Below are positions 1 to 64,000 of a DNA stretch of 64,000 nucleotides, piece after piece. The notes beneath the pieces were generated by a model, which saw only the letters and a program-made list of their open reading frames with translations, was not told where the DNA came from and searched no databases. The stretch lies in IMG/VR virus record IMGVR_UViG_3300032562_000004, positions 171,813 to 235,812 of that record; one strand, given 5' to 3'. Each line of letters begins with the position of its first letter. Position 1 is the stretch's first letter. The translations under genes were made by a program, and so were the position numbers.

Positions 1-294
1 TATTTTTTTATTAACTTGATATGGATTGGTGCTATAGTATCCAGCAATACTTCCAATAGTAATTAAAGTTACTTTTGAATCTTTTAAATCTTTTATGATA
101 TTTGCTTGTATAGTACCTGAATAGGCATTATTGAATACTATGTCCGCTGATTTCATTATAGACAAGCACTCGTCGTACTTTGTAGTTAAATCGTATCCGT
201 TACTACGACTTAACCCGATAACTTCTTCATTGGGGAATAATTCAACTATTTTGCTTCCTACTAAACCAGTATGTCCAGTGATTACTATCTTCAT
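1..294 (-). CDS. NAD(P)-binding Rossmann/SDR-like protein, 5' part only (runs off window)
   Basis: Manual translation from ATG at 294: MKIVITGHTGLVGSKIVELF...DIVFNNAY...ITIGSIAG (GxxGxxG and NNA motifs). Not in the ORF track because it is truncated. Confidence 0.75.
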   Translation of the reverse strand, partial: MKIVITGHTGLVGSKIVELFPNEEVIGLSRSNGYDLTTKYDECLSIMKSADIVFNNAYSGTIQANIIKDLKDSKVTLITIGSIAGYYSTNPYQVNKKI

Positions 295-310
295 TCTATA
301 TTTACCAACA

Positions 311-334
311 AAAAAAGGACCCGAAGGCCCTTTT
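311..334 (-). terminator. Rho-independent terminator with UUCG tetraloop
   Basis: Minus strand AAAAGGGCC-TTCG-GGTCC-TTTTTTT, directly after the 352..804 gene. Confidence 0.85.
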
Positions 335-351
335 AGTTTAACTCGTAAAAA

Positions 352-804
352 TTAGAACGAGTACTTAACACCTGCGGTTACGATGTTGCCATTGTAAGCC
401 TTAGTAATGTTATTACCTTTTTGGTAGGCATAATCAGCTACCAAATTTACATTCTTAACTACAGGATAGGCAATCCCTGCGCCAATAAATCCAGCACCAC
501 CATTACCTACGCCAGGTTTTTGTGTGTCAATAAATGCAGCTCCAGCACGAACATTAGTTTGTACGGGACCTAGTTTGATAACGTCATAACTCACAGATGC
601 TGTGTAACGATTAACATCAACAGCATTGGTAGTACTACGATCAAAAGTTCCTTGAACGCCAATTGCGCCAAATGATTGACCAACAGAAACGCCTGCGGTA
701 TCTTGTTTAGAGCCCATGTTGCGGCCACCAAAAACACCAACGTCAGTTGCGAAAGCAAAAGTAGTTGATGCTAATAATGCTACTGCTAAAATTACTTTTT
801 TCAT
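352..804 (-). CDS. Outer-membrane beta-barrel protein (Ail/Lom/OmpA-like)
   Basis: Signal peptide MKKVILAVALLASTTFAFA, alternating beta-strand pattern, C-terminal aromatic ...GVKYSF (BAM signal). Confidence 0.8.
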   Translation of the reverse strand: MKKVILAVALLASTTFAFATDVGVFGGRNMGSKQDTAGVSVGQSFGAIGVQGTFDRSTTNAVDVNRYTASVSYDVIKLGPVQTNVRAGAAFIDTQKPGVGNGGAGFIGAGIAYPVVKNVNLVADYAYQKGNNITKAYNGNIVTAGVKYSF

Positions 805-922
805 ACTAATAGTTCCTTTATGTTTATACTACTGAACAAATATTTATTGTTTTTTTGCGTTGGCCTGCAAAAATTGCTAGGTTTTGGCATATTTTTAAGT
901 TTAATATACGCATATAATGAAG

Positions 923-950
923 TCAAAAGAATAGGGGTCGAAGCCCCTAT
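923..950 (-). terminator. Rho-independent terminator ending the tmRNA transcript
   Basis: Minus strand ATAGGGG-CTTCGA-CCCCTAT-TCTTTT. Confidence 0.85.
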
Positions 951-1292
951 CTGTTATTTTCTGTTTCGACGGATAACTCCGCAAAGCAGTGATTAAACTG
1001 CTAATGTTTGGCGTTGTGCTGTACGAGCAGAGAAACGAATTCCCTTACCTGAAACAGTTACTTCGCCTTTAGATGCGTTTGCATTTAAGTTTTTCGCTTG
1101 ATTTACAGTCATCGCCTACTGTGTTGCCTCTTTCATTATCTCACCATGTCGAAACCTTGTCATCCCCACTGAAACATACTACAGCTTTTGGCCTCGCTAC
1201 CGATAACTCGGTTCGGTAATATGCTTCGGTGGAGATGCCGGGAATCGAACCCGGGTCCACAGCGCCTTCACTACGAAGGAATTACAACAATT
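951..1292 (-). ncRNA. ssrA: Circularly permuted (two-piece) tmRNA: acceptor piece ~1292..1228, intervening segment 1227..1168, coding piece 1167..~951
   Basis: T-arm plus 3' acceptor strand GGACCCGGGTTCGATTCCCGG-CATCTCC-ACC precedes the 5' strand GGGGATG-ACAAGGTTTCGAC. The 7-bp acceptor stem has G3.U70. A resume context AAACTTAAAT-GCA-AAC is followed by a tag ORF. Confidence 0.9.
993..1082 (-). other. tmRNA tag reading frame ANASKGEVTVSGKGIRFSARTAQRQTLAV*
   Basis: Resume codon GCA at 1082..1080, 29 sense codons, TAA at 995..993. Confidence 0.8.
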
Positions 1293-1294
1293 CT

Positions 1295-1498
1295 TTACAG
1301 CGGAAGAATATTTGATGCTTGCTTGCCTTTAGGGCCTGCCACTACATCGAATGTTACCGCTTGATTCTCTTTTAAACTCTTAAAACCATTTGTGCTAATT
1401 GCGGAAAAATGTGCAAACAATTCCTCACCACCAGCATCGGGGGTAATAAATCCAAACCCTTTTGCATCATTAAACCACTTTACTTTACCTGTTGCCAT
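1295..1498 (-). CDS. cspA: Cold-shock protein (CSD)
   Basis: [18 protein letters not shown] (RNP1) and LFAHFSAI (RNP2), 67 aa. Confidence 0.97.
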
Positions 1499-1525
1499 GT
1501 TACTTTACTTCCTTTATTAAAAACT

Positions 1526-1555
1526 ATTATACTACTATTTTACCTATTTTGTCAA
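1526..1555 (-). promoter_or_regulatory. sigma70-type promoter for cspA/tmRNA
   Basis: TTGACA-N18-TATAAT upstream of the cspA SD. Confidence 0.75.
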
Positions 1556-1742
1556 CCAATTTGATATAAACAAGCGTAGCGTGATACTTAATATATCTAA
1601 CCACTCTAAAACTCAAATGAGCATTAGTAGGTATATTTAGTATTGATCGGTTCCGAATTGCTGGCAATGGACCACAACCTAATCTGCTCCACTCTTCTTC
1701 AGAGTAATAATACTGTTCAACTGGTTTTTTGTTCTGTTCCAT
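1527..1742 (-). CDS. Hypothetical protein
   Basis: 71-aa ORF preceded by a TAAATA motif. Confidence 0.55.
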   Translation of the reverse strand: MEQNKKPVEQYYYSEEEWSRLGCGPLPAIRNRSILNIPTNAHLSFRVVRYIKYHATLVYIKLVDKIGKIVV

Positions 1743-1784
1743 AAATCTATTTAGTACTGGTAGGCCTTGTTACTTAAAGACATT

Positions 1785-1860
1785 TGGTGGTCCGGGTAGG
1801 ACTTGCACCCACACTCCCCGAATTATGAGTTCGACGCTTTACTTTTTAAGCTACCGGGCC
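1785..1860 (-). tRNA. tRNA with CAU anticodon, probably Ile2 (lysidine type) rather than Met
   Basis: GGCCCGG...TCGAA-CTCATAA-TTCGG...GTGGG-TGCAAGT-CCTAC-CCGGACC-A-CCA, 76 nt with encoded CCA. C4-G69/C5-G68 pairs favour Ile2. Confidence 0.88.
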
Positions 1861-1877
1861 ATCTTTACTACATTGTA

Positions 1878-1906
1878 AGTATAACATCGTTAGCTATAAT
1901 TGTCAA
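1878..1906 (-). promoter_or_regulatory. sigma70-type promoter for the tRNA
   Basis: TTGACA-N17-TATACT ending 17 nt before the tRNA 5' end. Confidence 0.75.
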
Positions 1907-2258
1907 GAAATTTTTCTAGACTACCATACAAATTAGCTAATACTGCTTCTTTACTACCAAAAAAAACAATAGACTTTGGTACACCTTTAGTAGTTATAAT
2001 ATAGTAAGGCATTTGAAGTTTTCTATCAAGGTCTAGTATTGTATGCTGATTAAACTTCATAGGATCATCAATGCGATATTCATAAAATTCAAGGTCTAAT
2101 GTATCGGCTAAAGCAAACCAACCTAATTGAGTTAATCTAAGTCCGCCAGTTGGACGCAAATTATACCACCATGATACTCTAGCTGATTCTACGCTAATGC
2201 GTTGTTCTTCCGGGAGTTGATTTACTAATTGTTCTGTAAGTTTGAGTTTGTTACGCAC
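1890..2258 (-). CDS. Hypothetical phage protein
   Basis: 122-aa ORF in operon. Confidence 0.7.
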   Translation of the reverse strand: MRNKLKLTEQLVNQLPEEQRISVESARVSWWYNLRPTGGLRLTQLGWFALADTLDLEFYEYRIDDPMKFNQHTILDLDRKLQMPYYIITTKGVPKSIVFFGSKEAVLANLYGSLEKFLDNYS

Positions 2259-2265
2259 AGTAATA

Positions 2266-2553
2266 TCAAGGATATACTTTTTCGCCTTGCTTGAGTAACA
2301 CTACGCTAAACTTATCAGTTTTGAATTGTGTGTTGAGTTTTTTGGCAAGATTGATTGCGTGACCTGGATTACTAAAACTTACTTTTTTATATTTAGGTCC
2401 AGGGTACTGAACTAATAAATTAGAAGTTTTAAGATTAACTGGTTTATTATCAAAGTAAACGGCCCATACTCCTTCCGAAGCAAGTACTTGCTCGGTTTTG
2501 TATGTTTGCTTGTTTGTAAGCTCAGCTAAAATGGTTGGCTTGGGGCGACTCAC
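2266..2553 (-). CDS. Hypothetical phage protein (MSRPKPT...)
   Basis: 95-aa ORF, GTG start overlapping the upstream stop (GTGA). Confidence 0.75.
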   Translation of the reverse strand: MSRPKPTILAELTNKQTYKTEQVLASEGVWAVYFDNKPVNLKTSNLLVQYPGPKYKKVSFSNPGHAINLAKKLNTQFKTDKFSVVLLKQGEKVYP

Positions 2554-3152
2554 TTAGAATTCCTTTTGAATAGTTCTTTTCGTGCTTCAGATATTTTTTT
2601 ACAAGTTTCTGGAGAACGCTTTTTACCTTTGTGGAGCAACGATATTTTTTGTTTGAATTCCTCACTTCGTGGAACCATTATTTGTTTAGCTCTAGCATCT
2701 TTTATTTTTTGTTTTGTTTCGTCACTATGCTTTTTTCCTAACATAGTAGGCGCTTGTTTTGCTCTAGCAGTTCGAATCTTTTCTTTACTAGACTCTGTAT
2801 GTCTATAGTTTTTACTATTTTCTCTAATTTTTTGTCTAGTGGACTCTTTTACAGTACCGTAACTACCTCCCATTAATCCATCTTCGGGTTTAATGTTAGC
2901 CCATTCTGCTGACTCGACAATTTTGTTTTCTGTAGAAAATTTTAAAGCGTATTCGACTAATGTTTCTTTATTATCGAATAGCTGACACCAAACGGTAGTA
3001 ACATCTAGACCGTGTTTATTAAGATGTGCCCGCCAGTGTACGCCAGATCCTAAATATTTGTTAGGATCCCGTATAGTTTTTCCAAAGTATTTTAGACCGG
3101 TAGTATTATGTTGCTTAATGTACAACCAGGTAGGTTTAAACGGTTTCGACAT
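2550..3152 (-). mobile_element. Free-standing GIY-YIG homing endonuclease with NUMOD3-type repeats
   Basis: WLYIKQHNTTGLKYFGKT...YLGSG..W N-terminus, ANIKPEDG, and repeats HTESSKEKIR / HSDETKQKIK / RSEEFKQKIS. Confidence 0.85.
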
Positions 3153-3190
3153 AGTATATTATTTAGTCATAATATACCTACTTATTTCAT

Positions 3191-3403
3191 TTATTTGAAC
3201 CCACCGCCATCAATTTTAAGTTCAATAACCTGGTCCTGCTGGGGCTTTAATGCGGCTGTTTGTAGGGTTCTAAGTTCAAGTAATAGCTCGGTTAAGTCCG
3301 CGGCCATGCCTTTAGCATCTTTCATTGGCATAACAAAGTCTTTACTACCCCGAGCATCATTACCTCGAACCCGCTCAATAAATTTTTGTAAGTGTAAGCT
3401 CAA
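3191..3403 (-). CDS. Hypothetical protein
   Basis: 70-aa ORF in operon. Confidence 0.7.
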   Translation of the reverse strand: MSLHLQKFIERVRGNDARGSKDFVMPMKDAKGMAADLTELLLELRTLQTAALKPQQDQVIELKIDGGGFK

Positions 3404-3774
3404 TGTTCTCTCTTTAAAAAGTTAGCTAGCTTAGGTGGTTCCCATCCCAATGGTTTAAGAATTTTACCATCTTCACGACGGCGTACTTTGCCCAGTTGAC
3501 GGTCAATTTTGGCAAAGTTAGTAGCCATTACCTCACGCCAAGCACCTTCACCATCTGCGCCCATCGAATTGATTGCTCCGATAGTAACGACAATAATATC
3601 GATTAAAGCATCAAGAGTTTCAACTTGATTTTTATTAGCAATAGCTACTTGTAGCTCGTCGTATTCTTCTGTAATCAATTTGGAGTAAAGTCTAAACTGA
3701 TCATCATTCATGCCTGAGATAGTCTGCTCGCAAGCTGTCATAAATTTTGCTGAATCCTTAAACGGGTTTGTCAT
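3400..3774 (-). CDS. MazG-like/all-alpha NTP pyrophosphohydrolase
   Basis: EEYDEL...ETLDALIDIIVV...SNFAK-like and GKILKP motifs. Start moved to ATG 3774 (MTNPFKD), which overlaps the upstream stop. Confidence 0.8.
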   Translation of the reverse strand: MTNPFKDSAKFMTACEQTISGMNDDQFRLYSKLITEEYDELQVAIANKNQVETLDALIDIIVVTIGAINSMGADGEGAWREVMATNFAKIDRQLGKVRRREDGKILKPLGWEPPKLANFLKREH

Positions 3775-4391
3775 ACTTTTTCCTTTTTCTTTAATTGTGC
3801 GTTGCGTCTTGCTTCGGACCAAGGCTTACCTTTATGCTGTGATCCATAAATCTTTTTTCTCTCTTCTTCTGTAAGAGAACTTCTATGTTGTAATGCCTTT
3901 TCTTGCATCACTACTTTTGTATCTTCTGAATGTTCTTTATCTCTAAACGGATTATTTTCCTTCATCCATTCTCTGTGTTTTTCTTTTCTTCTCTTTGCTT
4001 CTTCTTTATCCTGTTGTATCTCTTCGTAAGTCTTGCCTTTGTTTTTACCTGGCTTACCTCTGCTGGCATTGCCTATTTTAGTTTTTGCTTCTTCGGTATG
4101 ACTAAACGGACCACCATCGCCTGCTTCTGGTTTTAAGTTAGCCCACTCTGGACTATCTACTACCTGCCATAAGTCACTGTAGTACAGGCCCCAGGCTCTT
4201 ATTTCTTCATTATCTTTACACTCTTTTAATATTTCTGTATCAACATCATTGCCGTGTTTCTCGATATGAGCTGACCAACGCTTACCAGAACCTTTGTAAG
4301 TGTACGGATCTTGATTAGTCTTACCTAAATATTTTAATCCGGTTTTACGATGAGTTTTAATGTACAAGTAAATCATATTGTACTTAGTCAT
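3771..4391 (-). mobile_element. Free-standing GIY-YIG homing endonuclease
   Basis: YLYIKTHRKTGLKYLGKT..DPYTYKGSG, WANLKPEAGDGG, NUMOD3-like HTEEAKTKI / HSEDTK. Confidence 0.85.
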
Positions 4392-4408
4392 CGTAAAGGG
4401 TTAGTCAT

Positions 4409-4585
4409 TTATTTCTCTTGTATCTTTTTCACTTCTATACAAGCCCATCCCGATGCTGATTTAACAAGTACTCCATCATTCATTTCGCATTGGTTAGCTC
4501 TTTGTATTTGCTGATAAATCAAAAAAGGAACGGATAACAATATCAATAAAAGTATTGGCGGCCAAATTTTTTCAATTAAATTCAT
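4409..4585 (-). CDS. Small membrane protein (not in ORF track)
   Basis: Manual translation MNLIEKIWPPILLLILLSVPFLIYQQIQRANQCEMNDGVLVKSASGWACIEVKKIQEK*, 58 aa with one hydrophobic helix; overlaps the upstream stop. Confidence 0.7.
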   Translation of the reverse strand: MNLIEKIWPPILLLILLSVPFLIYQQIQRANQCEMNDGVLVKSASGWACIEVKKIQEK

Positions 4586-5031
4586 TTAGGTAGTGCCTCT
4601 TCTTTAGTTTGAAATGGACCCTCGTAAGGGTAGCGTTGTAATACAATTAATTTAGGATCTTGCATAGCCGCCCAATGACGACCTTTCTTGACTGTGTACC
4701 AACCAGCCGCATACCAAGATTTACTTTTCTTTGTTTTAGTGTAAACTGGTAGCTTTTGTGGAACGTCCCACATAGGATTATATACACGACCTGCTGCCGG
4801 AAAGCCATGTACTATATTGGTTGTTTTCTTTTTCTCAGGTTTAATAATAGCTTCAAAAGTAACATTGATATTTCGTTCAACTAATTTAATACTTTTGTAT
4901 TGTGCTACTACTTGATTATTAATCTTAACTTGATAGCCGCCATCGCAGGCTTCAATGTTCCCTACTTTATTATTATTTTCTTGTAAAATCCAAAACTGTT
5001 TATCTATTACGGGTTTAGCTACTAGACTCAT
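4582..5031 (-). CDS. Hypothetical phage protein
   Basis: 149-aa ORF in operon. Confidence 0.7.
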   Translation of the reverse strand: MSLVAKPVIDKQFWILQENNNKVGNIEACDGGYQVKINNQVVAQYKSIKLVERNINVTFEAIIKPEKKKTTNIVHGFPAAGRVYNPMWDVPQKLPVYTKTKKSKSWYAAGWYTVKKGRHWAAMQDPKLIVLQRYPYEGPFQTKEEALPK

Positions 5032-5228
5032 TTAGTCATCCTTTTTCTACATTGTTCTTTTACTGCTACAGGATAGTCGGGACTAATCTCTGCGATACCA
5101 CAATCATACTTTACTGTTACATGGCGTACATCTGCGGGCCAAAATGCTAAGGCTAATATAGTTAACAATACAGCAAATGTTACCGTAGTCCAAAACATAT
5201 CTTTAGCCATATTATTCTTCAACTCCAA
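5028..5228 (-). CDS. Small membrane protein
   Basis: Hydrophobic segment FWTTVTFAVLLTILALAFW. Confidence 0.6.
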   Translation of the reverse strand: MELKNNMAKDMFWTTVTFAVLLTILALAFWPADVRHVTVKYDCGIAEISPDYPVAVKEQCRKRMTK

Positions 5229-5424
5229 AATGTTCTTTAATTACTCTGCCTACACCTAGAGTAATACCTTCGGCTTCTGAATTATGGTCATTGGCAACTT
5301 CGGCACATTCCTGAACAATCAACTCGGCGAACTTGGCTAAATCGTCGTGCGACATATTGCCATCGCTTAGATTATTATCAGTGATACCAGCCTGTTCAGC
5401 AAGTTGTTTAATCTTCTCGTTCAT
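5212..5424 (-). CDS. Hypothetical protein (MNEKIKQLAEQAG...)
   Basis: Internal ATG downstream of a TTGACC-N17-TACAAT promoter is more plausible than the track start at 5478. Confidence 0.65.
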   Translation of the reverse strand: MNEKIKQLAEQAGITDNNLSDGNMSHDDLAKFAELIVQECAEVANDHNSEAEGITLGVGRVIKEHFGVEE

Positions 5425-5527
5425 TGCTTTAATTCCCAAATTTAATTGTATGCTACTATTGTAACAGAATTTAACCATACGGTCAACTATTTTGGTAACC
5501 TAATAAAATTAACGAAAGATAAATATG

Positions 5528-5597
5528 AACTAAATAAGTGTAGTTCGCGATCCTGGCAGATCCAACTACTCTAACAGTTAAAAAGGAACTATTAGCA
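5528..5597 (+). promoter_or_regulatory. Late promoter plus conserved structured leader of homing endonuclease (copy 1)
   Basis: AACTAAATA-AGTGTAGTTCGC-GATC-CTGGCA-GATC-CAACTACTCTAAC...AAGGA; shared with 36961 and 31025. Confidence 0.8.
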
Positions 5598-6338
5598 ATG
5601 ACTATTTACACGCTTTACATTAAGACGCATAAGAAAACAGGACTAAAATATTTAGGTCAAACTCATTACGATCCCTATGAATACAAAGGTTCGGGGATTG
5701 ATTGGAAAAAACATATTAAACAGTATGGAGACGATATTACTACTCAAGTTATTTATTCCGGAAAAAATCGTAATGAAATGTCGTCCTTGGGCAGATATTA
5801 CAGCAACCTATACCGCATTACAACTTCTGTGGATGATTTTGGCAACAGAATTTGGGCTAACAGAACTATAGAAAACGGTGGAGGCGGATGGAACATAGGT
5901 AAAACATACTCTACAGAAGAACGAAAAAAGTTTGGGCATACTAAGCATAAGGGTTCTAAACGAACAGATAAACAAAAACAAAAAATGAAGGATAATCACG
6001 CAGATTTTTCTGGTAGCAATAATCCTAACTATGGCAAAAAAGCAAAAGATTCAACACTTACAAAAATGAGAGTCTCAAAAGTAAGAGTATGTCGCATAGT
6101 TGATCGCAAAGAAATGTCTGTAAACGAACTTACTGGCTGGATTAAGCGAGGCTGTAATCTAAAAGACAACTATCGACATGATCCTACTATCTATTCATTT
6201 ACTAACCTAATAACTAACGAAACTATTACTGCTACTAAACGAGAAATGATTGAACGATACAATCTAGATCAAAGTGCTATGAGTAGAGTATTAACCAGAA
6301 AGTTAAAATCTACTAAGGGATGGTCTTTAACTTTGTAG
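5598..6338 (+). mobile_element. Free-standing GIY-YIG homing endonuclease, antisense to flanking genes
   Basis: TLYIKTHKKTGLKYLGQT..DPYEYKGSG, WANRTIENGGG, GSNNPNYGK and a C-terminal HTH-like tail; overlaps the RNase H 3' end. Confidence 0.85.
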
Positions 6339-7328
6339 TGATCCAGTGTAGTGCTTATTAAGCCAATCACCAAATGTTGCTGCGTTTTCGCTTACCTTTG
6401 TAAGTTCGTAACGCCCACAAAATTTAAGGAAGTGACTACCAACTTGTCCTACATCCTTGTGACTAATTTGTTCCTTAATAGTATCATCTACTACTTCTTT
6501 AACATCATCTGGTTGCGCTGTTAAATCTACTAATGCTACATTACGCTGATAATCGTCCAACACACGATGTTCTACACCATCTGGATCCGTCCAGCGTTGT
6601 AGCATCATATTGTTCCAATTATATCCCTTTTTGTCCTTGTCAGCGAATGCCTCCACAAGGCCAACCTTGTTTTTAGTGCCCTTTGTTCTGACACCGGGAA
6701 ATGCCGAAAAGACATTGTCGCTCGAATCGCCGCGCATACATTTCTCAAAAAGTAACCACTGTGGATCCGGTATTGTTTTTGGTTCTTTAGTTTTCTTGTC
6801 GATGACTGGTCTACCTTTGGCATCAAAGATTCCTTCTATAGTATGTAATTCGTCGGTAATTCCGTTATACTGCTTGACATTTTGTGCTAATAATTGAACA
6901 AAGTCAGTATCACTGCTGATAATAACGTGTTCATCTTGTGGATGTAATGCGATCCAACGAGCTATAATATCATCCCCTTCTGCTGTTGGGCAACGGATAA
7001 CACTACAGTTTGTTTTCTCTGACAAGTATTTAGTCAAGGAATCATAGGTTTCCCAGAACATCTTATCTTCTTCTTGTTCTGCTTCTGTAAGCGCAGCTCT
7101 AGATACAGCACGATTAGCCTTATATGGTTTGTAGAAGTCTTTGCGCCAACTGCGCCCTTCTAAAGCAAATACCACATGATCCGCCTCAAATCGACGAGCC
7201 ATTTTGTTAGCGGCCATTAATGTTACATGGAGGGCAAATCCTACCTTTTCCCAAGTATCACTAGCACGAAAGGCTCCATGTCTAGCACGAAAGAAAAGAT
7301 TAGCGGTATCTATAAGAACATATTTCAT
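6327..7328 (-). CDS. rnh: T4 RNase H-like 5'-3' exonuclease (FEN family)
   Basis: LIDTANLFFR, EGDDII, ISSDTDFVQL, GDSSDNV motifs. Confidence 0.9.
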   Translation of the reverse strand: MKYVLIDTANLFFRARHGAFRASDTWEKVGFALHVTLMAANKMARRFEADHVVFALEGRSWRKDFYKPYKANRAVSRAALTEAEQEEDKMFWETYDSLTKYLSEKTNCSVIRCPTAEGDDIIARWIALHPQDEHVIISSDTDFVQLLAQNVKQYNGITDELHTIEGIFDAKGRPVIDKKTKEPKTIPDPQWLLFEKCMRGDSSDNVFSAFPGVRTKGTKNKVGLVEAFADKDKKGYNWNNMMLQRWTDPDGVEHRVLDDYQRNVALVDLTAQPDDVKEVVDDTIKEQISHKDVGQVGSHFLKFCGRYELTKVSENAATFGDWLNKHYTGSLQS

Positions 7329-7334
7329 ACAAAC

Positions 7335-7363
7335 AGTATAGCAGAACTTATATTAAAAGTCAA
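7335..7363 (-). promoter_or_regulatory. sigma70-type promoter for rnh
   Basis: TTGACT-N17-TATACT just before the ATG; no SD visible. Confidence 0.7.
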
Positions 7364-7902
7364 ACGAAATTGTTGGTAATAATGTAATTTAGGAGTAAAC
7401 GGTTCCAAAAAGAATGCCCGTCTTTACCAAAATGCTTAGAATTTGGGGATACCGTTTCGATATTGGCATTACGAATTTTATCTTCGTAAGTATCTGATAT
7501 AAAGCTATTGTTCCAATCGTGTTGGATGTTAAAAGATTGGCTACTGTTAAAAAATATATGTTTAATATTTTGGTTGGCTAATTCCAAATGAAATTGCCAA
7601 ATTTTTCCTTCATCTTCAGCAGTAGCAGGCCATTGGATAATAACTAAAACATCCTGCTTTTTCTCGTCTAACCATTTTTTTGTTGCGGCTATAATATCAT
7701 CGGTGGTATTATCAACATACGCTTCGCAATGAAAACTATAACGAAGGGCTAGACTTAACATCTTGCCCCAACTGATTGCTATATTATCAGGATGCGGTAG
7801 TTGGCCTAAATGAGCTATTCTTGCGTCATCGCCGGCAACAATATATTGATTTACAGCTTCGGCGGCTGTGGTGTGACTATCACCGTTTACATATAATATC
7901 AT
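7360..7902 (-). CDS. Hypothetical, SGNH/GDSL-like
   Basis: N-terminal LYVNGDS and C-terminal HFGKDGH resemble SGNH blocks I and V. Confidence 0.5.
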   Translation of the reverse strand: MILYVNGDSHTTAAEAVNQYIVAGDDARIAHLGQLPHPDNIAISWGKMLSLALRYSFHCEAYVDNTTDDIIAATKKWLDEKKQDVLVIIQWPATAEDEGKIWQFHLELANQNIKHIFFNSSQSFNIQHDWNNSFISDTYEDKIRNANIETVSPNSKHFGKDGHSFWNRLLLNYIITNNFV

Positions 7903-8372
7903 TGTTGTTTTAAGAGTTTAAAAGTTTCAGCTTCGACTACACGTCTGCGTAAACTACTACTTGAAAACGAATGGTCACGATCGTTAAAAATACATTCGAT
8001 ACCTCGTCGATAACATTCACTCTTTCCAGTAAATTCTTTATCCTCATACTCAATACCCAATACACGAACATCCAAAGGCAGTATTAGAAGCAAATCAACT
8101 AAGTCTTGTTCTGTTTGATAAACAACAACTTCGTCTACATAGCGACAAGCGGCTAATTGTATTTGCCGTTCAACAATACTTTGTACAGGTTTGTTTTTAG
8201 TATCTCGGTCAATAGTAGGATCTGTTTGCAATCCAGCAATTAAGTAATCACAATGGTTCTTAGCTTCGGATAGCATAGCAATATGCCCAGCGTGTAGCAT
8301 ATCAAAAGTACTAAAGGTAATACCAATCTTTTTACCTTCTTCTGTAAGTCTGCGAATGTGATTAAAAATCAA
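7899..8372 (-). CDS. Cytidylyltransferase (TagD/RfaE-like, HxGH family)
   Basis: TFSTFDMLHAGH, GLQTDP, SSSSLR motifs. Confidence 0.88.
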   Translation of the reverse strand: MIFNHIRRLTEEGKKIGITFSTFDMLHAGHIAMLSEAKNHCDYLIAGLQTDPTIDRDTKNKPVQSIVERQIQLAACRYVDEVVVYQTEQDLVDLLLILPLDVRVLGIEYEDKEFTGKSECYRRGIECIFNDRDHSFSSSSLRRRVVEAETFKLLKQQ

Positions 8373-8734
8373 CTTACTTCACTCCTGCCATCGCCAACAT
8401 CGCGACTTTTAACTACTCGCGGCGACATTGCTTCGTATTGTTCTGCTGTTTCTAATACTACATTACGACATACTGCGGTAAACCAACGATCAATAATATC
8501 TGCGTCTGTATCTTTAGGATCCATCATATAGCCATGGCGAACCAAATCGGCAATCATTTTGTCATTCCAATCAAATTCAAATGCGCCTGAATTAATATCG
8601 TTAGGATCTATGTCCATACTTAATACTTCAAAGTATGCTTCGCCTTTTTCAGTAGCAACTTGTTTAGCTGACTTAGCTTGTTGTTGCGCTACAGCCGCAA
8701 TTGGCTTCTTTTTAAAAAAATCAAATATTCCCAT
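8369..8734 (-). CDS. Hypothetical phage protein
   Basis: 121-aa ORF. Confidence 0.7.
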   Translation of the reverse strand: MGIFDFFKKKPIAAVAQQQAKSAKQVATEKGEAYFEVLSMDIDPNDINSGAFEFDWNDKMIADLVRHGYMMDPKDTDADIIDRWFTAVCRNVVLETAEQYEAMSPRVVKSRDVGDGRSEVS

Positions 8735-9837
8735 TACTGATCCTTAAACAAATTTATTTCTTCCCATGGCAAATCTTTTTTGCCAAAGTGACCATAGTTA
8801 GTAGTCTTACTGTATATAGGTCTAAACAGCTTAAAGCGATTAATAATACCTAACGGAGTTAAATCTACATTATTATAAATCCACTCTGTTAACGCACGAC
8901 TATCACCGTCTGACTCTATATAAAAACTCATAGGTTGTGCTACCCCAATAGCATAACTAATTTGTACAGTAGCCCAGTTAGCACGACCAGCGGCAACAAT
9001 ATTCTTAGCCAAATAGCGAGCCATGTAAGCGGCGCTACGGTCTACCTTAGTAGGATCCTTGCCACTAAACGCACCACCGCCGTGTGGGCTATATCCACCG
9101 TATGTGTCTACAATAATCTTACGACCTGTTAATCCTGTGTCACCATCAGGACCACCTACTACAAAACGCCCTGTTGGGTTAATATAAAATTCTGTCTTTT
9201 CATCTACAAATTCTGTAGGTAATATATTACGAATAATATTGCCAACGTCTTTACGAACAGTTTCGATATCAACATCGGCATTATGTTGTGTAGAACAAAC
9301 TACTTTAGCAATACGAATAGGTTTGGCATCATCGCTGTATTCAAAAGTAACTTGACTCTTAGCATCTGGTCCAAGATAGTTAAGTACACCTTGTTTACGA
9401 ACTTGTGTTAACCCTTCTACAATTCTATGACTCCAGTAAATTGCCGAAGGCATAAAGTTTTCTGTTTCGTTACAAGCATATCCAAACATTAATCCTTGGT
9501 CGCCTGCGCCAAAGTTGTCTGTGCCTAACGCAATATCTGCGGACTGGCCATGTAGCAAGTTAATAATTTTAACAGTACGCCAATCAAATCCTGACTGCTC
9601 GTAACCAATATCTTTGATGACTCGACGAATAGCTGATTCTACTTCTTCTGAATGTAATACACCTTTATATTCTCCAGCAACAATTACTGTATCTGTAGTT
9701 ACCAATGTTTCACAAGCACAACGAAGACTAGTGTCTTCTTTACTCATTACTAAATCTAAAATAGCATCACTAATAGCATCTGCTACTTTGTCTGGATGTC
9801 CTTCTGATACTGATTCGCTTGTGAATAGATAGCTCAT
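8734..9837 (-). CDS. metK: S-adenosylmethionine synthetase
   Basis: FTSESVSEGHPDK, GAGDQG, GGGAFSGKDPTKVDRS signatures; start at MSYLFTSES (9837). Confidence 0.98.
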   Translation of the reverse strand: MSYLFTSESVSEGHPDKVADAISDAILDLVMSKEDTSLRCACETLVTTDTVIVAGEYKGVLHSEEVESAIRRVIKDIGYEQSGFDWRTVKIINLLHGQSADIALGTDNFGAGDQGLMFGYACNETENFMPSAIYWSHRIVEGLTQVRKQGVLNYLGPDAKSQVTFEYSDDAKPIRIAKVVCSTQHNADVDIETVRKDVGNIIRNILPTEFVDEKTEFYINPTGRFVVGGPDGDTGLTGRKIIVDTYGGYSPHGGGAFSGKDPTKVDRSAAYMARYLAKNIVAAGRANWATVQISYAIGVAQPMSFYIESDGDSRALTEWIYNNVDLTPLGIINRFKLFRPIYSKTTNYGHFGKKDLPWEEINLFKDQ

Positions 9838-10079
9838 TAATTTCCTTTTAATTTCCATATAAGATGTTCGGTACTGCTATGCCATTTGTATTGATACGCT
9901 GGTTCGCCTGGCCCGGACCATCCAGCTACGCCACGATAGGCATATTCTAGCCAGATTAACTTATTACTTAGCGCACATTTATGGGGTAGCCAAGAAAATT
10001 TGAGTTCCCAAAATGCCTTTCTATAAAAAGGATCGATTAAATCAGGTATAGGCATACCATGAAATCCTTGTGGATACAA
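9837..10079 (-). CDS. Hypothetical protein
   Basis: 80-aa ORF. Confidence 0.55.
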   Translation of the reverse strand: MYPQGFHGMPIPDLIDPFYRKAFWELKFSWLPHKCALSNKLIWLEYAYRGVAGWSGPGEPAYQYKWHSSTEHLIWKLKGN

Positions 10080-10934
10080 TCAAGTACCCCAGTCGTTTTT
10101 CCAAAGAACCACTTGAAGTCTATCACTATAGCGTAAGCCATTTGCCATAGCTAGTTCTGCTACTCGACGATTATTCAAAGTATAAACACTTTCAACCCCG
10201 CCAACTGGCATTAAGTAAATTGGGCCTTTAAACCCAGCCGCTTGATAAATTTGCGATACTGCTAGTGCTTCTTCGGCATCTTCTTCTGTAGAGATTACAA
10301 ATTTTAAATAAGTGTATCCAACTTCTTGATATTCGCAAACTACTTCAGGCTTAATAGCATCTTCACGCAATTCACCAGAGCAACTTAATTTAGCACTAAC
10401 ACTAAATGTAACTTGTTTAGGCTTGCCAACTCCATCTAATGACCAGTTAATCAAAAACTCTTTAAACTCTGGACTTAGCTTTTGAGTGCCATTCGTTTCA
10501 AAAGTAATTTCTCGTAAATTGGCCATCTTAGGATTGTTCAGCAAGTCTGGATAAGCACGTTGCCAACCTAACAAAGGTTCTCCGCCTGTGATAACCAAGT
10601 GCTCAGTGCCCCACTGACCAAATGGCAGAATCTCCATAATGCGATTAGCAATAGCATCTGACTCCATTAAAGGACTTAAATCTTTAAAGCGCGGATCCCA
10701 ACTAGCATAGCTATCACATCCTGTACTTACTAATGGCAAGTCTTCATATTTGGTAAACATATGAGCAACTTCTGCTATTTCTTCTACTTCTGTGCTAAGT
10801 TGACCTTTGGGCATACCAAATCCAGCACAGCGGAAATTACAGCCGAAAGTTCTAAGGAATATACTGGGCACTCCCATATAGCGACCTTCGCCTTGAATAC
10901 TATAAAATAGTTCTGCTACTTTTAATTTACTCAC
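10080..10934 (-). CDS. queE: 7-carboxy-7-deazaguanine synthase (radical SAM)
   Basis: ELFYSIQGEG...FLRTFGCNFRC...CDS, ITGGEP, ETNGT. Confidence 0.92.
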   Translation of the reverse strand: MSKLKVAELFYSIQGEGRYMGVPSIFLRTFGCNFRCAGFGMPKGQLSTEVEEIAEVAHMFTKYEDLPLVSTGCDSYASWDPRFKDLSPLMESDAIANRIMEILPFGQWGTEHLVITGGEPLLGWQRAYPDLLNNPKMANLREITFETNGTQKLSPEFKEFLINWSLDGVGKPKQVTFSVSAKLSCSGELREDAIKPEVVCEYQEVGYTYLKFVISTEEDAEEALAVSQIYQAAGFKGPIYLMPVGGVESVYTLNNRRVAELAMANGLRYSDRLQVVLWKNDWGT

Positions 10935-11220
10935 CGAATTCCTCTCTCATCATTTGATCATGTTCATTTTCTTCTTTAGCACCTTTCCGTGCTTTTTGTT
11001 CTTGATAGCCGCGACTACCGTCTCCTTTGCCTTTTACTCTGCGCCCACACTCCGTACATTCGTGAAATCCTTGTACAAACTCTTTTCCACTATCAAATGT
11101 TATTACTTCTGTGCCTTCGATTGTGAATTTTTTGTAACACTGGTTAAAGGTACAAACCACTTTCATAGTTTCAGGATCTATAAAAGATACGTCTACTTTT
11201 TTCTTTGACAATTTACTCAT
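10927..11220 (-). CDS. Hypothetical, Cys-motif (zinc-ribbon-like) protein
   Basis: CTFNQC...CTEC; start set at MSKLSKK (11220). Confidence 0.55.
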   Translation of the reverse strand: MSKLSKKKVDVSFIDPETMKVVCTFNQCYKKFTIEGTEVITFDSGKEFVQGFHECTECGRRVKGKGDGSRGYQEQKARKGAKEENEHDQMMREEFGE

Positions 11221-11771
11221 TTCTTCCACCACCCTTCATAAGGAAAATTAACCCATCGAGGGTCTTCGTTTTTATTAATCTCCATACCAGCATAGTTAAT
11301 AGTTAATTCACTCTTACTTGGTAAGTTATCGATTAGTACTGCTACTCGTACATTGTTGCCCCAAACTTGTTCCCAAACTTCTGTAGCCTGCGGTAAGCAA
11401 CTTGATTGCCAATCTTGTTTAATCCAGTTTAGAGTAGCACCTGTATCATTAATATCATCAACGATAAGAATATTTTTGCGTAGCTTTTTCTTAGAATATG
11501 ATTCGTGATCTTTGCGGATTTCTAAGTTGACATACCCAAAGGCATCACTTGCCATTCCGCAATCACTTACACAATCTTGATCATCCCGTAATGATACTTT
11601 AAGTGTTTGCATTGGCACGTCTAGATATTGGGATATAAGAACAGCTGGAAGTAACCCGCCACGAGTAAGTCCTACAACATAATCGGGTTTCCAGCCGTCT
11701 TTCGTAATTTGACGTAGAATGTCTTGAGTTAAACATTCTACGTCTTTGTAAGTTAAATTAGTATGGTCCAT
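11217..11771 (-). CDS. Type I phosphoribosyltransferase (Gpt/Hpt-like)
   Basis: VVGLTRGGLLPA, LIVDDINDTGAT PRPP-binding motif, WVNFPYE. Confidence 0.9.
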   Translation of the reverse strand: MDHTNLTYKDVECLTQDILRQITKDGWKPDYVVGLTRGGLLPAVLISQYLDVPMQTLKVSLRDDQDCVSDCGMASDAFGYVNLEIRKDHESYSKKKLRKNILIVDDINDTGATLNWIKQDWQSSCLPQATEVWEQVWGNNVRVAVLIDNLPSKSELTINYAGMEINKNEDPRWVNFPYEGWWKK

Positions 11772-11777
11772 ACAAGT

Positions 11778-11806
11778 ATTATACACACTTGTATTTAGGT
11801 CGTCAA
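11778..11806 (-). promoter_or_regulatory. sigma70 promoter with nested CTAAATA late motif
   Basis: TTGACG-ACCTAAATACAAGTGTG-TATAAT. Confidence 0.75.
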
Positions 11807-11810
11807 GCTA

Positions 11811-12704
11811 TTACGATAAAATTTGGCGAATACCTTCTTCAAACGACATAGGATTATAGTCAGGCATAATCGAACGAAGTTTGGTAATATCAGGACGGCG
11901 ATTAGCAACAGAACCTGGCATACTTGGTAACTGTTCAAATACTGCGTCTGGATGACCTAATTCGGTAGCAATAACTTTAACAGCATCACCAATTGAAATC
12001 TCGCGGTCATTGCCCACATTAACCAATTCACGAGTAGTGTTTTCGGCAACATAGATACTAGCACGGATAGCATCTGATACATGACAGAAGCTACGAGTTT
12101 CTTGTGCGCCGATTACAGAGAAAATACCGTTTTTAATCTTGTTAATTTGGTCACCTAAGAAATGACCTTGTTTACTGTTTTCACCATATACATTAAAGTA
12201 ACGGATCATAACATAAGGTAAGTCCGAATTAGCCAAATAGTTTTCACTAGTAATCTTAGCCAAACGATAACTCCAACGAGCATTGTGTATATCTTTAATA
12301 AACACATCTGAATTCTCTGGAACTGGACTCGTAGGATCATCTGCTACAATTTCACTGCTCGAAGCATATACTAAGCTCTTAAGATTAGTACATTTACGAG
12401 CAAAATTGAAAATGTTTAAATCGCAAACAAAGTTATTTTCTAATACCTTGTTAGGCATTTTGTAAAAGTTAGTTGTACCGTTAATAGCACCATAGTGATA
12501 AATGTAATCAAAATCAGTTGGCAATAATTCATCAAACAATACTGTGTTATTTAAGTCAGCGGCAACAAACTTATCACAATCAGGAATACTTGAACTACGA
12601 CTATGATTATCTAGTGCCCATACTTCATTGCCAGCGGCTTTAAGTTGTTTACAAAATTCTGTGCCTAGCAATCCGCTAGCGCCTGTAATTAAAATTTTAG
12701 CCAT
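11811..12704 (-). CDS. NAD-dependent nucleotide-sugar epimerase/dehydratase (extended SDR)
   Basis: ITGASGLLG, YASSSE, YRLAK (YxxxK), RYFNVYG. Confidence 0.92.
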   Translation of the reverse strand: MAKILITGASGLLGTEFCKQLKAAGNEVWALDNHSRSSSIPDCDKFVAADLNNTVLFDELLPTDFDYIYHYGAINGTTNFYKMPNKVLENNFVCDLNIFNFARKCTNLKSLVYASSSEIVADDPTSPVPENSDVFIKDIHNARWSYRLAKITSENYLANSDLPYVMIRYFNVYGENSKQGHFLGDQINKIKNGIFSVIGAQETRSFCHVSDAIRASIYVAENTTRELVNVGNDREISIGDAVKVIATELGHPDAVFEQLPSMPGSVANRRPDITKLRSIMPDYNPMSFEEGIRQILS

Positions 12705-13473
12705 TTACAATTTTCTCATTATCTTTAATAGTTGCTTCAATCATAGCGAAGTCAAGTCCTAAGTTCTTAACTAAGTTAGCCCACGCACTTGTATCTTTTG
12801 GCAAGCAATGTCCGCCAAAGCCACGCAAGTTTTCATTACACATCAAATATGCTGGATTAATACAATCACGCTTGGTAATAGCATTGTAAACATTATTATA
12901 ATCTGCGCCTAATGCTTTACATACTTCATAAGCAATATTAGCAAAAATAATTTGTACAGAATGATTTACATTGTTGAAGTATTTGATAACTTCTGCTTCT
13001 GCTGGCTTAACACAAGCAACATTTTGTGGCAAGTTACCATGGATAGCTTTAACAATAATATAATCTTCTTCGCGATTACTGCCAATTACTAATAAATCAT
13101 GATTGTACATAAAATCAGCTAACGCTGTTTTAGCACGAAGAAATTCTGGAACGGAGCAAATACGCAAGTTAGGGTATTGGGCAGATAGCTTATCGCAAGT
13201 ACCAGGAACACAAGTACTTTTAAGTCCTACTAAACCTTTGTAGCCAGCGTCGTTTAATTCGCCAACTACCTTTTCTACAATACTTGTATCGCAATCACCA
13301 TTTGGCGCTTGGTTAGTAGGAACACAAATGAATACACATTCTGTATCTAATACATCATTAAGTGTTGATCCTTCGTATGCTGGATCAAAGAAACTCATTT
13401 GGTGACCCAAATGATTTAATCCTTCATAAACTGCTTTGCCTACTGTGCCTTTTCCTATTAAACCAATCTTCAT
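12697..13473 (-). CDS. UDP-glucose/GDP-mannose dehydrogenase family (lacking the C-terminal domain)
   Basis: IGLIGKGTVG, FICVPT, KST, PEFLR, GFGGHCLPKD. Confidence 0.9.
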   Translation of the reverse strand: MKIGLIGKGTVGKAVYEGLNHLGHQMSFFDPAYEGSTLNDVLDTECVFICVPTNQAPNGDCDTSIVEKVVGELNDAGYKGLVGLKSTCVPGTCDKLSAQYPNLRICSVPEFLRAKTALADFMYNHDLLVIGSNREEDYIIVKAIHGNLPQNVACVKPAEAEVIKYFNNVNHSVQIIFANIAYEVCKALGADYNNVYNAITKRDCINPAYLMCNENLRGFGGHCLPKDTSAWANLVKNLGLDFAMIEATIKDNEKIVNG

Positions 13474-14070
13474 TCAATTCTCCTCTGGATATTTCATATC
13501 AACTAGTTGATTACTCTGAGCTGACGCCATGCTTAATATTTCTTGTGCCACATCTTCGGGTTCTAAACATATAGCCGAAGTTTTCATATCTATCATTTTA
13601 GTGCGTGTGCGTACTGGATTAATTAATCCTAATGTAACTTCACTGCCTTTAAAATACTCACAGGCACCTTGCCATACATTATATAGTGCTGCTTTACTGG
13701 CGGCGTATAAAATGTAGTCTTTGCGTCCTGACTTATACGCACTAGATCCAACCATAATAATCTTTACAGGTTTCTTAGTACCGTTACTAATGTAATGACG
13801 AATAATGGACCAATTCGATCCAATGTTTATATCAAATGTATTTGAATGTGTTTCGTTATTAGTTTTATCGAAATGACCTACACAATTTACAATAACATCT
13901 GGATCATTACTTGATAACATTTCTTGTATTTTAATATCGCTATCTAAATAAACAAAATTTACTTGATTTTTGCTAATAGGTTTGACAATATAGCCGGCTC
14001 GAGTGAAGGCTTCACAGGTAGCTTGACCGATGCCGCCATTAGATCCAAATATAACTGCTCGTTTAATCAT
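13474..14070 (-). CDS. Short-chain dehydrogenase/reductase
   Basis: IFGSNGGIG, YAASK. Confidence 0.85.
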   Translation of the reverse strand: MIKRAVIFGSNGGIGQATCEAFTRAGYIVKPISKNQVNFVYLDSDIKIQEMLSSNDPDVIVNCVGHFDKTNNETHSNTFDINIGSNWSIIRHYISNGTKKPVKIIMVGSSAYKSGRKDYILYAASKAALYNVWQGACEYFKGSEVTLGLINPVRTRTKMIDMKTSAICLEPEDVAQEILSMASAQSNQLVDMKYPEEN

Positions 14071-14476
14071 GTTTTGGTAAAATAGAATCTACACGGAATG
14101 TATCATTCTCGTAATCTTCGCCACCGCGTGGGCCTTCAGCAAAAGCAATAAACACACAGCCATCGCTACCAGCTTCCATACCGTGGATCTCATTAGGTTC
14201 GCTAATAACCATATCCCCAGGACCGGCAGTGATTCCAACGGCTGGCTCATCACTATCAACAGGCTTAGAGTAATAGTGTAAAGTACCAGCTAACACATAG
14301 GTATACTGCGTAGTAAGTTTGTGATAATGATTAGCACGAATAGCACCAGGAGCGTTAGTAATAATACAAGCATGATTCATATTTGCTTTGTAAAAAATAT
14401 CGGTAATCGAACCACGGTCGTCTGCGTGTTTGCCTAAACCTTCTTCTGTATTGTTATAAATGTTGTAATGTCTCAT
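14063..14476 (-). CDS. Cupin, sugar 3,4-ketoisomerase/epimerase-like (FdtA/WxcM type)
   Basis: DDRGSI, GAIRANHYH, EPNEIHG. Confidence 0.8.
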   Translation of the reverse strand: MRHYNIYNNTEEGLGKHADDRGSITDIFYKANMNHACIITNAPGAIRANHYHKLTTQYTYVLAGTLHYYSKPVDSDEPAVGITAGPGDMVISEPNEIHGMEAGSDGCVFIAFAEGPRGGEDYENDTFRVDSILPKHD

Positions 14477-15702
14477 TGTGATATAAACCTTGTGTTAGGG
14501 TTGATGCTTAATAGAGCTTTCTTTAGTGGCTCTCCGATATTCCAGCTTAGTACTAATGCGTATGGTTTTTCGTGTTTAGCAAACTCGTCATCGCTACGAA
14601 TAGGAATACGAGTTAATGGTGTGTATTTGCCTTGTTTAAATTGACTAGCATCTGTAATACAAGTTAATACTGTTTTATCTAGTTTGTGCCAGTTTAACCA
14701 AGTATTAGCTTTGGCTGCCGCCCCAACACCAATAATAACAGCATCAGGTTCATCTGCTAAAATTTGATAAAAGTTAAGTAGCCACGCATTGCGTTGCTTT
14801 TCAAACTTGTCTTGTAATTTGGTATAGAAAGTAGTATCAAACAAACCCATAGCAGTTTCGTTTTCGATAGCACCACGAACCAAGAATGGCATTCCGTTGT
14901 TAGTAGTATGTTTAGCAATAACTCTAATACTGCCGCCATGATAATCAACTATATCAAAATCTACAATATCTAAACCAACTTGCTGTAGCAAGTTCCAAGC
15001 ACTCTTAATAGTAAAGTAAGAAATGTGTTCGTGATAAACCATATCTACGAATCGACCACTTTCAATCATACTTGCCCAGTACGGTAACTCAAATACAAAT
15101 ATACCATCTTTATCTAATAACTGTGAAACTCCCGAAGCAAAGTTAACAGGATCGTTAGCATGATTGAATACATTGTTAGCTATAATTACCGAAGCCTTGC
15201 CATGTTCTTCGGCAACTTCAACTGCTGTATCAATATTGAATAAAGCAGCTAATGAGTCGACTCCTTTTTCTTTGGCAATATCGCACATAGTTTGGGAAGA
15301 ATCGATCCCAAGTACTTTGGTATCTGTATCTTGAAATTGTTTAATTAAGTAAGCATCGTTACTACCAATCTCTACAACCAATCCCTCAGTGTTGTATTTG
15401 CTTTTGATAGTAGAAGCATATTCATCCCAGTGATCTCTGGCAGTTTTTGAATTTGACGATGTATAGCTATAACTGTATAAGTTATAACGATCTTCGGCAT
15501 CGCTAACGAATCCTAATTGGATTTGCCCTGAACTAGAATTTAAATGTAGTTGTAGTGGAAATACTGGTTCAGACATATGAAGCTGATCTTCAGCAATGAA
15601 TGTATCAGCATAAGCGTGTTGCCCGAAGTCTAAAATTTTTGTAACAAACTCGCCTGTAATTAAACAGCGATCTAAGTGGGTGCTTTCAGTTATTTTACTC
15701 AT
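14473..15702 (-). CDS. NDP-hexose C-methyltransferase
   Basis: N-terminal C(L)ITG/DFG..AYA..F, VEIGSNDA, NVFNH, YHEHISYF, HGGSIR, GAAAKANT, SWN. Confidence 0.88.
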   Translation of the reverse strand: MSKITESTHLDRCLITGEFVTKILDFGQHAYADTFIAEDQLHMSEPVFPLQLHLNSSSGQIQLGFVSDAEDRYNLYSYSYTSSNSKTARDHWDEYASTIKSKYNTEGLVVEIGSNDAYLIKQFQDTDTKVLGIDSSQTMCDIAKEKGVDSLAALFNIDTAVEVAEEHGKASVIIANNVFNHANDPVNFASGVSQLLDKDGIFVFELPYWASMIESGRFVDMVYHEHISYFTIKSAWNLLQQVGLDIVDFDIVDYHGGSIRVIAKHTTNNGMPFLVRGAIENETAMGLFDTTFYTKLQDKFEKQRNAWLLNFYQILADEPDAVIIGVGAAAKANTWLNWHKLDKTVLTCITDASQFKQGKYTPLTRIPIRSDDEFAKHEKPYALVLSWNIGEPLKKALLSINPNTRFISQ

Positions 15703-16529
15703 TATCTTTTTACCGGAGTTTGTATCATTTGTTTATTAATATCATTCTTTTTAAGTTTTTCCCAAGGATCCTGTTGACCTAGTTTTACATTTTGCCAGAA
15801 AGAAAGGTCTTTACCTTTTGACACTAGATAAGAAGCAATCTTTTCAGCGTCAACTAATCTGCCATTGCCATATGAAGGATGATGGAAATCTTTTGGACTA
15901 CTAGGATTACCTTCTAATACCTCACGATTTTTAAATGTAAGGTCTGCGTTGCTACCAGTTAAGTCATGTCTATCGTGTGTAGCGTAAATTTCTACAATTT
16001 CCATAATGTCAAGCATATAAGCAATTTGACTTAACTCAGCATCAATCATTTGATGACGTGAGAAGAATCCAAATAAGTCATACCATTCTTTAGGAACAAT
16101 AGGGAAAATAGAATATGGATGTTCGCGATGAACATGGATTTTAAGTAGTTTGAATTCACCAGTATGATCAGTGATAATTTTATCCCAACCTGTAGTTTCC
16201 ATCAAAGCATCGTCATTCCAAACAAACAACCAATCAGCTGATGCTTGTGCGGCTAAGCCATTATAGTAACGATTTAATCCAACATAACCCATTGGTTCAA
16301 ATACCATTACAGTATAATGAATTCCTTTTTGTTCCATCCAAGGCTGGATTGATTCGGAAAAATATTTTAATCCAACTTCATCATCATTATCAAATGCTAA
16401 TAATAATTGGACCCCGTCAATATCAAGTACTCTGTTAAAAACACTAATAATACTTAATTTTAATGCTGTAGTTCTGCCTCTTGTAGGAAGCATTACCGCT
16501 ATTTTATAATCGTTTTTGGACTGGGCCAT
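15702..16529 (-). CDS. Glycosyltransferase, GT-A (GT2-like)
   Basis: AVMLPTRGR, WLFVWNDDA (DxD-like). Confidence 0.75.
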   Translation of the reverse strand: MAQSKNDYKIAVMLPTRGRTTALKLSIISVFNRVLDIDGVQLLLAFDNDDEVGLKYFSESIQPWMEQKGIHYTVMVFEPMGYVGLNRYYNGLAAQASADWLFVWNDDALMETTGWDKIITDHTGEFKLLKIHVHREHPYSIFPIVPKEWYDLFGFFSRHQMIDAELSQIAYMLDIMEIVEIYATHDRHDLTGSNADLTFKNREVLEGNPSSPKDFHHPSYGNGRLVDAEKIASYLVSKGKDLSFWQNVKLGQQDPWEKLKKNDINKQMIQTPVKR

Positions 16530-16588
16530 TGTTATCCTTTGTACAGTTTGTACTATTTACTGGATAATATAGGTACTTAATAATTTTC

Positions 16589-16873
16589 TTAATCTTTGTA
16601 GATAGTGGACCATGTAACTAACTTAGCTGACTTTTTTAAGGTAGCATCGTGTAGTTCTTTCTCAGTAAATAGTTCGTGAGCTTTGAGTAATTCAATTAAT
16701 AAAGTGACATCGCCTAATTCTTGTATCAATTCTTCGCGTTGAGTGCGCCCAGATTTGAGATTTTCTCCTTCTATCCCAAATCTGCGGCACTTGCTTATAG
16801 CTTGAATAACTTCAGCACACTCTTCTTGTAGAATGTCTAAAATTTCGTTAATTTTAGGCGAAGAGGTCTTCAT
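16589..16873 (-). CDS. MazG-like pyrophosphohydrolase
   Basis: LQEECAEVIQA...ELGDV. Confidence 0.8.
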   Translation of the reverse strand: MKTSSPKINEILDILQEECAEVIQAISKCRRFGIEGENLKSGRTQREELIQELGDVTLLIELLKAHELFTEKELHDATLKKSAKLVTWSTIYKD

Positions 16874-17357
16874 TCCATTCCCTGTGTCCTTCGCGATACG
16901 CCATGTTAGACATTGTTTCGCGAACTTCTACACGATAGCACCATAAGCGGTCAGCTTCGGATTGTCCCCACATATCAGGTATGTAAACTCCGTTAACATA
17001 TTTGTAAAGTTGATCAGCTAGGCCTTCACAACCTAATTTAGGAAGAATGGTTAGTTTAGCAAGATTGCGTTTTTCCATTTCTTTATAAAAGTCAAGTTCC
17101 GGATCATCTTCTGCTACTAACAATGTATGGTCAAACTGTGACTCTAATACCGATTTCAATTCTTTAAGTCCACCGTAATCGGCTGCCCAGTTGCGTACAT
17201 CTAAATCATTTGTACCAAAATAAAACTTCATACTAAATGAATAGCCATGAATTAAATTACAATGACTATCAGCTCTCCATTGACGATAAGCGCAAGGAAA
17301 TGCGTCATGATATTCTTTAGTACTTGTGTATTTGTATTGTATTGCTTGGTTTGCCAT
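16854..17357 (-). CDS. queD: 6-carboxy-5,6,7,8-tetrahydropterin synthase
   Basis: CNLIHGY, DYGGLK, FDHTLL, GCEGLA, VRET. Confidence 0.9.
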   Translation of the reverse strand: MANQAIQYKYTSTKEYHDAFPCAYRQWRADSHCNLIHGYSFSMKFYFGTNDLDVRNWAADYGGLKELKSVLESQFDHTLLVAEDDPELDFYKEMEKRNLAKLTILPKLGCEGLADQLYKYVNGVYIPDMWGQSEADRLWCYRVEVRETMSNMAYREGHREWNEDLFA

Positions 17358-17359
17358 TT

Positions 17360-17441
17360 ATTTCTCCTATGTTAGATTATAGCATAGGCAGCAGAATTTG
17401 TATACCGGGATGATGCTCAAAAGACCGGTTGAAACTATTTA
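17360..17441 (-). promoter_or_regulatory. Structured 5' leader of queD with late promoter and SD-sequestering hairpin
   Basis: TAAATA; ACCGG/CCGGT stem; CCTATG/CATAGG stem overlapping AGGAG. Confidence 0.55.
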
Positions 17442-17695
17442 TTATCAGATTCTGGTGTAGCAGCAGGAGCTACTGGCTTTTCGGTAGTACCCATCTTTTT
17501 AGCAAGGTATGGATCAACATATGGTTTGTTAACTGTTTCGTCGGCCACATTCCAACCAATGGCACTAAAGAATCCTACAATTAACCAAGTTCCTATAAGT
17601 TCAATGATCATATTTTTATTATTACGAAAAAAGATATTGTATAAATGCGACAAACATAATCCAATATATATAAATTTCGTGTAGTATCTGTTCAA
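17435..17695 (-). CDS. Small membrane protein (start probably internal, MIIELIGTW)
   Basis: Hydrophobic segment LIGTWLIVGFFSAIGW. Confidence 0.55.
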   Translation of the reverse strand: MNRYYTKFIYIGLCLSHLYNIFFRNNKNMIIELIGTWLIVGFFSAIGWNVADETVNKPYVDPYLAKKMGTTEKPVAPAATPESDNK

Positions 17696-18496
17696 TCATC
17701 TCGGGGCAAAGTCCTGTTGTAGTTTGATATTGTCCATAAACTCTTTCTTAGTGCCAGCATCTTCATTAAATGCTCCACGCAATACAGTAGTCTGTGTCAG
17801 ACTAGAGTGTGCCATAATACCTCTATTTTCGCAACAACCGTGAACAGCCTGTATATATACACCTACGTCTTTACTATCAGTTGCTTTCATTATTTCTTTA
17901 GCGATGTCATTACATAGTTCCTCTTGTAAAGTCCCACGGCGAGCACACCATTGAGCAATCCTTGTATACTTAGAAAGACCAATGAGCTTGTTGGCAGCGA
18001 TGATCCCGATATAGGCAACCCCACTAACTGGCTGATGATGATGACTACACATACTACGCAATTCACTGCGAACAACCAACATACCTTCATATCTATCCTC
18101 TGAATTATTTGGAAACGCTGTACAATCTGGAGCCGGCTCATATCGCCCTGCCATAATTTCGTTAAAATACATCTTAGCTAATCTTTTAGCTGTGCCTTTA
18201 CTGTTGGGATCATTTTCGCGATCAATAAGCAATGCGTCTAGTACACCTTCAAATGCTATAGTGGCATTAGCAATTAATTCATCTCTGTGCCCGACTACAT
18301 ACTCACTAATGTTATCCCCAGCCCAGAAGCGTTTCTTATCGCGTTTCATATTAAAACGGATAGCATCGGCTAAGGTTGCTTCTTCGTACCCTTTGTCGCT
18401 CATCATCATTGCGGCATCTTCGTAGCCAGGATGATACGGTGCTTCTTCTACTAATTTCTTAGCGTTTTCTCTATCTTCTGTTGTAAATGATGTCAT
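17696..18496 (-). CDS. folE: GTP cyclohydrolase I
   Basis: SMCSHH, IGLSKYTR, LQEEL, HGCCENRG. Confidence 0.95.
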   Translation of the reverse strand: MTSFTTEDRENAKKLVEEAPYHPGYEDAAMMMSDKGYEEATLADAIRFNMKRDKKRFWAGDNISEYVVGHRDELIANATIAFEGVLDALLIDRENDPNSKGTAKRLAKMYFNEIMAGRYEPAPDCTAFPNNSEDRYEGMLVVRSELRSMCSHHHQPVSGVAYIGIIAANKLIGLSKYTRIAQWCARRGTLQEELCNDIAKEIMKATDSKDVGVYIQAVHGCCENRGIMAHSSLTQTTVLRGAFNEDAGTKKEFMDNIKLQQDFAPR

Positions 18497-18891
18497 TCGT
18501 TTTCCTCTGATAATCTGTCAATAATTTCTTGTTGCTCTTGTTCTTTCATTTGATTTATGTCTAACTTTTCAAATCTATAGCCATATCTCATTGATGGCAT
18601 AAGCGCAATCTTTTCAAACATATCCATTTGGTCAGTTGTAACGCCATAGATATAGCCTCTAACTTCTTCACTTTCTGTTTCCGCGTTAGCAAGTTTAGAA
18701 CCTCTTTTGGAAGCGCCATGTAGTGTAGAACGCCAAGCATAGTATTCTTCATCGATTGAATCAACAAACCCTTTTAATTTAGGATCATCCTTTTTAGCAA
18801 CCCATACAATGTATAAGTTGTCAGATTCATATAACAAAGTATGCTCAGTTTCGTTAGAAGTTATACGCTCAAATTGTTCTGTTAGTATCAT
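18493..18891 (-). CDS. Hypothetical protein
   Basis: 132-aa ORF. Confidence 0.6.
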   Translation of the reverse strand: MILTEQFERITSNETEHTLLYESDNLYIVWVAKKDDPKLKGFVDSIDEEYYAWRSTLHGASKRGSKLANAETESEEVRGYIYGVTTDQMDMFEKIALMPSMRYGYRFEKLDINQMKEQEQQEIIDRLSEENE

Positions 18892-18901
18892 ATATGCTTT
18901 T

Positions 18902-18930
18902 ATTATAAAGGTTATTTAGGTTTAAGTCAA
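18902..18930 (-). promoter_or_regulatory. sigma70 promoter with nested CTAAATA late motif
   Basis: TTGACT-TAAACCTAAATAACCTT-TATAAT. Confidence 0.75.
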
Positions 18931-18933
18931 TTA

Positions 18934-19989
18934 CTATGTAATATTTTTTAACAGATTTGTAGCCGAAAAGAAGTTTTCAGAAAGATCCTTGGCTTGTTTT
19001 TCGATATATGGAATTCGAACATCATATGATTCCATATCTTCTATAATAACCTTACATAAGTCTGGACGATAAACATTATACGCTTCATAACTTTCAGTCC
19101 ATATACTAGGATATTTGAAATGATTATAATACATTTCAGTATAACTTAATCGATCCGGAACTAGGGGAATGGCTCCTAGTAATGCGCCTTCGTAACAGCT
19201 AATGCCAAGTGTTTCTTGTAAGTTAGCAGAGAACACAATCTTAGCTTCGCCCAACAATGTGTGATATTCATGTTTAGTAAGTTCTTGTTCTTGACAAACA
19301 ACGAATTCATATTGTGGTAAGTGTGTAGCCAAATCTTTAAAAATGTCTACTTGTTTTTCTGGAGCAATACGATGTGGAAATAAGATTAAGTCACGCTTTT
19401 TTAAATTCTTATAAGGAGCCAGTTCAGCTTCCATATACTCCATGGGCCATCCTGTTTGTGTTACATAAGGATTGGTACCATTATCTTCTACATCAAATAA
19501 GTTTTTAGCAAACATTTTGATATGAAAATCTGTAGCAAAGTAGTTGTGGTCGTATGAAAAGAAATAACTCTTTTCAGCGTGACGCACCCATGGCTTATCT
19601 CCAACTAAGCGTCCAAGAAAGTCTTGAGGATCATAACTGCCAGCATGCCATAAGCCATGTGTGGTTACAGGAATCTGTAACAACTCGCTCATGTATTTTA
19701 AGTTTATGATGCCAGGATGCCAAGCATCAGTAAAAATGAAATGATCACCAGGATTAACTGCTCCGGAGCAAAATAAACGGCCCATCTGCTCAACTTGATT
19801 AGCCTTGTATATATTGGTGCCACCAAAATTAAGAAAAGCACCAGGAGTAGTGGCTTTAGGAATATCCTCAGGGCCAGCGATAATTTGAACATCGTGTCCT
19901 CTCTTTCTAAGAAGGTTAGGTAAGTGAGTTTTCCACTCGCAGGTATAACGAGTGGAAACACTTTCTAGATCGACTAAAAAAACGGTCAA
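18934..19989 (-). CDS. Glycosyltransferase, GT-B (GT4-like)
   Basis: ILFPHRIAPEKQ, QETLGISCYEG (E-x7-E-like), P.RLSY.E. Confidence 0.75.
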   Translation of the reverse strand: MTVFLVDLESVSTRYTCEWKTHLPNLLRKRGHDVQIIAGPEDIPKATTPGAFLNFGGTNIYKANQVEQMGRLFCSGAVNPGDHFIFTDAWHPGIINLKYMSELLQIPVTTHGLWHAGSYDPQDFLGRLVGDKPWVRHAEKSYFFSYDHNYFATDFHIKMFAKNLFDVEDNGTNPYVTQTGWPMEYMEAELAPYKNLKKRDLILFPHRIAPEKQVDIFKDLATHLPQYEFVVCQEQELTKHEYHTLLGEAKIVFSANLQETLGISCYEGALLGAIPLVPDRLSYTEMYYNHFKYPSIWTESYEAYNVYRPDLCKVIIEDMESYDVRIPYIEKQAKDLSENFFSATNLLKNIT

Positions 19990-20207
19990 ATCGGTCTTCC
20001 TAAACGACGTGCGTCTTCAACCCACATATTCTTAGCATTTTTGCCTTGAATAAATTTGTTGTACTGTTGCCAAGCATAGCTCTTAAAGTTATACAAGTCT
20101 CCTTCGTTGAAACGATATCCGTAGTCAACGCAGAAGTCTAGAAACTTACCAAGGTCATCTTGGACTGATAGTGCGCGAGCACTGGGTTTATATTGTTGCT
20201 TACCCAT
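19986..20207 (-). CDS. Hypothetical protein
   Basis: 73-aa ORF. Confidence 0.65.
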   Translation of the reverse strand: MGKQQYKPSARALSVQDDLGKFLDFCVDYGYRFNEGDLYNFKSYAWQQYNKFIQGKNAKNMWVEDARRLGRPI

Positions 20208-20216
20208 TGTGTTTCC

Positions 20217-20672
20217 TTAAAATTTAATACTATTTGTTGGGCGAGAAAGTTCATACTTTATGAGGCAACCGTTCTCACCATCTTCGGCTACTTCAATCCA
20301 TACAGCACGTTCAGGATACCTGGCGGCTATTTGTACATACAAGTCATCGGCTATCATTTCACATGACTTAAAATCGAGTTCTAAAATATCTTTACTGTAC
20401 AAACTTTCTAACCAGCGTTTAAATTGTATGAACTCCAAATCTCTATTCGAATGCCAAACATCAATCCAAACTTTAAACCAGAACACGTGCCTGTGTGGAC
20501 TAGCTAAAAAGCTAACATCATATTCGCCGGCTGTACATAAATTAGGATCTGTGGCTGCCGCTGGATAACGATGGATACCTTCTCTACGGAAAGTACACCA
20601 AATTTTACGCTCGGCATTTTCTTTAATGCGGTTAGCTTTTTCTAATAATGCTTGTTGTCGTTGTTGATCCAT
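20217..20672 (-). CDS. Second QueD-like T-fold protein
   Basis: HRHVF (HxH), HSNRDLEF, SCEMIADDL, VAEDGENG parallel the QueD motifs HGH...TAENxA...V.E. Confidence 0.55.
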   Translation of the reverse strand: MDQQRQQALLEKANRIKENAERKIWCTFRREGIHRYPAAATDPNLCTAGEYDVSFLASPHRHVFWFKVWIDVWHSNRDLEFIQFKRWLESLYSKDILELDFKSCEMIADDLYVQIAARYPERAVWIEVAEDGENGCLIKYELSRPTNSIKF

Positions 20673-20673
20673 T

Positions 20674-21006
20674 TTAATGTTTCCAAAGTTCCATTGCTAC
20701 AATTTTTCCGATTGTTTCTGCTACATCTGTCCCATCCGGAATAATATGGGTTGAATAATTGGTACGACTGTTTTTATCATCGTACTTGCGGAGTTGTACA
20801 ATAGTGCCACCTTGTGCTGGCATTACATTAAATGATAGTCCGTTAACATCAATCGATGGGTCGTTACCGTCTAAACAAACTTCAGTAGGATAGCAGTCAT
20901 CTCTTTCAACAGTCATATAACCAGCACCTAGCCAGTTTAATATAGCAAGTCGCCATTTTCTTGGTAACATATTATTCCTTATTTCCGTAATCAAAAATTG
21001 ATCCAA
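20674..21006 (-). CDS. Hypothetical protein
   Basis: 110-aa ORF (start may be internal). Confidence 0.55.
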   Translation of the reverse strand: MDQFLITEIRNNMLPRKWRLAILNWLGAGYMTVERDDCYPTEVCLDGNDPSIDVNGLSFNVMPAQGGTIVQLRKYDDKNSRTNYSTHIIPDGTDVAETIGKIVAMELWKH

Positions 21007-21568
21007 ATGTAGATTTAGACATAGTTTTAAGTTTATCCATGTTGCTATCGGAAATTCGCCAATCTAAAGATCTTGTTTTGGTTGGATTTGTATTTTCAAA
21101 ATAACCATAAAATCCTCCTTTTTGGGAAGTGTATGCAATTTGAGGATTTTTGATTATTTGATTTCTTGCGTGTTTATAGGCTTGCTCGCATATATCTTGT
21201 ACATGAGGCTGATCAAAATCAATAAGGTCAATATCAACTATAATACTATTTTTGTCTAATGTAGCTCTTAATTGTTTTTTAATTTTTTTATGAATAGGTG
21301 TATCATACCAATTAACAATACTGATAACATCTTCTGGCAACATTGTGCCTACAGTTTGAGCACTGGTAGCATTTTCATGTCGAGTCTTGAACTCCCAGTC
21401 AAATTCTTTACAATCTACACCATTACCACGATTTATGTTAATGCCCATAGATTCAATTTTATTTTCAAAATCTCTGCCAGCATCTCCATGTTTTTCATTA
21501 GTTAGGACTGTGCCTATTAATGATTTTTTAATCATATCTAGAATGAATTTTTCTTGTGCGGTAATCAT
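20972..21568 (-). CDS. Possible PD-(D/E)xK nuclease-fold protein
   Basis: GRDFE...GVDC...WEFKTR pattern. Confidence 0.45.
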   Translation of the reverse strand: MITAQEKFILDMIKKSLIGTVLTNEKHGDAGRDFENKIESMGININRGNGVDCKEFDWEFKTRHENATSAQTVGTMLPEDVISIVNWYDTPIHKKIKKQLRATLDKNSIIVDIDLIDFDQPHVQDICEQAYKHARNQIIKNPQIAYTSQKGGFYGYFENTNPTKTRSLDWRISDSNMDKLKTMSKSTFGSIFDYGNKE

Positions 21569-22083
21569 TTGATTTCTTCATCTTGAGTATACTGATCCCA
21601 GTATGTATATTTGTCTTTGGCCATTAAATCATGTAGCTGGTGCGTCCATACTCCAGGATTACTATGACCCCATGTTGTGTCATCTAATTTAAGTGTAGCG
21701 TTATAATTAAATTGTTTAATGTAAGGCAATTTACAACTAATCATAGGAATAAATCTTGGATATTCAGAATAACCAGATTCGATAACACCTTCTGCGTGTT
21801 TAATATCAAAATCCAATGTAATCCAATACCCAGTTTCTAGCAATGGCATAATAACTTCATCCCAGGGCCGATATTCTGCCTGCGTTACTGCTTTAGGATT
21901 GAAACTTTGACTTGTGCCAAAATAGATATGTTTACAATCAGCTTCGATTGCTTTTTCGAGAATTTCTCTTACTGGCGGGGTACCGACTACAAATAATGTT
22001 TTCATACCATACGCAATAGTATGCTCGACTTCGTAGCCTGTAAAGTAAACTACATCTTGTCTTTGTTCAGTGTTTAATCCCAC
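21565..22083 (-). CDS. Conserved hypothetical phage protein
   Basis: 172-aa ORF (TLFVVG...HIYFG...WITLDFD...PGVWTH) within the modification cluster. Confidence 0.7.
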   Translation of the reverse strand: MGLNTEQRQDVVYFTGYEVEHTIAYGMKTLFVVGTPPVREILEKAIEADCKHIYFGTSQSFNPKAVTQAEYRPWDEVIMPLLETGYWITLDFDIKHAEGVIESGYSEYPRFIPMISCKLPYIKQFNYNATLKLDDTTWGHSNPGVWTHQLHDLMAKDKYTYWDQYTQDEEIK

Positions 22084-22964
22084 TTGATATAACCTCTACT
22101 GTAGCCGCTTGGACGGTCCTTACCATCCGCAAACGCCTGATCCCACTCTATGTTACGATTATAACACTTAGTCCAGAACTTGTCAACATCAAGTTGTCCA
22201 GATTGAATCCAATATACTGCTTTCTTCATATGCCAAATAAATTCTGGATTACGAGGACTAGGGAATACCATTGTACAGGCTTTCCATAATAAATTGGCAA
22301 AGTCTGTAGTTACTTTCTTTTGTGCTCCAAAAATAATTAAGGCTTGGTTAGCTAAAAAGTCTTCATCAAATACAGCAGAGCCAGAACTTAAATCGATAAC
22401 AATTTCGTATTTCTTTTCTGGAATAGTAGGAACCATAATATCGCCCCATAAGTCTTTATTACTACGACCTACTACAGTAATATCATTTTGTACCTTGTCA
22501 ATCTTAAGTGTGTTATACGCTACCCATGCTAAGAATCCGCTACCAAGAATTAGTATGTTACCGTTGCGCTTGTCAATTTCGTGTTGTGCTTGACGAATCA
22601 AATTGATACCACAAGCTACAGGTTCTATAATATATTTAGGATCAGCTTGGGGAATAACTACAAATTCATCTTTACGAACATTGTAGTAATCAGCATAAGC
22701 AGGTTCGCCGCGAGTAGCAACATAATCGCCTACTTGAACATCAACAACATTACCACCTACTTGGGTAACTTGACCAACACCTTCGTGTCCGCTCATTTCA
22801 ATAGGCAATGGACCAAATCCACCTGTCATCATATCAATGTCCGAACGGCATACTCCAGTCATTACAGCCTTGACTTCGATTTCGTTTTCGGTGTTATCTG
22901 GCTTGTCCCACGCTAGCTCACTGAACGAACCTTTGCCGTCAGTAGCTAATAATCTTACTTTCAT
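22074..22964 (-). CDS. Zinc-binding (MDR) alcohol/sugar dehydrogenase-like
   Basis: GVCRSD, GHEGVG.V..VG, EPVACG, ILGSG. Confidence 0.85.
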   Translation of the reverse strand: MKVRLLATDGKGSFSELAWDKPDNTENEIEVKAVMTGVCRSDIDMMTGGFGPLPIEMSGHEGVGQVTQVGGNVVDVQVGDYVATRGEPAYADYYNVRKDEFVVIPQADPKYIIEPVACGINLIRQAQHEIDKRNGNILILGSGFLAWVAYNTLKIDKVQNDITVVGRSNKDLWGDIMVPTIPEKKYEIVIDLSSGSAVFDEDFLANQALIIFGAQKKVTTDFANLLWKACTMVFPSPRNPEFIWHMKKAVYWIQSGQLDVDKFWTKCYNRNIEWDQAFADGKDRPSGYSRGYIKWD

Positions 22965-23872
22965 GCTAACTCGTAAATGTCAATGTTTTCAATAGTCTTG
23001 TGAATCCATACATCTAATTCTAGTTGTAGGTCCCAAAACGCCGGTGTGTCTTTCATTTCTATAGCAGTACTAATCATACGCTTATATGCATCTTCTGGAC
23101 ATAATCCAAGTTCGAAGTAGTAATGGCTACCATCTTCAAATGTCATTAAAATACTACGGTCATCACCAGTTAATGTGCGCCAGTTAGATTCAATAATCCA
23201 ATGGCAGCCATGTGTATCCACATAACTTAATTCCACTTGATCTTCTACATCATAGATACCGTTAACATCTACACGGCCATAATCTGTTTGTGTAAGTTCA
23301 GGTAATGTCCAAAAGCGTTCAGCCGATTCTGTAAGCATATTTGCTTGGTCGTAACTAAATCCAGATAATGATTGGAATAAACTTAACAAATGCGGAAGTA
23401 AATCTCTACTGACTCCACCGTATGCTAAACTCTTAGTAGTAAACCATGTACCCGGATTAGGAACACGGTCATTGTTGTTCCAAGTTAAGTTAATGATTTT
23501 TGCTTTGTGTGCTAGTTGTGTTAGTGTAGCAATATTTTCACGATACTGATTATTCTTAACCATCATGAAGCGTGTATCAGGATAATCGTCTACAAGATTA
23601 TACCACGCTACTGCTGACTCTAGTCCTGGCTTCTCGATAAACACAATACGAGTATGATTTGCTATAGCACGAGCAATATCTTCGTGTGTAAAATTAGGAG
23701 TACAAATATGAGCAGTATCAAAACAAGCATGATCCTTGAATACTTCTTCCAATTCATAATAATCGGCGTCTTTACTTAAATCAGGATCGACTGTAACAAT
23801 CTCATGACCAAGTTCAGTTAATACTTGTTTGTATAACTGCCCAATGCCCATTCCTACAATAAGACTTTTCAT
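22961..23872 (-). CDS. Gfo/Idh/MocA family oxidoreductase
   Basis: LIVGMGIG, ICTPNFTH, FIEKP, GGVSRDLLPH. Confidence 0.85.
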   Translation of the reverse strand: MKSLIVGMGIGQLYKQVLTELGHEIVTVDPDLSKDADYYELEEVFKDHACFDTAHICTPNFTHEDIARAIANHTRIVFIEKPGLESAVAWYNLVDDYPDTRFMMVKNNQYRENIATLTQLAHKAKIINLTWNNNDRVPNPGTWFTTKSLAYGGVSRDLLPHLLSLFQSLSGFSYDQANMLTESAERFWTLPELTQTDYGRVDVNGIYDVEDQVELSYVDTHGCHWIIESNWRTLTGDDRSILMTFEDGSHYYFELGLCPEDAYKRMISTAIEMKDTPAFWDLQLELDVWIHKTIENIDIYELA

Positions 23873-25551
23873 GCTTCACTTTCAAGTGCGTCAAGTTTAG
23901 TTTCATCCAATCCAGAATCATCCATATGGTGTTCTTCTGGTTCCTCTGCTTCAAATAAATTACTAAACATAGTACTAGCATTAACTGTTTTCTTACCAGT
24001 AGCGCCACGAGTACCGATAATGCTTTGCCAAAACTTATCATACAAATCAATAATAGCAATAGCTGTTTCACGATCCGGAGCAGCAAATATTGCTTCTACT
24101 ACATCCTTAAAGTATACAGTATCAAAGCGTTCATCTACAAGCATATTGGGACATTTGCCCGCATCATACTCGCGATTAGCTCGTTGTACTGATTCTAAGT
24201 GTGTCCAAACATTATGTCCCATGAGTAATGCGTAAGAGAATGAATCCCAACTTGTTTTACCTTCTTTGCCTACTTTATTTTTGTCGCCTGGTTTATATAT
24301 GCAAATATCTTTAATCTGTAAGTTATTACTAACAGGACTATCGTCGAAGTGATGAATTAGTTTATCTTGTAATACAGCATCGCTAAATTTGCGTGTATCT
24401 GTGGCATACTTTTTATCGTCAACGATAGCACTCATACGATAACACCACTTCTTACGATCTTCGATATCTATTTGATGGTAGACTTGTCCATTAGCGGTTG
24501 CTAAGAATGGACTAGCACAATCAAAACTAATAGTGAAAGCAGGATTAACATACTTACGAACAGCCCGTTGAATATCAGTCAACAATAATGCCCATTCTAG
24601 TTTACTTGTACCCAAGAAGTGCATCCAATCTTGTTTACCTTCTTGTAGTAATCCATCGAACTTCAGTGCTACTAGTCTACGCAATACTAAGTCAACGTCA
24701 CACATATTCTGGCCACCCATAGCCCAACCATTAAATGCCTTATTGCCGTAAATGTTTGGATCGCAGAAGTCTTTCATCTGAGCATACCAGTCATCGGCCT
24801 GTGCGTGATTTTCACCTTGTAGTACATTTAAGAACTTACAAGCACCTGTGCGGTGTTTGATAAAATATTCGTTATTGTACTTGGTTGCTTCGACGGCCTG
24901 CTGATAAGATTCAATACCGGTAGCGGCACGACCAGCTGGACTACGCTCTACCCACGCTGGAATATCAAGTACCATACCATAGTCCATAATACCGTCCATC
25001 CAAGCTAATACTTGGCTACGCTTTTTCTGTGCCGCATCTAATTTAGCTTGATATTCTTTTACATGGTCAATCTTAGTATATTTGGTGTTGCCGTTCTTAT
25101 CATGTTTAGGTGTACCATCTGGCTTTAACGCAGGAACTTGTTCTATGCCTTTAGCTATAGCCTCAGCCATTTTAGCGGCTACTTCCGGGCCGTTAGGATC
25201 ACGCCATTCACCTTCCCACACACCTTTACCAATTTGGAATCCGCCCGAATCGCCTAGAATGAAAGTGTTAGCACGATCCCTGTTACGAATCATGTCTTCA
25301 TTCCAGTCTTGTTTGTTAAGATCCAAGTTGGCGTGTCCTGCTGAATACAAACTCCACTTATATGTAAACAAACCTTTTTGACTATTAAGCCAATTAAGCA
25401 TTTCCATATCTTGGATATTAGTAGGCATACGGGCTTGGTCAACATATTGACTGCCTCGTTGTTTTCCTATGTAAGTACCGTAGAACCCCGACAATGCTGG
25501 CAAAAAGATAGCATAGTCGGATTGTTTGGCAGTTAAATTATCTTGCGCCAT
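23869..25551 (-). CDS. dpdA: DpdA/TGT-like guanine transglycosylase
   Basis: ILGDSGGFQ, MVLDIP, NVLQG, GWAMGG, HFLG, SFDCASP; located in a folE/queD/queE cluster. Confidence 0.8.
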   Translation of the reverse strand: MAQDNLTAKQSDYAIFLPALSGFYGTYIGKQRGSQYVDQARMPTNIQDMEMLNWLNSQKGLFTYKWSLYSAGHANLDLNKQDWNEDMIRNRDRANTFILGDSGGFQIGKGVWEGEWRDPNGPEVAAKMAEAIAKGIEQVPALKPDGTPKHDKNGNTKYTKIDHVKEYQAKLDAAQKKRSQVLAWMDGIMDYGMVLDIPAWVERSPAGRAATGIESYQQAVEATKYNNEYFIKHRTGACKFLNVLQGENHAQADDWYAQMKDFCDPNIYGNKAFNGWAMGGQNMCDVDLVLRRLVALKFDGLLQEGKQDWMHFLGTSKLEWALLLTDIQRAVRKYVNPAFTISFDCASPFLATANGQVYHQIDIEDRKKWCYRMSAIVDDKKYATDTRKFSDAVLQDKLIHHFDDSPVSNNLQIKDICIYKPGDKNKVGKEGKTSWDSFSYALLMGHNVWTHLESVQRANREYDAGKCPNMLVDERFDTVYFKDVVEAIFAAPDRETAIAIIDLYDKFWQSIIGTRGATGKKTVNASTMFSNLFEAEEPEEHHMDDSGLDETKLDALESEA

Positions 25552-26132
25552 TATTTAAGACCCATTTGTTTTCTTATTTCAGTCGCTGAAATAGAGTGCG
25601 TATCCTCGTCGAATACTTCGTTTTCAATTTTATAACCAACATTACGACCATAGGTAATGTTTGTAATATTAGGAACGAATACAATAATATACTGTCCTTC
25701 ATACTTTTCCTTTAAATCCGCATGGATGAAGTTTTCTACTTCTTCTTTTTTAAATGGATTAGAATCATTCCAACCTTCGCAATCACGGATCATAATACAA
25801 ACTTGACCTGTTTTAGCAATAGCACGGTCAAACAATGCTCTATGTCCGGCGTGCCATGGCTGCCAACGCCCTAGCATTTGAACAGTAGGCTTACGCCAAT
25901 CAAATCCATCTGGATGTGCGGTTGGCTTAGTATGTCTGCCCCATTTAATTTTATTCCAAACTCTTTCATGAAACCAAAATAAACATATTTTAGTTAACAC
26001 TTCGATAGAAGCGATACTACCAGCAACTACTAGTTCTCCTGTAACAAGAAAACTAACAATAAATGTGTCGATAGTACCAGTAAGGCGCCATGATAGCGCC
26101 TTAACTAAACTTCTAATATTAGTGTCAAACAT
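25551..26132 (-). CDS. DUF2061-like membrane domain fused to an HxGH nucleotidyltransferase-like domain
   Basis: SLVKALSWRLTGTIDT...ERVW N-terminus; LGRWQPWHAGH and ISATEIR C-terminus. Confidence 0.7.
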   Translation of the reverse strand: MFDTNIRSLVKALSWRLTGTIDTFIVSFLVTGELVVAGSIASIEVLTKICLFWFHERVWNKIKWGRHTKPTAHPDGFDWRKPTVQMLGRWQPWHAGHRALFDRAIAKTGQVCIMIRDCEGWNDSNPFKKEEVENFIHADLKEKYEGQYIIVFVPNITNITYGRNVGYKIENEVFDEDTHSISATEIRKQMGLK

Positions 26133-26854
26133 TATTTAGATTGAGCTGGTAGAATATAAGAATAAACAGCAAGTCCGGAATCAACAATAATCTGCATTGC
26201 GCCTTCATCACTAATACGCATTACTTTATCGCCATACAAGTCAAGAATGCCAATAACAGCTTTGACTGGCCAACTCCATGCTCGCTTGAGATCACCTTGT
26301 ACATCTGGTTGGAATACAAAGTTACCAGCGTGTGTTGAATGATCTCCAAAGAAGAACTTCAAATCACCGCCGTCTACTTTAACTTGGAAATTGTTTTCTT
26401 CGCTATTAGCTGTAGCTTGCATTTTCAAACGCTGAATAGCCGCTGCGCTTGGTTCAACCTCTAAGTTCCATTTAACACCTTTGAACTTAATAGTCTTAAT
26501 CTTTTCATTAGCAACTTCGGCTGCCATAAAACGATATGAATTCTTAAAGTCGCCTGCTTTGTTCACAAAGTTTAACTGATCCGGCGCATTGTCGGCTCTG
26601 CGATTAATAGCAAGTGTAGCATCTTCTTTGTACTCTTGTAAGTTCAAAAGAATTTTAAGTTTGGCTAAATTTGGCATACCAAATGTACCAATAAATTCTG
26701 CTACTGGATTGATTGTTTTACCTTCTACAACAATCGAATTATCTTCAGCTTTGCCAAAGATATTTGTTTCAGTGTCAGTTCCAACTACACGAACTTGTTC
26801 AATACTGCCCAAGTCAAAAGTATGTGAAACTAAGTCTAAAAGATGATCACGCAT
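26132..26854 (-). CDS. Probable sliding clamp (gp45-like)
   Basis: 240 aa, beta-rich two-domain size, next to DNA polymerase; a clamp loader is at 58079. Confidence 0.6.
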   Translation of the reverse strand: MRDHLLDLVSHTFDLGSIEQVRVVGTDTETNIFGKAEDNSIVVEGKTINPVAEFIGTFGMPNLAKLKILLNLQEYKEDATLAINRRADNAPDQLNFVNKAGDFKNSYRFMAAEVANEKIKTIKFKGVKWNLEVEPSAAAIQRLKMQATANSEENNFQVKVDGGDLKFFFGDHSTHAGNFVFQPDVQGDLKRAWSWPVKAVIGILDLYGDKVMRISDEGAMQIIVDSGLAVYSYILPAQSK

Positions 26855-26881
26855 TTAATATTTCCTTTAAGTAATGTTGAT

Positions 26882-26910
26882 AGTATAACAGGTTTATTTA
26901 GGTTTTACAA
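26882..26910 (-). promoter_or_regulatory. sigma70 promoter with nested CTAAATA late motif
   Basis: TTGTAA-AACCTAAATAAACCTGT-TATACT. Confidence 0.7.
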
Positions 26911-27819
26911 CTATTTTGAAACTATTTTCGCCAAAGGTTGTCCACCTTTAATCGAATCTAAAACGCCTGGCTTACGCAACTCTAGCCAAGTACTTGCTTC
27001 GTACGTATTATAAGAATACGCAATTTCATATCCTATATTAATGGCTAAATTTTTGATAAATGAACCAGGGGTATAGGATCTATGATTTTTTTCAGCTAAT
27101 CGAACAGCACTAACTCGGTCGCAATCATTAAATGTCATAATGAAAGTTCCTCCTGGTTTGAGCTTTTCGAAAACTTCTTTTAAATATTTTTGAATCATTT
27201 CAAAAGGACGATAATCCAAATAATCATAGGCCAAGCACAATCCAATTTGATTATTAGGTATTTTACTTAAAATTTCTCGATCAAAATCTTCGACAATAGT
27301 ATAAGAGCGTAGTCGATTTTGATATTGAGTACTAAAAGTGCTTAATGCTGGTAATAATAAATCATGTTTTAAATCCACAATGTATAATGGATCATGCCCT
27401 ACCATATCTTCAATAAAAGGTCCTGCGCTAGGTCTGATAATTAGTGCGGGCATACGCCAATCAGCATATAGCTTTACTCTACTACGGTATAGGTCCATGC
27501 TTATACGATTATTTGTACGGATCTTTAAGACTGTTGCGCTATCCTCGTATAATTCCCATTCAAGTACATCGGTATAAGATTTATAACTTTCTTGAAATAG
27601 TGGTGGTTCAGCATCACTAATATCTTTATCTAACTGAGTTTTTAAATTATTAAAATCGCGTTCAAACATATCAAACGCATCGTTGATATCCTGTTGTCGT
27701 TTATTAAGACTAGCGGCTAGATATGTAATTTCATTTAATGACTGATTAGCAATATCTCTGGCAGGTACCGCAGATAATTTATCTAACTGATTTTTTAAGA
27801 ATACGAGATCACTCAACAT
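26911..27819 (-). CDS. Class I SAM-dependent methyltransferase-like protein with N-terminal coiled coil
   Basis: C-terminal ...LKEVFEKLKPGGTFIMTF motif. Confidence 0.6.
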   Translation of the reverse strand: MLSDLVFLKNQLDKLSAVPARDIANQSLNEITYLAASLNKRQQDINDAFDMFERDFNNLKTQLDKDISDAEPPLFQESYKSYTDVLEWELYEDSATVLKIRTNNRISMDLYRSRVKLYADWRMPALIIRPSAGPFIEDMVGHDPLYIVDLKHDLLLPALSTFSTQYQNRLRSYTIVEDFDREILSKIPNNQIGLCLAYDYLDYRPFEMIQKYLKEVFEKLKPGGTFIMTFNDCDRVSAVRLAEKNHRSYTPGSFIKNLAINIGYEIAYSYNTYEASTWLELRKPGVLDSIKGGQPLAKIVSK

Positions 27820-27821
27820 AA

Positions 27822-30482
27822 TTAGAACTCAAATAAATTTTGAAATGTATTTTCAGTATTAGTAGCACTAGCTAAGTCCCAATCTAATACACTTAATAAG
27901 TTATCAATCTTTTGGTCTACAATAGTAGCTTCCATTAAGGCATCATCAAATGGAAGTTCTTTAAACCAATCAGGCAAACGTTGCTCATCTGTAGGGTAAC
28001 CAATACTAGTCCAACCCAATGGATTTGGCTTTAACTTACATACAATAGTTTTCATGCCGTCGACTACCGCAATAGAATAATTGTCGCTATTCATACGACG
28101 TAGATTGTTCCAGTTTAGTGCCGCACGAACGTGTCCTGGCATATTAGCTTTGCCTGCTTTTTCTTCAGCCGCACCATATTTGGTCAAGTTGTTTACACGT
28201 TTAGGTGTACCCTTTTCCCAAGCTGGACGCTCAGCAAACGCATACTTAAATTCTCTAATGCGCTCAACAATTTCTTCACGACCTGTACCAGTTAATACCT
28301 TTTCCAAAATCTCACTTAAAAACTCTTGAATTATTTTAGGAGTATCCGAACGCTTTAAGTCTAAGCCCATAGCTTTAATCTTGCCTGGCTTACCGTCTAC
28401 GTCAAGGCGCTTGCCTTCTAAGTCATAAATTAATACAGCATAACGCTTCTTAGTAATAAACAAACTATTAGATGCTACTAGTTCGCGACCCGCTTTAATA
28501 AGTTCGCCAGCTTCACGAGGACAGTGGAAAGCCTGTTCCATAAATGCCGGAAATGAATCATTAACTTGATCCGCAATGCTATCATAGAGTTGAATACAAC
28601 TTTCTTTACTCCAAGACATCTTTCCAGCCGCCACATCATCTTTGATAGCTGGCCACGCTGTAAAATAGCATGAGTCAGTGTCACCATAGATAATTGCTTG
28701 TCCTAAATGGTCTTTAACCCCAAAGATACATTCGTTAATATAACTAGCCATGTGTCGAGCAATACTACGACCCGATAGTGTAGTTGACTGTCCAATACGC
28801 TTGTCAAAGAAACGACAATGTGGATTTAAAATAGCACCGTATAACGAATTTAAGTTAATCTTCTTAACTAACTGTCGCTTATCCCAGAACGCAATCATCT
28901 TAGGATCAGTAGCTTCTTTTTTCTTAGCTTGAAGTTCTTTACGTTCAGCATACCAACGCTCTAACAATCCTGGCACAACACCTTTACGCTCATATGTAAC
29001 AATAGTGCCATTAGCGGTTAGCATCCAAGGTTTGTTAGAATTAAATACCATCTCCCAAATCTCAGCCGCACTATGTACAGTACTATCGCCATCTTGCCAG
29101 TCGATTGTAATTTCAGTACCACGCTGTTGATCCATGACCGCTGTATATTCTAATGTAGCAAACATACCTTCCCACGCTGCCGCAAATGATTTGCCTTTAC
29201 CAACAATTTCATTAATGTAACGATCAGTCATAATAGGACGAAGTTGTCCTACTACAGTTTCCATTCCCATGTTCAACGCACGAATAGCAGATGGATAAAG
29301 TGAGTTAATATCCACAGCGCCGATCCATTCATGAATACCCTTTTTAGGATACGCAACATAAGCACCTGCGGCCGCTGTATCTTCTTCGTCTGTTAATCTT
29401 TGTTTACGATTAGGTACAACAAGTCCACGCTCATGTGCTTCGTTAATAATAGCTTGTTCAGTAACAGCTACGGCACCCATTGTAGTTGCTAACAATACAG
29501 TATTGGCGTGTGCGAGTTCGTTAGCTAAGTCCAAGAAGCGTAACTTCTTATCTAACTTGTCTAACAACAATGTATCTTGCCTGTTATACACAATAAACTG
29601 TTTAAAGTCTTGATTGTATAATTGATCCAATGTGCCTTCGTATTGTGTTTTACTTTCGCCTAGTTCATATTCAGAAATAGCATCCAATGAATAACTGTGT
29701 CGTTCTTCATAGGTGTACTTACGATATAATTGCATATAGTCCATGTGTACACGACCTACGATATCATAAGTTGTGCTAGTAGCACCATATCGCTCAAATT
29801 CACGCTCTTTAGGGAATTGACCCCACAAGCAGAATCTGCGTGTATCATCTTTAGACAATACTCGCTTGATACGATTTACTGTGTATGGTATATCATAGCC
29901 TTCTGAGTTCCAACCTGAAATAACATCTGCGTCATCGATTAAGTCCAGGAATGTTTTTAACATATCCTCTTCTTTTTCAAACACAATACAGTTTTCAAAG
30001 TCTTTAGCAATATCATTAGCTGTTTCGATACTCATATGCTTGGGTGGCACAACCAATGTAACTAGTTGCTCCATCCATTGTAAGTAAACAGAAATAGCTG
30101 TAATGCCGTTGAATGGATCAGTGGTAGGAGAGAATCCTTTCTCCTTGTGAAAGTCTACTTCAATGTCGAAGAATGCCGCATGGAGTTCTGGAGCATCTTT
30201 ATTTTTGTAATTTTCTTCTAAACAACGGAAGATAGGATTGATATCAGATTCATAAAGTTGTTTGCCTTTTTGAATGGCTACTTCCTTACGAAACTCTTTA
30301 CTATTACGACTAGAAAAGCGGGCAACTGGTGTGCCATAGATAGAAGTAAATTTACCTCTAGGATCGTTGTAGTAAAAGATATAATCAGCGGGGTATTCTT
30401 TATAAATTCTTTCCCCGTTGATTCGTTCTACAACATGAATTCGATCGTGTTCACGATCATATAGACAATCTACATAACTCAA
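27822..30482 (-). CDS. Family B DNA polymerase (T4 gp43-like)
   Basis: Exo FDIE, DINSLYPS, KINLNSLYG, YGDTDS; TTG start with GGAG SD. Confidence 0.97.
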   Translation of the reverse strand: MSYVDCLYDREHDRIHVVERINGERIYKEYPADYIFYYNDPRGKFTSIYGTPVARFSSRNSKEFRKEVAIQKGKQLYESDINPIFRCLEENYKNKDAPELHAAFFDIEVDFHKEKGFSPTTDPFNGITAISVYLQWMEQLVTLVVPPKHMSIETANDIAKDFENCIVFEKEEDMLKTFLDLIDDADVISGWNSEGYDIPYTVNRIKRVLSKDDTRRFCLWGQFPKEREFERYGATSTTYDIVGRVHMDYMQLYRKYTYEERHSYSLDAISEYELGESKTQYEGTLDQLYNQDFKQFIVYNRQDTLLLDKLDKKLRFLDLANELAHANTVLLATTMGAVAVTEQAIINEAHERGLVVPNRKQRLTDEEDTAAAGAYVAYPKKGIHEWIGAVDINSLYPSAIRALNMGMETVVGQLRPIMTDRYINEIVGKGKSFAAAWEGMFATLEYTAVMDQQRGTEITIDWQDGDSTVHSAAEIWEMVFNSNKPWMLTANGTIVTYERKGVVPGLLERWYAERKELQAKKKEATDPKMIAFWDKRQLVKKINLNSLYGAILNPHCRFFDKRIGQSTTLSGRSIARHMASYINECIFGVKDHLGQAIIYGDTDSCYFTAWPAIKDDVAAGKMSWSKESCIQLYDSIADQVNDSFPAFMEQAFHCPREAGELIKAGRELVASNSLFITKKRYAVLIYDLEGKRLDVDGKPGKIKAMGLDLKRSDTPKIIQEFLSEILEKVLTGTGREEIVERIREFKYAFAERPAWEKGTPKRVNNLTKYGAAEEKAGKANMPGHVRAALNWNNLRRMNSDNYSIAVVDGMKTIVCKLKPNPLGWTSIGYPTDEQRLPDWFKELPFDDALMEATIVDQKIDNLLSVLDWDLASATNTENTFQNLFEF

Positions 30483-30550
30483 ATTAATCTCCGTTTATGG
30501 CCGGTAAGCCTTGTTTCATGTTCGTTAAGCGAACGACTCTTACTGCTAAC
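30483..30550 (-). promoter_or_regulatory. Structured leader of the DNA polymerase gene
   Basis: GTTCG-CTTAA-CGAAC hairpin and CCG-GCCATAAA-CGG hairpin overlapping GGAG. Confidence 0.5.
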
Positions 30551-30558
30551 TATAATAT

Positions 30559-30819
30559 TTATAGTGTTTTGCCCACTTGAGTTAAAATTTGTTCTAGCAA
30601 GCTATGGTCATCTTGTGTACGGCCAAATTCAGCTTTGTGAGCAATCTTAATAGCTTTTTTAAGGATAGCTGGTTTAATTTCTAATTCTTCAGCAATAGCT
30701 TTAACTGTGTCATTCAATCCACCTTGTAGTGTTTCGATTTCCATAGTAACAGCCATACCTTCATTGATAATTTGCTCTAATTTTTTAGTTTGTTCTGCTG
30801 TGAATACGCGGTCTGACAT
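30559..30819 (-). CDS. Small DNA-binding protein (DsbA/GapR-like)
   Basis: 86-aa helical protein, ...VKAIAEELEIKPAILKKAIKIAHK. Confidence 0.55.
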   Translation of the reverse strand: MSDRVFTAEQTKKLEQIINEGMAVTMEIETLQGGLNDTVKAIAEELEIKPAILKKAIKIAHKAEFGRTQDDHSLLEQILTQVGKTL

Positions 30820-30846
30820 TTAGTTCTCCTGTTAATAATGTTACAA

Positions 30847-30875
30847 GTATACAGGATATTTTGGATGAAGTCAAA
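30847..30875 (-). promoter_or_regulatory. sigma70-type promoter
   Basis: TTGACT-TCATCCAAAATATCCTG-TATACT. Confidence 0.75.
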
Positions 30876-30879
30876 TGAT

Positions 30880-30975
30880 AAAAGACACTTTTGGCTAAAC
30901 GGTAGCGAATCGCTTTACCAAGGCAGGCTCCGCCTACACCGGCCGTTTTACAACGGTCCTAAGGGTGTTCTTTAC
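30880..30975 (-). ncRNA. Candidate multi-stem ncRNA driven by a late promoter
   Basis: Closing stem AAAGAACAC/GTGTCTTT with three internal hairpins; GC-rich island in AT-rich DNA; TAAATA at 30988..30983. Confidence 0.55.
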
Positions 30976-31072
30976 ATATAAGTATTTACCGAAGTACAGT
31001 TTTCAAAATGCCAACGATTCATAGCATTAGAGTAGTTGGATATCCCCATATCGCGAACTACACTTTTATTTA
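30972..31072 (-). pseudogene. Homing-endonuclease relic: conserved leader (copy 3) fused to C-terminal MNRWHFENC
   Basis: TAAATAAAAGTGTAGTTCGC-GATAT-GGGG-ATATC-CAACTACTCTAATGCT followed by ATG AAT CGT TGG CAT TTT GAA AAC TGT. Confidence 0.75.
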
Positions 31073-31153
31073 TCTATAGATAACAGGTGCGTAAGGATTA
31101 AGTTTATAATCCTCATCACCGTGTTGTTCTGGATAAACTGGATATTCGTTCAT
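31070..31153 (-). CDS. 27-aa peptide MNEYPVYPEQHGDEDYKLNPYAPVIYR
   Basis: Manual translation; preceded by TAAATA. Confidence 0.5.
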   Translation of the reverse strand: MNEYPVYPEQHGDEDYKLNPYAPVIYR

Positions 31154-31161
31154 ATTAATAT

Positions 31162-32256
31162 TTATTTAAAATCGTTATCGGACAAATAATAGTCTTCAAT
31201 ATTAAATTTATGGATAATATTGAAATCAGTATCGATACCTTCAAACATCATACGCTGTAAGAAAACAGTTCGTAAGCTAGGCTTTTTGAGTTTATTATCG
31301 AGATAGTCTTGATTTTTATCAAATTCAAATATTTCTAATTTTGCTTGTTTTTTATACTCAACCCATTTTGTGATATTCCTAGCATCTTGCGAGTTAATAC
31401 TCCAAAGTTGGAAATCAGTTGAATCATAAAAATGGTGTAAGTATGTATTCATAAATTCTTCAGAAAAGTTATGCCATAGTTTCGGAGAGCATAACACTAA
31501 TAATCTAAATCTTACTGATTGCCACTTAAAGCAAAAGTTCCACCACCAAAACCAATCAGCATTTTTTTCTATTGTTATACCGTATGTGTCAGCTGAACGA
31601 CATACTGCGTCTATTAATAATGTAGAAACTTTAGGAACTTGTATTTTGCTGTTTAAGTACGAAAATATAATATCTTTAGAAAAGCTATTATTAAAAACAT
31701 CAGCTCTTTCTAACATAAAGTTTTTTAACATATCGCTACCAAATAATTGGTCGTTATGCTCACCTGTTACTAATATAATACTTTTATCAAATAACCAAGG
31801 AATAGTTTCACTATTGATTATTTGTAATTTGCCAGCAATATAATTTCTAAAGAATTCCTGATTTTCAATTACTGCGTCATAGCTTGTTAATACTCTAATT
31901 CTATCTTTAACTTCAGCTAACGGATAATTTTCTAAAAAACTAATCAACATTCTTGTACTGTCGATGCCGCCGCTCCACATAATGCCTAATGGCTTTTGTA
32001 GTCGAATGCTAAGTTCCCATAGTTCAGCAGCTCGTTTGTTACAACAATCTCTATAAGATAAAAAATTTGATGTTAATAGCGGTAACTCGCTACCTGGATA
32101 TACTTTAGTGTTGATTGGTTGTTTAAACTGGTTAGTTCTATCTACTAACCCAACAGCATTACTAATAGTTTTGTACATTGCTTTCCAGTCAGCAACTTCT
32201 GAATATAATGGTGTCGGTAATACAGCATTAGAATTAAAATAATAAACGGATTTCAT
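31162..32256 (-). CDS. PP-loop (N-type) ATP pyrophosphatase, QueC/asparagine-synthetase-like
   Basis: IMWSGGIDST, VTGEHNDQLFG; ATGA overlap with the upstream gene. Confidence 0.7.
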   Translation of the reverse strand: MKSVYYFNSNAVLPTPLYSEVADWKAMYKTISNAVGLVDRTNQFKQPINTKVYPGSELPLLTSNFLSYRDCCNKRAAELWELSIRLQKPLGIMWSGGIDSTRMLISFLENYPLAEVKDRIRVLTSYDAVIENQEFFRNYIAGKLQIINSETIPWLFDKSIILVTGEHNDQLFGSDMLKNFMLERADVFNNSFSKDIIFSYLNSKIQVPKVSTLLIDAVCRSADTYGITIEKNADWFWWWNFCFKWQSVRFRLLVLCSPKLWHNFSEEFMNTYLHHFYDSTDFQLWSINSQDARNITKWVEYKKQAKLEIFEFDKNQDYLDNKLKKPSLRTVFLQRMMFEGIDTDFNIIHKFNIEDYYLSDNDFK

Positions 32257-32885
32257 GTTTCGGCATTGCCCCAAAATTCTGTATATATTTGCATTCTTAC
32301 AATATCTAATTCTTCTTGCGTAATTGCTTGGTTAATCATATCTTTGAATTTTTCTGCTAGGGCAGTAATTCTAAATTTAGTTATATTTTCAGTCTCAATT
32401 TTCAAACTTAACTCAGCAAATACTTGTTCAACCGGACGCTCAACAATGCGAGCATACTCTTCTATCATAAGAGTATAAAATCCTTTACTAGGATCGCATT
32501 TTGTTATTTCTATATCGGCGACGGCACTAAACGCTGTCCATTTTGTTGTATCGACTCTTAATAAAGCATTTCCAGTATGGGTTTCCCATATACCAAATAA
32601 AATATGTCTGCGCTTTATAATTTCACGATTAATTAACCAAGATTCACTAACTTGAGTTGGATCAATAGGAACTAACTGTCCTGATCGCTTGTCATTTTTC
32701 CAAACATTATCATAAAATTCTGTTCGGTTTTTAAACTTTTCATAGTTATTTACAAATGGTGTAATACCACGCACAAAGCAATCAATAGAACTTGACGCTA
32801 ATGCGTTAGCTGTAACTAATCGATTGGTAGAAGTGTAAACACAAAAATTTTCGTGACTTACTACAAGGTAGTGCATATCGTACAT
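32253..32885 (-). CDS. Hypothetical protein
   Basis: 210-aa ORF coupled to the PP-loop gene. Confidence 0.65.
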   Translation of the reverse strand: MYDMHYLVVSHENFCVYTSTNRLVTANALASSSIDCFVRGITPFVNNYEKFKNRTEFYDNVWKNDKRSGQLVPIDPTQVSESWLINREIIKRRHILFGIWETHTGNALLRVDTTKWTAFSAVADIEITKCDPSKGFYTLMIEEYARIVERPVEQVFAELSLKIETENITKFRITALAEKFKDMINQAITQEELDIVRMQIYTEFWGNAET

Positions 32886-32921
32886 ATGATATACTTATAC
32901 TGCTAGATTTTGTTTAAATTA

Positions 32922-35408
32922 TTATTGACCTTGGATAGACCAGTCGTAGTCTACATTAACGACAACTTTGCCTTGCTTACCATAATATGCGTATGGATCA
33001 AACTCGTCACTAGTAACTTTGATACGCTTACTACTGCCATCATCAAAATATACTGTCCAAACAAAGTATTCGCCTGGGCGCAAACTTTCATTAACTTCGT
33101 CTTTAATCAAACGCAATGCTTCTTTGCGTACTTGAATATGACCGCCGTTATCTAAGTCTACTGTATAATATCCAGGAGCGCCTTTAAATGCGCCTGGACG
33201 GATTTCTCCAATAGTGCCCATTTGTCCAGCTTCAGGACCTTTAACAATCTTAACACGATTGCCTAAGTTCTTAGCTTCACTGATAGCTTCAGCTAACATA
33301 ACATCTAGGTTTTCGATACTTTCACAATGCCATTTTCTAAGTGATAATGCTTTACGAGTTGGCTCTCCGTTGGGCTTTTTCATAGGACCCTTCATGCCAC
33401 TCATACGAGCGCAAAATGATTTGCGGCGCTTATCATCTTTACTGCCTTTTTTAATTTTACTAGGCTTTTTAGTAACAGCGGTTTGTAGTTTAGATCCAGG
33501 ATGTTCTTTGCGATAAGAGTCAACACCTTTCTTGTTTAAGCCGCCGTTTTTATTCTTGCCTGATTTCTTTTGCCAAGCGGCTGTTTCGTCTACAGCTTTC
33601 TTTTTAGCAATAGCAATAGCAGCTTGTTGTGCTGGGTTAGCGGCTTCTTCAACAGATTCATTAGGCACACAGTTACGCACTCGGCCACCATTTTTGCCCT
33701 TCTTAGTTCCTTCTTCGTGTTTGCCAGGCCAACATTTGGAAAAACCATTTGAATCTTTTTGACCTTTTTTGATTTCTGTAAATGTTTTACGAGCTGATTC
33801 ATAGATAGCAGGTTTAGTAATATTGTATCCATTACGAACAGCCCACGATAAGAAATTATCTGATTCTTCAAGTTGACCAGTTAATCCTTTGTAAGCACCT
33901 TTAACCATGTCAATTTGTTTTTGTCCAACTTGTTGCATAAATGATTTTTTAGGTTCAGCTTTCTTAGGTGCCTTAGGAGCTGTCATTTGCTTAATAGCAT
34001 ATTCTTCAGCATCCTTGCGTAACTTAGCACCTTCTTCATCAGTCATTTCACCTAATCTAGCGGCAGCCGCTTTTTTCAATTGATTAGCGTGTTTGCCGGC
34101 ACCACTTTGCATTACTGACTTAGGAGCATGGGTACTTTTTCTAAGAGGTTGCGATAAAGGATTAGAGCGAACGGTCATGTTGCCATCAATGCCCTCATCT
34201 ACTTCTTGATCATCGCCGTTAATTTCGTGTTCGTCACCTTTGTGTAAATCTGGATCAGGTTGACTCTTCATACCTTTAGCTTTAGCAATTAAATATGCTA
34301 ATTCTTTATCACCCATTGGATTGTCTAACTCTTCCAAGCCGCCAAAACCTTGCCCTGGCTTAGGAGGATTTGGATCTGTACCTTTCCAGTATCCGCCAAA
34401 CTTAGGACCATCTGGATGATGTGCGGCTGCAGCCATTGATCCTTCCTTCATGATAGGATTTAATGTAATCTTATCTGCTTTTTCTTTTTCGCCTTGGTTG
34501 TATAATTTCTTCTTCCAGTTATCGTGAAAGCGGCGAGCATCTTCATAGTAATCAAACTGTTTAACGGACTTGCCGGCTAAACAAACTTCATATGGCTCTA
34601 CTTTGTTAAAGTCTTGCCAACCTTCTACTTTAATTAATTCATCCTGGTCAGGCTCGCCTGGGGCAGAATCTTTCCATTCTTCGACTGTAGCAGGAGCTTT
34701 AGTAATACCATGTTCTTTGTTAGCTTTTTTACGCCAAGCGATATAACTACCATTATTGTTTACACCACCACCATGCTCATCTAAGTCTGCTTTGCGAGCT
34801 CGCATAGCATTATGGCCTTTGGACCACAATAAATGTTCTGGCGATCCTTTTGGATGCGGATTGCTATCATATGATTTACCTTTAATAGCGGCATGCATGC
34901 CAGCATCGTGCGGGCTTACTTTTAAACTTTCGTCTACATCGCGATTTTTGTTATTGTAGAATTTTTTAATACTACGAGCACTTGTGCGTGGCTTTGGAGC
35001 AATACGATAATCTCTGCCTGGGGCTTGTTCTTTTTTGCGACGAACTACAGCTTTAGCTTCTTCCTTGCTACCGTAAGTTCCTTCTTTAGTGCCGTCAATA
35101 AAAACTGTATATGTATAATTTGTATCTGCGTAGTCTTCTTCTAAATCAAACGCATCTAAATTACTTTGTGCTGTTCTTTCATTATGGGCCAATGTTTCTG
35201 CGCCCGGAGCTTCATCTACTTTTAGTTTGTAATAACTGTCGCGCTCTGCTTTAGCTTTAGCGTATGCGTGACGCATAGCTTCTTTATATTTAGGATCGTT
35301 TGATTCTTTAGCACGAGCTAAAAAGTCATCCATTTTAGCATTTAAGTCTTCAATACGACGTGCTTCAAGGTCGTCGATAGCCCCTTCAAATATATCAAAT
35401 AAATTCAT
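32922..35408 (-). CDS. Large mosaic, probably virion-internal polyprotein (includes a DUF6321-like module, a CWPG..K..C motif and a KOW-like module)
   Basis: Many short modules separated by V/L-x-E linkers; AWQKKSGKNKNGGLNKKG...RRKSFCARM; RVKIVKGPEAGQMGTI. Confidence 0.75.
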   Translation of the reverse strand: MNLFDIFEGAIDDLEARRIEDLNAKMDDFLARAKESNDPKYKEAMRHAYAKAKAERDSYYKLKVDEAPGAETLAHNERTAQSNLDAFDLEEDYADTNYTYTVFIDGTKEGTYGSKEEAKAVVRRKKEQAPGRDYRIAPKPRTSARSIKKFYNNKNRDVDESLKVSPHDAGMHAAIKGKSYDSNPHPKGSPEHLLWSKGHNAMRARKADLDEHGGGVNNNGSYIAWRKKANKEHGITKAPATVEEWKDSAPGEPDQDELIKVEGWQDFNKVEPYEVCLAGKSVKQFDYYEDARRFHDNWKKKLYNQGEKEKADKITLNPIMKEGSMAAAAHHPDGPKFGGYWKGTDPNPPKPGQGFGGLEELDNPMGDKELAYLIAKAKGMKSQPDPDLHKGDEHEINGDDQEVDEGIDGNMTVRSNPLSQPLRKSTHAPKSVMQSGAGKHANQLKKAAAARLGEMTDEEGAKLRKDAEEYAIKQMTAPKAPKKAEPKKSFMQQVGQKQIDMVKGAYKGLTGQLEESDNFLSWAVRNGYNITKPAIYESARKTFTEIKKGQKDSNGFSKCWPGKHEEGTKKGKNGGRVRNCVPNESVEEAANPAQQAAIAIAKKKAVDETAAWQKKSGKNKNGGLNKKGVDSYRKEHPGSKLQTAVTKKPSKIKKGSKDDKRRKSFCARMSGMKGPMKKPNGEPTRKALSLRKWHCESIENLDVMLAEAISEAKNLGNRVKIVKGPEAGQMGTIGEIRPGAFKGAPGYYTVDLDNGGHIQVRKEALRLIKDEVNESLRPGEYFVWTVYFDDGSSKRIKVTSDEFDPYAYYGKQGKVVVNVDYDWSIQGQ

Positions 35409-35409
35409 T

Positions 35410-36486
35410 CTATTTTTCTTCTATGTAATCAGCCGATTGCTCAGCGTCATGTTTGGCTTTACGACGAGCCATATACATTTCTAATGCTATTTCACATTCT
35501 TCTAAACTGCTAAAACGACTTGGTAATTCTTTGCCAGCACGTTTGATACAAAAGCCATTGCGCTCATCGCCGTGGATCTCAACTAATACAGAGCCGCCGC
35601 CACCTGAGCCAATGCCAACATCCTCGACTGGAACATTAACTGTTTTAACTGGAGCTGTTGCGCTTTCTGCGTATGTAGGATCAGTTAACCCAGCAGGCGC
35701 TTCGCCTTGTGCCGGAGTTTGATTTGGATCTTCGTCCAACTCATTTTCGTGTTCGCCGTATTCGTCGGCATCTTCATCATCGGCGTATTGATTGTATTCA
35801 ACATTAGCAGCATTAAAACTGTGTGTTCCGTGATTGTATAAATTTACAATTATAAAATTACTGCGTTGTCCAAAATCAACAATTTCGCCAGTAGCGCCGC
35901 TAAACTGTACATCGCCAATAATTTCAACTGGGTCACCAATTCGTAATTCTTGACCTTCTTCTAAACTATCAGGGATAGCTTCTTCTACATCTTGTTCTTT
36001 TTTCTTTGCTAACTCAGCACGAGTTTGTTGTGCTAACTTGTTGCCTACGCCTGTGCCTTGTTTGTTGAAGCCCGGAGGATTGCGAAACGGTTTAGCCGGA
36101 GCCGGTGTGTATGGTGCGTCGGGATCTTGATCAGCTTCGTCGACTGATTCTTTAGACTGTAGTTCTAAATCTTTTAATTCTTTTTTCTTTAAGTCTAAGT
36201 CTTGTTTTTTCTTAGTAATTAAATCTTTGTCTTGTTTGAGTGAATCTTCTGCTGATTTTAAATAATCAACTAAACTTGCTTTAACTTTTGATAGTACATC
36301 GTCTGACTTCTCTTCGGCAAACTCAACACCACCGACACCAGGAGTAAAATCCTCTTCGGCTTTTTTTAAATTATTAAAGAGTGCTGGTTTCTTCTGTTTA
36401 GATTCAGCAATATGCTCATGCTTAGGAGCTATGCGCCCCTCAAGTATGGCTAATTTTTCTACAATACTATAAAAGTTATGGTCCAT
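35410..36486 (-). CDS. Acidic mosaic protein, probably virion-internal
   Basis: LEG/FAEE/VDEA/VEEA/LEEG/LDED/YAES linkers; KOW-like LRIGDPVEIIG...GATGEIVD. Confidence 0.65.
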   Translation of the reverse strand: MDHNFYSIVEKLAILEGRIAPKHEHIAESKQKKPALFNNLKKAEEDFTPGVGGVEFAEEKSDDVLSKVKASLVDYLKSAEDSLKQDKDLITKKKQDLDLKKKELKDLELQSKESVDEADQDPDAPYTPAPAKPFRNPPGFNKQGTGVGNKLAQQTRAELAKKKEQDVEEAIPDSLEEGQELRIGDPVEIIGDVQFSGATGEIVDFGQRSNFIIVNLYNHGTHSFNAANVEYNQYADDEDADEYGEHENELDEDPNQTPAQGEAPAGLTDPTYAESATAPVKTVNVPVEDVGIGSGGGGSVLVEIHGDERNGFCIKRAGKELPSRFSSLEECEIALEMYMARRKAKHDAEQSADYIEEK

Positions 36487-36926
36487 TATGCTCTAGCTTC
36501 TTTCAAAAAACTTTGTAGCATCCAGATAAACTTGTTTGTGGCAGTTAATCTTTCAGCGATAAAATTTGCGATATCTTGCTTGTTCTCTGCTGTAGCAGCC
36601 GCAAAACATTCATTAAGAAGGTTGATCATAACATGGGAATCAGCTAGTAATTCCTCAAGCATGAGTTGTGCTCTAGGCACTTTAGTTTGGTCTTGAATAC
36701 GGGATAACTCGTTATAACGAGTAAGGCTAGCAGGAGTGTATTCTCCCAGGGTGCGGATAAACTCCCCGAGCGGGTCAACGGCAGAATATGCGTCCTCATA
36801 CACTTTTTGTAGGAATTTATGATATTGATAGAAGTCTTTGCCTTCTACATTAAAATGAAAGAAATGGGCTTTTAAGTAATAAGCGAAGTCACTCGCGAGT
36901 AAAATTTTCATCAATTCAGCCAGCAT
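36486..36926 (-). CDS. dps: Dps/ferritin-like DNA-protection protein
   Basis: HFFHFNVEGKDFYQYHKFLQKVYED...D..GE.IR...WML. Confidence 0.88.
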   Translation of the reverse strand: MLAELMKILLASDFAYYLKAHFFHFNVEGKDFYQYHKFLQKVYEDAYSAVDPLGEFIRTLGEYTPASLTRYNELSRIQDQTKVPRAQLMLEELLADSHVMINLLNECFAAATAENKQDIANFIAERLTATNKFIWMLQSFLKEARA

Positions 36927-36948
36927 TTTAAATCCTTTAAATTATATA

Positions 36949-36969
36949 TTATTTAGTTAAAACTAAATA
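36949..36969. promoter_or_regulatory. Back-to-back TAAATA late promoters (inverted repeat)
   Basis: TATTTAGTT-AA-AACTAAATA serves dps (minus) and the HNH gene (plus). Confidence 0.65.
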
Positions 36970-37031
36970 GAAGTGTAGTTCGCGGATCTCGACAATCCCA
37001 ACTACTCTAACGCTTATAAGGAGCAATCAGC
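36961..37031 (+). promoter_or_regulatory. Late promoter plus conserved structured leader of homing endonuclease (copy 2)
   Basis: AACTAAATAGAAGTGTAGTTCGC-GGAT-CTCGACA-ATCC-CAACTACTCTAAC...AAGGAG. Confidence 0.8.
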
Positions 37032-37613
37032 ATGAGTATTTACAGAAAAGATAGCTACCATCGTAAAATATACGAGGATCACTATGGGCCAATTCCAAAA
37101 GATTCAGAAGGTCGTAGCTACGAAATACATCATATAGACGGAAATCACGAAAATAACAACATTGATAATCTTCTCTGTGTAAGCATACAGGAACATTATA
37201 ATATACACTATTCTCAAGGAGATTTCAAGGCTTGCCTTATAATGTCTAAAAGAATGGACATTTCTCCGGAAGAAAAATCGAGGCTAGCAAAAATAACTAA
37301 CGCAGGCAAAAACAATCCAAGTTATGGGATTTATTGGTGGACTAATGGAGTTGAAGAAAAGAAATCAAAAACTCAACCGGGACCAGAATGGACTCGCGGA
37401 AGATCTGCTATATTAAAAACTCGTGTATCGTCTACTATAGTTAAAAAGGATATTCGAGCAGGGGCAAAAAATACAAGTTATGGAAAATATTGGTGGACTA
37501 ACGGAATAGATAGCATTAAATCAGATAAGTGCCCAGAGGGATATTACAGAGGGGTAGGAGAAATACAGAGAATGAAGTCAAGAAATAAGTTGGCTAAATC
37601 TTGGATTTTTTAG
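37032..37613 (+). mobile_element. Free-standing HNH homing endonuclease, antisense to flanking genes
   Basis: YEIHHIDGNHENNNIDNL...EHYNIH; two YG.YWWTNG repeats. Confidence 0.88.
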
Positions 37614-37806
37614 TTGATTTGTATGCTTTATATTCTTTAGGAGTATTAGGAGTAAGATCGTTAGTTTCGACACCTGTAAAGAATGAGCCCTGGGGTATTC
37701 TTCGCTGTACGGCTCCTAGAGGAGTAGCCACGGGCGCAATACTTCCTGCGCTAGTACTAGCTACACTGGCGTCTTCTTTTAACCCTATAATTTCAAATAG
37801 TTTCAT
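37594..37806 (-). CDS. Small late protein (MKLFEIIGLKEDASVASTSAGSIA...)
   Basis: 70-aa ORF with CTS-like N-terminus. Confidence 0.6.
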   Translation of the reverse strand: MKLFEIIGLKEDASVASTSAGSIAPVATPLGAVQRRIPQGSFFTGVETNDLTPNTPKEYKAYKSTKKSKI

Positions 37807-38090
37807 TCTAAAATCCTAAATTTTAAGTTATCTATAACTGCTCCGGGCCCGTATTCTACTTTTAAACTTTTAACATTTAGTTGGGCTAAATGCGGGGCAA
37901 CTAACTCATAGCGTAACGTGTATTCACCCGGTTCGGCACTAATTTGTAAATCTTCTTCCAAAGCACTATCAGTCCAAATCCATGTACGTTCTGCAAATAA
38001 TTCGTCATTAACATACAAACGATAGATAGGACTTAATCCTTCCCAATCGCAGTCAATATTACTCAGTATACGCACAAATTTTTTGCTCAT
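37803..38090 (-). CDS. Hypothetical (probably structural) protein
   Basis: 95-aa beta-rich ORF after TAAATA. Confidence 0.65.
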   Translation of the reverse strand: MSKKFVRILSNIDCDWEGLSPIYRLYVNDELFAERTWIWTDSALEEDLQISAEPGEYTLRYELVAPHLAQLNVKSLKVEYGPGAVIDNLKFRILE

Positions 38091-38108
38091 ACTGTATTTA
38101 GCGGAATT

Positions 38109-39914
38109 TTATTTAGGTGCGGCAACTAATCGAACATTCTGTGCGATATCGCCTCTGTAGCCGTGTGTTGATTCAGGGTCATCTGCCCCGGTATTGATAG
38201 GTTTGTTAGTTTTCATATTAAATGCGTAAACATTTAATGAACGCCCATAACGTTGTTCTAAATCTTGCCATACTCTTTGGCCGCCTGGGGATTGATATTT
38301 GTCACTAACTAGCGTAAGCCCTTGGTTTTTAACCAACCAAGCATACAAATCTGCGGCACGAATAGGAGCTTTAGGACCTCCATATATACCAAATATTTCA
38401 AATGAATGTGGTTTGTTTGTTCCGCTAATGGTCATTTGACTAACGCGAGTTTTAGGATCAAAAACGGAGTAAGCAGAATCGTTACCCTTGTCCCACTTAT
38501 ATACTTCTAACTGTCCTAAGTTCCCTACTAAGTTACCAAGTAAACGTTTTTCTTTACCTGGAGGCACTGGTTCGCCTTTGTTTACTAAACCTGACTTGTC
38601 TTGATTTTTAGTTTTGATATTGTTATGATAAATCACTTCACTTAACTCTCGTTCTTTATTTACGCGAGCCATATGCTGATCATATGTTTCTTCATCATCG
38701 TCTGACTCTAAGGGAACATAAGCTGGCATAGAAGTCATACCCATATCTCTAGCAGCCACAGCTCTGTGGTTGCCGTCAATAATCCAGCCTTCATTATCTA
38801 CTACAATAGGTTTATTTTTAATGTCTTGTGCTGTAATATCTTTAACATAATTGTAGTCAACTAAGTTGATTTGATCGTACGGACTAACTTCATCTGAATC
38901 TATATGTAAACTAGTTAGAGGTACCGTAGTGAGTTCCCATTTAGCATGATTCATTACAGCATGGTCTATAGTAAATTCATCTTTAGGATGTATTTTTTTA
39001 ACATAAGACAATATTTCTTTGTTACTTTCTTCGCTGACTGGTTCCCATGACATTGGTTTAGCACCTTTAGCGACGGGTTTAAAACCATGACGCTTATATA
39101 ACTTAGTTAATGAGGCTTGACTTACATTACCCTTAGCCCAAGGATACAATGTTAACTTAATACCCGCTTCTTGTGCTTGACGCTGTAGCTCTTTAATAGC
39201 ACGACTACCAACACCTTTGCGTTGTTCGGGCCCGGCCATGATCCAATCTATTTCTACTGTATCAGGTTTCATACTAGGTTTGAGTTTGAACGCGGCAAAT
39301 TGCTGATCTTCGCCTTCTCCCCATACCATAACTTTATCTGCTTGACCATACGGCCAATCAGGATACTGACTATATACCCTGTCAATAAATTCTTGTGCTT
39401 TATTTGATTCTACAGCTTCATTTAAATTTTTTTTTAAAAAAGTATCGGCTAACTTTTTACACAGTAATTTAATCTTGCTATTTTCTGTAATAATGATTGT
39501 AAACTTTTCTTGGGTATTATCTTGTGATGGATCACTATACCCGCAATAAGCTAATTTGATATGTTTTTCATTTAATAAATCTGTACAGCTAACGCCATAG
39601 CGATTATCGCCAGTATCTTCACAGCATGGGCTCAGTGTAGTAATTACAATACTGCCCTTTGGCAATTCTCCGTACTCTTCTTCATACTTGTCTATGGCTG
39701 CTCGTTCCGCATGGATTCTTGAATTTCCATATAGATAATTTACACCAGTGACTAATCTACCCCGAGTATCTAATACCGCGGCGGCTACCATACCATAAAA
39801 GTCTGGATTATCTTGTTGTCCTTCGATGACCATATCGCAAAGCTCAACAAGAACTGCGTCTAGTTTTTCACGACTAAACTTTAGTTTAGGTTGGATAAAA
39901 TCGTTTAAAATCAT
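38109..39914 (-). CDS. Multi-domain protein: Zn-deaminase + GNAT + ParB-like + GNAT-like
   Basis: HAERAAI...TLSPCC..C; QRKGVGSRAI; PIVVDNEGWIIDGNHR; SDKYQSPGGQRVW. Domains joined at LNE, VSEE and LSE. Confidence 0.8.
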   Translation of the reverse strand: MILNDFIQPKLKFSREKLDAVLVELCDMVIEGQQDNPDFYGMVAAAVLDTRGRLVTGVNYLYGNSRIHAERAAIDKYEEEYGELPKGSIVITTLSPCCEDTGDNRYGVSCTDLLNEKHIKLAYCGYSDPSQDNTQEKFTIIITENSKIKLLCKKLADTFLKKNLNEAVESNKAQEFIDRVYSQYPDWPYGQADKVMVWGEGEDQQFAAFKLKPSMKPDTVEIDWIMAGPEQRKGVGSRAIKELQRQAQEAGIKLTLYPWAKGNVSQASLTKLYKRHGFKPVAKGAKPMSWEPVSEESNKEILSYVKKIHPKDEFTIDHAVMNHAKWELTTVPLTSLHIDSDEVSPYDQINLVDYNYVKDITAQDIKNKPIVVDNEGWIIDGNHRAVAARDMGMTSMPAYVPLESDDDEETYDQHMARVNKERELSEVIYHNNIKTKNQDKSGLVNKGEPVPPGKEKRLLGNLVGNLGQLEVYKWDKGNDSAYSVFDPKTRVSQMTISGTNKPHSFEIFGIYGGPKAPIRAADLYAWLVKNQGLTLVSDKYQSPGGQRVWQDLEQRYGRSLNVYAFNMKTNKPINTGADDPESTHGYRGDIAQNVRLVAAPK

Positions 39915-39915
39915 T

Positions 39916-41256
39916 TTAGTGGAACATTAGGAAACTGTTGATTACATCCAATCTGTTGGCAGCACGGTCTCCGTGTCCTGCTGGAAATATAACCACATTC
40001 CACTTAGGTTTAGGGCCTTCAGGGATGGTTAACATCTGATCGTATGTGATAATTGATGCTGGATCAATTTTATATCTAGTGGCCAACATTTTTTTAAATT
40101 CTTCCCATGCTTCGGGACTTTTAACCTGTGTACGACCTTTGGCATCTTTAACATATTTCCCTTTAGCATCCGTAACAAACAATGTGCGGAACAAGTCTTT
40201 GGGTAATGTTACAGCATCTTTAACTGCATTTCCTTGAGCTTTGTGTAGTTCAATTTGCTTTTCTTCACCGCGCTTACTTCCCGAACTAAAGTTAACAATA
40301 AAATTATCTGGTTTGTTGGCAGTTGCAGCCGCGGCTATTTTTGTATAAGCATAAAATTTTACATCTGGATTAGTACGAGCAACGTTAAATGCTAGATCTA
40401 AATATTCTTTACTAAAGAAATCTCCAGCATCATGCCAGCGTACAACTAATCTAATACCATGCTTGTCTGCTTTGCCTTTAAGACCTTGTATTTCTTTGTT
40501 AACCATGGCCATATATCCAGCAGGGTCATTGACTAAAAAGTTTAATGCTTGTGCGGCTGACATGCTACTAGCAGGGAACATTACATATCCACCTTTACGA
40601 GCGTAGCAAAATAATTGACATCCGCCAGCACCAGGGCAAGTAGTAATTTCTACAAAATCGCCTGTTTCCTCGTCCACAACAACACCGCTTAATGCTGGCA
40701 ATGTTAAGTCATAAACAATTTCGCCTTCTGTAGCACTCTTACTCATTTTAGCATTAGTGCCTAATAATGAACGAGGACGGGTAGTGATTTGACGGGCCAA
40801 ATCATCTAAATCCCATTCGGTACCTTCGTCATCTTTAGTAATTGCTTTGATATTGCTACCGTGTATGATTGGAGCAAATCTATCTTTCTTTGTCTTAGTA
40901 CCAGTTTTAATACGATCGGCATAGCCTTGTAACTCATCGCGACTCATTCGGCGATGTGGAGCATTTAACCCAATAGCTTCATTTGTAATTTCTTCTACAT
41001 TTAAAATTTTAGCCCCGGGGTGGTGAATCTCAACTTTATGTTGTGCGATTCGTGCGCTCTGAGCTTTGACCTTAAAATGTTTTGTGACACCGTATATATT
41101 TGCTGTAATTCTAAATTGTTTATTAAATTGGCCGGCTGCTAATAACCCACTAATGTCAGATTCTTCAACACCTTGATCTTCAATATGTAACGGAGTGACT
41201 TTAAATCCACCTAGTGTTGTTTGTGCAGATTCAAAGATAAATTCATGGGCTTTCAT
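39916..41256 (-). CDS. Gene-product-88-like protein with a CTS-like N-terminus
   Basis: MKAHEFIFES; TCPGAGGCQLFCYA; VRWHDAGDF; YAYTK. Confidence 0.7.
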   Translation of the reverse strand: MKAHEFIFESAQTTLGGFKVTPLHIEDQGVEESDISGLLAAGQFNKQFRITANIYGVTKHFKVKAQSARIAQHKVEIHHPGAKILNVEEITNEAIGLNAPHRRMSRDELQGYADRIKTGTKTKKDRFAPIIHGSNIKAITKDDEGTEWDLDDLARQITTRPRSLLGTNAKMSKSATEGEIVYDLTLPALSGVVVDEETGDFVEITTCPGAGGCQLFCYARKGGYVMFPASSMSAAQALNFLVNDPAGYMAMVNKEIQGLKGKADKHGIRLVVRWHDAGDFFSKEYLDLAFNVARTNPDVKFYAYTKIAAAATANKPDNFIVNFSSGSKRGEEKQIELHKAQGNAVKDAVTLPKDLFRTLFVTDAKGKYVKDAKGRTQVKSPEAWEEFKKMLATRYKIDPASIITYDQMLTIPEGPKPKWNVVIFPAGHGDRAANRLDVINSFLMFH

Positions 41257-42731
41257 TAATACGTCCTTTTAAATAATTCTAATTCTTCCATCATCCGATG
41301 GACGATGCCATCTGGACGAAGTTCTTGTGGTTTACCTTGTGCGTCGGTGTCTAATAAAAATGCATTAGCACAACGACCAATTTCTCCTGGACGCACATCA
41401 ACAGTTAGCGCCATTAAGAAGCGTGGATCTTTTGCTTCTGCGGCTGTTGGAATATAGCCCGTAGCTTCATTTAATTCGATAGCCATAAACAATTCAGGAT
41501 GTAGTTGAGCATACTTACGCATCAATACACCAGCTTTGGCATTAGCTTCATTTTCATATGGACTGCCATCTTCTCCAGCGTCTGCTGGAACTGGTCCTAT
41601 TTCATTTTGTTTTTGATGTACAAGTTCGTGTGCTACAGTTCTTAATACATCCATAATATGACGGCCGCCTACACCAACTTCAAGTTCATTGGTTCCATCA
41701 TTGTAGCGTCCAAAAGTTTTGTTTCTTACGGACCATTGTGGGTCACGACGAATTCTTAAGTTAATTTCTTTTTTTAATTTTAAATGGGAAACACAAAAAT
41801 TAATAAAATCTTCAATAATGTCTTTGTCATTATGTTTGTCTTCGTTAGCAAACATACAAGTACTAGGATTGGTTCCGTCTGGAGTAACACCAACTTCATC
41901 TAATTGTGCTTCGTTGGTAAACTCGGAAGTAGTAGGATTAGTACCGTCTGGTGTAATGCCAACTTCTTCGATATAGTCAGGACCAAAACCATATTTTACA
42001 GGAGCTTGTGGCTTACGCTCTTTTAAACTTAACTCTTGGCTTCTTGCTTCTTTACGAGCATTATGTAACTTTTTCAATTCACCACTATTGCGTAGTAATT
42101 TGAAGGCTAAATTTTCTGGGCCAAACTCGCCGTGATTAGCTAGTCCTGTACCACGCATATTTTTAATTTTATCTAATAGAGCATTCATTTGGTCTATAGA
42201 TTTAGATTTAATTGCTTGTTTAATACGCTTACTTAAATCCTTGTATTTGCTCTTAACGCTCATATCATCGATATCAGCGTGTTTGCGTCTAGGAATTTGT
42301 ATCCATTCGTTATCTACAATACTGTAAATTCCTTGACTATGATGTTCTTCGCTTATGTCCTGTACATACAATTCAACAGGAATACCTTTAATAGTAATTT
42401 TATGTTCGTTGTTATAGATAAACTTTTTAGCATCAAAAAGTTCACGATATATTTCTTTGTTTTCGTCATTGCCTAAATCTACAATTAAATGTAAATCTAT
42501 ATCAGAATGTGGAGTATAAGAAAATGCGGCATTACTACCCGAACTTGTTATATCTTTTAAATTTAAGTTGTCGACGCCAAGTGATTCAGCAAAGTCTGAA
42601 GCAATAGCTAATAACTGCTCACGGATTTCAGGATGTAAATGTTCGCTTTTATCCCATAATAAAGGATTAAGTTTATCGTGAAATTTAACTGCGTCTGCTA
42701 AATTGAAGGATTCTAATTGTTCAATGTTCAT
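41256..42731 (-). CDS. Pol-beta-like nucleotidyltransferase fused to a zincin (HExxH) domain
   Basis: SGSNAAFSYTPHSDIDLHL...PVELYVQ; RTVAHELVHQKQ...ENEANA. Confidence 0.8.
   Translation of the reverse strand: MNIEQLESFNLADAVKFHDKLNPLLWDKSEHLHPEIREQLLAIASDFAESLGVDNLNLKDITSSGSNAAFSYTPHSDIDLHLIVDLGNDENKEIYRELFDAKKFIYNNEHKITIKGIPVELYVQDISEEHHSQGIYSIVDNEWIQIPRRKHADIDDMSVKSKYKDLSKRIKQAIKSKSIDQMNALLDKIKNMRGTGLANHGEFGPENLAFKLLRNSGELKKLHNARKEARSQELSLKERKPQAPVKYGFGPDYIEEVGITPDGTNPTTSEFTNEAQLDEVGVTPDGTNPSTCMFANEDKHNDKDIIEDFINFCVSHLKLKKEINLRIRRDPQWSVRNKTFGRYNDGTNELEVGVGGRHIMDVLRTVAHELVHQKQNEIGPVPADAGEDGSPYENEANAKAGVLMRKYAQLHPELFMAIELNEATGYIPTAAEAKDPRFLMALTVDVRPGEIGRCANAFLLDTDAQGKPQELRPDGIVHRMMEELELFKRTY
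41841..41970 (-). repeat. Tandem duplication of a ~23-aa module EVG(I/V)TPDGTNP(T/S)T..F.NE
   Basis: Two copies visible in both protein and DNA. Confidence 0.85.
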
Positions 42732-42748
42732 TAATATATTTAGCGTAA

Positions 42749-42783
42749 AAAACAAAAGCCGTTACAGACTTAACTGTAACGGC
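42749..42783 (-). terminator. Rho-independent terminator immediately followed by a TAAATA promoter
   Basis: GCCGTTACAG-TTAAGT-CTGTAACGGC-TTTTGTTTTTT. Confidence 0.85.
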
Positions 42784-42809
42784 CTTTGCCCGTTTATAAA
42801 CTACCCAGT

Positions 42810-43745
42810 TTATTTTTTCTTTTTGCCTTTGCTTGAAGCAACTACAGTAGCTTTAGGAGCTTCTGGTGCTGCTACAGGAGCGTCAGATACAGCGGCTGCC
42901 TGTGCTTGGGCTGGTAATGACTGTGCTGGTTGCTGATTACTAATAGCCAAAGAATGTAAGTCTTTGTATAGTTGATCTTGTGTAGCATAGTCAAATACAT
43001 AGGTGCCTGTGTGCTTGAGCAATACACGCTTGTCTACCCAAACTTTACCACCTAAATCACGCCAGTTTTCGCAGAATGTCCAGTCTTCACTGTAATAACG
43101 ATTCTCGCGAACTGCTGTGTCAAAATATGTTTTCATATAAACATTTAACTCTGGTGGCAAACCAATATCAGAGTTGAAAGGCTTAACTGCTGGGTGGGCA
43201 TTTAACTTCTCAAATACGCCACGCTTCATTAAGAGGAATCCTGTGCCAGTTTTAGTAACTTCTTGTAAGCCATCTGGGCCTTCTTCGGCACCGTCAAATC
43301 CATTAACACACCACTTAACTGGTAAGGATTTCATTGGATACAAACCGCCAATAACATCTACGTCACGATTTAACATAACGAGCAAGTGCCATGGCTCCCA
43401 ACCGATGTCAGCATCGATAAACATTAAGTGTGTTGAATCTGGGTTAGAAAGGAACTTAGCAGTAAGAGTATTACGAGCACGACTAATCAATGACTCATTG
43501 GTCATAGTTTCCATAGTCCAATCAATGCCTAATTGACGGGCTGTATTTGCCCATTTAATGTAGCTCATAAATGTAGATTCAGTAAGCATACCACCATAAC
43601 AAGGCATACAAATATGTACACGGGTAGTTTTTAAGTAATCAATGTTGATTTGCACTTGGCCTGCTTGTGGAGCTGACGGTGCTTGTGCTGTTGGGGTAGC
43701 TGCTTCTGTGGTTGCATCTAGGTTAGTTTGTTGGGTTGATACCAT
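42810..43745 (-). CDS. GT-A glycosyltransferase-like protein with Ala/Pro-rich ends
   Basis: HICMPCYGG, NESLISRARN, MFIDADIGW, SEDWTFC. Confidence 0.75.
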   Translation of the reverse strand: MVSTQQTNLDATTEAATPTAQAPSAPQAGQVQINIDYLKTTRVHICMPCYGGMLTESTFMSYIKWANTARQLGIDWTMETMTNESLISRARNTLTAKFLSNPDSTHLMFIDADIGWEPWHLLVMLNRDVDVIGGLYPMKSLPVKWCVNGFDGAEEGPDGLQEVTKTGTGFLLMKRGVFEKLNAHPAVKPFNSDIGLPPELNVYMKTYFDTAVRENRYYSEDWTFCENWRDLGGKVWVDKRVLLKHTGTYVFDYATQDQLYKDLHSLAISNQQPAQSLPAQAQAAAVSDAPVAAPEAPKATVVASSKGKKKK

Positions 43746-43791
43746 GGGTTCCTCTTATAAATGTGTAACATATTTACACGAGTAAGGAGAC

Positions 43792-44730
43792 CTAGTAAAA
43801 TTTTCTGTCGTCTAATTGAATATAAACTTCGTTAATAGGAATAGCTATTTGATTGTTTTTTATTATAGATTTAAATCGCTTATTTGTTACATCAGGATCT
43901 AGTCCAAAATACCTAGCCATATCTTGTTGGGTAGCTATTCTAAGATCCATAATCTTTTCAAATCCATGATATTTAATTCGCGGAGTTGTGTGTGGAAAAT
44001 GTGATCTCATCATAATTGTTTTAGCAGGCACATCGATTGACCCTGATTTTAATATGTAAGGATTGTTTATTAACATCTGATTAACAGGATCTTGAAGATA
44101 TGCGCTATGTATTTCTGATGTTGTTTGATAGAAAAATACGCTGTGATTTAAACTATTTTTCCTACACCATTCTAACGGAGCAAGTGAGCCGATATCGTAG
44201 GTATCGCATACAGGATCATTATTTGGATCAACTTCATTATATATTTTTTGTTCTAACCCTAGCCCAGCACTTTTGCCACCAAAAATACCAAATCCATTCA
44301 TATCTTCTATGTGCTGTAATAGTTCAATTGTATAGTATCTAAAAACATTATTCGACACAAGATTTTGATTAAGATATTTCTTGTAGCCTTCTTTTAAAAA
44401 AGACAGCATATCAAATTCAAAAAATTTGTACTCAACCTTATTTGCTTCGCACCAACTAATAGCGTAACTTATATCGTGTGTGTTTAAATCGTCTGGAAAT
44501 TTGGCAATCAATGCCTTGAAAGGAATATTTGCGTTTTTAAATGTGCTAGCAACAACTTCACTATCAATCCCGCCAGACATACATACCCAAATATCTTTAG
44601 TGGTCGATTCTGCTATAGTGGTAGCAGCAATTTTAATTTCTTCAATCCAAGATAATGGTTTTCTAACACAAGGTGAGTACCAAATTTTGAAGGCAATAGG
44701 ATCGTAATTTATACCAAAACTTTTATACAT
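43792..44730 (-). CDS. Second PP-loop ATP pyrophosphatase-like protein
   Basis: VCMSGGIDSEVV. Confidence 0.65.
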   Translation of the reverse strand: MYKSFGINYDPIAFKIWYSPCVRKPLSWIEEIKIAATTIAESTTKDIWVCMSGGIDSEVVASTFKNANIPFKALIAKFPDDLNTHDISYAISWCEANKVEYKFFEFDMLSFLKEGYKKYLNQNLVSNNVFRYYTIELLQHIEDMNGFGIFGGKSAGLGLEQKIYNEVDPNNDPVCDTYDIGSLAPLEWCRKNSLNHSVFFYQTTSEIHSAYLQDPVNQMLINNPYILKSGSIDVPAKTIMMRSHFPHTTPRIKYHGFEKIMDLRIATQQDMARYFGLDPDVTNKRFKSIIKNNQIAIPINEVYIQLDDRKFY

Positions 44731-44739
44731 TATTTGTTT

Positions 44740-45558
44740 TTAATAAAATTTTCGACCAGTTTTTTCGTCGATGAAATTAGGAATTAAATCTTCTTCAAAA
44801 CTTCTATAGCAATGTGCGGCGGTGCGTTCTGCTAGAATTGTTGACTCTAATAATTTTGCTAACTTGGCTCTATGTTGTTTACTTTCATTGCGTACTACTG
44901 GCATAGGTTGATCAATTACATCGCCGTCAAGGTCAGGCTGTTGAATTACTATGTCGCGAGCTTTTTGTGCTACGCCTAATTTCTTATCAAATAATTGTTG
45001 TAGGGCAGTATCATCAGTACCATATAAGTCATGTAAGATTTGTTTACGATCCGCTTCGCTACCATTAGAATACATATTGCGTATTGCTGAAGCAGAGTCA
45101 GCATCTTTGCCTCTAACTTTAAATGTAACAGTTGGAGTAACCATTACATAAGCGTGTTTGGTCAACGGTTGAAGTTTGCCATCTTTAGGATAAGGTTGCA
45201 TATAACTTGGCTCACCGTTCTTTTTAACACCAAACTTGAAGCGTGGATTTTCGCCCATGTCTTTTTCTGATACAGCAAACACTAACGCAGTATTTTCTGG
45301 ATCTGGAATATCTTTTGTAATTTCTTGTGCTTGATAAGGATTGCGTACTTGTACAATGTGACTAGCAGGTATTCCTATTTTTGTAAGCATCTCTACTTTG
45401 TCAGCAAAACTAAAGGGATTTGTCACAGGAGCAGTTACATCAGAAGTAGCTACATACACATTTTCAGCACCAAATTTCTTAGCTAGATAATCGTAGCTAG
45501 ACTTATGACCTTTGTGGCCAGGCTGAAATCTTCCGGGATATATTACAACTGTACGCAT
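44740..45558 (-). CDS. HxGH nucleotidyltransferase-like protein
   Basis: YPGRFQPGHKGH, NPFSF, SASAIR. Confidence 0.75.
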   Translation of the reverse strand: MRTVVIYPGRFQPGHKGHKSSYDYLAKKFGAENVYVATSDVTAPVTNPFSFADKVEMLTKIGIPASHIVQVRNPYQAQEITKDIPDPENTALVFAVSEKDMGENPRFKFGVKKNGEPSYMQPYPKDGKLQPLTKHAYVMVTPTVTFKVRGKDADSASAIRNMYSNGSEADRKQILHDLYGTDDTALQQLFDKKLGVAQKARDIVIQQPDLDGDVIDQPMPVVRNESKQHRAKLAKLLESTILAERTAAHCYRSFEEDLIPNFIDEKTGRKFY

Positions 45559-45575
45559 TCTAATATTTAGCTATA

Positions 45576-45944
45576 TTAGAATATTACGTTTGCTGAATTA
45601 ATAGTTCCGCCAGTAAAGGATGATACATTGGCTCGCAACCATACGAAATTGCCAATCATATTAATAGCTTGGGTATCTGTAGTAGCTACATTGGCATTAC
45701 CGTAAGTTTCAATTCTGAACCATTCAGCTTGCTGAGTCCAATCGTTCAAACTACCTTCTATAGTAAGAACACCAACAAAATCTGTTGTTTGAATCATAGC
45801 TGTTTGAGCAGATCCTTGTCCGCCATAGTAATTTGCGGCTGGAATAGCATTACCATAAAATTGTGTATTAGCCCCATTATAATTACCAGATGGGATTCTG
45901 TATGTAGTTGGAGGCAATAAACCTTCATTAGTAAAAGTCGTCAT
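45576..45944 (-). CDS. Probable virion structural protein
   Basis: Beta-rich T/G/N composition; flanked by TAAATA motifs. Confidence 0.55.
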   Translation of the reverse strand: MTTFTNEGLLPPTTYRIPSGNYNGANTQFYGNAIPAANYYGGQGSAQTAMIQTTDFVGVLTIEGSLNDWTQQAEWFRIETYGNANVATTDTQAINMIGNFVWLRANVSSFTGGTINSANVIF

Positions 45945-45954
45945 AGTATATTAT

Positions 45955-46683
45955 TTATGCTGGGATGATTTCCAGCGTTTTTCTAATTATACCAGGGGAT
46001 ATAAGCTCTAGCATAACTAGCCAGCCTTCCCCATCGTGATCTATAAAGAAATAATCTTGGGTCCGCAAATAAGGGGACTTTGATAGCCATTTAGCAAAAG
46101 CCGGAGCAACTCTTATAGTATCTTGTTGATTATTAAAAAAGTTAATTAAACTGTCTTTATTAGCTTGTGTTAGTTTTACGCTTTTAAAATAACTTCTGTG
46201 GGTAAACTTAGGAACTTTTAATTTAACAGTATTTTTAGGTCTCGATATTATAGCTTCTGTATATTCCTTATTGTCAAGGAAACTCATAGCATTAAGTCTT
46301 TTAAGTAAAGACATATTGTTACTGTATATCCAACCCAAGTTAACCGATGTAACTAATTTAAAATCAGCGGTTGTTGTAAGTAGTAACTCAGCTAATTCGT
46401 GAAGATCCTCAGAAGTTTTATCAGTAATATCTTTCCAACGCCTTGTTAATATAGTTTGAGCTAGTTGAGGTTGGCCGCCGGGACGAACTAAAGTCCAACG
46501 CTGTTGTGCGACTTCTCGCCACAACTTTCTACGATCAATAATAGCATCGATATAGTTGTGGTCGAGAGTCTTCATAGCACTTACTTCATCTAAAGCAAAT
46601 GCTACGCAGTATCGATATTTGTCGTAAAAGTATCTATCTTTATCGACAGGCTTAAACGTTAGGAGATTCGCCATCAAGAACAA
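45955..46683 (-). CDS. Hypothetical protein
   Basis: 242-aa ORF. Confidence 0.65.
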   Translation of the reverse strand: MFLMANLLTFKPVDKDRYFYDKYRYCVAFALDEVSAMKTLDHNYIDAIIDRRKLWREVAQQRWTLVRPGGQPQLAQTILTRRWKDITDKTSEDLHELAELLLTTTADFKLVTSVNLGWIYSNNMSLLKRLNAMSFLDNKEYTEAIISRPKNTVKLKVPKFTHRSYFKSVKLTQANKDSLINFFNNQQDTIRVAPAFAKWLSKSPYLRTQDYFFIDHDGEGWLVMLELISPGIIRKTLEIIPA

Positions 46684-48931
46684 TAATACCAGAATTGTCT
46701 ACAATCGCCAATGGAGCAGTTTGGATAATTGTAAAATCAATCTTATCATCGATTATGATAGCATTGACGGTGCAGTCAGATAAGCGTTCAAACAAAATCT
46801 TCTTAGACAAAGGTACACGAATCAATTCGTCAATCTTACGATTAAGTGGACGAGCACCCATCTTAGGATCATAACCTTTATCAGCTAGCATATCAATAAC
46901 TGCTTCGGATAAATTAAGTCTAATATTTTTATTGTTCAAACTAACTTGTAACTGTTCAACAAATTTAAGTACAACTTTCTTAATAGCAAGGGTATCAAGT
47001 TTCTTAAACTTACAAATTTGATCGATACGATTACGCAACTCAGGTTTGAAGAAGTCCTTCATTGCTTTATCTTCTGATCCTGTTTTTTGTAGTGCTTGAC
47101 CAAATCCAATGTTATTGTTTTCGTTATCGCGAGCACCTAAGTTACTTGTCATAATGATAATAGTATTCTTAAGGTTAACAGTTTTGCCGTTAGCACTAGT
47201 AATACGAGCTTCGTCTAACATCTGTAACATAATGTTAATAACATCAGGGTGAGCTTTTTCAATTTCATCAAACAGGATGATTGAATACGGATTCTTACTA
47301 ATATCACTGATTAACTTGCCGCCACCTACATTGCCATCTTCAAATCCTACATATCCTGGAGGCGCACCAATCAACGAACTTACAGTATGCTTTTCTTGAT
47401 ATTCTGACATATCATACTTTAATAATTGCATATCTAAGTTTGTAGCTAGTAACTTAGCAAGTTCTGTTTTACCAGTACCAGTTGGTCCTAAGAATAAGAA
47501 ACTAGCAATAGGACGATTGTCGTTGCCAATACCAGAAAAGTTAATATAAACTCGCTCAAGTACGCTGTCTACTGCTTCGTCCTGACCATATAATTTTTCT
47601 TTAATATTCGATTCAAGTTCTACAATATTAGCTGAACGCTCGTTTTGTAATCGATCCATAGGAACTTCAGTAACACGACTTAATTGTTCCATAATCATTT
47701 CTTTAGTAATAGTTACATTACCTTGATCCTTAACTCGTTCCTTAGCGCAAGCGCCGTCTAACAAGTCAATACTCTTATCTGGATTCTTACGGTCGTGTAT
47801 ATAACGACCTGATAAATCTACAGCGGCCGTGATAGCATCTGTATCAATTAATACATTGTGGAATGATTCTAAGCGTGGGCTAAGTCCAATAAGGATTTGT
47901 TCTGTAACTTCGTTAGTTGGTTCATCGATACTTACACGATGGAAACGACGCATTAACGCACGATCCTTTTCAAAGGACTCGTAGTATTCTTCCCATGTTG
48001 TACTTGCGATTACCTTAAGTTTACCTTTAGTAATAGCAGGTTTTAACATATTAGCAAAGTCAAGTGTAGATTGTGAGCTAGCGCCAGCACCTTTCATAGT
48101 GTGTGCTTCGTCTACAAACAAAATACAATTACCTTTAGTTTCTAATGCGCCAATAACTTGTTTGAACTTTTCTTCAAATTCGCCGCGATATTTAGAACCA
48201 GCTAACAATGATCCAATCTCTAATGCCCATACTTCATGAGCAATTAAGAACTTAGGAACACGATTATTAATAATCTCTTGAGCTAGGCCTTCTGCGATAG
48301 CAGTTTTACCTACCCCGGGATCTCCAACCATCAATACATTAGCTTTAAATTTACGAGCTAATACTGTAATCATTTCATCAAGTTCAGCACCGCGGCCAAT
48401 CATTGGCTCAAGGCGATCTTCTACCGCCATCTTAGTTAAGTTAACACAGTATTCAGTTAAAATTTCATCTGCTTGCGTAGTTGTAAGAACTACATCATCA
48501 TGTTTGTAGTGTGCTTGCCAGTATTCCATGAACTCTTGTTTCTTAACACCATACTTTAATAAAAAGTAATGTGCGTGTGAATTATTTTCAGCCATCATAG
48601 CAAGATACAAGTCGCCAGTATTCATTGAACGGCGCCCTGTGAACAATACTTGTGTCATTGCTCTGTTGAAGCAACGCTCGAGAGCATTTGTTTTCTTAGG
48701 CTGATTGTCTTTTTTAGTAGTAACCAAACTAGTTAAACTTTGTAAGTAAGCATCTAACTCCATATCTAATAAATCTACACTAGTCCCAAAAGATTCTAGT
48801 ACTTTATAAAATGGAGCATGGCGTATTAATACCAATAAGACGTGCTCAGTTAAAACATATTCGTGTTGACGCTCTTTAGCCAATTTAACAGCTTGGGCGA
48901 CGATTTGTTCGATTTCTTTATTGTTTTGCAT
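46652..48931 (-). CDS. clpA: ATP-dependent Clp protease ATP-binding subunit ClpA
   Basis: Clp N-domain, two AAA+ modules (GDPGVGKT, GPTGTGKT), DMSEY, LFDEIEKAHPD, MGARPL; no ClpB middle domain. Confidence 0.93.
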   Translation of the reverse strand: MQNNKEIEQIVAQAVKLAKERQHEYVLTEHVLLVLIRHAPFYKVLESFGTSVDLLDMELDAYLQSLTSLVTTKKDNQPKKTNALERCFNRAMTQVLFTGRRSMNTGDLYLAMMAENNSHAHYFLLKYGVKKQEFMEYWQAHYKHDDVVLTTTQADEILTEYCVNLTKMAVEDRLEPMIGRGAELDEMITVLARKFKANVLMVGDPGVGKTAIAEGLAQEIINNRVPKFLIAHEVWALEIGSLLAGSKYRGEFEEKFKQVIGALETKGNCILFVDEAHTMKGAGASSQSTLDFANMLKPAITKGKLKVIASTTWEEYYESFEKDRALMRRFHRVSIDEPTNEVTEQILIGLSPRLESFHNVLIDTDAITAAVDLSGRYIHDRKNPDKSIDLLDGACAKERVKDQGNVTITKEMIMEQLSRVTEVPMDRLQNERSANIVELESNIKEKLYGQDEAVDSVLERVYINFSGIGNDNRPIASFLFLGPTGTGKTELAKLLATNLDMQLLKYDMSEYQEKHTVSSLIGAPPGYVGFEDGNVGGGKLISDISKNPYSIILFDEIEKAHPDVINIMLQMLDEARITSANGKTVNLKNTIIIMTSNLGARDNENNNIGFGQALQKTGSEDKAMKDFFKPELRNRIDQICKFKKLDTLAIKKVVLKFVEQLQVSLNNKNIRLNLSEAVIDMLADKGYDPKMGARPLNRKIDELIRVPLSKKILFERLSDCTVNAIIIDDKIDFTIIQTAPLAIVDNSGIIVLDGESPNV

Positions 48932-48994
48932 GTTTTCCTTTGCTTGGTACTAGTTAAGTATATAGCATTACTAAACAAAATACAATGATTATGG

Positions 48995-49789
48995 TTACTT
49001 CTTTTGTGCTTCTTTGATAAGATTGGTTAGTTCGTCACTTAGGCTAGATGGCATTTTGGCATGAATTCTAACTAATAAATCGCCAACAGGTCCTTGGCGT
49101 GAAGCTAGTCCTCTACCTTTCAGACGCAATAGTCCGCCTGGCTGTGTTAACGGTGGAATGGTTAAAGTTAATTGGTTACCCAAAATATCTTTTACTTCTG
49201 TTTCTCCGCCAACTAAACAATCCCAAATAGATACTTGCTGGTCCATTGTTAAGTTTAATCCTTGGCGATGCCATTTTGGATGTTGATGTATTCTAAAATT
49301 AACAATTAAATCTGTGTTACCAGGACCTATGCCAGGATATTGAATATTATCGCCATCGTTAAGTCCCAATGGGATTTCTATTTCAATTGTCATTGAGCCT
49401 TGCTGTGTACCTACAGTAACAGGCCGCTTGCCGCCTTGTGCTACATCTTGTAATGTTACCCATAAGCTCATTCTGGTATGGGTTTGTCGTTGCTGTCCTG
49501 GATGTTGATGCCCTGGATGAAACTGTGCGCCAAACATACTAAAGATATTGTTAAAATCGAACCCGCCACCATTAAATTCAAAATGTATATTTTGATTAGG
49601 ATTATCGTATTGGGCTCGTTTACTAGGATCGCTTAATGTTTCATAAGCCGACTGAACCGATTGAAATTTAGCTTTATCGCCACCTTCGCGGTCTGGATGA
49701 TACTTTGCCGCCATACGGCGATATGCTTTTTTAATATCGTCAGCAGACGCATTACGGTCTACTCCTAAGGTTTGATAGTGATCTGTCAT
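48995..49789 (-). CDS. dnaJ: DnaJ/CbpA-type co-chaperone (J-domain + C-terminal domain, no zinc finger)
   Basis: [10 protein letters not shown]...YHPD..GD...AYETLSD; LRLKGRG..GDLLV. Confidence 0.92.
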
Positions 49790-50385
49790 ATTGTAATAAA
49801 TGTGCAATTTTTTCGTATTAGATAGGGAGATAAATTTGTAGCCGCCATTGCTTCTCTAATAGAAGCATATTCAATACCATTAAGTAATAACGGTTTTGAG
49901 GCGGCGTTCTCTTTACCTGTCCTGTTGCCTTTTTGTTTTTGACTGCTCTTACGTTTTCTATCATTGGAACAAGGTATTCCATATAATGGATGATTACTAC
50001 CTTTCATTCGTTCGCTTTGTGCTGGATTCTTCTTACCGCCCCAGACACTTAGCTCACCGACGTATACACCTTTTAATGCTTTACTTCGTTTGGCTCGAAC
50101 TTCTGGAGATATATTACTTCCGCCTTCGCCGCCATCTGTTTGATTTGCTAATATGCCAGTACCGATGTCTTTGCGCCCAAACTTTTTAATAAGTTTTTTT
50201 TCGAGGTCAAACGCTTCCTCCTCAAATAAAGATTTGGCAATTATTATAATTCGATTTTTATCTGATGGTGGTTTATAAGTGCGTTTTTTTGACCATGCTC
50301 GATCACCGGACCCCTTACCTATGTAGTAAGGGGATTGCCCGTCTTTACGAAGATAAGCATAAACATAGAATTTTGGGTCAGTCAT
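49786..50385 (-). mobile_element. Free-standing GIY-YIG homing endonuclease
   Basis: FYVYAYLR...PYYIGKG...E...N.TDGGEG; NUMOD3-like tail; own TTTACA-N17-TATAAT promoter. Confidence 0.88.
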
Positions 50386-50421
50386 AATATTAATTATACT
50401 ACAAACAACCTGCGGTGTAAA

Positions 50422-50604
50422 TTATTTCTTCTTTTTGGATTTAGGAGTAGGTTCTGGAACTACTGTGCCTTCTACTTTTTTGTGTACTTTGACATTTTTA
50501 CATACTTGTTTGCCTTTTTGTTCATGACAAACTTTTTCCATAACGCCACCTGCGTGTGCTACTGTAAATCCTAATGTTAATGCGATTACTAATATAGATT
50601 TCAT
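50422..50604 (-). CDS. Small secreted protein
   Basis: Signal peptide MKSILVIALTLGFTVAHA, two Cys. Confidence 0.6.
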   Translation of the reverse strand: MKSILVIALTLGFTVAHAGGVMEKVCHEQKGKQVCKNVKVHKKVEGTVVPEPTPKSKKKK

Positions 50605-50620
50605 TTTATTATCCTTATCC

Positions 50621-51304
50621 TTATAGTGCTGGGAATGACTGTGTTGGGCCACTTGGCTTACCGCTAGCTGTTATTGGCGGTGTTGAATTAAAGGTTGGAG
50701 GAGTGGCTGTTGAGCCAAATCCGCCTGACGCAGGAGCGCCGAATCCGCCCGCTGTACTACCCCCGAAACCTCCTGCTGCCGGAGCGCCAAATGTTGAAGC
50801 CCCGCTTGATGATGAACCGAATCCGCCACTTTGTTGTCCTCCAAAACCGCCCCCTGCTGGAGCGCCAAAACCGCCACTTTGTTGACCACCAAAGCCTCCG
50901 CCCATTCCGGAGTTCATACCGTTATTCATACCGTTATTCATCATGCCAGGTTGCATACCTGGTGGAATATATGTGGTTCCAGCTCCAGGACCAAAGCCTT
51001 CGGCTAACCCGCCTTGCTCTGCGCCGGCCATCTTTTCTTTAGTGCGACCATAAGCGGCAATGCCTAATACCGCACCCATAGCAATATGAAATAGCCCAGC
51101 ACCTTGTAGTGTAAGTGGCTGCCATTGACTTAAAGGTCCAACTCTTTGCATAGTTTGAACCAACGCCCACAATACAGGAAATAACATAAAGTCACAACAA
51201 CATACAGCCATATACATCCAGCCCATCATTGGACGCCATTTGGCATTCATCCAATCTTCTTTTTTCTTCTCACTTGCGCTTAGTTGATTCTCGCAGTTAG
51301 ACAT
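50621..51304 (-). CDS. Holin-like membrane protein (3TM-holin type) with a Gly/Phe repeat tail
   Basis: WRPMMGWMY...PLTLQGAGLFHIAMGAVLGIAAYGRTKEK; located in the lysis cassette. Confidence 0.65.
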   Translation of the reverse strand: MSNCENQLSASEKKKEDWMNAKWRPMMGWMYMAVCCCDFMLFPVLWALVQTMQRVGPLSQWQPLTLQGAGLFHIAMGAVLGIAAYGRTKEKMAGAEQGGLAEGFGPGAGTTYIPPGMQPGMMNNGMNNGMNSGMGGGFGGQQSGGFGAPAGGGFGGQQSGGFGSSSSGASTFGAPAAGGFGGSTAGGFGAPASGGFGSTATPPTFNSTPPITASGKPSGPTQSFPAL

Positions 51305-51341
51305 ATTAGCTCCTTGTTATTGTTATTATTTTGTATTTATA

Positions 51342-51752
51342 TTATTGCGGTGCTACTAAAGGTGGAGCTTCTGGATCTGTTACTTGTTCTAACTGTGCCG
51401 GTGTAAGAGCTGTAGGATCTATAGCAACAGGAGCTGTAACTACTACAGGTGCTACAGGAGCAGCACGATTCATAATTTCTTCGGCTTTTCGAGCGGCAGC
51501 TTCTGCTTCGGTTGCTAATGCTTCTGCGGCAGCTTGTGCCTTAGCTACATCAGCTCGGGCACGTGCGGCGGCAGCTTGTGCGGCTTGACTAGCAGTTTGC
51601 GCGGCTTTAGCAGCTTTAACTTTAGCGGCTTGTAATGCTTGTTCAGCATGAGCAATATCTGCTTCTGCGTGTTCTGCTATTTGTTTAGCATCAATAAATG
51701 CGGCTTTTAATTTTTCTGCGGCCGCTTTTTCAATTTTTGTAAACCATCCCAT
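51342..51752 (-). CDS. Ala-rich coiled-coil protein
   Basis: MGWFTKIEKAAA..., long Ala/Gln/Lys helix. Confidence 0.6.
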   Translation of the reverse strand: MGWFTKIEKAAAEKLKAAFIDAKQIAEHAEADIAHAEQALQAAKVKAAKAAQTASQAAQAAAARARADVAKAQAAAEALATEAEAAARKAEEIMNRAAPVAPVVVTAPVAIDPTALTPAQLEQVTDPEAPPLVAPQ

Positions 51753-51762
51753 GTTATTCTCC

Positions 51763-52023
51763 TTAATATACTGCGCCAATAATAGTTAATAATCCACTAA
51801 TAACTGTGTTTAGTGTTTCTTTAAACTGTAACTGACTCATTTCTTGTACAACGGCTAATTGTCGTTGTGTATCTTTTAATAGCTCTGCTAAATCTTGTGT
51901 ACTAAACTGTCCAGCTTGTGCGGCTTGGGTAGCTTGTTGAATATTCTGTGCCGCTTGAGCAAACGCAGGATCTCCACAGTTAGCTAAGTCCGATAATGCT
52001 TGATTGATTTGATCCATATTCAT
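51763..52023 (-). CDS. Hypothetical protein with C-terminal hydrophobic segment
   Basis: 86 aa. Confidence 0.6.
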   Translation of the reverse strand: MNMDQINQALSDLANCGDPAFAQAAQNIQQATQAAQAGQFSTQDLAELLKDTQRQLAVVQEMSQLQFKETLNTVISGLLTIIGAVY

Positions 52024-52421
52024 CGAGGTCTACTCCCTATAACGTGTTGAATTATTTCTGCTGTATTCTCAACATTAGACATTTTGAGTTTACAGAATAA
52101 CGGCGACACTGGTGTGCTTTCTGTGTATCTAGTTGCTAACCCTTGTGCTATTTCGTTTAATGACTTTGCGGCTTTATAGCCGTTGTCATTGTGTGGTAAT
52201 TCTTGACTATACTTTTCATACAATTCTGTTTTATATGCTAATGCTGTAGCATTGGATTGCGCTAGTAAAGGATTACTACATTGATTTTTATACATACTAG
52301 CATCTACACGAATTTCTGTAATTTGATGATATTCAATGTTATCAAACTTAGTCATTAACACAGCATCTACTACTGTACAACTAACTAATACAGGTAATAA
52401 TAGTGCTATAAGGCGTTTCAT
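52020..52421 (-). CDS. Lipoprotein
   Basis: Lipobox LVSC. Confidence 0.7.
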   Translation of the reverse strand: MKRLIALLLPVLVSCTVVDAVLMTKFDNIEYHQITEIRVDASMYKNQCSNPLLAQSNATALAYKTELYEKYSQELPHNDNGYKAAKSLNEIAQGLATRYTESTPVSPLFCKLKMSNVENTAEIIQHVIGSRPR

Positions 52422-52690
52422 TTAGATTCACCGTAAATGTTTTTGTTTGTGTTATACCATTGTATCCAAGTTTCAACTCGTTCCTTTAACAAATAGTATT
52501 GAGCAAAATTATCATTTGCGTTTTCAATCATATCTGTTAGTGTGCGCTTGTCTTCTGGCAATGGAGTTAAATCTGGTGGCGGTGCTAACATTTCATCACT
52601 AGCAGTAGGCCACTTTAATGTAACTGGAACAGTATTATTAGCACAACCGGCAATAGTAACCACAAATAATAGTATTAATAATTTTTTCAT
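52418..52690 (-). CDS. o-spanin-like lipoprotein (Rz1-like)
   Basis: Lipobox IAGC and Pro-rich segment; follows the i-spanin candidate. Confidence 0.7.
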   Translation of the reverse strand: MKKLLILLFVVTIAGCANNTVPVTLKWPTASDEMLAPPPDLTPLPEDKRTLTDMIENANDNFAQYYLLKERVETWIQWYNTNKNIYGESK

Positions 52691-53166
52691 TTTGTTGGCC
52701 CTACGGTAACAAATCCATTAGTAGCTTGATTTTTAACAGCGCGATTATAAGTATCAAAAGCTATATCATTTATAGTACATTCTTTGTTTATTACTACACG
52801 ATTTTGTTCAGCTTGTTGTTTAACTCCATAAGTATGACCTTTAATTAAATTTTCATTAGCTTTAAGAGCTTGAGTAAGTTGTGCGTTGGCAGCATCACTT
52901 TTTTGTTCTAGTAATTGCATTTGCTGTTGTGCGTCTTTTAAATCTTGTTGATATATAGCTACTACACCAGAGCCACCATACATAAAAATACTAACCAACA
53001 TTACTATACCACTAACTGGTTTAAGGAATATAGCATAAGGTTTACATTCAGGAATATGTGTTAATATTCCAGATAAAAAATAAATTGCGGCGGCACCACC
53101 TGCGGCAGCTGGCCATACCCAGACTGGTATGTTACCTAACAAGTAGTGGACAGCAAAAGCATACAT
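52687..53166 (-). CDS. i-spanin-like membrane protein (Rz-like)
   Basis: N-terminal TM helices plus periplasmic coiled coil; follows the endolysin. Confidence 0.65.
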   Translation of the reverse strand: MYAFAVHYLLGNIPVWVWPAAAGGAAAIYFLSGILTHIPECKPYAIFLKPVSGIVMLVSIFMYGGSGVVAIYQQDLKDAQQQMQLLEQKSDAANAQLTQALKANENLIKGHTYGVKQQAEQNRVVINKECTINDIAFDTYNRAVKNQATNGFVTVGPTK

Positions 53167-53777
53167 TATGAACTCAATATCTGATAAGCACGACTACAAT
53201 GTTGTTCGCGTTCAGGAAGACCTAATTCGCCGCCATTGATTTTAATACTTAACTCACGAATATTGCCAGCATCGGCATATTGATTAAGATTATTATTTTC
53301 CCAGAACCAGCAAGCTGATTGAATAGCGCCTTCGAATGTAGTAAGGAACGCAGGAACATCGTCGATATTCATTTGTAGACTGTCAGCAAATGCTTGATAG
53401 TTACTACGACCAGTAACTTGAATCAAACCGCGGCCACAAAACTTCCAACCATCGCCTGATGCTTCGTCGCCATTGCCCATACGACCAGCATAAGCACGAT
53501 TAGCAATCTTTTCTGGATTGTGTGCGTATTGGTCAGCAATGTCTGGTGTAAAGTGACTAGGCCAAACACGACATAAGCTAGCCGCCTGATAATTTAAATT
53601 TTCATGTAATGCTGTATAGCCAGCAGACTCAACATAAGTTTCACCTAAAAAGGCAGCTACCCGATTGATTGTTGTGATATCGTAATCAGGAAGAATTTTG
53701 TTTAATGCGTTACACCAGTGTTCAACATATTCGTTGCCTGGTAATATTTGTGCTAATTGATCTTGTCTTATTTCCAT
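53166..53777 (-). CDS. Glycoside hydrolase family 19 endolysin
   Basis: AAFLGETYVES, ENLNY, GDGWKFCGRGLIQVTGRSNY, INGG. Confidence 0.9.
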   Translation of the reverse strand: MEIRQDQLAQILPGNEYVEHWCNALNKILPDYDITTINRVAAFLGETYVESAGYTALHENLNYQAASLCRVWPSHFTPDIADQYAHNPEKIANRAYAGRMGNGDEASGDGWKFCGRGLIQVTGRSNYQAFADSLQMNIDDVPAFLTTFEGAIQSACWFWENNNLNQYADAGNIRELSIKINGGELGLPEREQHCSRAYQILSS

Positions 53778-53815
53778 AGTAGATGTGCTCCGTGTCTACT
53801 AATATTTAGTTAGAT

Positions 53816-54223
53816 TTAAGGTAAAATGTTGCTGGCTATTATACTAGCCCAACGCTCAGCATCTTGTTCTGTTACACGATAATCGTATGTTTTAGGGCTT
53901 TTAAATAAGGCATTAGTATCAGCAAATCTGCCCTCTTTAATAGTATCTACCCATATTGTAATCTCCGGGGCAAATATTTCACGCATTTCTAGTAATGGGC
54001 ATACGAAATCAGCAATAGCATATTCTGATTCACTTGCGTCACATAGTTCACGCATACGACGACTTTGACGAATTCTTCCTTCTTCGCTAAAGTCCCAATC
54101 GTTAAATTGTGCTCTAATTTCGTCAGCATTAAAATGCTGTGCGTTAATTTTTTCTACTAAGGATTTTGCTAAGGTAGTTTTTCCTGAGCCAGGAAGGCCC
54201 AGGATTAAAATACGATGTGCCAT
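53816..54223 (-). CDS. P-loop kinase, adenylylsulfate-kinase-like
   Basis: ILGLPGSGKTT, NADEIR..DWDFSEEGRIRQ, DFVCP. Confidence 0.8.
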   Translation of the reverse strand: MAHRILILGLPGSGKTTLAKSLVEKINAQHFNADEIRAQFNDWDFSEEGRIRQSRRMRELCDASESEYAIADFVCPLLEMREIFAPEITIWVDTIKEGRFADTNALFKSPKTYDYRVTEQDAERWASIIASNILP

Positions 54224-54378
54224 TATTATTATAATCTTTCAATAGTTACATAACTACCGTACGGCGTTGTGTTTGTGGTAAGCATCCAGGTGCTCATTTA
54301 GCTTGTCCTGTTTTTATTCTTCTTTGACCCAACGGCAAGTTGTTTCGTCAAATGTGTAGCCATCGCCCGGTGTAGGTG

Positions 54379-54522
54379 CTATGAATGCGTCACGACCTGA
54401 GTCATATGTAAATCCAACGCCGGCTCTATCACTGCTACAGGCTCTTGTACAACTTTCTCGGCTCCTGTACCATGTTGTTCTATTGTGTCAGCTAATGCTC
54501 TTAATATTTCTTCAAATCTCAT
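54379..54522 (-). CDS. Short ORF, probably a gene-fusion relic
   Basis: MRFEEILRALADTIE...; overlaps an out-of-frame fragment of another gene. Confidence 0.4.
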   Translation of the reverse strand: MRFEEILRALADTIEQHGTGAEKVVQEPVAVIEPALDLHMTQVVTHS

Positions 54523-54523
54523 T

Positions 54524-55081
54524 TTATAATATCCCCGCGGCGGCTTGTAGAGCTTTGATAGATTCATCTTGCTCGTAATATGCTTTTGTAGGCAACCCAG
54601 CTGCCACTCGCATTTCGTTTAATCCTTCATCGTGTGTTTCACGATATGCTTTTGGCGATAGTGGAACTATGCGCTCAAATTCTTCTTGAGTGTAAGGATA
54701 TTCCTTACCTTCATAAACCATTGTCCAATCTTTTGGCTCAAATTCTGTTAAGGTAGACAAATCATCTAATAACTGTTGTACATGGGAACCTGCTGTACTG
54801 CGTCTACGAATTTCAACATATACTAAGTAACGATTTGGTTTAATTTCGCCTGGACTACGGTCAGCATCAATAATAAAATCATAACCTTTTTCGAACCAAT
54901 TCATTAAATCTTTCGAAGCATTAGGGTCGCGAACAAAGAAAGAGATAACAATAATGTCATCATCCTCGCCCATCTTGCTAGTAAACTCGTCAATATGAAT
55001 AACTGGCTTTAATAAGCCTTCCATGTCTTTATATTCTAAAGTTTCAAATATAAAATTAGAGTTGAGGTTCTTGTTGTCCAT
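54524..55081 (-). CDS. Conserved hypothetical phage protein
   Basis: 185-aa acidic ORF. Confidence 0.7.
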   Translation of the reverse strand: MDNKNLNSNFIFETLEYKDMEGLLKPVIHIDEFTSKMGEDDDIIVISFFVRDPNASKDLMNWFEKGYDFIIDADRSPGEIKPNRYLVYVEIRRRSTAGSHVQQLLDDLSTLTEFEPKDWTMVYEGKEYPYTQEEFERIVPLSPKAYRETHDEGLNEMRVAAGLPTKAYYEQDESIKALQAAAGIL

Positions 55082-55628
55082 TGTCTGTATAGTTAGGTTG
55101 TGTTTGTTCTTTGTCTAAATCTTTACTGTACGCATTGTCTAAGTCTTCCAAGTCCATTTCTTCCTCTTCCAACGCAATACTTCCAGTACGGATATCACTC
55201 ATTAAATTCTTAGGCATAGTAATTTCTACTAGCCAAATCTTTTTCTCGATAATTCTAGCAATTTTAGTGCCAGGACGATAATCGGATGGATCCTCAATTT
55301 TAAGAGGAATCTTCATGTTAGTTTTTTTAAATTTTACTTCACAATCAAAAGGAAGTAATCTGCGAGCCCCGCGTGGGTCTGGCATTAAATTCTCAGGCCA
55401 CATAAAAATACAAGAAACTTTGTATTTGGAAATAGTAGGGCCTTGTACTAATTCACCAATTCCCCAGTTCTTAAATGCGTATAAATCCAAAGAATCCAAC
55501 ACACGCTCGTAGTCAAGTAAAGTTAATAAACTACCTTCACTAAGGTAGATATCTTTAATGTTGGCGGCGACCTGCCAATAGTCGGCATGATCTTTAAAGA
55601 TTTCAGAGTCAAAAGGTTTATTTGCCAT
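55056..55628 (-). CDS. Conserved hypothetical phage protein
   Basis: 190-aa ORF after a TAAATA motif. Confidence 0.7.
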   Translation of the reverse strand: MANKPFDSEIFKDHADYWQVAANIKDIYLSEGSLLTLLDYERVLDSLDLYAFKNWGIGELVQGPTISKYKVSCIFMWPENLMPDPRGARRLLPFDCEVKFKKTNMKIPLKIEDPSDYRPGTKIARIIEKKIWLVEITMPKNLMSDIRTGSIALEEEEMDLEDLDNAYSKDLDKEQTQPNYTDNGQQEPQL

Positions 55629-55817
55629 AGTAATGTATTTAGTTAAATGGAAAGGTTAAGGTTATTTTGAAATTTAAGCGCAGAACAGCACTTTGGACTA
55701 TTACTTATGCTTGAAATATAAGATATTAACACCCATAGAATATAAAAATCATGGGTCGTAAATACTCTTGACAGCAAGGTGCTGTCGGAAGTAACTCAAC
55801 TACAAACGGAGTCTAAA

Positions 55818-56552
55818 TTGAGTAGACAAAGAGCAGCAAAATCTCAAAAACGTCAAATGACACATCAAGAAAATACGATAAGGTTCGATCAGGCAAAACC
55901 AGTAAAACAGCGCCCAATTGATATAGTTCCTAGAACTAGAAATCAAGAGCGTTTAGTGCTGGCTTTACAAAGTGACGAGCAACATATCGTTGTAACAGCA
56001 GGCCCTGCGGGCACAGGCAAGACATATCTTGCCGTCCTGGCGGCAATAAAAGCCTTTAGAGAAGGAGAAGTAGATCGCATAGTACTAACTAGACCAGCAG
56101 TTTCTGTTGAAAACGAAAATCACGGATTTTTACCGGGTGACTTAAATCAAAAAATGGACCCGTGGATTAAACCAATTACAGACATACTGAGAGAGTATTA
56201 TCGTCCGCAAGACATTGCAGCGATGATCGAAGATCAGAAAATTGAAATTGCTCCGTTGTCGTTTATGCGTGGACGCACATTCAAAGACAGTTTTATTATT
56301 GCCGATGAAATGCAAAATGCCACGCCTAATCAAGTAAAAATGCTAATGACCCGTATTGGCGAAGGCAGTAAAATTGTAATCACGGGCGACGTAGAACAAG
56401 CCGATCGTAATCGCGGCAACAATGGTTTGATGGACCTTTGTTTAAGATTATCGAAAGGGGGTGTAAAGGGTATTGCTGTTTGCGATTTAGATTGTCGCGA
56501 TATACAGCGGCACAAGATCATTGATAGTGTGCTAAACCTTTACGCTGATTGA
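55818..56552 (+). CDS. phoH: PhoH-like ATPase
   Basis: GPAGTGKT, RPAV...GFLPG, MRGRT, DEMQN, TR.G..SK...GD..Q.D; TTG start after GGAG. Confidence 0.95.
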   Translation: MSRQRAAKSQKRQMTHQENTIRFDQAKPVKQRPIDIVPRTRNQERLVLALQSDEQHIVVTAGPAGTGKTYLAVLAAIKAFREGEVDRIVLTRPAVSVENENHGFLPGDLNQKMDPWIKPITDILREYYRPQDIAAMIEDQKIEIAPLSFMRGRTFKDSFIIADEMQNATPNQVKMLMTRIGEGSKIVITGDVEQADRNRGNNGLMDLCLRLSKGGVKGIAVCDLDCRDIQRHKIIDSVLNLYAD

Positions 56553-57151
56553 CCAGTAATTAGCTCGTAAATGTGCTTCCAGTTCTTTACGAGCGTTACT
56601 CCAGGATGGTAGTGATGCATGTTGTGGCCGTGCTCTATTAGTAGGGAATTTAATCCATACTTGTATCCGGCCTCAGCATTCTCGATTTTGTCTTCAATCC
56701 AAACTAGGCCAGTGCCTTCATATTCTTCTAAGGCCTCATCTTTGTGTGCGCCAGTATCCAGACACACGATGCGTTCAAAAGTATGCTCACCAAACAATTT
56801 ACTTAGATTCATCTCACGAAGTCTCTGAGCATTAGGATCTAGACTTAGTGAAGTAATACAGTGGAATTTATAACCGTGTTCCTCGACTAAGCGTTTTACA
56901 TAGTACATGGCATCGCGCTGGGCGGGAAGGAATCCAATGGCCGCACTTTCATTAAAAATGCGTATCAGCTTGACTACTTGTTCACGAGGTATGCCATAAC
57001 GGATAGACATATCGTAATTGAGCTTGCTACCTGGAACTTCTTCGAATCCGTGTTCTTGCATCCAGACATTAAAGGCCCATTCCCAATCTAACAAACAACC
57101 GTCAGCATCGGTTAGGATAAGTTTTTTTCTGTTTCTATATTTCGATTTCAT
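56540..57151 (-). CDS. HAD-family phosphatase (5'(3')-deoxyribonucleotidase-like)
   Basis: LTDADGCL, TS, WIEDK. Confidence 0.82.
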   Translation of the reverse strand: MKSKYRNRKKLILTDADGCLLDWEWAFNVWMQEHGFEEVPGSKLNYDMSIRYGIPREQVVKLIRIFNESAAIGFLPAQRDAMYYVKRLVEEHGYKFHCITSLSLDPNAQRLREMNLSKLFGEHTFERIVCLDTGAHKDEALEEYEGTGLVWIEDKIENAEAGYKYGLNSLLIEHGHNMHHYHPGVTLVKNWKHIYELITGQSA

Positions 57152-57202
57152 ATTACTATTATAGTATAATATGAATTGTTTGTCAAGTTAGTGCGTACTA
57201 AC

Positions 57203-57811
57203 TTAGACTTTGTGAGTCCCATTATACATAGGGTGATCAAACTCGGCTGACGAAATAGTGCTAAAAATATGAATTGGAAGTACTATAAGTTCAGAATCAT
57301 TAGTTTTGAAATGATGGGGAGTCATTTTTCCAAGCAAAATAACATCACCACAATTTAATTGGTACTCTTGTTGAGAATCAGCTGTACCAACAATAGATAT
57401 ACCTTGTCCCTGTACAACATAAACTACTCTTGGCGTAGCATGAATGTGATGAGCTTGTTCAGATGTATAAGGGGGAATACATAACATTTGGAATGTTGGG
57501 TCGCCTGGCCGAACTGGATTAATTAATTGTTTTGTGCTACATCCGTTGATGTAAGGTAAATCAGTTCCGCGATTAAATGTACTAGTTCTTGTTTCTGGTG
57601 TATAGCCAAAAATTTCCACACACATTTTTGTAGATAATAATGTTGTACCGTCACCTGTTTTTGATACAGCGGTATCATTGTCCAAATACCAGTAACTCGA
57701 TAGTTGATTAGTTAAAATAGTTTGCTCACCGATATACACTTTATATTGATATAAATCGCTACTCACTGATTCGTATGTAGATGGTGTGTTTGAATTAAGT
57801 ATTTGGAACAT
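57203..57811 (-). CDS. Cupin-domain protein
   Basis: QAHHIHATPRVVYVVQGQG...LNCGD...PHHF; start set at MFQIL (57811). Confidence 0.75.
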   Translation of the reverse strand: MFQILNSNTPSTYESVSSDLYQYKVYIGEQTILTNQLSSYWYLDNDTAVSKTGDGTTLLSTKMCVEIFGYTPETRTSTFNRGTDLPYINGCSTKQLINPVRPGDPTFQMLCIPPYTSEQAHHIHATPRVVYVVQGQGISIVGTADSQQEYQLNCGDVILLGKMTPHHFKTNDSELIVLPIHIFSTISSAEFDHPMYNGTHKV

Positions 57812-58091
57812 TTTTGCTTTCAGTAGGTAATGCGTGGCCATTTTCTTGTAACAATCTTTCCATAATAGCAGGATAAAATGGATAATAGTAGCCAACTATA
57901 CGCTCCCAATCTTTTGGAATAGTGCTATCACGCAACGATGCTTTAAGTACTTTGCATTCTTTAAAGTCCAAAATAACACTAGCAGTTTGCCAATCTTTAG
58001 TACGAACCCTAGTAGTTACAGTCATACCTTCGTCAATTTTACCGTTGGCTTGGTAAAAATAAGTTAACATTAAATATCTCATAGTTGGCAC
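57795..58091 (-). CDS. Hypothetical protein
   Basis: 98-aa ORF. Confidence 0.65.
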   Translation of the reverse strand: MPTMRYLMLTYFYQANGKIDEGMTVTTRVRTKDWQTASVILDFKECKVLKASLRDSTIPKDWERIVGYYYPFYPAIMERLLQENGHALPTESKNVPNT

Positions 58092-58999
58092 AATTCAGTT
58101 AATGTAGCGGACAAGTTAATTTCTTGGTCAGCTACCATAGGAACATTTACAAGCCCATTGCGAATAATAATAATTGCTTGATCCTGTTTGTGTGTATCAG
58201 TACTCCATAAGTCTAAGTTATCATACATCCAGCGGAACATACTGTCCATATCTTCAGTACTTGCTTGACTACAAATAATCTTACGGGCTTCGTTAGTCTT
58301 GCCAGCTTTAAATAATGCTACAGCGTCTAGCTTCCAATCTTTAACTGACTGATCATTGTCGCCTGGTTTAACTAAAGTGCCGGTCATGCTATTGGGTTGT
58401 ACTAAATTTAAACATTTGCGCAAGTCTGGGTAAGTGGCACGCACATAAGAATCTAGTGTGTCTAAATCAAATTCAACTTCCTCAGTCACTAATACAGTTG
58501 CTACACGAGCAGTAAACTCTGTAATATCTGTTTTTTCAATATGAAAGCCTTGGCAACGACTATGAATCGCTGGCATAATTTTATTAGGATAGTTACAAGT
58601 TAAAATAAAACGCACAGATTCTGCGTAGTCTTCCATTAAGTTACGAAGTGCTGGTTGAACAGAGTTAATGTTCATATAATCAGCTTCGTCAATCAATACT
58701 ACTTTAAATTTGCCAAATGGCATAGTACTACAAAAGCCAATTAGCTTATCAATCCACTCAACTTTTCTGGCATCTTTAGAACCGTTAGCTGACATTACAT
58801 CATATTCATCTACACCTAGCTCGTTAATTAATAACTTAGCTAATGTAGTCTTGCCTGTGCCAGGGCTACCGCTTAATAATAAATGCGGAATACTGCCTTG
58901 TTTAATCCAAGTTGTAACTTGTTGTTTTTGACTTTCGTCGGTAAACACATACCCTTCAGTAGTGTTGGGCCTAAATTTTTCTGTCCAAAGAGCCTGCAT
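58079..58999 (-). CDS. Clamp loader AAA+ subunit (gp44/RFC-like)
   Basis: WTEKFRP, GSPGTGKT, IDEADY, SRC. Confidence 0.93.
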   Translation of the reverse strand: MQALWTEKFRPNTTEGYVFTDESQKQQVTTWIKQGSIPHLLLSGSPGTGKTTLAKLLINELGVDEYDVMSANGSKDARKVEWIDKLIGFCSTMPFGKFKVVLIDEADYMNINSVQPALRNLMEDYAESVRFILTCNYPNKIMPAIHSRCQGFHIEKTDITEFTARVATVLVTEEVEFDLDTLDSYVRATYPDLRKCLNLVQPNSMTGTLVKPGDNDQSVKDWKLDAVALFKAGKTNEARKIICSQASTEDMDSMFRWMYDNLDLWSTDTHKQDQAIIIIRNGLVNVPMVADQEINLSATLTELCQL

Positions 59000-59267
59000 C
59001 TATTTCTTCCTTATCCAATATTAATTTTACATCATATCCTGCTAATTTTACAGCCGCCAAAGTTGTTTCATCTGTGCCTTTAATGTTTTCTTTATCGTAC
59101 TTAGATACTAGTCTTTCTTCATTATACACATTTAAAGGGTCGTCGTCAACTGGTTTGGCTGGTTGTGTTTTGCCAAAGATTGAATCCCAATTATTTTGAA
59201 CTGTTTCGTTTGATACTAGATTCGGCCTGCGGCCATAGCCTTTGCCACCGTCTCCGGATAATGCCAT
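58971..59267 (-). CDS. Hypothetical protein
   Basis: 98-aa ORF. Confidence 0.5.
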   Translation of the reverse strand: MALSGDGGKGYGRRPNLVSNETVQNNWDSIFGKTQPAKPVDDDPLNVYNEERLVSKYDKENIKGTDETTLAAVKLAGYDVKLILDKEEIDAGSLDRKI

Positions 59268-59479
59268 TATACCAACTCTTCAGCAATACCTAATAATTCA
59301 GCAAACACCAATAGGTATCCAGCTGACTGAATGTAAGGATTCATTTCTAACCAACCACCACCAGCAAGTGCTAGTCCAGCTATAATTCGTAATGCGCTTT
59401 TAGCTAAACTAATTCTTAAATGTTTGGCGGCATTTGGATGTTTTTCTATTTGTGTTGCGTTAGGTCTAGTTAATCCCAT
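59267..59479 (-). CDS. Small membrane protein
   Basis: Two hydrophobic segments. Confidence 0.6.
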   Translation of the reverse strand: MGLTRPNATQIEKHPNAAKHLRISLAKSALRIIAGLALAGGGWLEMNPYIQSAGYLLVFAELLGIAEELV

Positions 59480-59480
59480 A

Positions 59481-59666
59481 TTATTTTCCTTTAAAAAAAT
59501 GAAGTATATTATAAAATCTAGTTTTATAATGGGTGAACAGGGGTTTTAATATTGCTGGATGGTACGGACAGCGTCCTTGCCGATAATCACACTCAGGAGT
59601 GTATTCGTGTCCGCAAGTTGAACAATCTATCTTTTTAGTAGTTGAATTAATCTTTCTTGATCCCAT
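59481..59666 (-). CDS. Small Cys-rich protein
   Basis: CSTC...C...CPYH. Confidence 0.55.
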   Translation of the reverse strand: MGSRKINSTTKKIDCSTCGHEYTPECDYRQGRCPYHPAILKPLFTHYKTRFYNILHFFKGK

Positions 59667-59848
59667 ATTTCTTCTCCAGCAAATTTTGGTAATGAAACAA
59701 ACGCATCATCTAAATATCGTTTGAGCATATATAAATCTCTTTTACAATTCATTTGAGTAAATCCATCATTCATTGGAGAACTGATTTCACTAATCGATTC
59801 TCTTATTGCTTGATAAGCTGGATTTAAGTTGGGCTGTTTAAAACCCAT
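59627..59848 (-). CDS. Hypothetical protein
   Basis: 73-aa ORF. Confidence 0.6.
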   Translation of the reverse strand: MGFKQPNLNPAYQAIRESISEISSPMNDGFTQMNCKRDLYMLKRYLDDAFVSLPKFAGEEIWDQERLIQLLKR

Positions 59849-60243
59849 TAGCTTGGCATTTCTTGTTTTTCAATATGTACAGCAGTTGAAATACCTTCCA
59901 ATGTTGGGCACTCAACATCGTCGGATACAAGTAGTATATCCTTAGGATCAATCTTACGAACAGTTTGTTCGCCGTTTTCATCTTCTATTTCTAAACCGCG
60001 AGTCCAACGACCGTGTGCTACAAGAATCCACTGTCCTACTTTGACTGTAGTTTGTTTTGGTCCTACCGCATATACCTTACCCCAGCGTGGACGAATGCCA
60101 TGGCCCTTACCATTGTCGTTTGGAATCCAAATACCACCTTGAGTAATACGCACATCAAAAGCCATGTCATGTACAATCACATGATCTTTCACAGCTTTAA
60201 ACTGTTCTCTTTTTATTTTATGCGGTTCAAACTGATGTTTCAT
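59848..60243 (-). CDS. groES: GroES-like co-chaperonin
   Basis: DHVIV...TQGGIWIP...GKVYAVGP...VKVGQWIL...DILLV. Confidence 0.85.
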   Translation of the reverse strand: MKHQFEPHKIKREQFKAVKDHVIVHDMAFDVRITQGGIWIPNDNGKGHGIRPRWGKVYAVGPKQTTVKVGQWILVAHGRWTRGLEIEDENGEQTVRKIDPKDILLVSDDVECPTLEGISTAVHIEKQEMPS

Positions 60244-60717
60244 TTAAATCTTTCTTACAGGTTTATCTTGTTGTTGTTGACGAGCTGTTTTTTCTAACTC
60301 TTGCTTAACTGTTTTAGCACGAGCGATAGCTCCTGCCAACCCACCTTGATCGTCTGTTGTGGTTTCTGTAATACTTGCTGGTGTCGAATCTGCTACCGGC
60401 AATGGATCAGCTTGTGGGGCTATAGGAGCTGATGCTACAACTGGCTGGCCTGTTGCCATAGCTGGCGCTTGTACTGGAGCTTCTGTTGAATGTTGATGGT
60501 TAGTTTGTACTGGGCCATCTGATACATTAGTTTGGCGCTGAATGCGTCTTTGTAATTGTTGATTTCTAGAATCGATAATATTACCTTGAGCATCGATTCT
60601 GTCGCCGCGAGCATTTACGCCCATATTGCCAACAGCTCTAACATTTTCATTTTGTAAACGCATAGATCCAATGTCTACTTGTTTGCCTCTCGCTGTTTTA
60701 TATACTTTAGTTGTCAT
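60244..60717 (-). CDS. Hypothetical protein
   Basis: 157-aa ORF after TAAATA. Confidence 0.65.
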   Translation of the reverse strand: MTTKVYKTARGKQVDIGSMRLQNENVRAVGNMGVNARGDRIDAQGNIIDSRNQQLQRRIQRQTNVSDGPVQTNHQHSTEAPVQAPAMATGQPVVASAPIAPQADPLPVADSTPASITETTTDDQGGLAGAIARAKTVKQELEKTARQQQQDKPVRKI

Positions 60718-60743
60718 AATATTCTCCTGAATTCTTACTGTAT

Positions 60744-61262
60744 TTAACGCAAAAATTCGCCGATGTTTAATTTATAGTGCATAGAATCTATTTTATGTAC
60801 TCCCATTTTATATAATATAAAACTGGATACTGAACTTCCACGCCCTACACCCCAAATTACACGATTTTCTTTCATAATATCCACGAGGTACTTTAAAAAT
60901 TTGAGCAAATCAAATAAATTACGCTCTTGATATAATAATAGTTCTTCCCCGCATCGTTGTAATTCGGCTTCATTGTTACATAAATCTAGGATATACTGAG
61001 CTATATCCATATCTTTATATGCTTGTGGCACGTGCCAATTTTGTTGTTTTTCGTAATCCCATGCTGGGACAGTTTTATTGCCTTCGATAGTCCAAGGTAA
61101 AAAAGTATTTGGAAATCTTTCAACGAATTTAATTATCTTTTCAATATCAACTGTATTATCTACAATCATACCTTTGAATGAATCTAGTTTACGGCCTTGC
61201 ATTAACAGATCAACTACATCTGTTTCATTAAAAATCATTTCGCCGTAATTATTCTGTTTCAT
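60744..61262 (-). CDS. Stand-alone fragment resembling part of DNA polymerase III alpha (DnaE)
   Basis: EELLLYQERNL...KYLVD...WGVGRGSSVSS...GVHKID...L..GEFL. Confidence 0.75.
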   Translation of the reverse strand: MKQNNYGEMIFNETDVVDLLMQGRKLDSFKGMIVDNTVDIEKIIKFVERFPNTFLPWTIEGNKTVPAWDYEKQQNWHVPQAYKDMDIAQYILDLCNNEAELQRCGEELLLYQERNLFDLLKFLKYLVDIMKENRVIWGVGRGSSVSSFILYKMGVHKIDSMHYKLNIGEFLR

Positions 61263-61878
61263 CTAATCTTTTAAAATCAGCATAAACTACTGTGTTACCA
61301 TATTCATCGTCTTCTTCTGGCTTTTCAGTTATATCTTCTATATCTGGCCATTGTAAGTCTAAATCACGCCAAACACTTCCTTGATGTATTGTAACAACTT
61401 TATCAACATCAATCAAGTCTCCTTCGCAATGTACTAAATCAGCAGAGTCCCACCAAGTAGGAGATTCCAAACTGTCGATGTTTTCATTATCGCCATGTAT
61501 ATAAATTACACCATCGCCAATTACACTACTAATTTCAACTTCGCCTAGTACAATACGGTCTTCCATAATAGCTGATAACTTTTGGAATAACATTATTCCC
61601 ACTAATTGATCTACTGGATCGCCCGGAAATGTAACAACACGCAAGCCAGCATCCGCATACTTTTTACATTGTTCTTCGTGCTCGGCACTAATAAACATTG
61701 AGCTATCTAGTATATTATACACGAAATACTTAATACGGTCAAATGCTACATTATTAGCAGCACCGTCTGGTGTATTAGTCATCATGTATAACTTGGCCAC
61801 ATAGTTGTTCATTTGCATTTGACCATTATAATAAATGCCGGCGGTAAAATTAAGGGGGTATTGTATTCTTACGTTCAT
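61249..61878 (-). CDS. Hypothetical protein
   Basis: 209-aa ORF. Confidence 0.65.
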   Translation of the reverse strand: MNVRIQYPLNFTAGIYYNGQMQMNNYVAKLYMMTNTPDGAANNVAFDRIKYFVYNILDSSMFISAEHEEQCKKYADAGLRVVTFPGDPVDQLVGIMLFQKLSAIMEDRIVLGEVEISSVIGDGVIYIHGDNENIDSLESPTWWDSADLVHCEGDLIDVDKVVTIHQGSVWRDLDLQWPDIEDITEKPEEDDEYGNTVVYADFKRLDETE

Positions 61879-62099
61879 GAGATGTCAATCATTCCATCAA
61901 AGTCTGTGCCTGATTGTGCGGCCTTCATTTTACTTTGATATTTGTTTTGATAAGTTTCTAGTGCCATACGAATTTGGTTACACAAATCGTGATTCCCTAA
62001 ACGATAAGCAATACTAAGTTTTTTGTTTAATTCGGCAATCTTACCAGAGAGTTCGTCAGTAGTAAGATTATCAATACTAGGTAATAGTGGATGTTCCAT
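61875..62099 (-). CDS. Hypothetical protein
   Basis: 74 aa; TTGACA-N17-TACAAT promoter upstream. Confidence 0.65.
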   Translation of the reverse strand: MEHPLLPSIDNLTTDELSGKIAELNKKLSIAYRLGNHDLCNQIRMALETYQNKYQSKMKAAQSGTDFDGMIDIS

Positions 62100-62141
62100 A
62101 TACTAATTGTATAGGAAAAATATGGTTATGTCAATAGCTTT

Positions 62142-63041
62142 TTAGCTAAATGAAACGCCGTTGTTACCAATACAATACCAACTGCCATTGCCAAATTGTA
62201 ATGTACAAGCTGAGCCTGTAGAACTTAATGTAACATTACCAGTATTGCCTAAATTCCATCCAGCACTAGTAACAGCTACAACCATAGAGCCTGCCGCTAC
62301 ATTGGCTGCCACTAAAGTTTTAATTTGTCCAGAAACTCCATTTGGAAGTGTAGCTGTTTCAGCTGAACCTGTAGTAATATAACTTGTAGTTACTGCTAAA
62401 TTAGATACCGCACTAGCTGCTAATGATTCACTGGAATTATTAAATGGCTGTAATTCTTGATTAGTTTGATTAATCGAAATAGTAGCACCGTTAGATGATG
62501 TACTAAATGTAAATGAGTATACACCAGATGCCGCAAAAGTTATTACATTGGTACTAGGATTTAATCCTTGAATACCAGTAGTGTTAACACTAACTGCTGT
62601 AGGTAATGTTACAGTATGTGCCGCACTAGCTACAGTAATTTGAACTGTAACAACACCTTGTTGTCCTGCTATAGGCCAATTACTAAATCCTAAACTTACT
62701 GATCCACTAGTAGTAAAAGATTGGAAATGTCCTGCGGAGTAATCAATAGTAACTACATTTGATACTGGGACTAACCCAGAAACTGCTACAAATGCAAAGT
62801 CAGATACAAGAGCATTAGTTAATGGGGAATTCAACATATTGTTTTGAACAGAAAGATTTGCTCCGCCTGTTAACTGAGAATTTACAATGGATTTATTTTG
62901 TAAATCGGTAATTTCTTGTGCCGCATAGTTAAAATTCGTAGAAGTATTCGTGAAGTTATCACGAAAACCTTGCGAGTTGTTATCTTGACCGGCTACTGGG
63001 TAAGCGCCGTTAATGTTATTTGGGTTAATCTGACTTGTCAT
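62142..63041 (-). CDS. Probable virion structural protein
   Basis: YPVAGQDNNSQGFRDNF N-terminus; Ser/Thr/Asn/Gly-rich beta sequence; TAAATA-type motif upstream. Confidence 0.65.
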   Translation of the reverse strand: MTSQINPNNINGAYPVAGQDNNSQGFRDNFTNTSTNFNYAAQEITDLQNKSIVNSQLTGGANLSVQNNMLNSPLTNALVSDFAFVAVSGLVPVSNVVTIDYSAGHFQSFTTSGSVSLGFSNWPIAGQQGVVTVQITVASAAHTVTLPTAVSVNTTGIQGLNPSTNVITFAASGVYSFTFSTSSNGATISINQTNQELQPFNNSSESLAASAVSNLAVTTSYITTGSAETATLPNGVSGQIKTLVAANVAAGSMVVAVTSAGWNLGNTGNVTLSSTGSACTLQFGNGSWYCIGNNGVSFS

Positions 63042-63094
63042 TCTTAGTATCCTTGAATATGCTATTATTTAGCTAATTTGATAACTGTTTAAAA

Positions 63095-64000
63095 TTAGTA
63101 ATTAAAACTTGCTCTAGGGTAAGTTTGTCCCGTTACGGGCCTTGGACCTACTACATACCCTGGAAAAACAGGGCCTTGAGTTGATTGGCTAAACAACGCG
63201 GCAATAGCTGTTCCAATTGGGCTACCTAATCCAGTACATGCATCCCAGCCAGGAGTTGCGCTATATCCAGTAGATAAATTAGATGCGTTATCGCCTACAG
63301 TTATATCGTTAAATGCTTGGTGATTATTATAAAATAATGTATTCAATAATCCACCTTGTCTTCCGTAAAGTTGTATTAATCTAGCAATCATGCCAGCATA
63401 TAATGGACAACAAGCACTGGTTCCACCATACTGACTAAATGTATTGCCAGTGCCCCAATAAAATTGATATCCTGTATTTGGATCAGAATTGCCGGCAACA
63501 TCAGGTACTCCGCGTACTGTTAAAGGAGATACTGTTCCAGCCGGATATAATTTTGTTGTTAACCCCACTTGAAACGCTGGCTTGGCGTTATAAACACTTT
63601 TGCCACCGCCCGAAGGAGTCCAAGTTACTTCGCTAGTAATTGTAGTTCCGCTTATTTGAAGTGTTGTTCCGCCGCAACCTAATACATAAGGACTGGACGC
63701 TGGAAATAGTACTTCGGGAGACGAACTTGCCCAAGTTGAACCTTCGTCACCTGATGCTACACATACTGGGATACCAATAACTACTGCTTGAGCTAGTACT
63801 GCATTCATAGAAGCTATAGAGCCCGAAGACCAATAAGTTGTTTCGCCTGCGCCCCAACTTATAGTAAGAACACAAGGGTTATTAACAGTATCGTGTATTG
63901 CTGTATTAATTGGGTCGTACCAATCAGGTCCTGGTACAGGACTACTATCACCGCCACCATATCCAAAATACATGGCTATTGTAGCATTTGGAGCTACTCC
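63095..64000 (-). CDS. Peptidase S53 (sedolisin/kumamolisin), 3' part; ORF continues beyond the window
   Basis: ISWG, ASGDEG, PASSPYV..GGT, PDVAG, GGTSACCP, DITVGDN...GWDACTGLGSP. Confidence 0.9.
   Translation of the reverse strand, partial: GVAPNATIAMYFGYGGGDSSPVPGPDWYDPINTAIHDTVNNPCVLTISWGAGETTYWSSGSIASMNAVLAQAVVIGIPVCVASGDEGSTWASSSPEVLFPASSPYVLGCGGTTLQISGTTITSEVTWTPSGGGKSVYNAKPAFQVGLTTKLYPAGTVSPLTVRGVPDVAGNSDPNTGYQFYWGTGNTFSQYGGTSACCPLYAGMIARLIQLYGRQGGLLNTLFYNNHQAFNDITVGDNASNLSTGYSATPGWDACTGLGSPIGTAIAALFSQSTQGPVFPGYVVGPRPVTGQTYPRASFNY

What the first reader, a model, noticed from the sequence alone, without database searches (positions are those of the whole stretch)
5528..5600. Conserved, covarying RNA leader shared by unrelated homing endonucleases (three copies)
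Seen: TAAATA-(N1-3)-AGTGTAGTTCGC-[hairpin]-CAACTACTCTAA occurs at 5528 (+, before a GIY-YIG gene), 36961 (+, before an HNH gene) and 31072 (-, orphan). The outer stem GTAGTT/AACTAC is invariant. The inner hairpin changes sequence but keeps pairing: GATC/GATC, GGAT/ATCC, GATAT/ATATC. In copy 1 a second stem CTAAcAGTT/AACTaTTAG encloses the AAGGA SD. Known: T4 endonuclease genes such as I-TevI are controlled by late promoters and RBS-sequestering hairpins. Inference: a portable RNA module that travels with nucleases of different folds. It could act as a translational switch, an RNA partner of the nuclease, or a recombination handle for domain shuffling.
Basis: partly seen in the sequence, partly recalled or inferred. 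Interest (0 to 1): 0.75.

Follow-up and report, generated by a model that had tools for sequence, protein, structure and literature searches.

The report
Two-hairpin control cassette of phage nucleases
A roughly 80-base cassette (late-promoter motif, two covarying hairpins, ribosome site, start codon) sits in front of many unrelated homing-nuclease genes in uncultured lake phages, and its base-pairing is kept on the strand opposite the nuclease gene, pointing to an undescribed antisense RNA rather than a folded mRNA leader.

Summary
The three copies are exact (0 expected by chance). A covariance model finds two more in the same phage record.

The element is a widespread cassette, not a local repeat. 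Its order is NTAAATA, 3-5 nt, hairpin SL1, CTC, hairpin SL2 holding the Shine-Dalgarno site, CAGC, start codon, TATTTA. It precedes several different PHROG homing-endonuclease families. Rfam 15, 50,697 GenBank phages and the searchable literature gave no match.

Covariation is very strong. 15 of 18 pairs show double changes, and the score is 0.454 against 0.146±0.009 in shuffles.

The new finding concerns the strand. The same pairs are standard in 86.6% of cells on the nuclease strand but 99.5% on the opposite strand (143 A·C against 2 G·U). The selected fold is therefore antisense to the nuclease 5' end.

TATTTA is the complement of the promoter hexamer. It is conserved in three reading frames at a fixed distance from SL2.

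Best reading (inferred): a cis-antisense RNA limits nuclease expression, in the manner of IS10 RNA-OUT. No RNA data were available. The "orphan" copy is a deletion relic of a nuclease gene.

The parts
5518..5536 (+). Copy 1: two overlapping late-promoter-like motifs, GATAAATA (5518-5525) and CTAAATA (5530-5536). The predicted start of the nuclease mRNA is at or near G5540.
   Evidence: Sequence. NTAAATA is present in 111/112 modules. CTAAATA recurs about 20-25 nt before the ribosome sites of many genes in this record. NATAAATA is the late promoter of T4-like cyanophages (PMC2984593). Promoter activity is inferred, not shown.
5540..5569 (.). Copy 1 SL1: outer stem GTAGTT/AACTAC, a G-C pair flanked by two bulged C, inner stem GATC/GATC, loop CTGGCA. 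It can fold on either strand; selection is on the - strand.
   Evidence: About 30 compensated outer-arm classes.
5572..5594 (.). Copy 1 SL2: TAACAGTT/AACTATTA enclosing the Shine-Dalgarno AAGGA (5583-5587). On the - strand this is a hairpin whose loop is the anti-SD sequence.
   Evidence: On the sense strand the mismatches in this helix are A·C only.
5598..6338 (+). Nuclease gene of copy 1 (246 aa; NUMOD3; GIY-YIG-like N-terminus MTIYTLYIKTHKKTGLKYLG). It is antisense to both neighbouring genes.
5603..5608 (.). Copy 1 TATTTA hexamer in codons 2-4. This reads TAAATA on the - strand. It is a candidate antisense late promoter or a pairing partner of the forward hexamer.
36963..36969 (+). Copy 2 late-promoter-like CTAAATA.
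36975..37005 (.). Copy 2 SL1 (GTAGTT CGC GGAT-loop-ATCC C AACTAC).
37008..37029 (.). Copy 2 SL2 (TAACGCT / AGC-A-ATCA) with the SD AAGGAG. It has A·C and C·A mismatches on the + strand, which are G·U on the - strand.
37032..37613 (+). HNH_3 nuclease gene of copy 2 (193 aa), antisense to its neighbours. Its TATTTA hexamer is at 37037-37042.
31027..31074 (-). Copy 3 ('orphan'): GATAAATA (31074-31067) and an intact SL1 (31061-31032), then CTCTAA. The SD, CAGC and TATTTA are lost.
30972..31022 (-). A 16-codon relic ORF (MNRWHFENCTSVNTYM) after copy 3. It is the C-terminal remnant of a nuclease gene, so copy 3 is an internal-deletion scar.
   Evidence: tblastn of leader-associated nucleases matches their C-termini (L032 residues 164-180 of 188, E=6e-6).
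1560..1647 (+). Copy 5: a degenerate module (TATAAAC in place of TAAATA, eroded stems) with no ORF behind it.
   Evidence: Covariance-model hit at E=5.4e-6, 35.4 bits; sequence; no nuclease remnant.

Best explanation
The element is the 5' control cassette of free-standing homing-endonuclease genes in a clade of uncultured freshwater T4-superfamily (jumbo) phages.

On the nuclease strand it supplies a T4-type late promoter (NTAAATA), whose start falls at the foot of SL1. It also supplies the Shine-Dalgarno site and the start codon.

The two covarying hairpins are maintained on the opposite strand. I propose that an RNA is made from that strand. It would either start at a second late-promoter hexamer (TATTTA, which reads TAAATA on the other strand, in codons 2-4) and stop at SL1' plus the U-rich complement of the forward promoter, giving about 75-80 nt, or it would be part of a longer transcript.

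This RNA is fully complementary to the nuclease 5' UTR, SD and AUG. It would hold nuclease translation or mRNA stability down, as IS10 RNA-OUT does for transposase.

Shown: the anatomy, the distribution, the covariation and the strand of the fold. Inferred: both promoters, the ends of the RNA, and repression.
For: - Exact copies, not chance; five copies in the record.
They lie in front of several different PHROG homing-endonuclease families.
- Covariation: 15/18 pairs have double changes; score 0.454 against 0.146±0.009 (0/500 shuffles); slid controls 0.04-0.11.
- Strand: standard pairs in 86.6% of cells (sense) against 99.5% (antisense), with 143 A·C against 2 G·U. By class, the outer stem shows 14 A·C against 1 G·U, and the middle pair 7 A·C against 1 G·T. 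SL2 positions 2-4 show 144 A·C against 0 G·U.
- Energy: antisense MFE is lower in 59/67 modules. Alifold gives -22.0 (antisense) against -14.8 (sense).
- TATTTA is present in 101/112 modules that were not selected for it. It lies 4-6 nt from CAGC while the ATG sits 0, 1 or 2 nt before it, so it is a nucleotide-level constraint.
- Both hexamers lie 5-7 nt from a hairpin foot.
- 72/106 cassettes face away from the upstream neighbour, so the nuclease needs its own promoter.
- Precedents: CfrI, an antisense RNA to a homing-endonuclease gene in phage S-PM2 (PMC2984593); late-promoter control of T4 nucleases (PMC2988022).
Against: - No transcript data: no RNA run was listed.
- The base next to the reverse hexamer is not promoter-like where coding leaves it free (C18, T7, G6, A4).
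- The only recurrent hexamer variant, TACTTA, is the one that keeps a G·U pair with the forward hexamer on the antisense strand. That favours a closing helix over a promoter.
- The simple terminator scan did not flag SL1'.
- SL1 also folds well on the sense strand (93.9% of cells paired), so a sense-strand role is not excluded.
- A G-to-A mutation bias on the sense strand could add to the A·C excess.
- Proteins behind other CTAAATA motifs could not be shown to be late genes.
Confidence: 0.45

Rival explanations
1. Sense-strand mRNA leader. SL1 is a 5'-terminal stabiliser hairpin of the late nuclease mRNA. SL2, and/or a three-way junction closed by TAAATA:UAUUUA in read-through transcripts, restricts translation to late transcripts. 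This is the classical I-TevI / mobE / T4 gene e switch.
For: - The predicted late start falls at the first base of SL1 (the spacing between TAAATA and the stem is 3-5 nt).
- SL1 pairs in 93.9% of cells on the sense strand.
- The SD lies in SL2 and the AUG lies 0-2 nt before UAUUUA, which is complementary to the promoter hexamer.
- The closing helix appears in the MFE of 33/67 sense folds.
- This mechanism is documented for T4-type nucleases (PMC2988022). Hairpins with TATAAATA were reported upstream of metagenomic GIY-YIG and Vsr-like nucleases (PMC2677866).
Against: - 143 A·C against 2 G·U cells. SL2 position 2 is A·C in 94/95 modules.
- Sense SL2 is weak, mean -2.6 kcal/mol.
- SL2 is retained in late transcripts, so it cannot be the element they lose.
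- Most cassettes are antisense to their neighbours, where no sense read-through is expected.
- The flanks of the hexamers do not covary.
Confidence: 0.2
2. Host-strand insulator. On the strand of the neighbouring phage genes, SL1' plus the U-rich tract acts as an intrinsic terminator or processing site, often followed by a sigma-70-type promoter. This would be a PeSL-like terminator/promoter joint that lets an antisense-inserted nuclease gene sit inside an operon. It would double as a homology patch for cassette shuffling.
For: - The fold is selected on the strand that is the coding strand of the neighbours in most loci.
- SL1' is followed by ACUUUUAUUUAU.
- 40/189 modules have a TTGACA-like -35 box 5-14 nt beyond it, 29 of them with a -10 box. 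At copy 1 a TTGACC-17-TACAAT promoter lies at 5486-5458 on the - strand.
- PeSLs are documented as recombination joints in T4-type phages (PMC2839356, PMC4122927).
- The same leader precedes unrelated nucleases.
Against: - It explains neither SL2' nor the frame-independent TATTTA at fixed spacing.
- The sigma-70-like box is present in only about 21% of modules.
- A third of cassettes are co-oriented with their neighbours.
- The terminator scan was negative.
- The element occurs essentially only with nucleases, not between ordinary genes.
Confidence: 0.2
3. DNA-level element. Strand-specific single-stranded DNA hairpins, or a cruciform flanked by the inverted hexamers TAAATA/TATTTA, would be used in recombination-dependent replication or in copying the cassette during homing.
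For: - G·T mismatches are also tolerated in DNA hairpins, so the strand asymmetry does not by itself prove an RNA.
- The hexamers are inverted repeats and are strictly conserved even at synonymous sites.
- The deletion relic at copy 3 has its junction inside the module.
Against: - No known homing mechanism uses such hairpins.
- The unrelated nucleases would not share a DNA site.
- The promoter-to-hairpin spacing and the anti-SD loop fit transcription-level logic better.
Confidence: 0.07

Closest known systems
Late-promoter / RBS-sequestering hairpins of T4-type homing endonuclease genes (I-TevI, I-TevII, I-TevIII, segB, Aeh1 mobE; PMC2988022)
   Same: A T4-type late promoter lies immediately upstream of a nuclease ORF. 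An RNA structure surrounds the SD/AUG. The logic is to keep a potentially harmful nuclease at a low level and expressed late.
   Different: The known hairpins are idiosyncratic to each gene and fold in the mRNA, and the late start lies inside the hairpin. Here one conserved two-hairpin module serves many nuclease families, both hairpins lie downstream of the predicted start, and pairing is maintained on the opposite strand.
Conserved 5' hairpins with TATAAATA upstream of GIY-YIG and Vsr-like free-standing endonucleases in marine 'fractured genes' (Dassa et al. 2009, PMC2677866)
   Same: This is metagenomic phage DNA. Hairpins with two mutually complementary conserved motifs and a late-promoter box are shared by endonucleases of different families, and one locus keeps the hairpin after losing the nuclease.
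   Different: Their motif sequences could not be retrieved, so identity is untested. Their nucleases are co-oriented inside split host genes. They reported neither a second hairpin, nor a frame-independent hexamer, nor antisense-strand selection.
IS10 RNA-OUT / RNA-IN and other cis-antisense controls of mobile-element or toxic genes (hok/sok, P22 sar); own knowledge
   Same: Face-to-face promoters with a short overlap covering the SD and AUG of a nuclease or transposase. The antisense RNA is a stable stem-loop RNA.
   Different: Nothing here has been shown experimentally. Both promoters would be phage late promoters. There are two hairpins rather than one. No sequence relationship exists.
CfrI antisense RNA of cyanophage S-PM2 (PMC2984593)
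   Same: An antisense RNA in a T4-like phage that runs opposite a homing-endonuclease gene.
   Different: CfrI is about 225 nt, links the nuclease gene to psbA, is a single locus, and has no reported conserved covarying fold.
PeSL promoter/stem-loop cassettes of T4-type phages (PMC2839356, PMC4122927)
   Same: Short repeated promoter-plus-stem-loop units found at the borders of variable genes and proposed as recombination joints.
   Different: PeSLs carry early sigma-70 promoters, have a single simple stem-loop, and flank ORFans rather than nucleases. They include no SD/ATG.

Membership tests
Any Rfam 15 family | Covariance-model score at or above the family's gathering threshold | tested here: not met
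   Whole window at gathering threshold: only tmRNA and tRNA. Region 5490-5630 at E<=10: DUF2815 at 16.4 bits (gathering 41.2) and RT-18 at 12.6 bits (gathering 41.3), which are chance-level hits.
I-TevI/mobE-type translational hairpin | Late promoter immediately upstream of the nuclease ORF | tested here: met
   NTAAATA in 111/112 modules, 3-5 nt before SL1. This is motif evidence only.
I-TevI/mobE-type translational hairpin | The hairpin that sequesters the SD has its 5' arm upstream of the late start, so late transcripts lack it | tested here: not met
   SL2, which holds the SD, lies wholly downstream of the predicted start. The only arm upstream of the start is TAAATA, which pairs with UAUUUA after the AUG and not with the SD.
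I-TevI/mobE-type translational hairpin | Pairing maintained in the mRNA (sense) strand | tested here: not met
   86.6% of cells paired on the sense strand against 99.5% antisense; 143 A·C against 2 G·U.
cis-antisense regulatory RNA (RNA-OUT / Sok type) | Conserved secondary structure on the strand opposite the target's 5' end | tested here: met
cis-antisense regulatory RNA (RNA-OUT / Sok type) | Own promoter on the opposite strand, inside or just after the target's start | tested here: inconclusive
   TATTTA (TAAATA on the other strand) is 90% conserved in three frames at fixed spacing, and synonymous T-to-C changes are absent. However, the adjacent base is not promoter-like, and the TACTTA variant fits a helix better.
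cis-antisense regulatory RNA (RNA-OUT / Sok type) | Defined 3' end (terminator) | tested here: inconclusive
   SL1' is followed by ACUUUUAUUUAU, but it was not flagged by the consensus terminator scan, which cannot handle bulged stems.
cis-antisense regulatory RNA (RNA-OUT / Sok type) | The RNA is expressed and represses its target | not testable with these tools
   No RNA run was listed for this phage.
PeSL | Early sigma-70 promoter as an integral part of the repeated unit | tested here: not met
   A -35-like box at a fixed offset on the antisense strand occurs in only 40/189 modules. The conserved promoter motif is of the late type.
PeSL | Repeated unit at the borders of exchanged genes | tested here: inconclusive
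   The same module precedes several different nuclease families at many genomic sites. Exchange breakpoints were not mapped, because the syntenic comparison with L108 was uninformative.

The most novel reading that the evidence does not exclude
The cassette encodes a new family of phage cis-antisense RNAs. Its helices change sequence very fast while keeping their pairing: about 30 outer-stem classes, 72 inner hairpins among the 115 canonical modules, and 95 SL2 variants among 112, all between nearly invariant linkers. These helices would act as specificity codes. Each nuclease gene would be silenced by its own antisense RNA. Resident copies, including nuclease-less relics such as copy 3, could silence incoming nucleases that carry the same code during co-infection. 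That would amount to an RNA-based immunity and competition system among homing endonucleases.
Probability: 0.12. Interest if true: 0.9.

Novelty: new variant of a known kind. Interest (0 to 1): 0.72.

Why it matters
Homing endonucleases are the main selfish elements of T4-type phages, and how their expression is restrained is known for only a handful of genes, each with its own hairpin. Here a single regulatory module with strong covariation is shared by several nuclease families across hundreds of uncultured lake-phage loci. Its fold lies on the antisense strand.

If an antisense RNA is confirmed, four things follow:
- It would be the first conserved RNA family dedicated to homing-endonuclease control.
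- It would be a ready entry for Rfam.
- It would serve as a marker for finding free-standing nucleases in metagenomes.
- It would offer a testable explanation of how unrelated nucleases are swapped behind one leader, and of how phages tolerate nuclease genes inserted against the direction of their operons.

Tried and rejected
- **GenBank phages.** Megablast and blastn of the locus and of a consensus-like module against 50,697 phages found no match.
- **Rfam.** Nothing at the gathering threshold or at the E-value threshold.
- **RNA-seq.** Two run searches found only lake DNA metagenomes, and no RNA run was listed.
- **Cassette borders from reads.** Laying contigs of four lake metagenomes on 4600-7400 to find nuclease-less alleles showed no clean allele. 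It showed only that the SL1 core is shared by many other contexts.
- **Cassette borders from synteny.** The comparison with L108 was not alignable in the intervening region.
- **Extension of the TAAATA:TATTTA helix.** The flanks do not covary (118 paired against 113±2.6 expected).
- **Thermodynamic asymmetry of the isolated hairpins.** It is small for SL1 (-8.6 against -8.7 kcal/mol) and modest for SL2.
- **Ribozyme.** A hammerhead-like core was considered by eye on the antisense strand (CUGAUGC). I rejected it because that stretch is a covarying stem arm, and Rfam ribozyme models do not match.
- **RegA.** The Pfam model PF01818 found no match in the record, but the control genomes also gave none, so this is uninformative.
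- **Late genes.** PHROG annotation of proteins behind other CTAAATA motifs, to prove they are late genes, gave no hits.
- **Loose re-parse.** A looser re-parse of all modules was noisy. I did not use it for the headline counts.

Full report
**1. The observation.**
The three copies are in the sequence as described. The pattern AGTGTAGTTCGC-N8-30-CAACTACTCTAA matches at 5537-5574 (+), 36972-37010 (+) and 31027-31064 (-), and nowhere in 100 dinucleotide-preserving shuffles. Each copy is preceded by NTAAATA.

Copies 1 and 2 continue into a second hairpin around the Shine-Dalgarno site. They then reach the start codons of ORFs 5598-6338 and 37032-37613. The second ORF is an HNH_3 nuclease (Pfam E=3e-14). 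The first carries NUMOD3. Its nearest ESM-Atlas clusters are GIY-YIG/NUMOD3 proteins, although no HMM recognised the GIY-YIG domain itself.

**2. What the genome is.**
The window is part of a 158.5-kb IMG/VR record estimated to be 45% complete. Its DNA polymerase is 47-50% identical to those of Sinorhizobium phage Phosso and Agrobacterium phage Atu_ph07, and about 43% identical to Rak2-like E. coli jumbo phages. The sequence occurs in many lake-water metagenomes. 214 of 230 rough ORF calls lie on the - strand.

**3. More copies, and the orphan.**
A covariance model built from relatives finds two further copies in the record.
- One lies outside the window, in front of a third nuclease (PHROG 655). 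Its outer stem has changed from GTAGTT/AACTAC to GCCGAT/ACCGGC.
- The other is a decayed copy at window 1560-1647 with no ORF behind it.

The 'orphan' copy 3 keeps its promoter motif and SL1. These are joined to a 16-codon ORF (MNRWHFENC...) that matches the C-termini of leader-bearing nucleases (E=6e-6). It is therefore the scar of an internal deletion of a nuclease gene.

Four other nuclease-like genes in the record have no module. Three are in the window: 2550-3152, 3771-4391 and 49786-50385. The fourth lies outside it at G000 86073-86750. All four are co-oriented with their neighbours. All three intact module-bearing nuclease genes are antisense to their neighbours.

**4. Distribution.**
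Nearly all share one architecture:
- NTAAATA, then 3-5 nt;
- SL1, made of a 6-bp outer stem, a G-C pair flanked by two bulged C, a roughly 4-bp inner stem and a loop;
- CTC;
- SL2, a 7-bp stem with the SD in its loop and 3' arm;
- CAGC, the start codon, and TATTTA.

A second scan anchored on SL2, and excluding the canonical base before CTCTAA, returned 116 more loci with other SL1 stems.

The flanking genes of these loci share 30-85% protein identity with genes of this record, so the loci come from one broad phage clade.

The ORFs behind the module belong to different nuclease families. These include 'KTHNKTGLKYLG' and '[18 protein letters not shown]' GIY-YIG-like types, 'EKHHIIPRSLGG' and 'YEIHHIDGN' HNH types, and 'YLIGWTK...YGVRYAK'. 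They hit several different PHROGs.

Nothing similar was found in 50,697 GenBank phages, in Rfam 15, or as a text string in the searchable literature.

**5. Covariation.**
I tested the 18-pair structure on 61 diverse modules (alignment A3).
- 15 pairs show changes on both sides.
- The covariation score is 0.454, against 0.146±0.009 in 500 shuffles. None of the shuffles reached it.
- With the partners slid by 1-3 columns, the score is 0.04-0.11.
- About 30 distinct outer-stem arm pairs exist.
- The 115 canonical modules hold 72 distinct inner hairpins, and 112 of them hold 95 distinct SL2 variants.

**6. The strand of the fold.**
Almost every cell that is not a Watson-Crick pair is A·C or C·A when read on the nuclease strand: 143 cells, against 2 G·T/T·G. 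On the complementary strand these become G·U wobbles. The same 18 pairs are standard in 86.6% of cells on the sense strand and 99.5% on the antisense strand.

The asymmetry holds helix by helix:
- Outer-stem classes: 14 A·C against 1 G·U.
- Middle pair: G-C 21, A-T 8, A·C 7, G·T 1.
- SL2 positions 2-4: 144 A·C against 0 G·U.

Energies agree. The antisense MFE is lower in 59 of 67 modules (-20.0 against -15.9 kcal/mol). RNAalifold gives -22.0 for the antisense consensus against -14.8 for the sense.

By the usual criterion for assigning a structured RNA to a strand, the fold is selected on the strand opposite the nuclease gene. A G-to-A mutation bias could contribute. It would not explain why other mismatch types are virtually absent, nor why one A·C is fixed in 94 of 95 SL2 variants.

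**7. The hexamer after the start codon.**
TATTTA is the reverse complement of the promoter hexamer. It is present in 101 of 112 modules that were not selected for it. It lies 5 nt (135 modules), 4 nt (20) or 6 nt (17) after CAGC. The start codon lies 2, 1 or 0 nt before it (113, 23 and 35 modules), so TATTTA is read in three different frames. In the main frame, codon 2 is always NNT and Ile is always ATT. This is a nucleotide-level constraint.

There are two readings.
- **(a) A second late promoter on the antisense strand.** Its start would fall 1-2 nt before SL2'. This mirrors the forward promoter, whose start falls at the foot of SL1. The transcript would end at SL1' plus ACUUUUAUUUAU.
- **(b) A closing helix TAAATA:UAUUUA of a three-way junction.**

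For (a): conservation is strict even where a wobble would be tolerated. For (b): the only recurrent variant is TACTTA (5 cases), which keeps a G·U pair on the antisense strand, and the neighbouring base is not promoter-like where coding leaves it free. The flanks of the two hexamers do not covary. I cannot decide between the two readings.

**8. Context.**
72 of 106 cassettes have the upstream neighbour on the opposite strand. 50 of 91 have both neighbours opposite. This is unusual next to T4, where only segD is oriented like that (PMC2988022). It explains why the cassette must carry its own promoter.

In co-oriented cases the upstream ORF often stops in the TAA of the promoter motif.

CTAAATA, the form used by copies 1 and 2, recurs about 20-25 nt upstream of the ribosome sites of many genes of this record, often as TA[AG]CTAAATA. 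This resembles the NATAAATA late promoter of T4-like cyanophages (PMC2984593). I could not show that those genes are late genes.

In 40 of 189 modules a TTGACA-like -35 box lies 5-14 nt beyond the promoter complement on the antisense strand. At copy 1 a sigma-70-like promoter for the divergent gene lies at 5486-5458.

**9. Mechanism.**
Shown: a conserved, mobile, nuclease-associated cassette with a two-hairpin fold selected on the antisense strand.

Inferred (confidence about 0.45): an antisense RNA covering the nuclease 5' UTR, SD and AUG limits nuclease expression. The analogues are IS10 RNA-OUT and other cis-antisense controls of toxic or mobile genes (own knowledge). The precedent in a T4-like phage is CfrI (PMC2984593). 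On this view the sense-strand A·C mismatches keep the mRNA's ribosome site open while the antisense RNA stays folded.

Rivals:
- A sense leader of the I-TevI/mobE kind (0.2).
- A PeSL-like terminator/promoter insulator and recombination joint on the host strand (0.2).
- A DNA-level hairpin element (0.07).

No RNA data could be obtained.

**10. Relation to what is known.**
Late promoters plus hairpins upstream of T4-type nucleases are established (PMC2988022). Dassa et al. (PMC2677866) reported conserved hairpins with TATAAATA shared by GIY-YIG and Vsr-like endonucleases in marine metagenomic loci, and a locus that kept the hairpin after losing the nuclease. That may be the same element or a sister of it.

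As far as I could find, four points are not described elsewhere:
- the full two-hairpin architecture;
- its breadth across nuclease families and hundreds of freshwater loci;
- the frame-independent hexamer;
- the antisense-strand signature.

I file it as a new variant of a known kind: RNA-level control of mobile nuclease genes.

Noticed in passing
window 1024-1330 (-) and 1785-1860 (-): The phage record encodes a tmRNA (Rfam beta_tmRNA at 117.6 bits and permuted tmRNA at 118.4 bits; ARAGORN reports a tag peptide) and a tRNA-Met. The degenerate fifth copy of the module (1560-1647) lies between them.
   Followed up: no
window 5258-5351 (inside ORF 5212-5478, - strand): In four lake metagenomes, contig depth over this roughly 90-nt stretch is 10-60 times that of its surroundings, and many joints skip 5241-5305 or 5334-5390. 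This points to a second short sequence shared by many genomic contexts or paralogues. It remains unexplained.
   Followed up: no
window 2550-3152 (-), 3771-4391 (-), 49786-50385 (-); G000 86073-86750 (-): Four further nuclease-like genes (the two tested carry NUMOD3) lack the module and are co-oriented with their neighbours. Two of them have sigma-70-like or CTAAATA motifs directly before the ATG. L108, a syntenic relative, lacks the 3771-4391 gene.
   Followed up: partly
whole record (for example G000 72197, 80558, 98664, 105912, 122712): A recurrent motif TA[AG]CTAAATA lies about 20-25 nt upstream of the ribosome sites of many genes. It is probably this phage's late-promoter consensus (C rather than A before TAAATA). 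The proteins behind it have no PHROG match.
   Followed up: partly
L046:127-214 and about 54 nt downstream: One module is followed not by a small nuclease but by a 558-aa ORF (MSEYYLNNQNLKATNVKIPW...). This may be a cassette relic now driving another gene.
   Followed up: no
loci (for example L010, L022, L031, L062): On the strand opposite the nuclease, a TTGACA-like -35 box sits at a nearly fixed 8-10 nt beyond the promoter complement in about a fifth of modules. This gives a PeSL-like 'stem-loop then early promoter' arrangement for the divergent neighbour.
   Followed up: partly
window 8734-9858 (-), 36486-36926 (-): The phage carries an S-adenosylmethionine-synthetase-like gene (GHPDK motif, identified by eye) and a ferritin/Dps-like gene (Pfam Ferritin, E=6.5e-17).
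   Followed up: no
window 30820-30970 (-), downstream of the copy 3 relic: About 150 nt of non-coding sequence with G+C-rich hairpins (GGACCGTTGTAAAACGGCC, GTAGGCGGAGCCTGCC) and a further GTAAATA lies before gene 30559-30819. It may be a small structured RNA or a leader driven by the relic's promoter.
   Followed up: no

What the first reader, a model, noticed from the sequence alone, without database searches (positions are those of the whole stretch)
7899..25551. 7-deazaguanine DNA-modification pathway interleaved with a branched-sugar/glycosyltransferase pathway: candidate new hypermodified base
Seen: one co-oriented block holds folE, queD, queE, a second QueD-like protein and a DpdA/TGT-like enzyme. 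Mixed among them are metK, a PRTase, a cytidylyltransferase, an NDP-sugar epimerase, an NDP-sugar dehydrogenase, an SDR, a cupin isomerase, an NDP-hexose C-methyltransferase, GT-A and GT-B glycosyltransferases, and a Zn-dehydrogenase plus a Gfo/Idh/MocA oxidoreductase coupled directly to dpdA. No canonical queC, queF or gat-queC is present in the window. Known: FolE-QueD-QueE make CDG, and phage DpdA inserts 7-deazaguanines (dPreQ0, dPreQ1, dG+, dADG, dCDG, dDG) into DNA against restriction. C-methyltransferases make branched sugars such as mycarose. Inference: the phage may attach a methyl-branched sugar or polyol to a deazaguanine in DNA. Alternatively, the sugar genes decorate the virion or host surface.
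Basis: partly seen in the sequence, partly recalled or inferred. Interest (0 to 1): 0.85.

Follow-up and report, generated by a model that had tools for sequence, protein, structure and literature searches.

The report
Deazaguanine DNA module with linked glycosyltransferase

Summary
The gene list is real: 25 co-oriented minus-strand genes (7360-25551) include FolE, QueD, QueE, MetK, MazG, a purine-type PRTase, sugar enzymes and a 560-aa protein with a tRNA-guanine-transglycosylase fold.

The missing queC is explained. The "second QueD" carries the exact DpdL signature (LxxxHRHxF) of the published queC-less route to 2'-deoxy-7-deazaguanosine (dDG; Cellulophaga phage phiST).

Comparative genomics splits the cluster in two.
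- **Deazaguanine core.** In 42 of 42 informative related contigs it holds DpdA, DpdL, a GT4-like GT-B glycosyltransferase and an orphan-fold 172-aa protein. The GT-B also sits at DpdL in ACP17, PA5oct, Phosso, BUCT-ZZ01 and BUDD. A Gfo/Idh/MocA plus Zn-ADH pair occurs only directly after DpdA.
- **Sugar cassette.** GT2, C-methyltransferase, cupin, SDR, mini-UGDH and epimerase recur in 49 contigs. Thirteen have no deazaguanine gene in the flank, twelve confirmed by profile search.

So a methyl-branched sugar on deazaguanine is weakly supported. A glycosylated deazaguanine made by the core GT-B is a live, unpublished lead. It is testable by LC-MS on PA5oct or ACP17 DNA.

Verdict: new variant of a known kind; interest 0.63.

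The parts
23869..25551 (-). DpdA-like DNA guanine transglycosylase (560 aa), ACP17/PA5oct type
   Evidence: AF2 pLDDT 90.6. The top 12 Foldseek PDB hits are all TGTs, E 2e-6 to 1e-3. D101 (DSGG) and D344 (FDC) are invariant. hhalign to ACP17 DpdA gives 96% probability, E 1e-9. It is 32% identical to PA5oct gp316.
22961..23872 (-). Gfo/Idh/MocA oxidoreductase, overlapping the dpdA stop by 4 nt
   Evidence: PF01408 and PF22725. Rossmann and EKP motifs are visible in the sequence. Present in 23/80 DpdA loci, always directly after DpdA and never without it.
22074..22964 (-). Zn-dependent medium-chain dehydrogenase (296 aa)
   Evidence: ADH_N 7.7e-11. GVCRSD and GHEG zinc-ligand motifs are visible. 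Travels with the Gfo gene.
21565..22083 (-). o172: orphan-fold core partner of DpdA
   Evidence: Present in 42/42 informative loci. Homologue in ACP17 at 99% probability. AF2 pLDDT 90.9 with no PDB fold match; in BFVD only the ACP17 protein matches. At least 8000 protein clusters, all unnamed.
20217..20672 (-). DpdL (QueD paralogue, proposed CDG decarboxylase)
   Evidence: FLASPHRHVF matches the published LxxxHRHxF signature. It aligns with the phiST, ACP17, PA5oct and Phosso DpdL proteins.
19986..20207 (-). o73, small conserved ORF between DpdL and GT-B
   Evidence: Found in 24/80 DpdA loci, but it persists in loci without deazaguanine genes, so it is not pathway-specific.
18934..19989 (-). 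GT-B (GT4-like) glycosyltransferase, core member of the DpdA/DpdL module
   Evidence: E259-x7-E267 motif with invariant R207 and K212. Glycos_transf_1 hits in 11/37 members. Atlas neighbours are GT1/GT4 families. Present in 42/42 loci. Within about 1.5 kb of DpdL, directly adjacent in four, in ACP17, PA5oct, Phosso, BUCT-ZZ01 and BUDD.
17696..18496 (-). FolE, GTP cyclohydrolase I
   Evidence: PF01227 1.6e-39. NCBIfam FolE 3e-39.
16854..17357 (-). QueD (CPH4 synthase), CxxxHGY variant
   Evidence: PTPS 3e-13. TIGR03367 QueD is the best NCBIfam hit. Aligns with the ACP17 and phiST QueD proteins.
16589..16873 (-). MazG-like pyrophosphohydrolase
   Evidence: PF03819 3.9e-5. Absent from cassette loci that lack deazaguanine genes. 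phiST also has a MazG next to DpdL.
15702..16529 (-). GT-A (GT2-like) glycosyltransferase, first gene of the sugar cassette
   Evidence: phrog_14945 1e-5. Atlas score 0.99 to viral GT2 clusters. Present in 40/49 cassette loci.
14473..15702 (-). NDP-hexose C-methyltransferase
   Evidence: Methyltransf_14 1.2e-27, Methyltransf_13 Zn domain and a SAM methyltransferase domain.
14063..14476 (-). Cupin (sugar ketoisomerase/epimerase-like)
   Evidence: Cupin_2 and Polysacc_synt_C, both weak. Present in 49/49 cassette loci.
13474..14070 (-). Short-chain dehydrogenase (probable ketoreductase)
   Evidence: adh_short 7.6e-14.
12697..13473 (-). Mini NDP-sugar dehydrogenase lacking the C-terminal domain
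   Evidence: UDPG_MGDP_dh central and N domains. TIGR03026 9e-40, covering profile positions 73-296 of 413. GGHCLPKD is present.
11811..12704 (-). Extended-SDR NDP-sugar epimerase/4,6-dehydratase
   Evidence: Epimerase 4e-39. GalE, LegB and heptose epimerase models at about 1e-20.
11217..11786 (-). Purine-type phosphoribosyltransferase
   Evidence: PF00156 3e-13; XPRT and HGPRT are the best NCBIfam hits. Sits next to QueE in PA5oct and BUCT-ZZ01, but persists in loci without deazaguanine genes.
10080..10934 (-). QueE, CDG synthase (radical SAM)
   Evidence: phrog_2076 4e-55. Five QueE NCBIfam models.
8734..9858 (-). MetK, SAM synthetase
   Evidence: Three Pfam domains, E down to 6e-58.
7899..8372 (-). 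RfaE-II/TagD-like nucleotidyltransferase (CytT)
   Evidence: TIGR02199 1e-21 and TIGR01518 3e-16. Tracks the deazaguanine genes: 21/35 deazaguanine-positive versus 0/6 deazaguanine-negative cassette loci. In 10 other loci it lies just upstream of DpdA.
7360..7902 (-). o180, possible SGNH/GDSL-type esterase (outside the given coordinates)
   Evidence: The 'VNGDSHT' motif is read from the sequence only; Pfam finds nothing. Present in 31/49 cassette loci.

Best explanation
The region is a mosaic of two functional units in an uncultured jumbo phage. The window matches IMG/VR contig 3300032562_000004 (235,812 bp) at 99-100% protein identity across the whole cluster, and the phage is distantly related to Pseudomonas phage PA5oct.

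**Unit 1: a queC-less 7-deazaguanine DNA-modification module of the DpdL type.**
- FolE, QueD and QueE make 7-carboxy-7-deazaguanine (CDG) from GTP. This follows from established pathway knowledge.
- The QueD paralogue DpdL is predicted to remove the carboxyl group, giving 7-deazaguanine (published proposal, not yet proven).
- A divergent TGT-fold DpdA with both catalytic aspartates exchanges the base for guanine in phage DNA after replication (inferred).
- In this lineage the module also always contains a GT4-like GT-B glycosyltransferase and an orphan 172-aa protein.
- It often also contains small, swappable sets of sugar-nucleotide enzymes. Here these are the Gfo/Idh/MocA plus Zn-ADH pair fused to dpdA and an RfaE-II/TagD-like nucleotidyltransferase.
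- I therefore infer that the end product is probably not plain dDG. It is more likely a further processed, probably glycosylated, 7-deazaguanine. Probability that GT-B takes part in making the final base: about 0.55. Probability that the DNA base carries a sugar: about 0.35-0.4.

**Unit 2: a self-contained deoxysugar cassette.**
- Its genes are a GT2-like transferase, a C-methyltransferase, a cupin, an SDR, a mini-UGDH and an epimerase/dehydratase.
- It is inserted between QueD/MazG and PRTase/QueE.
- Because it also exists without any deazaguanine gene nearby, it most likely makes a C-methyl-branched sugar for a deazaguanine-independent target. That target is unknown (virion, cell surface or other). 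Probability that its sugar ends up on the deazaguanine: about 0.15-0.25.

MetK plausibly supplies SAM. MazG and the purine PRTase plausibly manage the guanine nucleotide pool, for example by salvaging guanine released by DpdA. These roles are inferred.
For: **Enzyme identities:**

**TGT fold and catalytic Asp residues of DpdA:**

**DpdL and literature:**
- DpdL motif and alignment.
- Literature definition, and dDG replacing all G in phiST: PMC10516641.
- PA5oct, whose DpdA, GT-B, DpdL, PRTase and QueE are syntenic with the window, has DNA resistant to G-containing restriction sites and is predicted to carry a modified G (PMC12191111; PMC7824862).

**Core co-occurrence:**
- 42/42 DpdA loci with at least 4.5 kb downstream carry o172, DpdL and GT-B. 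Gfo and ADH are in 15/42 and never occur without DpdA.
- GT-B lies within about 1.5 kb of DpdL in five distant isolates. It is directly adjacent in four; in BUDD it is separated only by dpdA.

**Cassette separability:**
- 13/49 C-methyltransferase loci have no deazaguanine gene in the flank.
- Profile-HMM and phmmer checks confirmed this in 12 loci, with positive controls.
- 0/42 DpdA loci from the first scan carry the cassette.

**Swappable sugar sets nested in the core of relatives:**
- Mini-UGDH + Gfo + ADH.
- CytT + epimerase + HIT.
- Sulfotransferase-like + DegT-like + epimerase.
- A TokK-like B12-radical-SAM methyltransferase right after GT-B in L042.

Against: - No chemistry was measured. 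DpdL's decarboxylase activity is itself unproven. DpdA plus DpdL from ACP17 or phiST gave no dDG in E. coli.
- 7-deazaguanine has no obvious hydroxyl or amino handle at C7 for a glycosyltransferase.
- phiST (proven dDG) and Rhizobium phage RHph_I1_18 have DpdL but no GT-B, so GT-B is not required for DpdL to work.
- The cassette is nested inside the deazaguanine module in 36/49 loci. Other subclades nest other sugar genes in the same place. So the cassette could still feed the same pathway here.
- The loci compared are related to one another, so the counts are not independent events. Flanks are limited to 10 kb. Phages whose cassette locus lacks deazaguanine genes might carry such genes elsewhere in their genomes.
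Confidence: 0.55

Rival explanations
1. First reader's single-pathway reading. The whole block is one pathway, and the C-methyl-branched sugar made by the cassette is attached to 7-deazaguanine in DNA by GT-A and/or GT-B.
For: - The cassette is physically nested between QueD/MazG and PRTase/QueE in 36/49 loci.
- There is no strong promoter-like site between MazG and GT-A (weak evidence).
- Other subclades nest different sugar-tailoring sets, including another kind of C-methyltransferase (TokK-like), beside GT-B.
- The cassette lies beside a family-B DNA polymerase even in an unrelated lineage.
Against: - Twelve cassette loci have no DpdA, o172, GT-B, DpdL, QueD, FolE, QueE, MazG, Gfo, ADH or CytT within 10 kb on each side, even by profile search. 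They include close relatives with PolB 84-85% identical.
- The cassette brings its own GT2-type transferase.
- 42/42 DpdA loci from the first scan lack the cassette.
Confidence: 0.15
2. Plain dDG, as in phiST. The module simply replaces G by 7-deazaguanine. GT-B, o172, Gfo and ADH are neighbours with unrelated roles, for example glycosylating a protein or a host structure, or acting only as helpers.
For: - FolE, QueD, QueE, DpdL and DpdA are the complete published dDG gene set.
- DpdL occurs without GT-B in phiST and RHph_I1_18.
- 7-deazaguanine lacks an obvious acceptor group.
- GT-B shows no sequence similarity to any solved DNA glucosyltransferase. Its only PDB hit is WlaC at E 0.08.
Against: - GT-B is retained in 42/42 loci and lies within about 1.5 kb of DpdL, directly adjacent in four, in five distantly related isolates with otherwise different gene orders.
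- In ACP17 it lies inside a tight QueD-FolE-o172-DpdA-GT-B-DpdL-QueE run, flanked by replication genes.
- Clear GT-B homologues (at least 80% coverage) were found only in DpdL-carrying phages.
- ACP17 DpdA plus DpdL alone did not yield dDG in E. coli.
Confidence: 0.25
3. Nucleotide-level (pre-replicative) route. The purine PRTase turns the deazaguanine base into a nucleotide, MazG removes dGTP, and the phage polymerase incorporates 7-deaza-dGTP. DpdA plays a minor role or none.
For: - A purine-type PRTase lies beside QueE in the window, PA5oct and cyanophage BUCT-ZZ01.
- MazG tracks the deazaguanine genes and is also present in phiST.
- From my own knowledge: PRTases act on deazapurine bases in toyocamycin and tubercidin biosynthesis. 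7-deaza-dGTP is a good polymerase substrate.
Against: - The PRTase persists in six close-relative loci that lack all deazaguanine genes.
- It is absent from ACP17's tight operon.
- DpdA keeps both catalytic aspartates and is universally retained.
- Published work places insertion after replication.
Confidence: 0.08
4. The TGT-like enzyme modifies tRNA (queuosine or archaeosine-type) rather than DNA.
For: The fold is that of tRNA-guanine transglycosylases. The window encodes a tRNA-Met and a tmRNA.
Against: - The gene lies in the replication module next to PolB.
- Its relatives are the ACP17 and PA5oct DpdA proteins.
- PA5oct DNA resists G-containing restriction sites.
- No QueC, QueF, QueA or QueG was found to finish a tRNA-type base.
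Confidence: 0.03

Closest known systems
dDG system of Cellulophaga phage phiST (DpdA3, DpdL, FolE, QueD, QueE, MazG; Hutinet 2023, PMC10516641)
   Same: Same biosynthetic logic: FolE, QueD, QueE and no QueC. It has a QueD paralogue with LxxxHRHxF, a TGT-superfamily DpdA, and a MazG nearby, all next to the polymerase.
   Different: phiST's DpdA3 is 259 aa and only weakly alignable (78% probability). phiST lacks GT-B, o172, Gfo/ADH, the PRTase and any sugar gene.
Deazaguanine modules of Acidovorax phage ACP17 and Pseudomonas phage PA5oct (chemistry unresolved)
   Same: - DpdA of the same branch: ACP17 at 96% probability, PA5oct at 32% identity.
- GT-B: 37-44% identical.
- DpdL: 52% identical.
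- QueE is shared. o172 is shared with ACP17. The PRTase is shared with PA5oct.
- All lie next to PolB.

   Different: They have no C-methyl sugar cassette, no Gfo/ADH pair and no nucleotidyltransferase in the module. PA5oct has no detectable o172.
T4-type glucosylation of hydroxymethylcytosine by alpha- and beta-glucosyltransferases (own knowledge)
   Same: It would work alike if GT-B decorates the modified base in DNA: a GT-B-fold enzyme using an NDP-sugar on a non-canonical base to block restriction.
   Different: No sequence similarity to solved DNA glucosyltransferases. The base here would be a purine analogue without a hydroxymethyl acceptor. No hydroxymethylase was found.
Glycosylation of 7-deazaguanines elsewhere: mannosyl- and galactosyl-queuosine in eukaryotic tRNA (QTMAN/QTGAL), and N-glycosylated deazaguanine natural products such as huimycin and dapiramicin (own knowledge)
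   Same: These are precedents for sugars on 7-deazaguanine derivatives. The predicted model of a close homologue of GT-B has a QTMAN-family cluster among its structural neighbours (TM 0.74).
   Different: That TM score is no better than for generic GT4 enzymes (0.73-0.80). No member hits the QTMAN_N Pfam domain. Those acceptors have a diol or use the exocyclic amine. None of them is in DNA.
NDP-hexose C-methyl deoxysugar pathways (TylC3-type C-methyltransferases with dehydratase, isomerase, ketoreductase and transferase)
   Same: The cassette has the same enzyme classes: an extended-SDR dehydratase/epimerase, a cupin, a Methyltransf_14 C-methyltransferase with its Zn domain, an SDR and a glycosyltransferase.
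   Different: It is phage-borne, sits next to replication genes, and includes a dehydrogenase lacking its nucleotide-binding C-terminal domain. Its sugar and acceptor are unknown.

Membership tests
Phage 7-deazaguanine DNA modification, DpdL (dDG) type | TGT-superfamily DpdA with catalytic aspartates | tested here: met
   Top 12 Foldseek hits are TGTs. D101 and D344 are invariant.
Phage 7-deazaguanine DNA modification, DpdL (dDG) type | FolE, QueD and QueE present (CDG synthesis) | tested here: met
Phage 7-deazaguanine DNA modification, DpdL (dDG) type | QueD paralogue with LxxxHRHxF in place of CxxxHGH | tested here: met
   FLASPHRHVF; aligns with phiST and ACP17 DpdL.
Phage 7-deazaguanine DNA modification, DpdL (dDG) type | No QueC, Gat-QueC or QueF | tested here: met
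   None among 62 window ORFs scanned with Pfam. The remaining ~170 kb of the genome was not examined.
Phage 7-deazaguanine DNA modification, DpdL (dDG) type | dDG actually present in virion DNA | not testable with these tools
   Needs LC-MS/MS. The only indirect evidence is the restriction resistance of PA5oct DNA.
DpdA3 subfamily (phiST, Campylobacter phages) | Clear homology to phiST CGPG_00065 | tested here: inconclusive
   hhalign 78% probability, E 2e-5, over 85 columns. The window protein is 560 aa against 259 aa.
GT4-type (GT-B fold) glycosyltransferases | C-terminal nucleotide-sugar domain with EX7E and Arg/Lys phosphate ligands | tested here: met
   E259-x7-E267; R207, K212 and E267 are invariant. 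Glycos_transf_1 hits are weak, in 11/37 members. Atlas neighbours are GT1/GT4. No structure was predicted for this protein.
Phage DNA glucosyltransferases (T4 AGT/BGT) | Sequence or profile similarity to solved DNA glucosyltransferases | tested here: not met
   The profile search of PDB returns only WlaC at E 0.08.
tRNA-queuosine mannosyltransferase (QTMAN) family | QTMAN_N (PF12038) acceptor domain | tested here: not met
   No member of A3 hits PF12038 at E <= 0.1. There is only a generic structural resemblance.
NDP-hexose C-methyltransferase deoxysugar pathway | Methyltransf_14 C-terminal domain, Zn-binding N domain and SAM methyltransferase core, with dehydratase, isomerase and reductase neighbours | tested here: met
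   The gene order is conserved in 49 loci.
Deazapurine nucleoside pathways (toyocamycin/tubercidin type) | PRTase functionally tied to the deazapurine genes | tested here: inconclusive
   The PRTase sits beside QueE in three distant phages. It persists in 6 loci without any deazaguanine gene.

The most novel reading that the evidence does not exclude
The GT4-like GT-B works with DpdL, and in this clade also with the orphan o172. Together they make a sugar-bearing 7-deazaguanine that DpdA places in DNA, or that is glycosylated once in DNA. This would be the first glycosylated purine analogue in any genome.

The small gene sets nested in the module would diversify the sugar between phage lineages in an arms race with modification-dependent nucleases. 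These sets are Gfo/ADH/mini-UGDH; CytT/HIT/epimerase; DegT/epimerase/radical-SAM methyltransferase; and, here, possibly the C-methyl cassette.

The system would be very widespread: at least 8000 o172 protein clusters in metagenomes, plus PA5oct, ACP17, Phosso, BUDD and BUCT-ZZ01.
Probability: 0.3. Interest if true: 0.9.

Novelty: new variant of a known kind. Interest (0 to 1): 0.63.

Why it matters
7-deazaguanine DNA modifications are a known phage shield against restriction and CRISPR, and eight derivatives are described. None carries a sugar.

Three things were not reported in any paper found in the searchable literature:
- A glycosyltransferase and an orphan-fold protein are fixed members of the queC-less DpdA/DpdL module in cultivable phages (PA5oct, a therapy candidate, and ACP17) and in a very abundant environmental jumbo-phage clade.
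- Heterologous DpdA plus DpdL failed to make dDG, which fits missing components.
- PA5oct's G modification is still chemically unidentified.

The result turns a vague 'new base?' idea into a direct experiment on available phages. It also removes a misleading clue, since the missing queC is already explained.

If a glycosyl-deazaguanine exists, it would matter for phage-defence biology (END nucleases and glycosylases that sense modified G). It would also matter for sequencing and base-calling of environmental phage DNA, and as a new enzyme toolbox for DNA labelling.

Tried and rejected
- Megablast of the 20-kb block against GenBank phages gave no match.
- Sequence searches of DpdA against Pfam, PHROGs, NCBIfam and PDB, both single-sequence and profile, found nothing. 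Only the fold comparison worked.
- o172 gave no Pfam, PHROG, NCBIfam or PDB-profile hit. Foldseek against PDB gave nothing better than E 0.03. Language-model neighbours scored only 0.71, too weak to use.
- I tested whether o172 equals the unknown neighbours in other phages. These were phiST CGPG_00066, the Phosso 'glycosylase', PA5oct gp320, and the BUCT-ZZ01 and BUDD neighbours. All were negative.
- I looked for a link between GT-B and QTMAN or the T4 glucosyltransferases. Sequence gives no support.
- Isoelectric points as a proxy for DNA binding were uninformative. The whole proteome is acidic, including PolB.
- The promoter and terminator scan found no more sites than shuffled sequence, so operon boundaries cannot be drawn from it.
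- The supplementary tables of Hutinet 2023, needed to learn which DpdA subfamily ACP17 was assigned to, are not held.
- I checked the pairs of adjacent same-frame ORFs (SDR/UGDH, FolE/o86, QueE/o80) as possible stop-codon read-throughs. I rejected this because each upstream profile match is complete and the downstream ORFs have their own N-termini.
- The idea that the PRTase is specific to the deazaguanine pathway is weakened by its persistence in loci without those genes.

Full report
**What is in the sequence.** Window positions 7360-30482 are one run of co-oriented minus-strand genes, many with 1-10 nt overlaps.
- Deazaguanine and nucleotide genes: FolE, QueD (PTPS family), QueE, MetK, MazG and a type-I PRTase closest to xanthine/hypoxanthine PRTases.
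- Sugar genes: an RfaE-II/TagD-like nucleotidyltransferase, an extended-SDR epimerase/dehydratase, an NDP-sugar dehydrogenase, an SDR, a cupin and a C-methyltransferase with the Methyltransf_14 and Zn domains.
- Redox genes next to dpdA: a Zn-ADH and a Gfo/Idh/MocA oxidoreductase.

The block abuts a family-B DNA polymerase at 27822-30482. No QueC or QueF family was found in 62 ORFs scanned across the window.

**The transglycosylase.** The 560-aa protein (23869-25551) is invisible to Pfam, PHROGs, NCBIfam and PDB sequence searches.
- An exhaustive HMMER search found 970 representative relatives.
- An AlphaFold model built on 43 of them is confident (pLDDT 90.6).
- Its twelve best PDB matches are all tRNA-guanine transglycosylases (E 2e-6 to 1e-3).
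- D101 in the DSGG motif and D344 in the FDC motif are invariant. From my own knowledge of Z. mobilis TGT, these correspond to the general acid/base (D102) and the nucleophile (D280).
- The profile aligns with the DpdA of Acidovorax phage ACP17 (96% probability) and weakly with phiST DpdA3 (78%).
- The protein is 32% identical to PA5oct gp316.

**Why queC is missing.** Hutinet et al. 2023 (PMC10516641) described a queC-less route.
- A QueD paralogue, DpdL, has LxxxHRHxF in place of CxxxHGH. It is proposed to decarboxylate CDG to 7-deazaguanine.
- It occurs in phages that have DpdA, FolE, QueD and QueE but not QueC.
- phiST DNA has all G replaced by dDG.
- The window's 'second QueD' (20217-20672) reads FLASPHRHVF. 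It aligns with the DpdL proteins of phiST, ACP17, PA5oct and Phosso.

So the absence of queC is expected for a known pathway and is not evidence of new chemistry. DpdL's activity is still unproven. DpdA plus DpdL from phiST or ACP17 gave no dDG in E. coli.

**Relatives.** PA5oct is syntenic: PolB, a 240-aa protein, DpdA, GT-B, DpdL, PRTase, QueE. Its DNA resists restriction enzymes whose sites contain G, and a modified G is predicted but not chemically identified (PMC12191111). The system was also noted in PMC7824862.

A scan of IMG/VR with the DpdA profile returned 80 loci at 58-88% identity. Of the 42 loci with at least 4.5 kb downstream of dpdA:
- 42 carry the 172-aa ORF (o172), 42 carry DpdL and 42 carry the 351-aa GT-B.
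- 36 carry FolE and 28 carry the PRTase.
- 15 carry the Gfo plus ADH pair.
- None carries the C-methyltransferase or GT-A.

Gfo and ADH are found only directly after dpdA and never without it.

**The core glycosyltransferase and o172.** The case for GT-B as a glycosyltransferase:
- It has an EX7E motif (E259-E267) and invariant R207 and K212.
- It has weak Glycos_transf_1 hits in 11 of 37 members.
- Its language-model and structure neighbours are GT1/GT4 families.
- Some GenBank records call it a family-4 glycosyltransferase.

GT-B lies within about 1.5 kb of DpdL in five distantly related isolates. It is directly adjacent in ACP17, PA5oct, Phosso and the cyanophage BUCT-ZZ01. In Xanthomonas phage BUDD only dpdA separates them. 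In ACP17 it lies inside a tight QueD-FolE-o172-DpdA-GT-B-DpdL-QueE run between recombination and primase genes. Clear homologues were found only in DpdL-carrying phages. However, phiST and RHph_I1_18 have DpdL without GT-B.

o172 models confidently (pLDDT 90.9) but matches no solved fold. Among viral models it matches only the ACP17 protein. It has at least 8000 unnamed relatives and a set of invariant acidic and His/Lys residues.

No paper I found mentions either protein in this context. DpdL itself appears in a single paper in the library.

**The sugar cassette is separable.** A second IMG/VR scan with the C-methyltransferase gave 49 loci at 61-100% identity. Six contigs match the window at 99-100% protein identity across the cluster, including a 235,812-bp one. 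The run GT-A, C-MT, cupin, SDR, mini-UGDH, epimerase is conserved.
- In 36 loci it lies between QueD/MazG and PRTase/QueE.
- In 13 loci no deazaguanine gene is in the flank.
- Profile-HMM and phmmer searches of 12 such loci found no DpdA, o172, GT-B, DpdL, QueD, FolE, QueE, MazG, Gfo, ADH or CytT, while control loci scored strongly.
- Five of them (L106-L112) are close relatives with PolB 84-85% identical. They keep PolB, o302, o240, o73, the cassette, the PRTase, o121 and o180 in the same order.
- Six others (L116/L138 type) carry the cassette with a different GT2 and two DUF7796 proteins, next to an unrelated PolB.

The cassette therefore has a function that does not need deazaguanine.

**Evidence that still links sugars to the module.** In relatives, different small sets of sugar-nucleotide enzymes are nested inside the conserved core:
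- mini-UGDH + Gfo + ADH;
- CytT + epimerase + HIT;
- a sulfotransferase-like protein + a short DegT-like protein + epimerase;
- radical-SAM proteins;
- in L042, a TokK-like B12-radical-SAM methyltransferase (E 1.6e-70) immediately after GT-B.

In the loci laid out gene by gene I recognised no glycosyltransferase other than GT-B, though many small ORFs there are unannotated; so these enzymes most plausibly feed GT-B. The window's nucleotidyltransferase also tracks the deazaguanine genes rather than the cassette. It is in 21/35 deazaguanine-positive and 0/6 deazaguanine-negative cassette loci. In ten other loci it sits 1-2.5 kb upstream of dpdA.

**Other genes.**
- The PRTase sits beside QueE in three distant phages but persists without deazaguanine genes. 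I read it as guanine-pool salvage rather than a committed pathway step. This is an inference.
- MazG tracks the deazaguanine genes, as in phiST.
- MetK can supply SAM to QueE and the C-methyltransferase. This is also an inference.

**Synthesis.**
- Shown: the gene identities, the TGT fold, the DpdL signature, the fixed DpdA/o172/DpdL/GT-B core, and the two-way separability of the C-methyl cassette.
- Inferred: DNA rather than tRNA is the target, GT-B acts in the pathway, and the base may carry a sugar.

The acceptor is unknown. Options are C-glycosylation at the electron-rich C7/C8 of 7-deazaguanine, N-glycosylation as in huimycin-type natural products (own knowledge), or action on CDG or another DpdL product.

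Rival readings:
- Plain dDG with an unrelated GT-B: 0.25.
- A nucleotide-level route: 0.08.
- tRNA modification: 0.03.

**Limits.** The loci are related to one another, so the counts are not independent events. Each scan returned at most 80 loci, and flanks are 10 kb. Only two structures could be predicted, and GT-B was not one of them. Nothing here measures chemistry.

**Verdict.** This is a known kind of system, queC-less DpdL-type deazaguanine DNA modification, in a variant with conserved and unexplained extra enzymes. It is worth a direct LC-MS test on PA5oct or ACP17.

Noticed in passing
window 1024-1330 (-) and 1788-1860 (-): A phage-encoded permuted (two-piece) tmRNA of the betaproteobacterial type (Rfam RF01850 117.6 bits, RF04321 118.4 bits; also found by ARAGORN) and a tRNA-Met. 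This hints at a betaproteobacterial host.
   Followed up: partly
window 12697-13473 (-): The NDP-sugar dehydrogenase is a 258-aa 'mini' form. It keeps the catalytic GGHCLPKD motif but lacks the C-terminal UDP-binding domain. A 31%-identical version sits between PolB and the 240-aa gene in 23 related loci. Its substrate may not be a free UDP-sugar.
   Followed up: partly
window 21565-22083 (-); L009:10209-10721: o172 is a confidently modelled protein with no known fold match and at least 8000 unnamed relatives. The ACP17 homologue is annotated as 132 aa, but the open frame is 170 aa and aligns from residue 27 of the window protein, so the GenBank start is probably too late.
   Followed up: yes
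L106, L107, L108, L111, L112 (e.g. L108:4700-17400): Close relatives lack the whole deazaguanine module in both of its segments at once but keep the sugar cassette. In its place they carry a Bax1-I-like membrane protein, a radical-SAM/SPASM protein and a DUF6071-like protein.
   Followed up: partly
L042:9468-11276 and neighbours: In one relative, a cobalamin-dependent radical-SAM methyltransferase (TokK-like, E 1.6e-70) follows GT-B directly. Next come a half-length DegT-like protein and an epimerase, then FolE. This is a different way to C-methylate in the same spot.
   Followed up: partly
window 2550-3152, 3771-4391, 5598-6338 (+), 49786-50385, 37032-37613 (+): Several NUMOD3-containing homing-endonuclease-like ORFs and one HNH endonuclease. 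The window's PolB is intact, whereas the PA5oct PolB is split by a homing-endonuclease gene.
   Followed up: no
window 25551-26132 (-), 44740-45558 (-), 3400-3822 (-): A DUF2061 membrane domain fused to an NMN-adenylyltransferase-like domain lies directly upstream of dpdA. There is also a second cytidylyltransferase-like protein and a second MazG/PRA-PH-like pyrophosphohydrolase. These may be NAD or nucleotide-pool genes.
   Followed up: no
window 26132-26854 (-): This 240-aa protein is present next to PolB in 79/80 relatives. It is called a virion 'structural protein' by mass spectrometry in PA5oct but a 'sliding clamp' in the Phosso record. Its PHROG family has no known function.
   Followed up: no
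window 48995-49807 (-), 55779-56552 (+), 36486-36926 (-), 53166-53777 (-), 63095-63973 (-): Auxiliary genes typical of jumbo phages: DnaJ, PhoH, a ferritin-like protein, a weak chitinase-class-I/lysozyme-like hit and a subtilase-like protease.
   Followed up: no

Follow-up and report, generated by a model that had tools for sequence, protein, structure and literature searches.

What kind of regulatory element, if any, lies in the short leader of a queD-like gene carried by a freshwater phage? The question arises from a 64,000-nucleotide stretch of DNA (the window), which is part of a single 158.5-kb IMG/VR virus record (IMGVR_UViG_3300032562_000004) that is estimated by CheckV to be about 45% complete. 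DNA near-identical to it was found only in lake and freshwater metagenomes, and near-complete relatives measure 236–382 kb, so that this is a jumbo-phage lineage. Almost all genes lie on the minus strand. Read along that strand from position 19989 down to 8734, their order is a 351-aa ORF (possibly a glycosyltransferase, but without family match), a 132-aa ORF, FolE (17696–18496), an 86-aa ORF (17435–17695), a 77-nt intergenic leader, a QueD-like gene of the PTPS family (16854–17357), an overlapping MazG-like gene, several sugar-modifying enzymes, a purine-type phosphoribosyltransferase (11217–11786), a QueE-like radical-SAM enzyme (10080–10934), and MetK (8734–9858). The 167-aa product of the presumably regulated ORF matches Pfam PTPS (E = 3e-13) and phrog_2389 “QueD-like” (E = 5e-34), whereas TIGR03367 QueD reaches only 30 bits, below its cut-off of 89.

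A first-pass annotation of the sequence had described a riboswitch-like structured leader in front of this gene, comprising an H-type pseudoknot, a hairpin covering the Shine-Dalgarno (SD) sequence and an extended -10 motif within that hairpin, and had interpreted it either as a new ligand- or protein-sensing element or as a timing switch. The observation itself is confirmed, since each of these features is present on the minus strand within 17355–17442. The interpretation is supported in part: it is a conserved, structured leader containing a pseudoknot that matches none of the preQ1-I, -II and -III models, but the pseudoknot register, the role of the SD hairpin and the direction of the proposed switch had to be revised. 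In the following, we discuss why this element is considered a strong candidate for a new riboswitch class, for which ligand binding is, on present evidence, an inference.

A conserved pseudoknot in front of QueD-like genes

Taken alone, the window sequence is inconspicuous. The 88-nt leader folds at -14.1 kcal/mol, corresponding to z = -0.53 against shuffled sequences, and promoter-like sites in the region are no more frequent than in shuffles. Searches with Rfam 15 at gathering score gave no match at the element, neither in the window nor in 20 related loci, and at E ≤ 10 only chance-level rows were obtained, such as RF02980 freshwater-2 (13.3 bits), which aligns only to the SD/AUG part.

Comparison, in contrast, gives a clear picture. 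A search of IMG/VR with the QueD protein returned 80 loci at 85–100% protein identity, and 75 of these carry the element; of the remaining five, one is truncated, while in the other four queD abuts an upstream ORF. A covariance model of the core (R1) scores 56.9 bits in the window (E = 7e-18), with the next-best site in the 158.5-kb genome having E = 0.7. A degenerate pattern scan of IMG/VR, designed to avoid the commonest lineage, returned a further 80 loci, of which 77 score 20–56 bits with R1, and a second scan added about 35 more, resulting in a total of about 190 contigs of uncultured freshwater phages. The element is present once in the window genome and once in each of two near-complete relatives of 353 kb and 382 kb.

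The architecture is constant and amounts to 41–49 nt in total, the window copy being a 44-nt core at 17386–17429. It is composed of a 5-bp P1 helix (AGNGG/CCNCU), a loop L1 of 3–11 nt starting N-C-U, a 5-nt P2 5' strand (4–5 bp being formed in P2), a loop L2 of 5–6 and occasionally 7 nt, the P1 3' strand, a loop L3 of exactly 13 nt (NUANAWAYUCUGC), and a 5-nt P2 3' strand. In the window, P1 is formed by ACCGG (17425–17429) and CCGGT (17404–17408), which enclose a 16-nt loop. In the set retrieved by protein homology, P1 is 100% paired with compensatory changes in three pairs; in 87 distinct sequences of the enlarged set, 99.1% of cells are paired, 42 are double-change cells, three of five pairs show compensatory changes (pair 3 being CG in 53, AU in 22 and UA in 12 sequences), the two top pairs are G-C in 87 of 87, and none of 500 shuffles reaches this level.

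The pseudoknot helix P2 is formed by GAGCA (17414–17418) and UGCCU (17386–17390). In the protein-homology set, which no RNA pattern influenced, P2 is paired in 83% of cells against 52% in shuffles, with changes on both sides in all five pairs. In 79 distinct sequences of the enlarged set, the values are 82.5% against 50.7%, with 144 double-change cells against 59 and a covariation of 0.81 against 0.26, again reached by 0 of 500 shuffles; these sequences are, however, related to each other. The register proposed in the first-pass annotation, pairing AGCA (17414–17417) with UGCU (17390–17393), is possible in the window but lies 3 nt away from that of the family, whose 3' strand is 3 nt further downstream. 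This register corresponds to a slide of -3, for which only 49–60% of cells are paired and covariation is 0.20–0.25, compared to 82–83% and 0.77–0.81 for the family register, and every other slid register is worse as well. In the window's own copy, P2 is weak (-1.9 kcal/mol), consisting of a G.U pair, an A.C mismatch, and G-C, C-G and A-U pairs. Recurrent G.U pairs (e.g., GACGC with GUGUC) would be A.C on the other strand; hence, the structure belongs to the sense RNA rather than to duplex DNA.

The loops are also strongly conserved. L1 (UCUUUU in the window, 17419–17424) is pyrimidine-rich, with its second base being C in 101 and its third base U in 100 of 102 distinct cores, while the first base varies (U 43, C 30, A 28, G 1). 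L2 (UCAUC, 17409–17413) is UCAYC, UCAAC or UCAYUC in all cores, and its last base, C17409, which directly precedes the P1 3' strand, is invariant; a viral scan that allowed C, U or A at this position returned canonical hits but no credible non-C variant. In L3 (AUACAAAUUCUGC, 17391–17403), the A residues at positions 3, 5 and 7 and UCU at positions 9–11 are invariant in the 52 leaders found by protein homology (30 distinct in this segment). Since the second set was collected with a pattern fixing some loop bases, including the C of L1 for part of the set, invariance counts for the loops are partly circular; however, the protein-homology set shows the same invariants.

Wherever the downstream ORF could be read, every instance examined is followed by a PTPS/QueD-like ORF within 16–45 nt, with a short ORF intervening in one locus. 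These proteins fall into several subfamilies of 27–91% identity to that of the window, some with N-terminal extensions, and the neighbouring genes differ between contigs (epimerases, glycosyltransferases, KdsA-like, UvdE and others). blastn of the QueD region and of the 86-nt leader against 50,697 phage records found no homologous leader, and the cultured phages with the closest QueD (Acidovorax phage ACP17, Dinoroseobacter phage R5C and Xanthomonas phage X1) have queD abutting or overlapping the upstream ORF and give no R1 match. Of the matches from a non-exhaustive pattern scan of 185,579 prokaryote genomes, 80 were scored and none exceeded 20 bits with R1, the best one having no P1 on inspection, although this does not prove absence.

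Upstream of P1, a promoter-like box is frequently found. In the window this is ATAAATA (17436–17442), 6 nt upstream of P1, the last bases of which overlap the TAG stop of the 86-aa ORF. TAARTA lies within 22 nt of P1 (mode 5–8 nt) in 72 of 118 distinct leaders against 1.6% at random positions, and a -10-like hexamer lies 4–10 nt upstream in 36 of 118 against 4%; furthermore, ATAARTA is enriched in non-coding DNA of this genome (16 of 30 sites). The aptamer is therefore predicted to sit at the very 5' end of the mRNA. Both the promoter function and this position are inferred from sequence, as a search of sequencing runs yielded only lake and freshwater DNA metagenomes and no RNA.

Predicted expression platforms and the internal promoter-like motif

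Three platform types follow the same aptamer, and in each of them the P2 3' strand is predicted to double as the anti-RBS strand. In the window's lineage, CCTATG (17383–17388) and CATAGG (17366–17371) form the P3 hairpin (17366–17388) with an 11-nt loop, sequestering AGG of the SD (AGGAG, 17364–17368), which is located 6 nt before the ATG (17355–17357). This hairpin is not a separate add-on: its first three bases (CCU, 17386–17388) are the last three of the P2 3' strand, so the two structures exclude each other, and its energy drops from -4.6 kcal/mol to -0.7 kcal/mol once CCU is engaged in P2. The stem is invariant in this lineage and, thus, shows no covariation of its own. Other lineages replace it with a 7–8-bp helix between the P2 3' strand and the AUG region. 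In the second type, the P2 3' strand plus AUUG pairs with CAAUGGCA, which contains the start codon, while in the third type, including most loci of the second scan, the P2 3' strand plus (G/A)UC pairs with GAUGGC(A), closing a rod whose inner helices pair an anti-SD with the SD. RNAalifold on the platform of 35 leaders recovers the helix between the P2-adjacent strand and GAUGG, but only with one-sided changes, because the AUG side is fixed.

Across 117 distinct leaders, at least 2 nt of the P2 3' strand pair with the SD/AUG region in the unconstrained MFE fold in 104 cases. Forbidding the two P2 strands from other pairing, which mimics the pseudoknot, raises the mean unpaired probability of SD and AUG from 0.28 to 0.47 (83 leaders rise by more than 0.1, one falls), whereas blocking the same number of other aptamer bases gives 0.30. 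The simplest reading is a translational ON switch, in which whatever stabilises P2 would free the RBS, rather than a leader that simply silences long transcripts. However, this logic rests on nearest-neighbour folding without pseudoknot energies, and inner anti-SD hairpins could persist after P2 has formed, given that accessibility rises only to about 0.47.

In the P3 loop, the extended -10-like motif TGCTATAAT (17376–17384) is found, with TATACA (17399–17404), overlapping L3, placed 17 bp upstream as a -35-like hexamer. The motif resembles the strong sigma70-type promoters of the phage itself (TTGAC[AT]-N17-TATA[AC]T, of which 27 lie on the gene strand in non-coding DNA). In 39 of 46 distinct hairpin-type leaders, L3, P2 and the P3 loop together spell a -35-like hexamer, a 16–18-bp spacer and TGnTAnnnT. 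A transcript from such a promoter would start in or just after the P3 loop and would lack both the aptamer and the anti-SD strand. The timing switch, in which short transcripts are translated and long ones silenced, is hence plausible for this lineage, but it cannot explain the element, because the other platform types keep the aptamer without any such motif; at most, it is a lineage-specific extra.

Interpretation and competing explanations

In our view, the element is best explained as the aptamer-like core of a previously uncatalogued cis-regulatory RNA, which appears specific to uncultured freshwater, largely jumbo, phages and sits at the predicted 5' end of the mRNA for a QueD-like enzyme; we assign this reading a probability of roughly 0.6. 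What the comparison establishes, with very high confidence, is the conserved pseudoknot with compensatory changes in both helices, its association with QueD-like ORFs and its single occurrence per genome. The sequestration of the SD and/or the AUG by a helix starting with the P2 3' strand, and its withdrawal upon pseudoknot formation to turn queD translation ON, are well-supported inferences, while the sensing of a small molecule, most likely one with a guanine-like Watson-Crick face that would be read by the invariant C, is likely yet stands at about even odds. The element shows a conserved aptamer with covarying helices in a 5' leader tied to one gene function, and a variable expression platform sharing nucleotides with the aptamer. 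Literature searches for a fourth preQ1 class, a preQ0 or 7-deazaguanine riboswitch, or a phage queD riboswitch found no report.

The invariant C suggests a 2-amino-4-oxo-pyrimidine face, which is shared by guanine, 7-deazaguanines and pterins. In a loose ranking, candidate ligands are a 7-deazapurine of the pathway (CDG, preQ0, preQ1 or a nucleotide of it), the pterin substrate made by the upstream FolE (7,8-dihydroneopterin triphosphate), and guanine or dG compounds. Five near-complete relatives have no TGT/DpdA and only weak N-terminal PP-loop matches to QueC, but keep the QueE-like gene (5 of 5) and the phosphoribosyltransferase (4 of 5); the pathway, therefore, probably stops at CDG or proceeds through a nucleotide, rather than through preQ0 and DNA transglycosylation. 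QueD is the step committing the product of FolE to this route. An ON switch on a biosynthetic gene would be unusual if the ligand were an end product. For an ON switch, a substrate or feed-forward signal (dihydroneopterin triphosphate) or a pathway or purine metabolite are the sensible candidates.

A more far-reaching reading, which we regard as tentative, is that of a phage-restricted riboswitch class distinct from preQ1-I, -II and -III, which would switch ON translation of the committed enzyme of a 7-deazapurine pathway in response to CDG, preQ0 or a nucleotide of it, or the pterin supplied by the phage's own FolE, in jumbo freshwater phages possessing FolE, QueD-like, QueE-like and a phosphoribosyltransferase, but neither QueC nor DpdA/TGT. 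Riboswitch classes confined to viruses are almost unknown, and a validated one would show phages evolving their own metabolite sensors rather than borrowing bacterial ones. Given its small size and roughly 100 distinct natural variants with clean covariation, the RNA is immediately suitable for in-line probing, ITC and crystallography. It marks the control point of an unusual phage pathway (FolE, QueD-like with HGY, QueE-like, phosphoribosyltransferase, MazG, MetK and sugar enzymes, without QueC or DpdA), and identification of the ligand would help to identify the product of that pathway.

Among the alternatives, a structured operator for a protein (a phage translational repressor or activator, or QueD itself) or a ligand-independent folding element remains a serious rival, albeit a less probable one. 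In the latter case, the pseudoknot would form first during transcription and merely set how long the RBS stays open. Phage mRNAs are often controlled by RNA-binding proteins, conserved loops are equally expected for a protein site, and the competition between P2 and the anti-RBS helix works with any stabiliser of P2. On the other hand, the aptamer stays nearly constant while the downstream protein diverges to 27% identity and the genomic neighbourhood changes, which argues against autoregulation by QueD, and the small size, the G-C floor, the invariant C next to P1 and the invariant adenines in L3 are hallmarks of the purine-type pocket in preQ1-I (PMC11625349, PMC10622847).

That the element is simply a divergent preQ1-I riboswitch binding preQ1 or preQ0 and repressing queD is unlikely. 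This reading is favoured by the same topology, a P1 (AGNGG/CCNCU) that is identical to that of B. subtilis in some members, UC or AC preceding the P1 3' strand, adenines in the 3' tail and the link to a queuosine-pathway-type gene (PMC11625349 for the preQ1-I features), but it is contradicted by the failure of the family model, the variable first base of L1, the six invariant bases (YUCUGC) intervening between the adenines and P2, and an SD that lies 20–45 nt downstream and pairs with the P2 3' strand instead of being part of it, which gives the opposite polarity. Least probable is a purely DNA-level explanation, in which a sigma70-type promoter (TTTACA-N17-TGCTATAAT; 10 of 12 with a TG extension in the window) preceded by a weak terminator-like hairpin of the folE transcript is conserved and the pseudoknot is incidental, because, despite the 39 of 46 leaders with this motif and the evident use of such promoters by the phage, leaders of the other two platform types keep P1, P2, L2 and L3 without a -10 there, spacer bases of a promoter would not covary with bases 25 nt upstream, the G.U pairs are strand-specific, and P1 has no U-tract behind it, so that the terminator reading of P1 was likewise rejected.

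Comparison with known systems

The pseudoknot in the leader of the T4 gene 32 mRNA is likewise a phage 5'-leader H-type pseudoknot used for translational control, where it nucleates autoregulation; it is, however, a nucleation site for a protein (gp32), followed by an unstructured A/U-rich tract, without alternative pairing with the RBS and without a link to a metabolic enzyme. The THF-II riboswitch (folE motif) and THF-I are small RNAs of the GTP cyclohydrolase/pterin neighbourhood that read the 2-amino-4-oxo-pyrimidine face shared by pterins, guanine and 7-deazaguanines (PMC6800512), but they have a different fold (a hairpin with an internal loop), are OFF switches upstream of folE in bacteria, and gave no Rfam match here.

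In polarity and size, the element resembles the guanidine-III (ykkC-III) riboswitch, a roughly 41-nt H-type pseudoknot thought to switch translation ON because ligand-stabilised pseudoknot formation removes a strand that would otherwise mask the RBS. There is, however, no sequence or loop similarity and no Rfam match, and the genes concerned (guanidine exporters and carboxylases) are unrelated. As to preQ1-II (RF01054) and preQ1-III (RF02680), which are HLout pseudoknots of about 80–100 nt, the former gives only 14.4 bits against a cut-off of 47, resting on the SD/AUG part, and the latter gives no hit.

The closest known system is the preQ1-I riboswitch (RF00522; types I–III), based on the defining features summarised in PMC11625349 and PMC10622847. 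The covariance model of this family (gathering score 39 bits) gives no hit at the element at E ≤ 10 in the whole genome, in 551 nt or in 96 nt, with four A-rich chance hits (8–16 bits) elsewhere in the genome, and none at gathering score in the window or in 20 related loci. L1 is longer and starts N-C-U instead of the conserved U/UU (U6/U7) of preQ1-I. In L3, which is fixed at 13 nt, the invariant adenines would fit A-minor contacts with P1, although YUCUGC separates them from P2, whereas in preQ1-I the last adenines directly precede the P2 3' strand and contact P1 and the ligand. The SD is not inside or next to P2, but lies 18–22 nt (in the window) to about 45 nt downstream, and no terminator follows, implying ON instead of OFF. 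By the available tests, the element is, thus, not a member of preQ1-I, and it was found only in phage contigs and only before QueD-like genes. Nevertheless, it may work in a similar way, as it shares with preQ1-I the very small H-type pseudoknot, the 5-bp P1 closed by an invariant G-C pair, the invariant C immediately 5' of the P1 3' strand (mostly preceded by U, as in type I), the short P2 formed by the hairpin loop and the 3' tail, conserved adenines in L3, and the association with a gene of the GTP-to-7-deazaguanine route. This resemblance, combined with the inferred reversed polarity, makes the element a natural test of how one pseudoknot scaffold is rewired and, possibly, re-targeted to another 7-deazapurine or to a pterin.

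Position of the element and promoter-like sequences

In most cases, the placement of the pseudoknot element is directly before queD; however, in one 344-kb relative (locus L054, positions 2767-2809), it lies about 190 nt upstream of queD, with a short ORF in between. In the window, the segment 17355-17407 (-) shows a weak match to the orphan Rfam motif freshwater-2 (RF02980), scoring 13.3 bits against a cut-off of 49.9. This match rests on the SD-AUG segment, while the motif's own hairpin does not fit the element.

Across the whole genome (G000), 27 near-consensus sigma70-type promoters of the form TTGAC[AT]-N17-TATA[AC]T are found on the gene strand in non-coding DNA (e.g., window 18902-18930 (-)). 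In addition, ATAARTA boxes are enriched upstream of ORFs, with 16 of 30 sites located in the 9% of the genome that is non-coding, and these may constitute a second, possibly late, promoter class. At window positions 1024-1330 (-) and 1788-1860 (-), the phage carries a tmRNA gene, matched by both the beta_tmRNA model (RF01850; 117.6 bits) and the permuted tmRNA model (RF04321; 118.4 bits), and a tRNA (57.8 bits). The betaproteobacterial tmRNA type may hint at the host.

QueD-like proteins encoded behind the element

The QueD-like protein encoded at window 16854-17357 (-) and the homologues behind every copy of the element contain C-x3-HGY instead of the canonical C-x3-HGH and, furthermore, have Tyr or Phe in place of the first zinc-binding His, while the Cys, Asp-His and Glu motifs are kept. 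The only PDB relative found by sequence is a CPH4 synthase (7v0f; E = 0.005). The proteins may form a functionally distinct PTPS subfamily. A 151-aa ORF at window 20217-20672 (-) also carries PTPS-like motifs (H...HRH); it has no Pfam or NCBIfam hit, but matches phrog_17812, a family of unknown function (E = 4e-31), and may be a second, divergent PTPS-fold protein in the same cluster.

Gene content of the cluster and the suggested 7-deazapurine route

The cluster at window 8734-19989 (-) holds FolE, the QueD-like protein, a MazG-like protein, sugar-modifying enzymes, a purine-type phosphoribosyltransferase (PRTase), a QueE-like protein and MetK. Neither TGT/DpdA nor a convincing QueC was found in this record or in five near-complete relatives of 236-382 kb (G001-G005; the records behind loci L005, L054, L070, L108 and L001), whereas the QueE-like protein (5 of 5) and the PRTase (4 of 5) are conserved. 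This suggests a DpdA-independent, PRTase-based 7-deazapurine nucleotide route, with a logic like that of tubercidin and toyocamycin.
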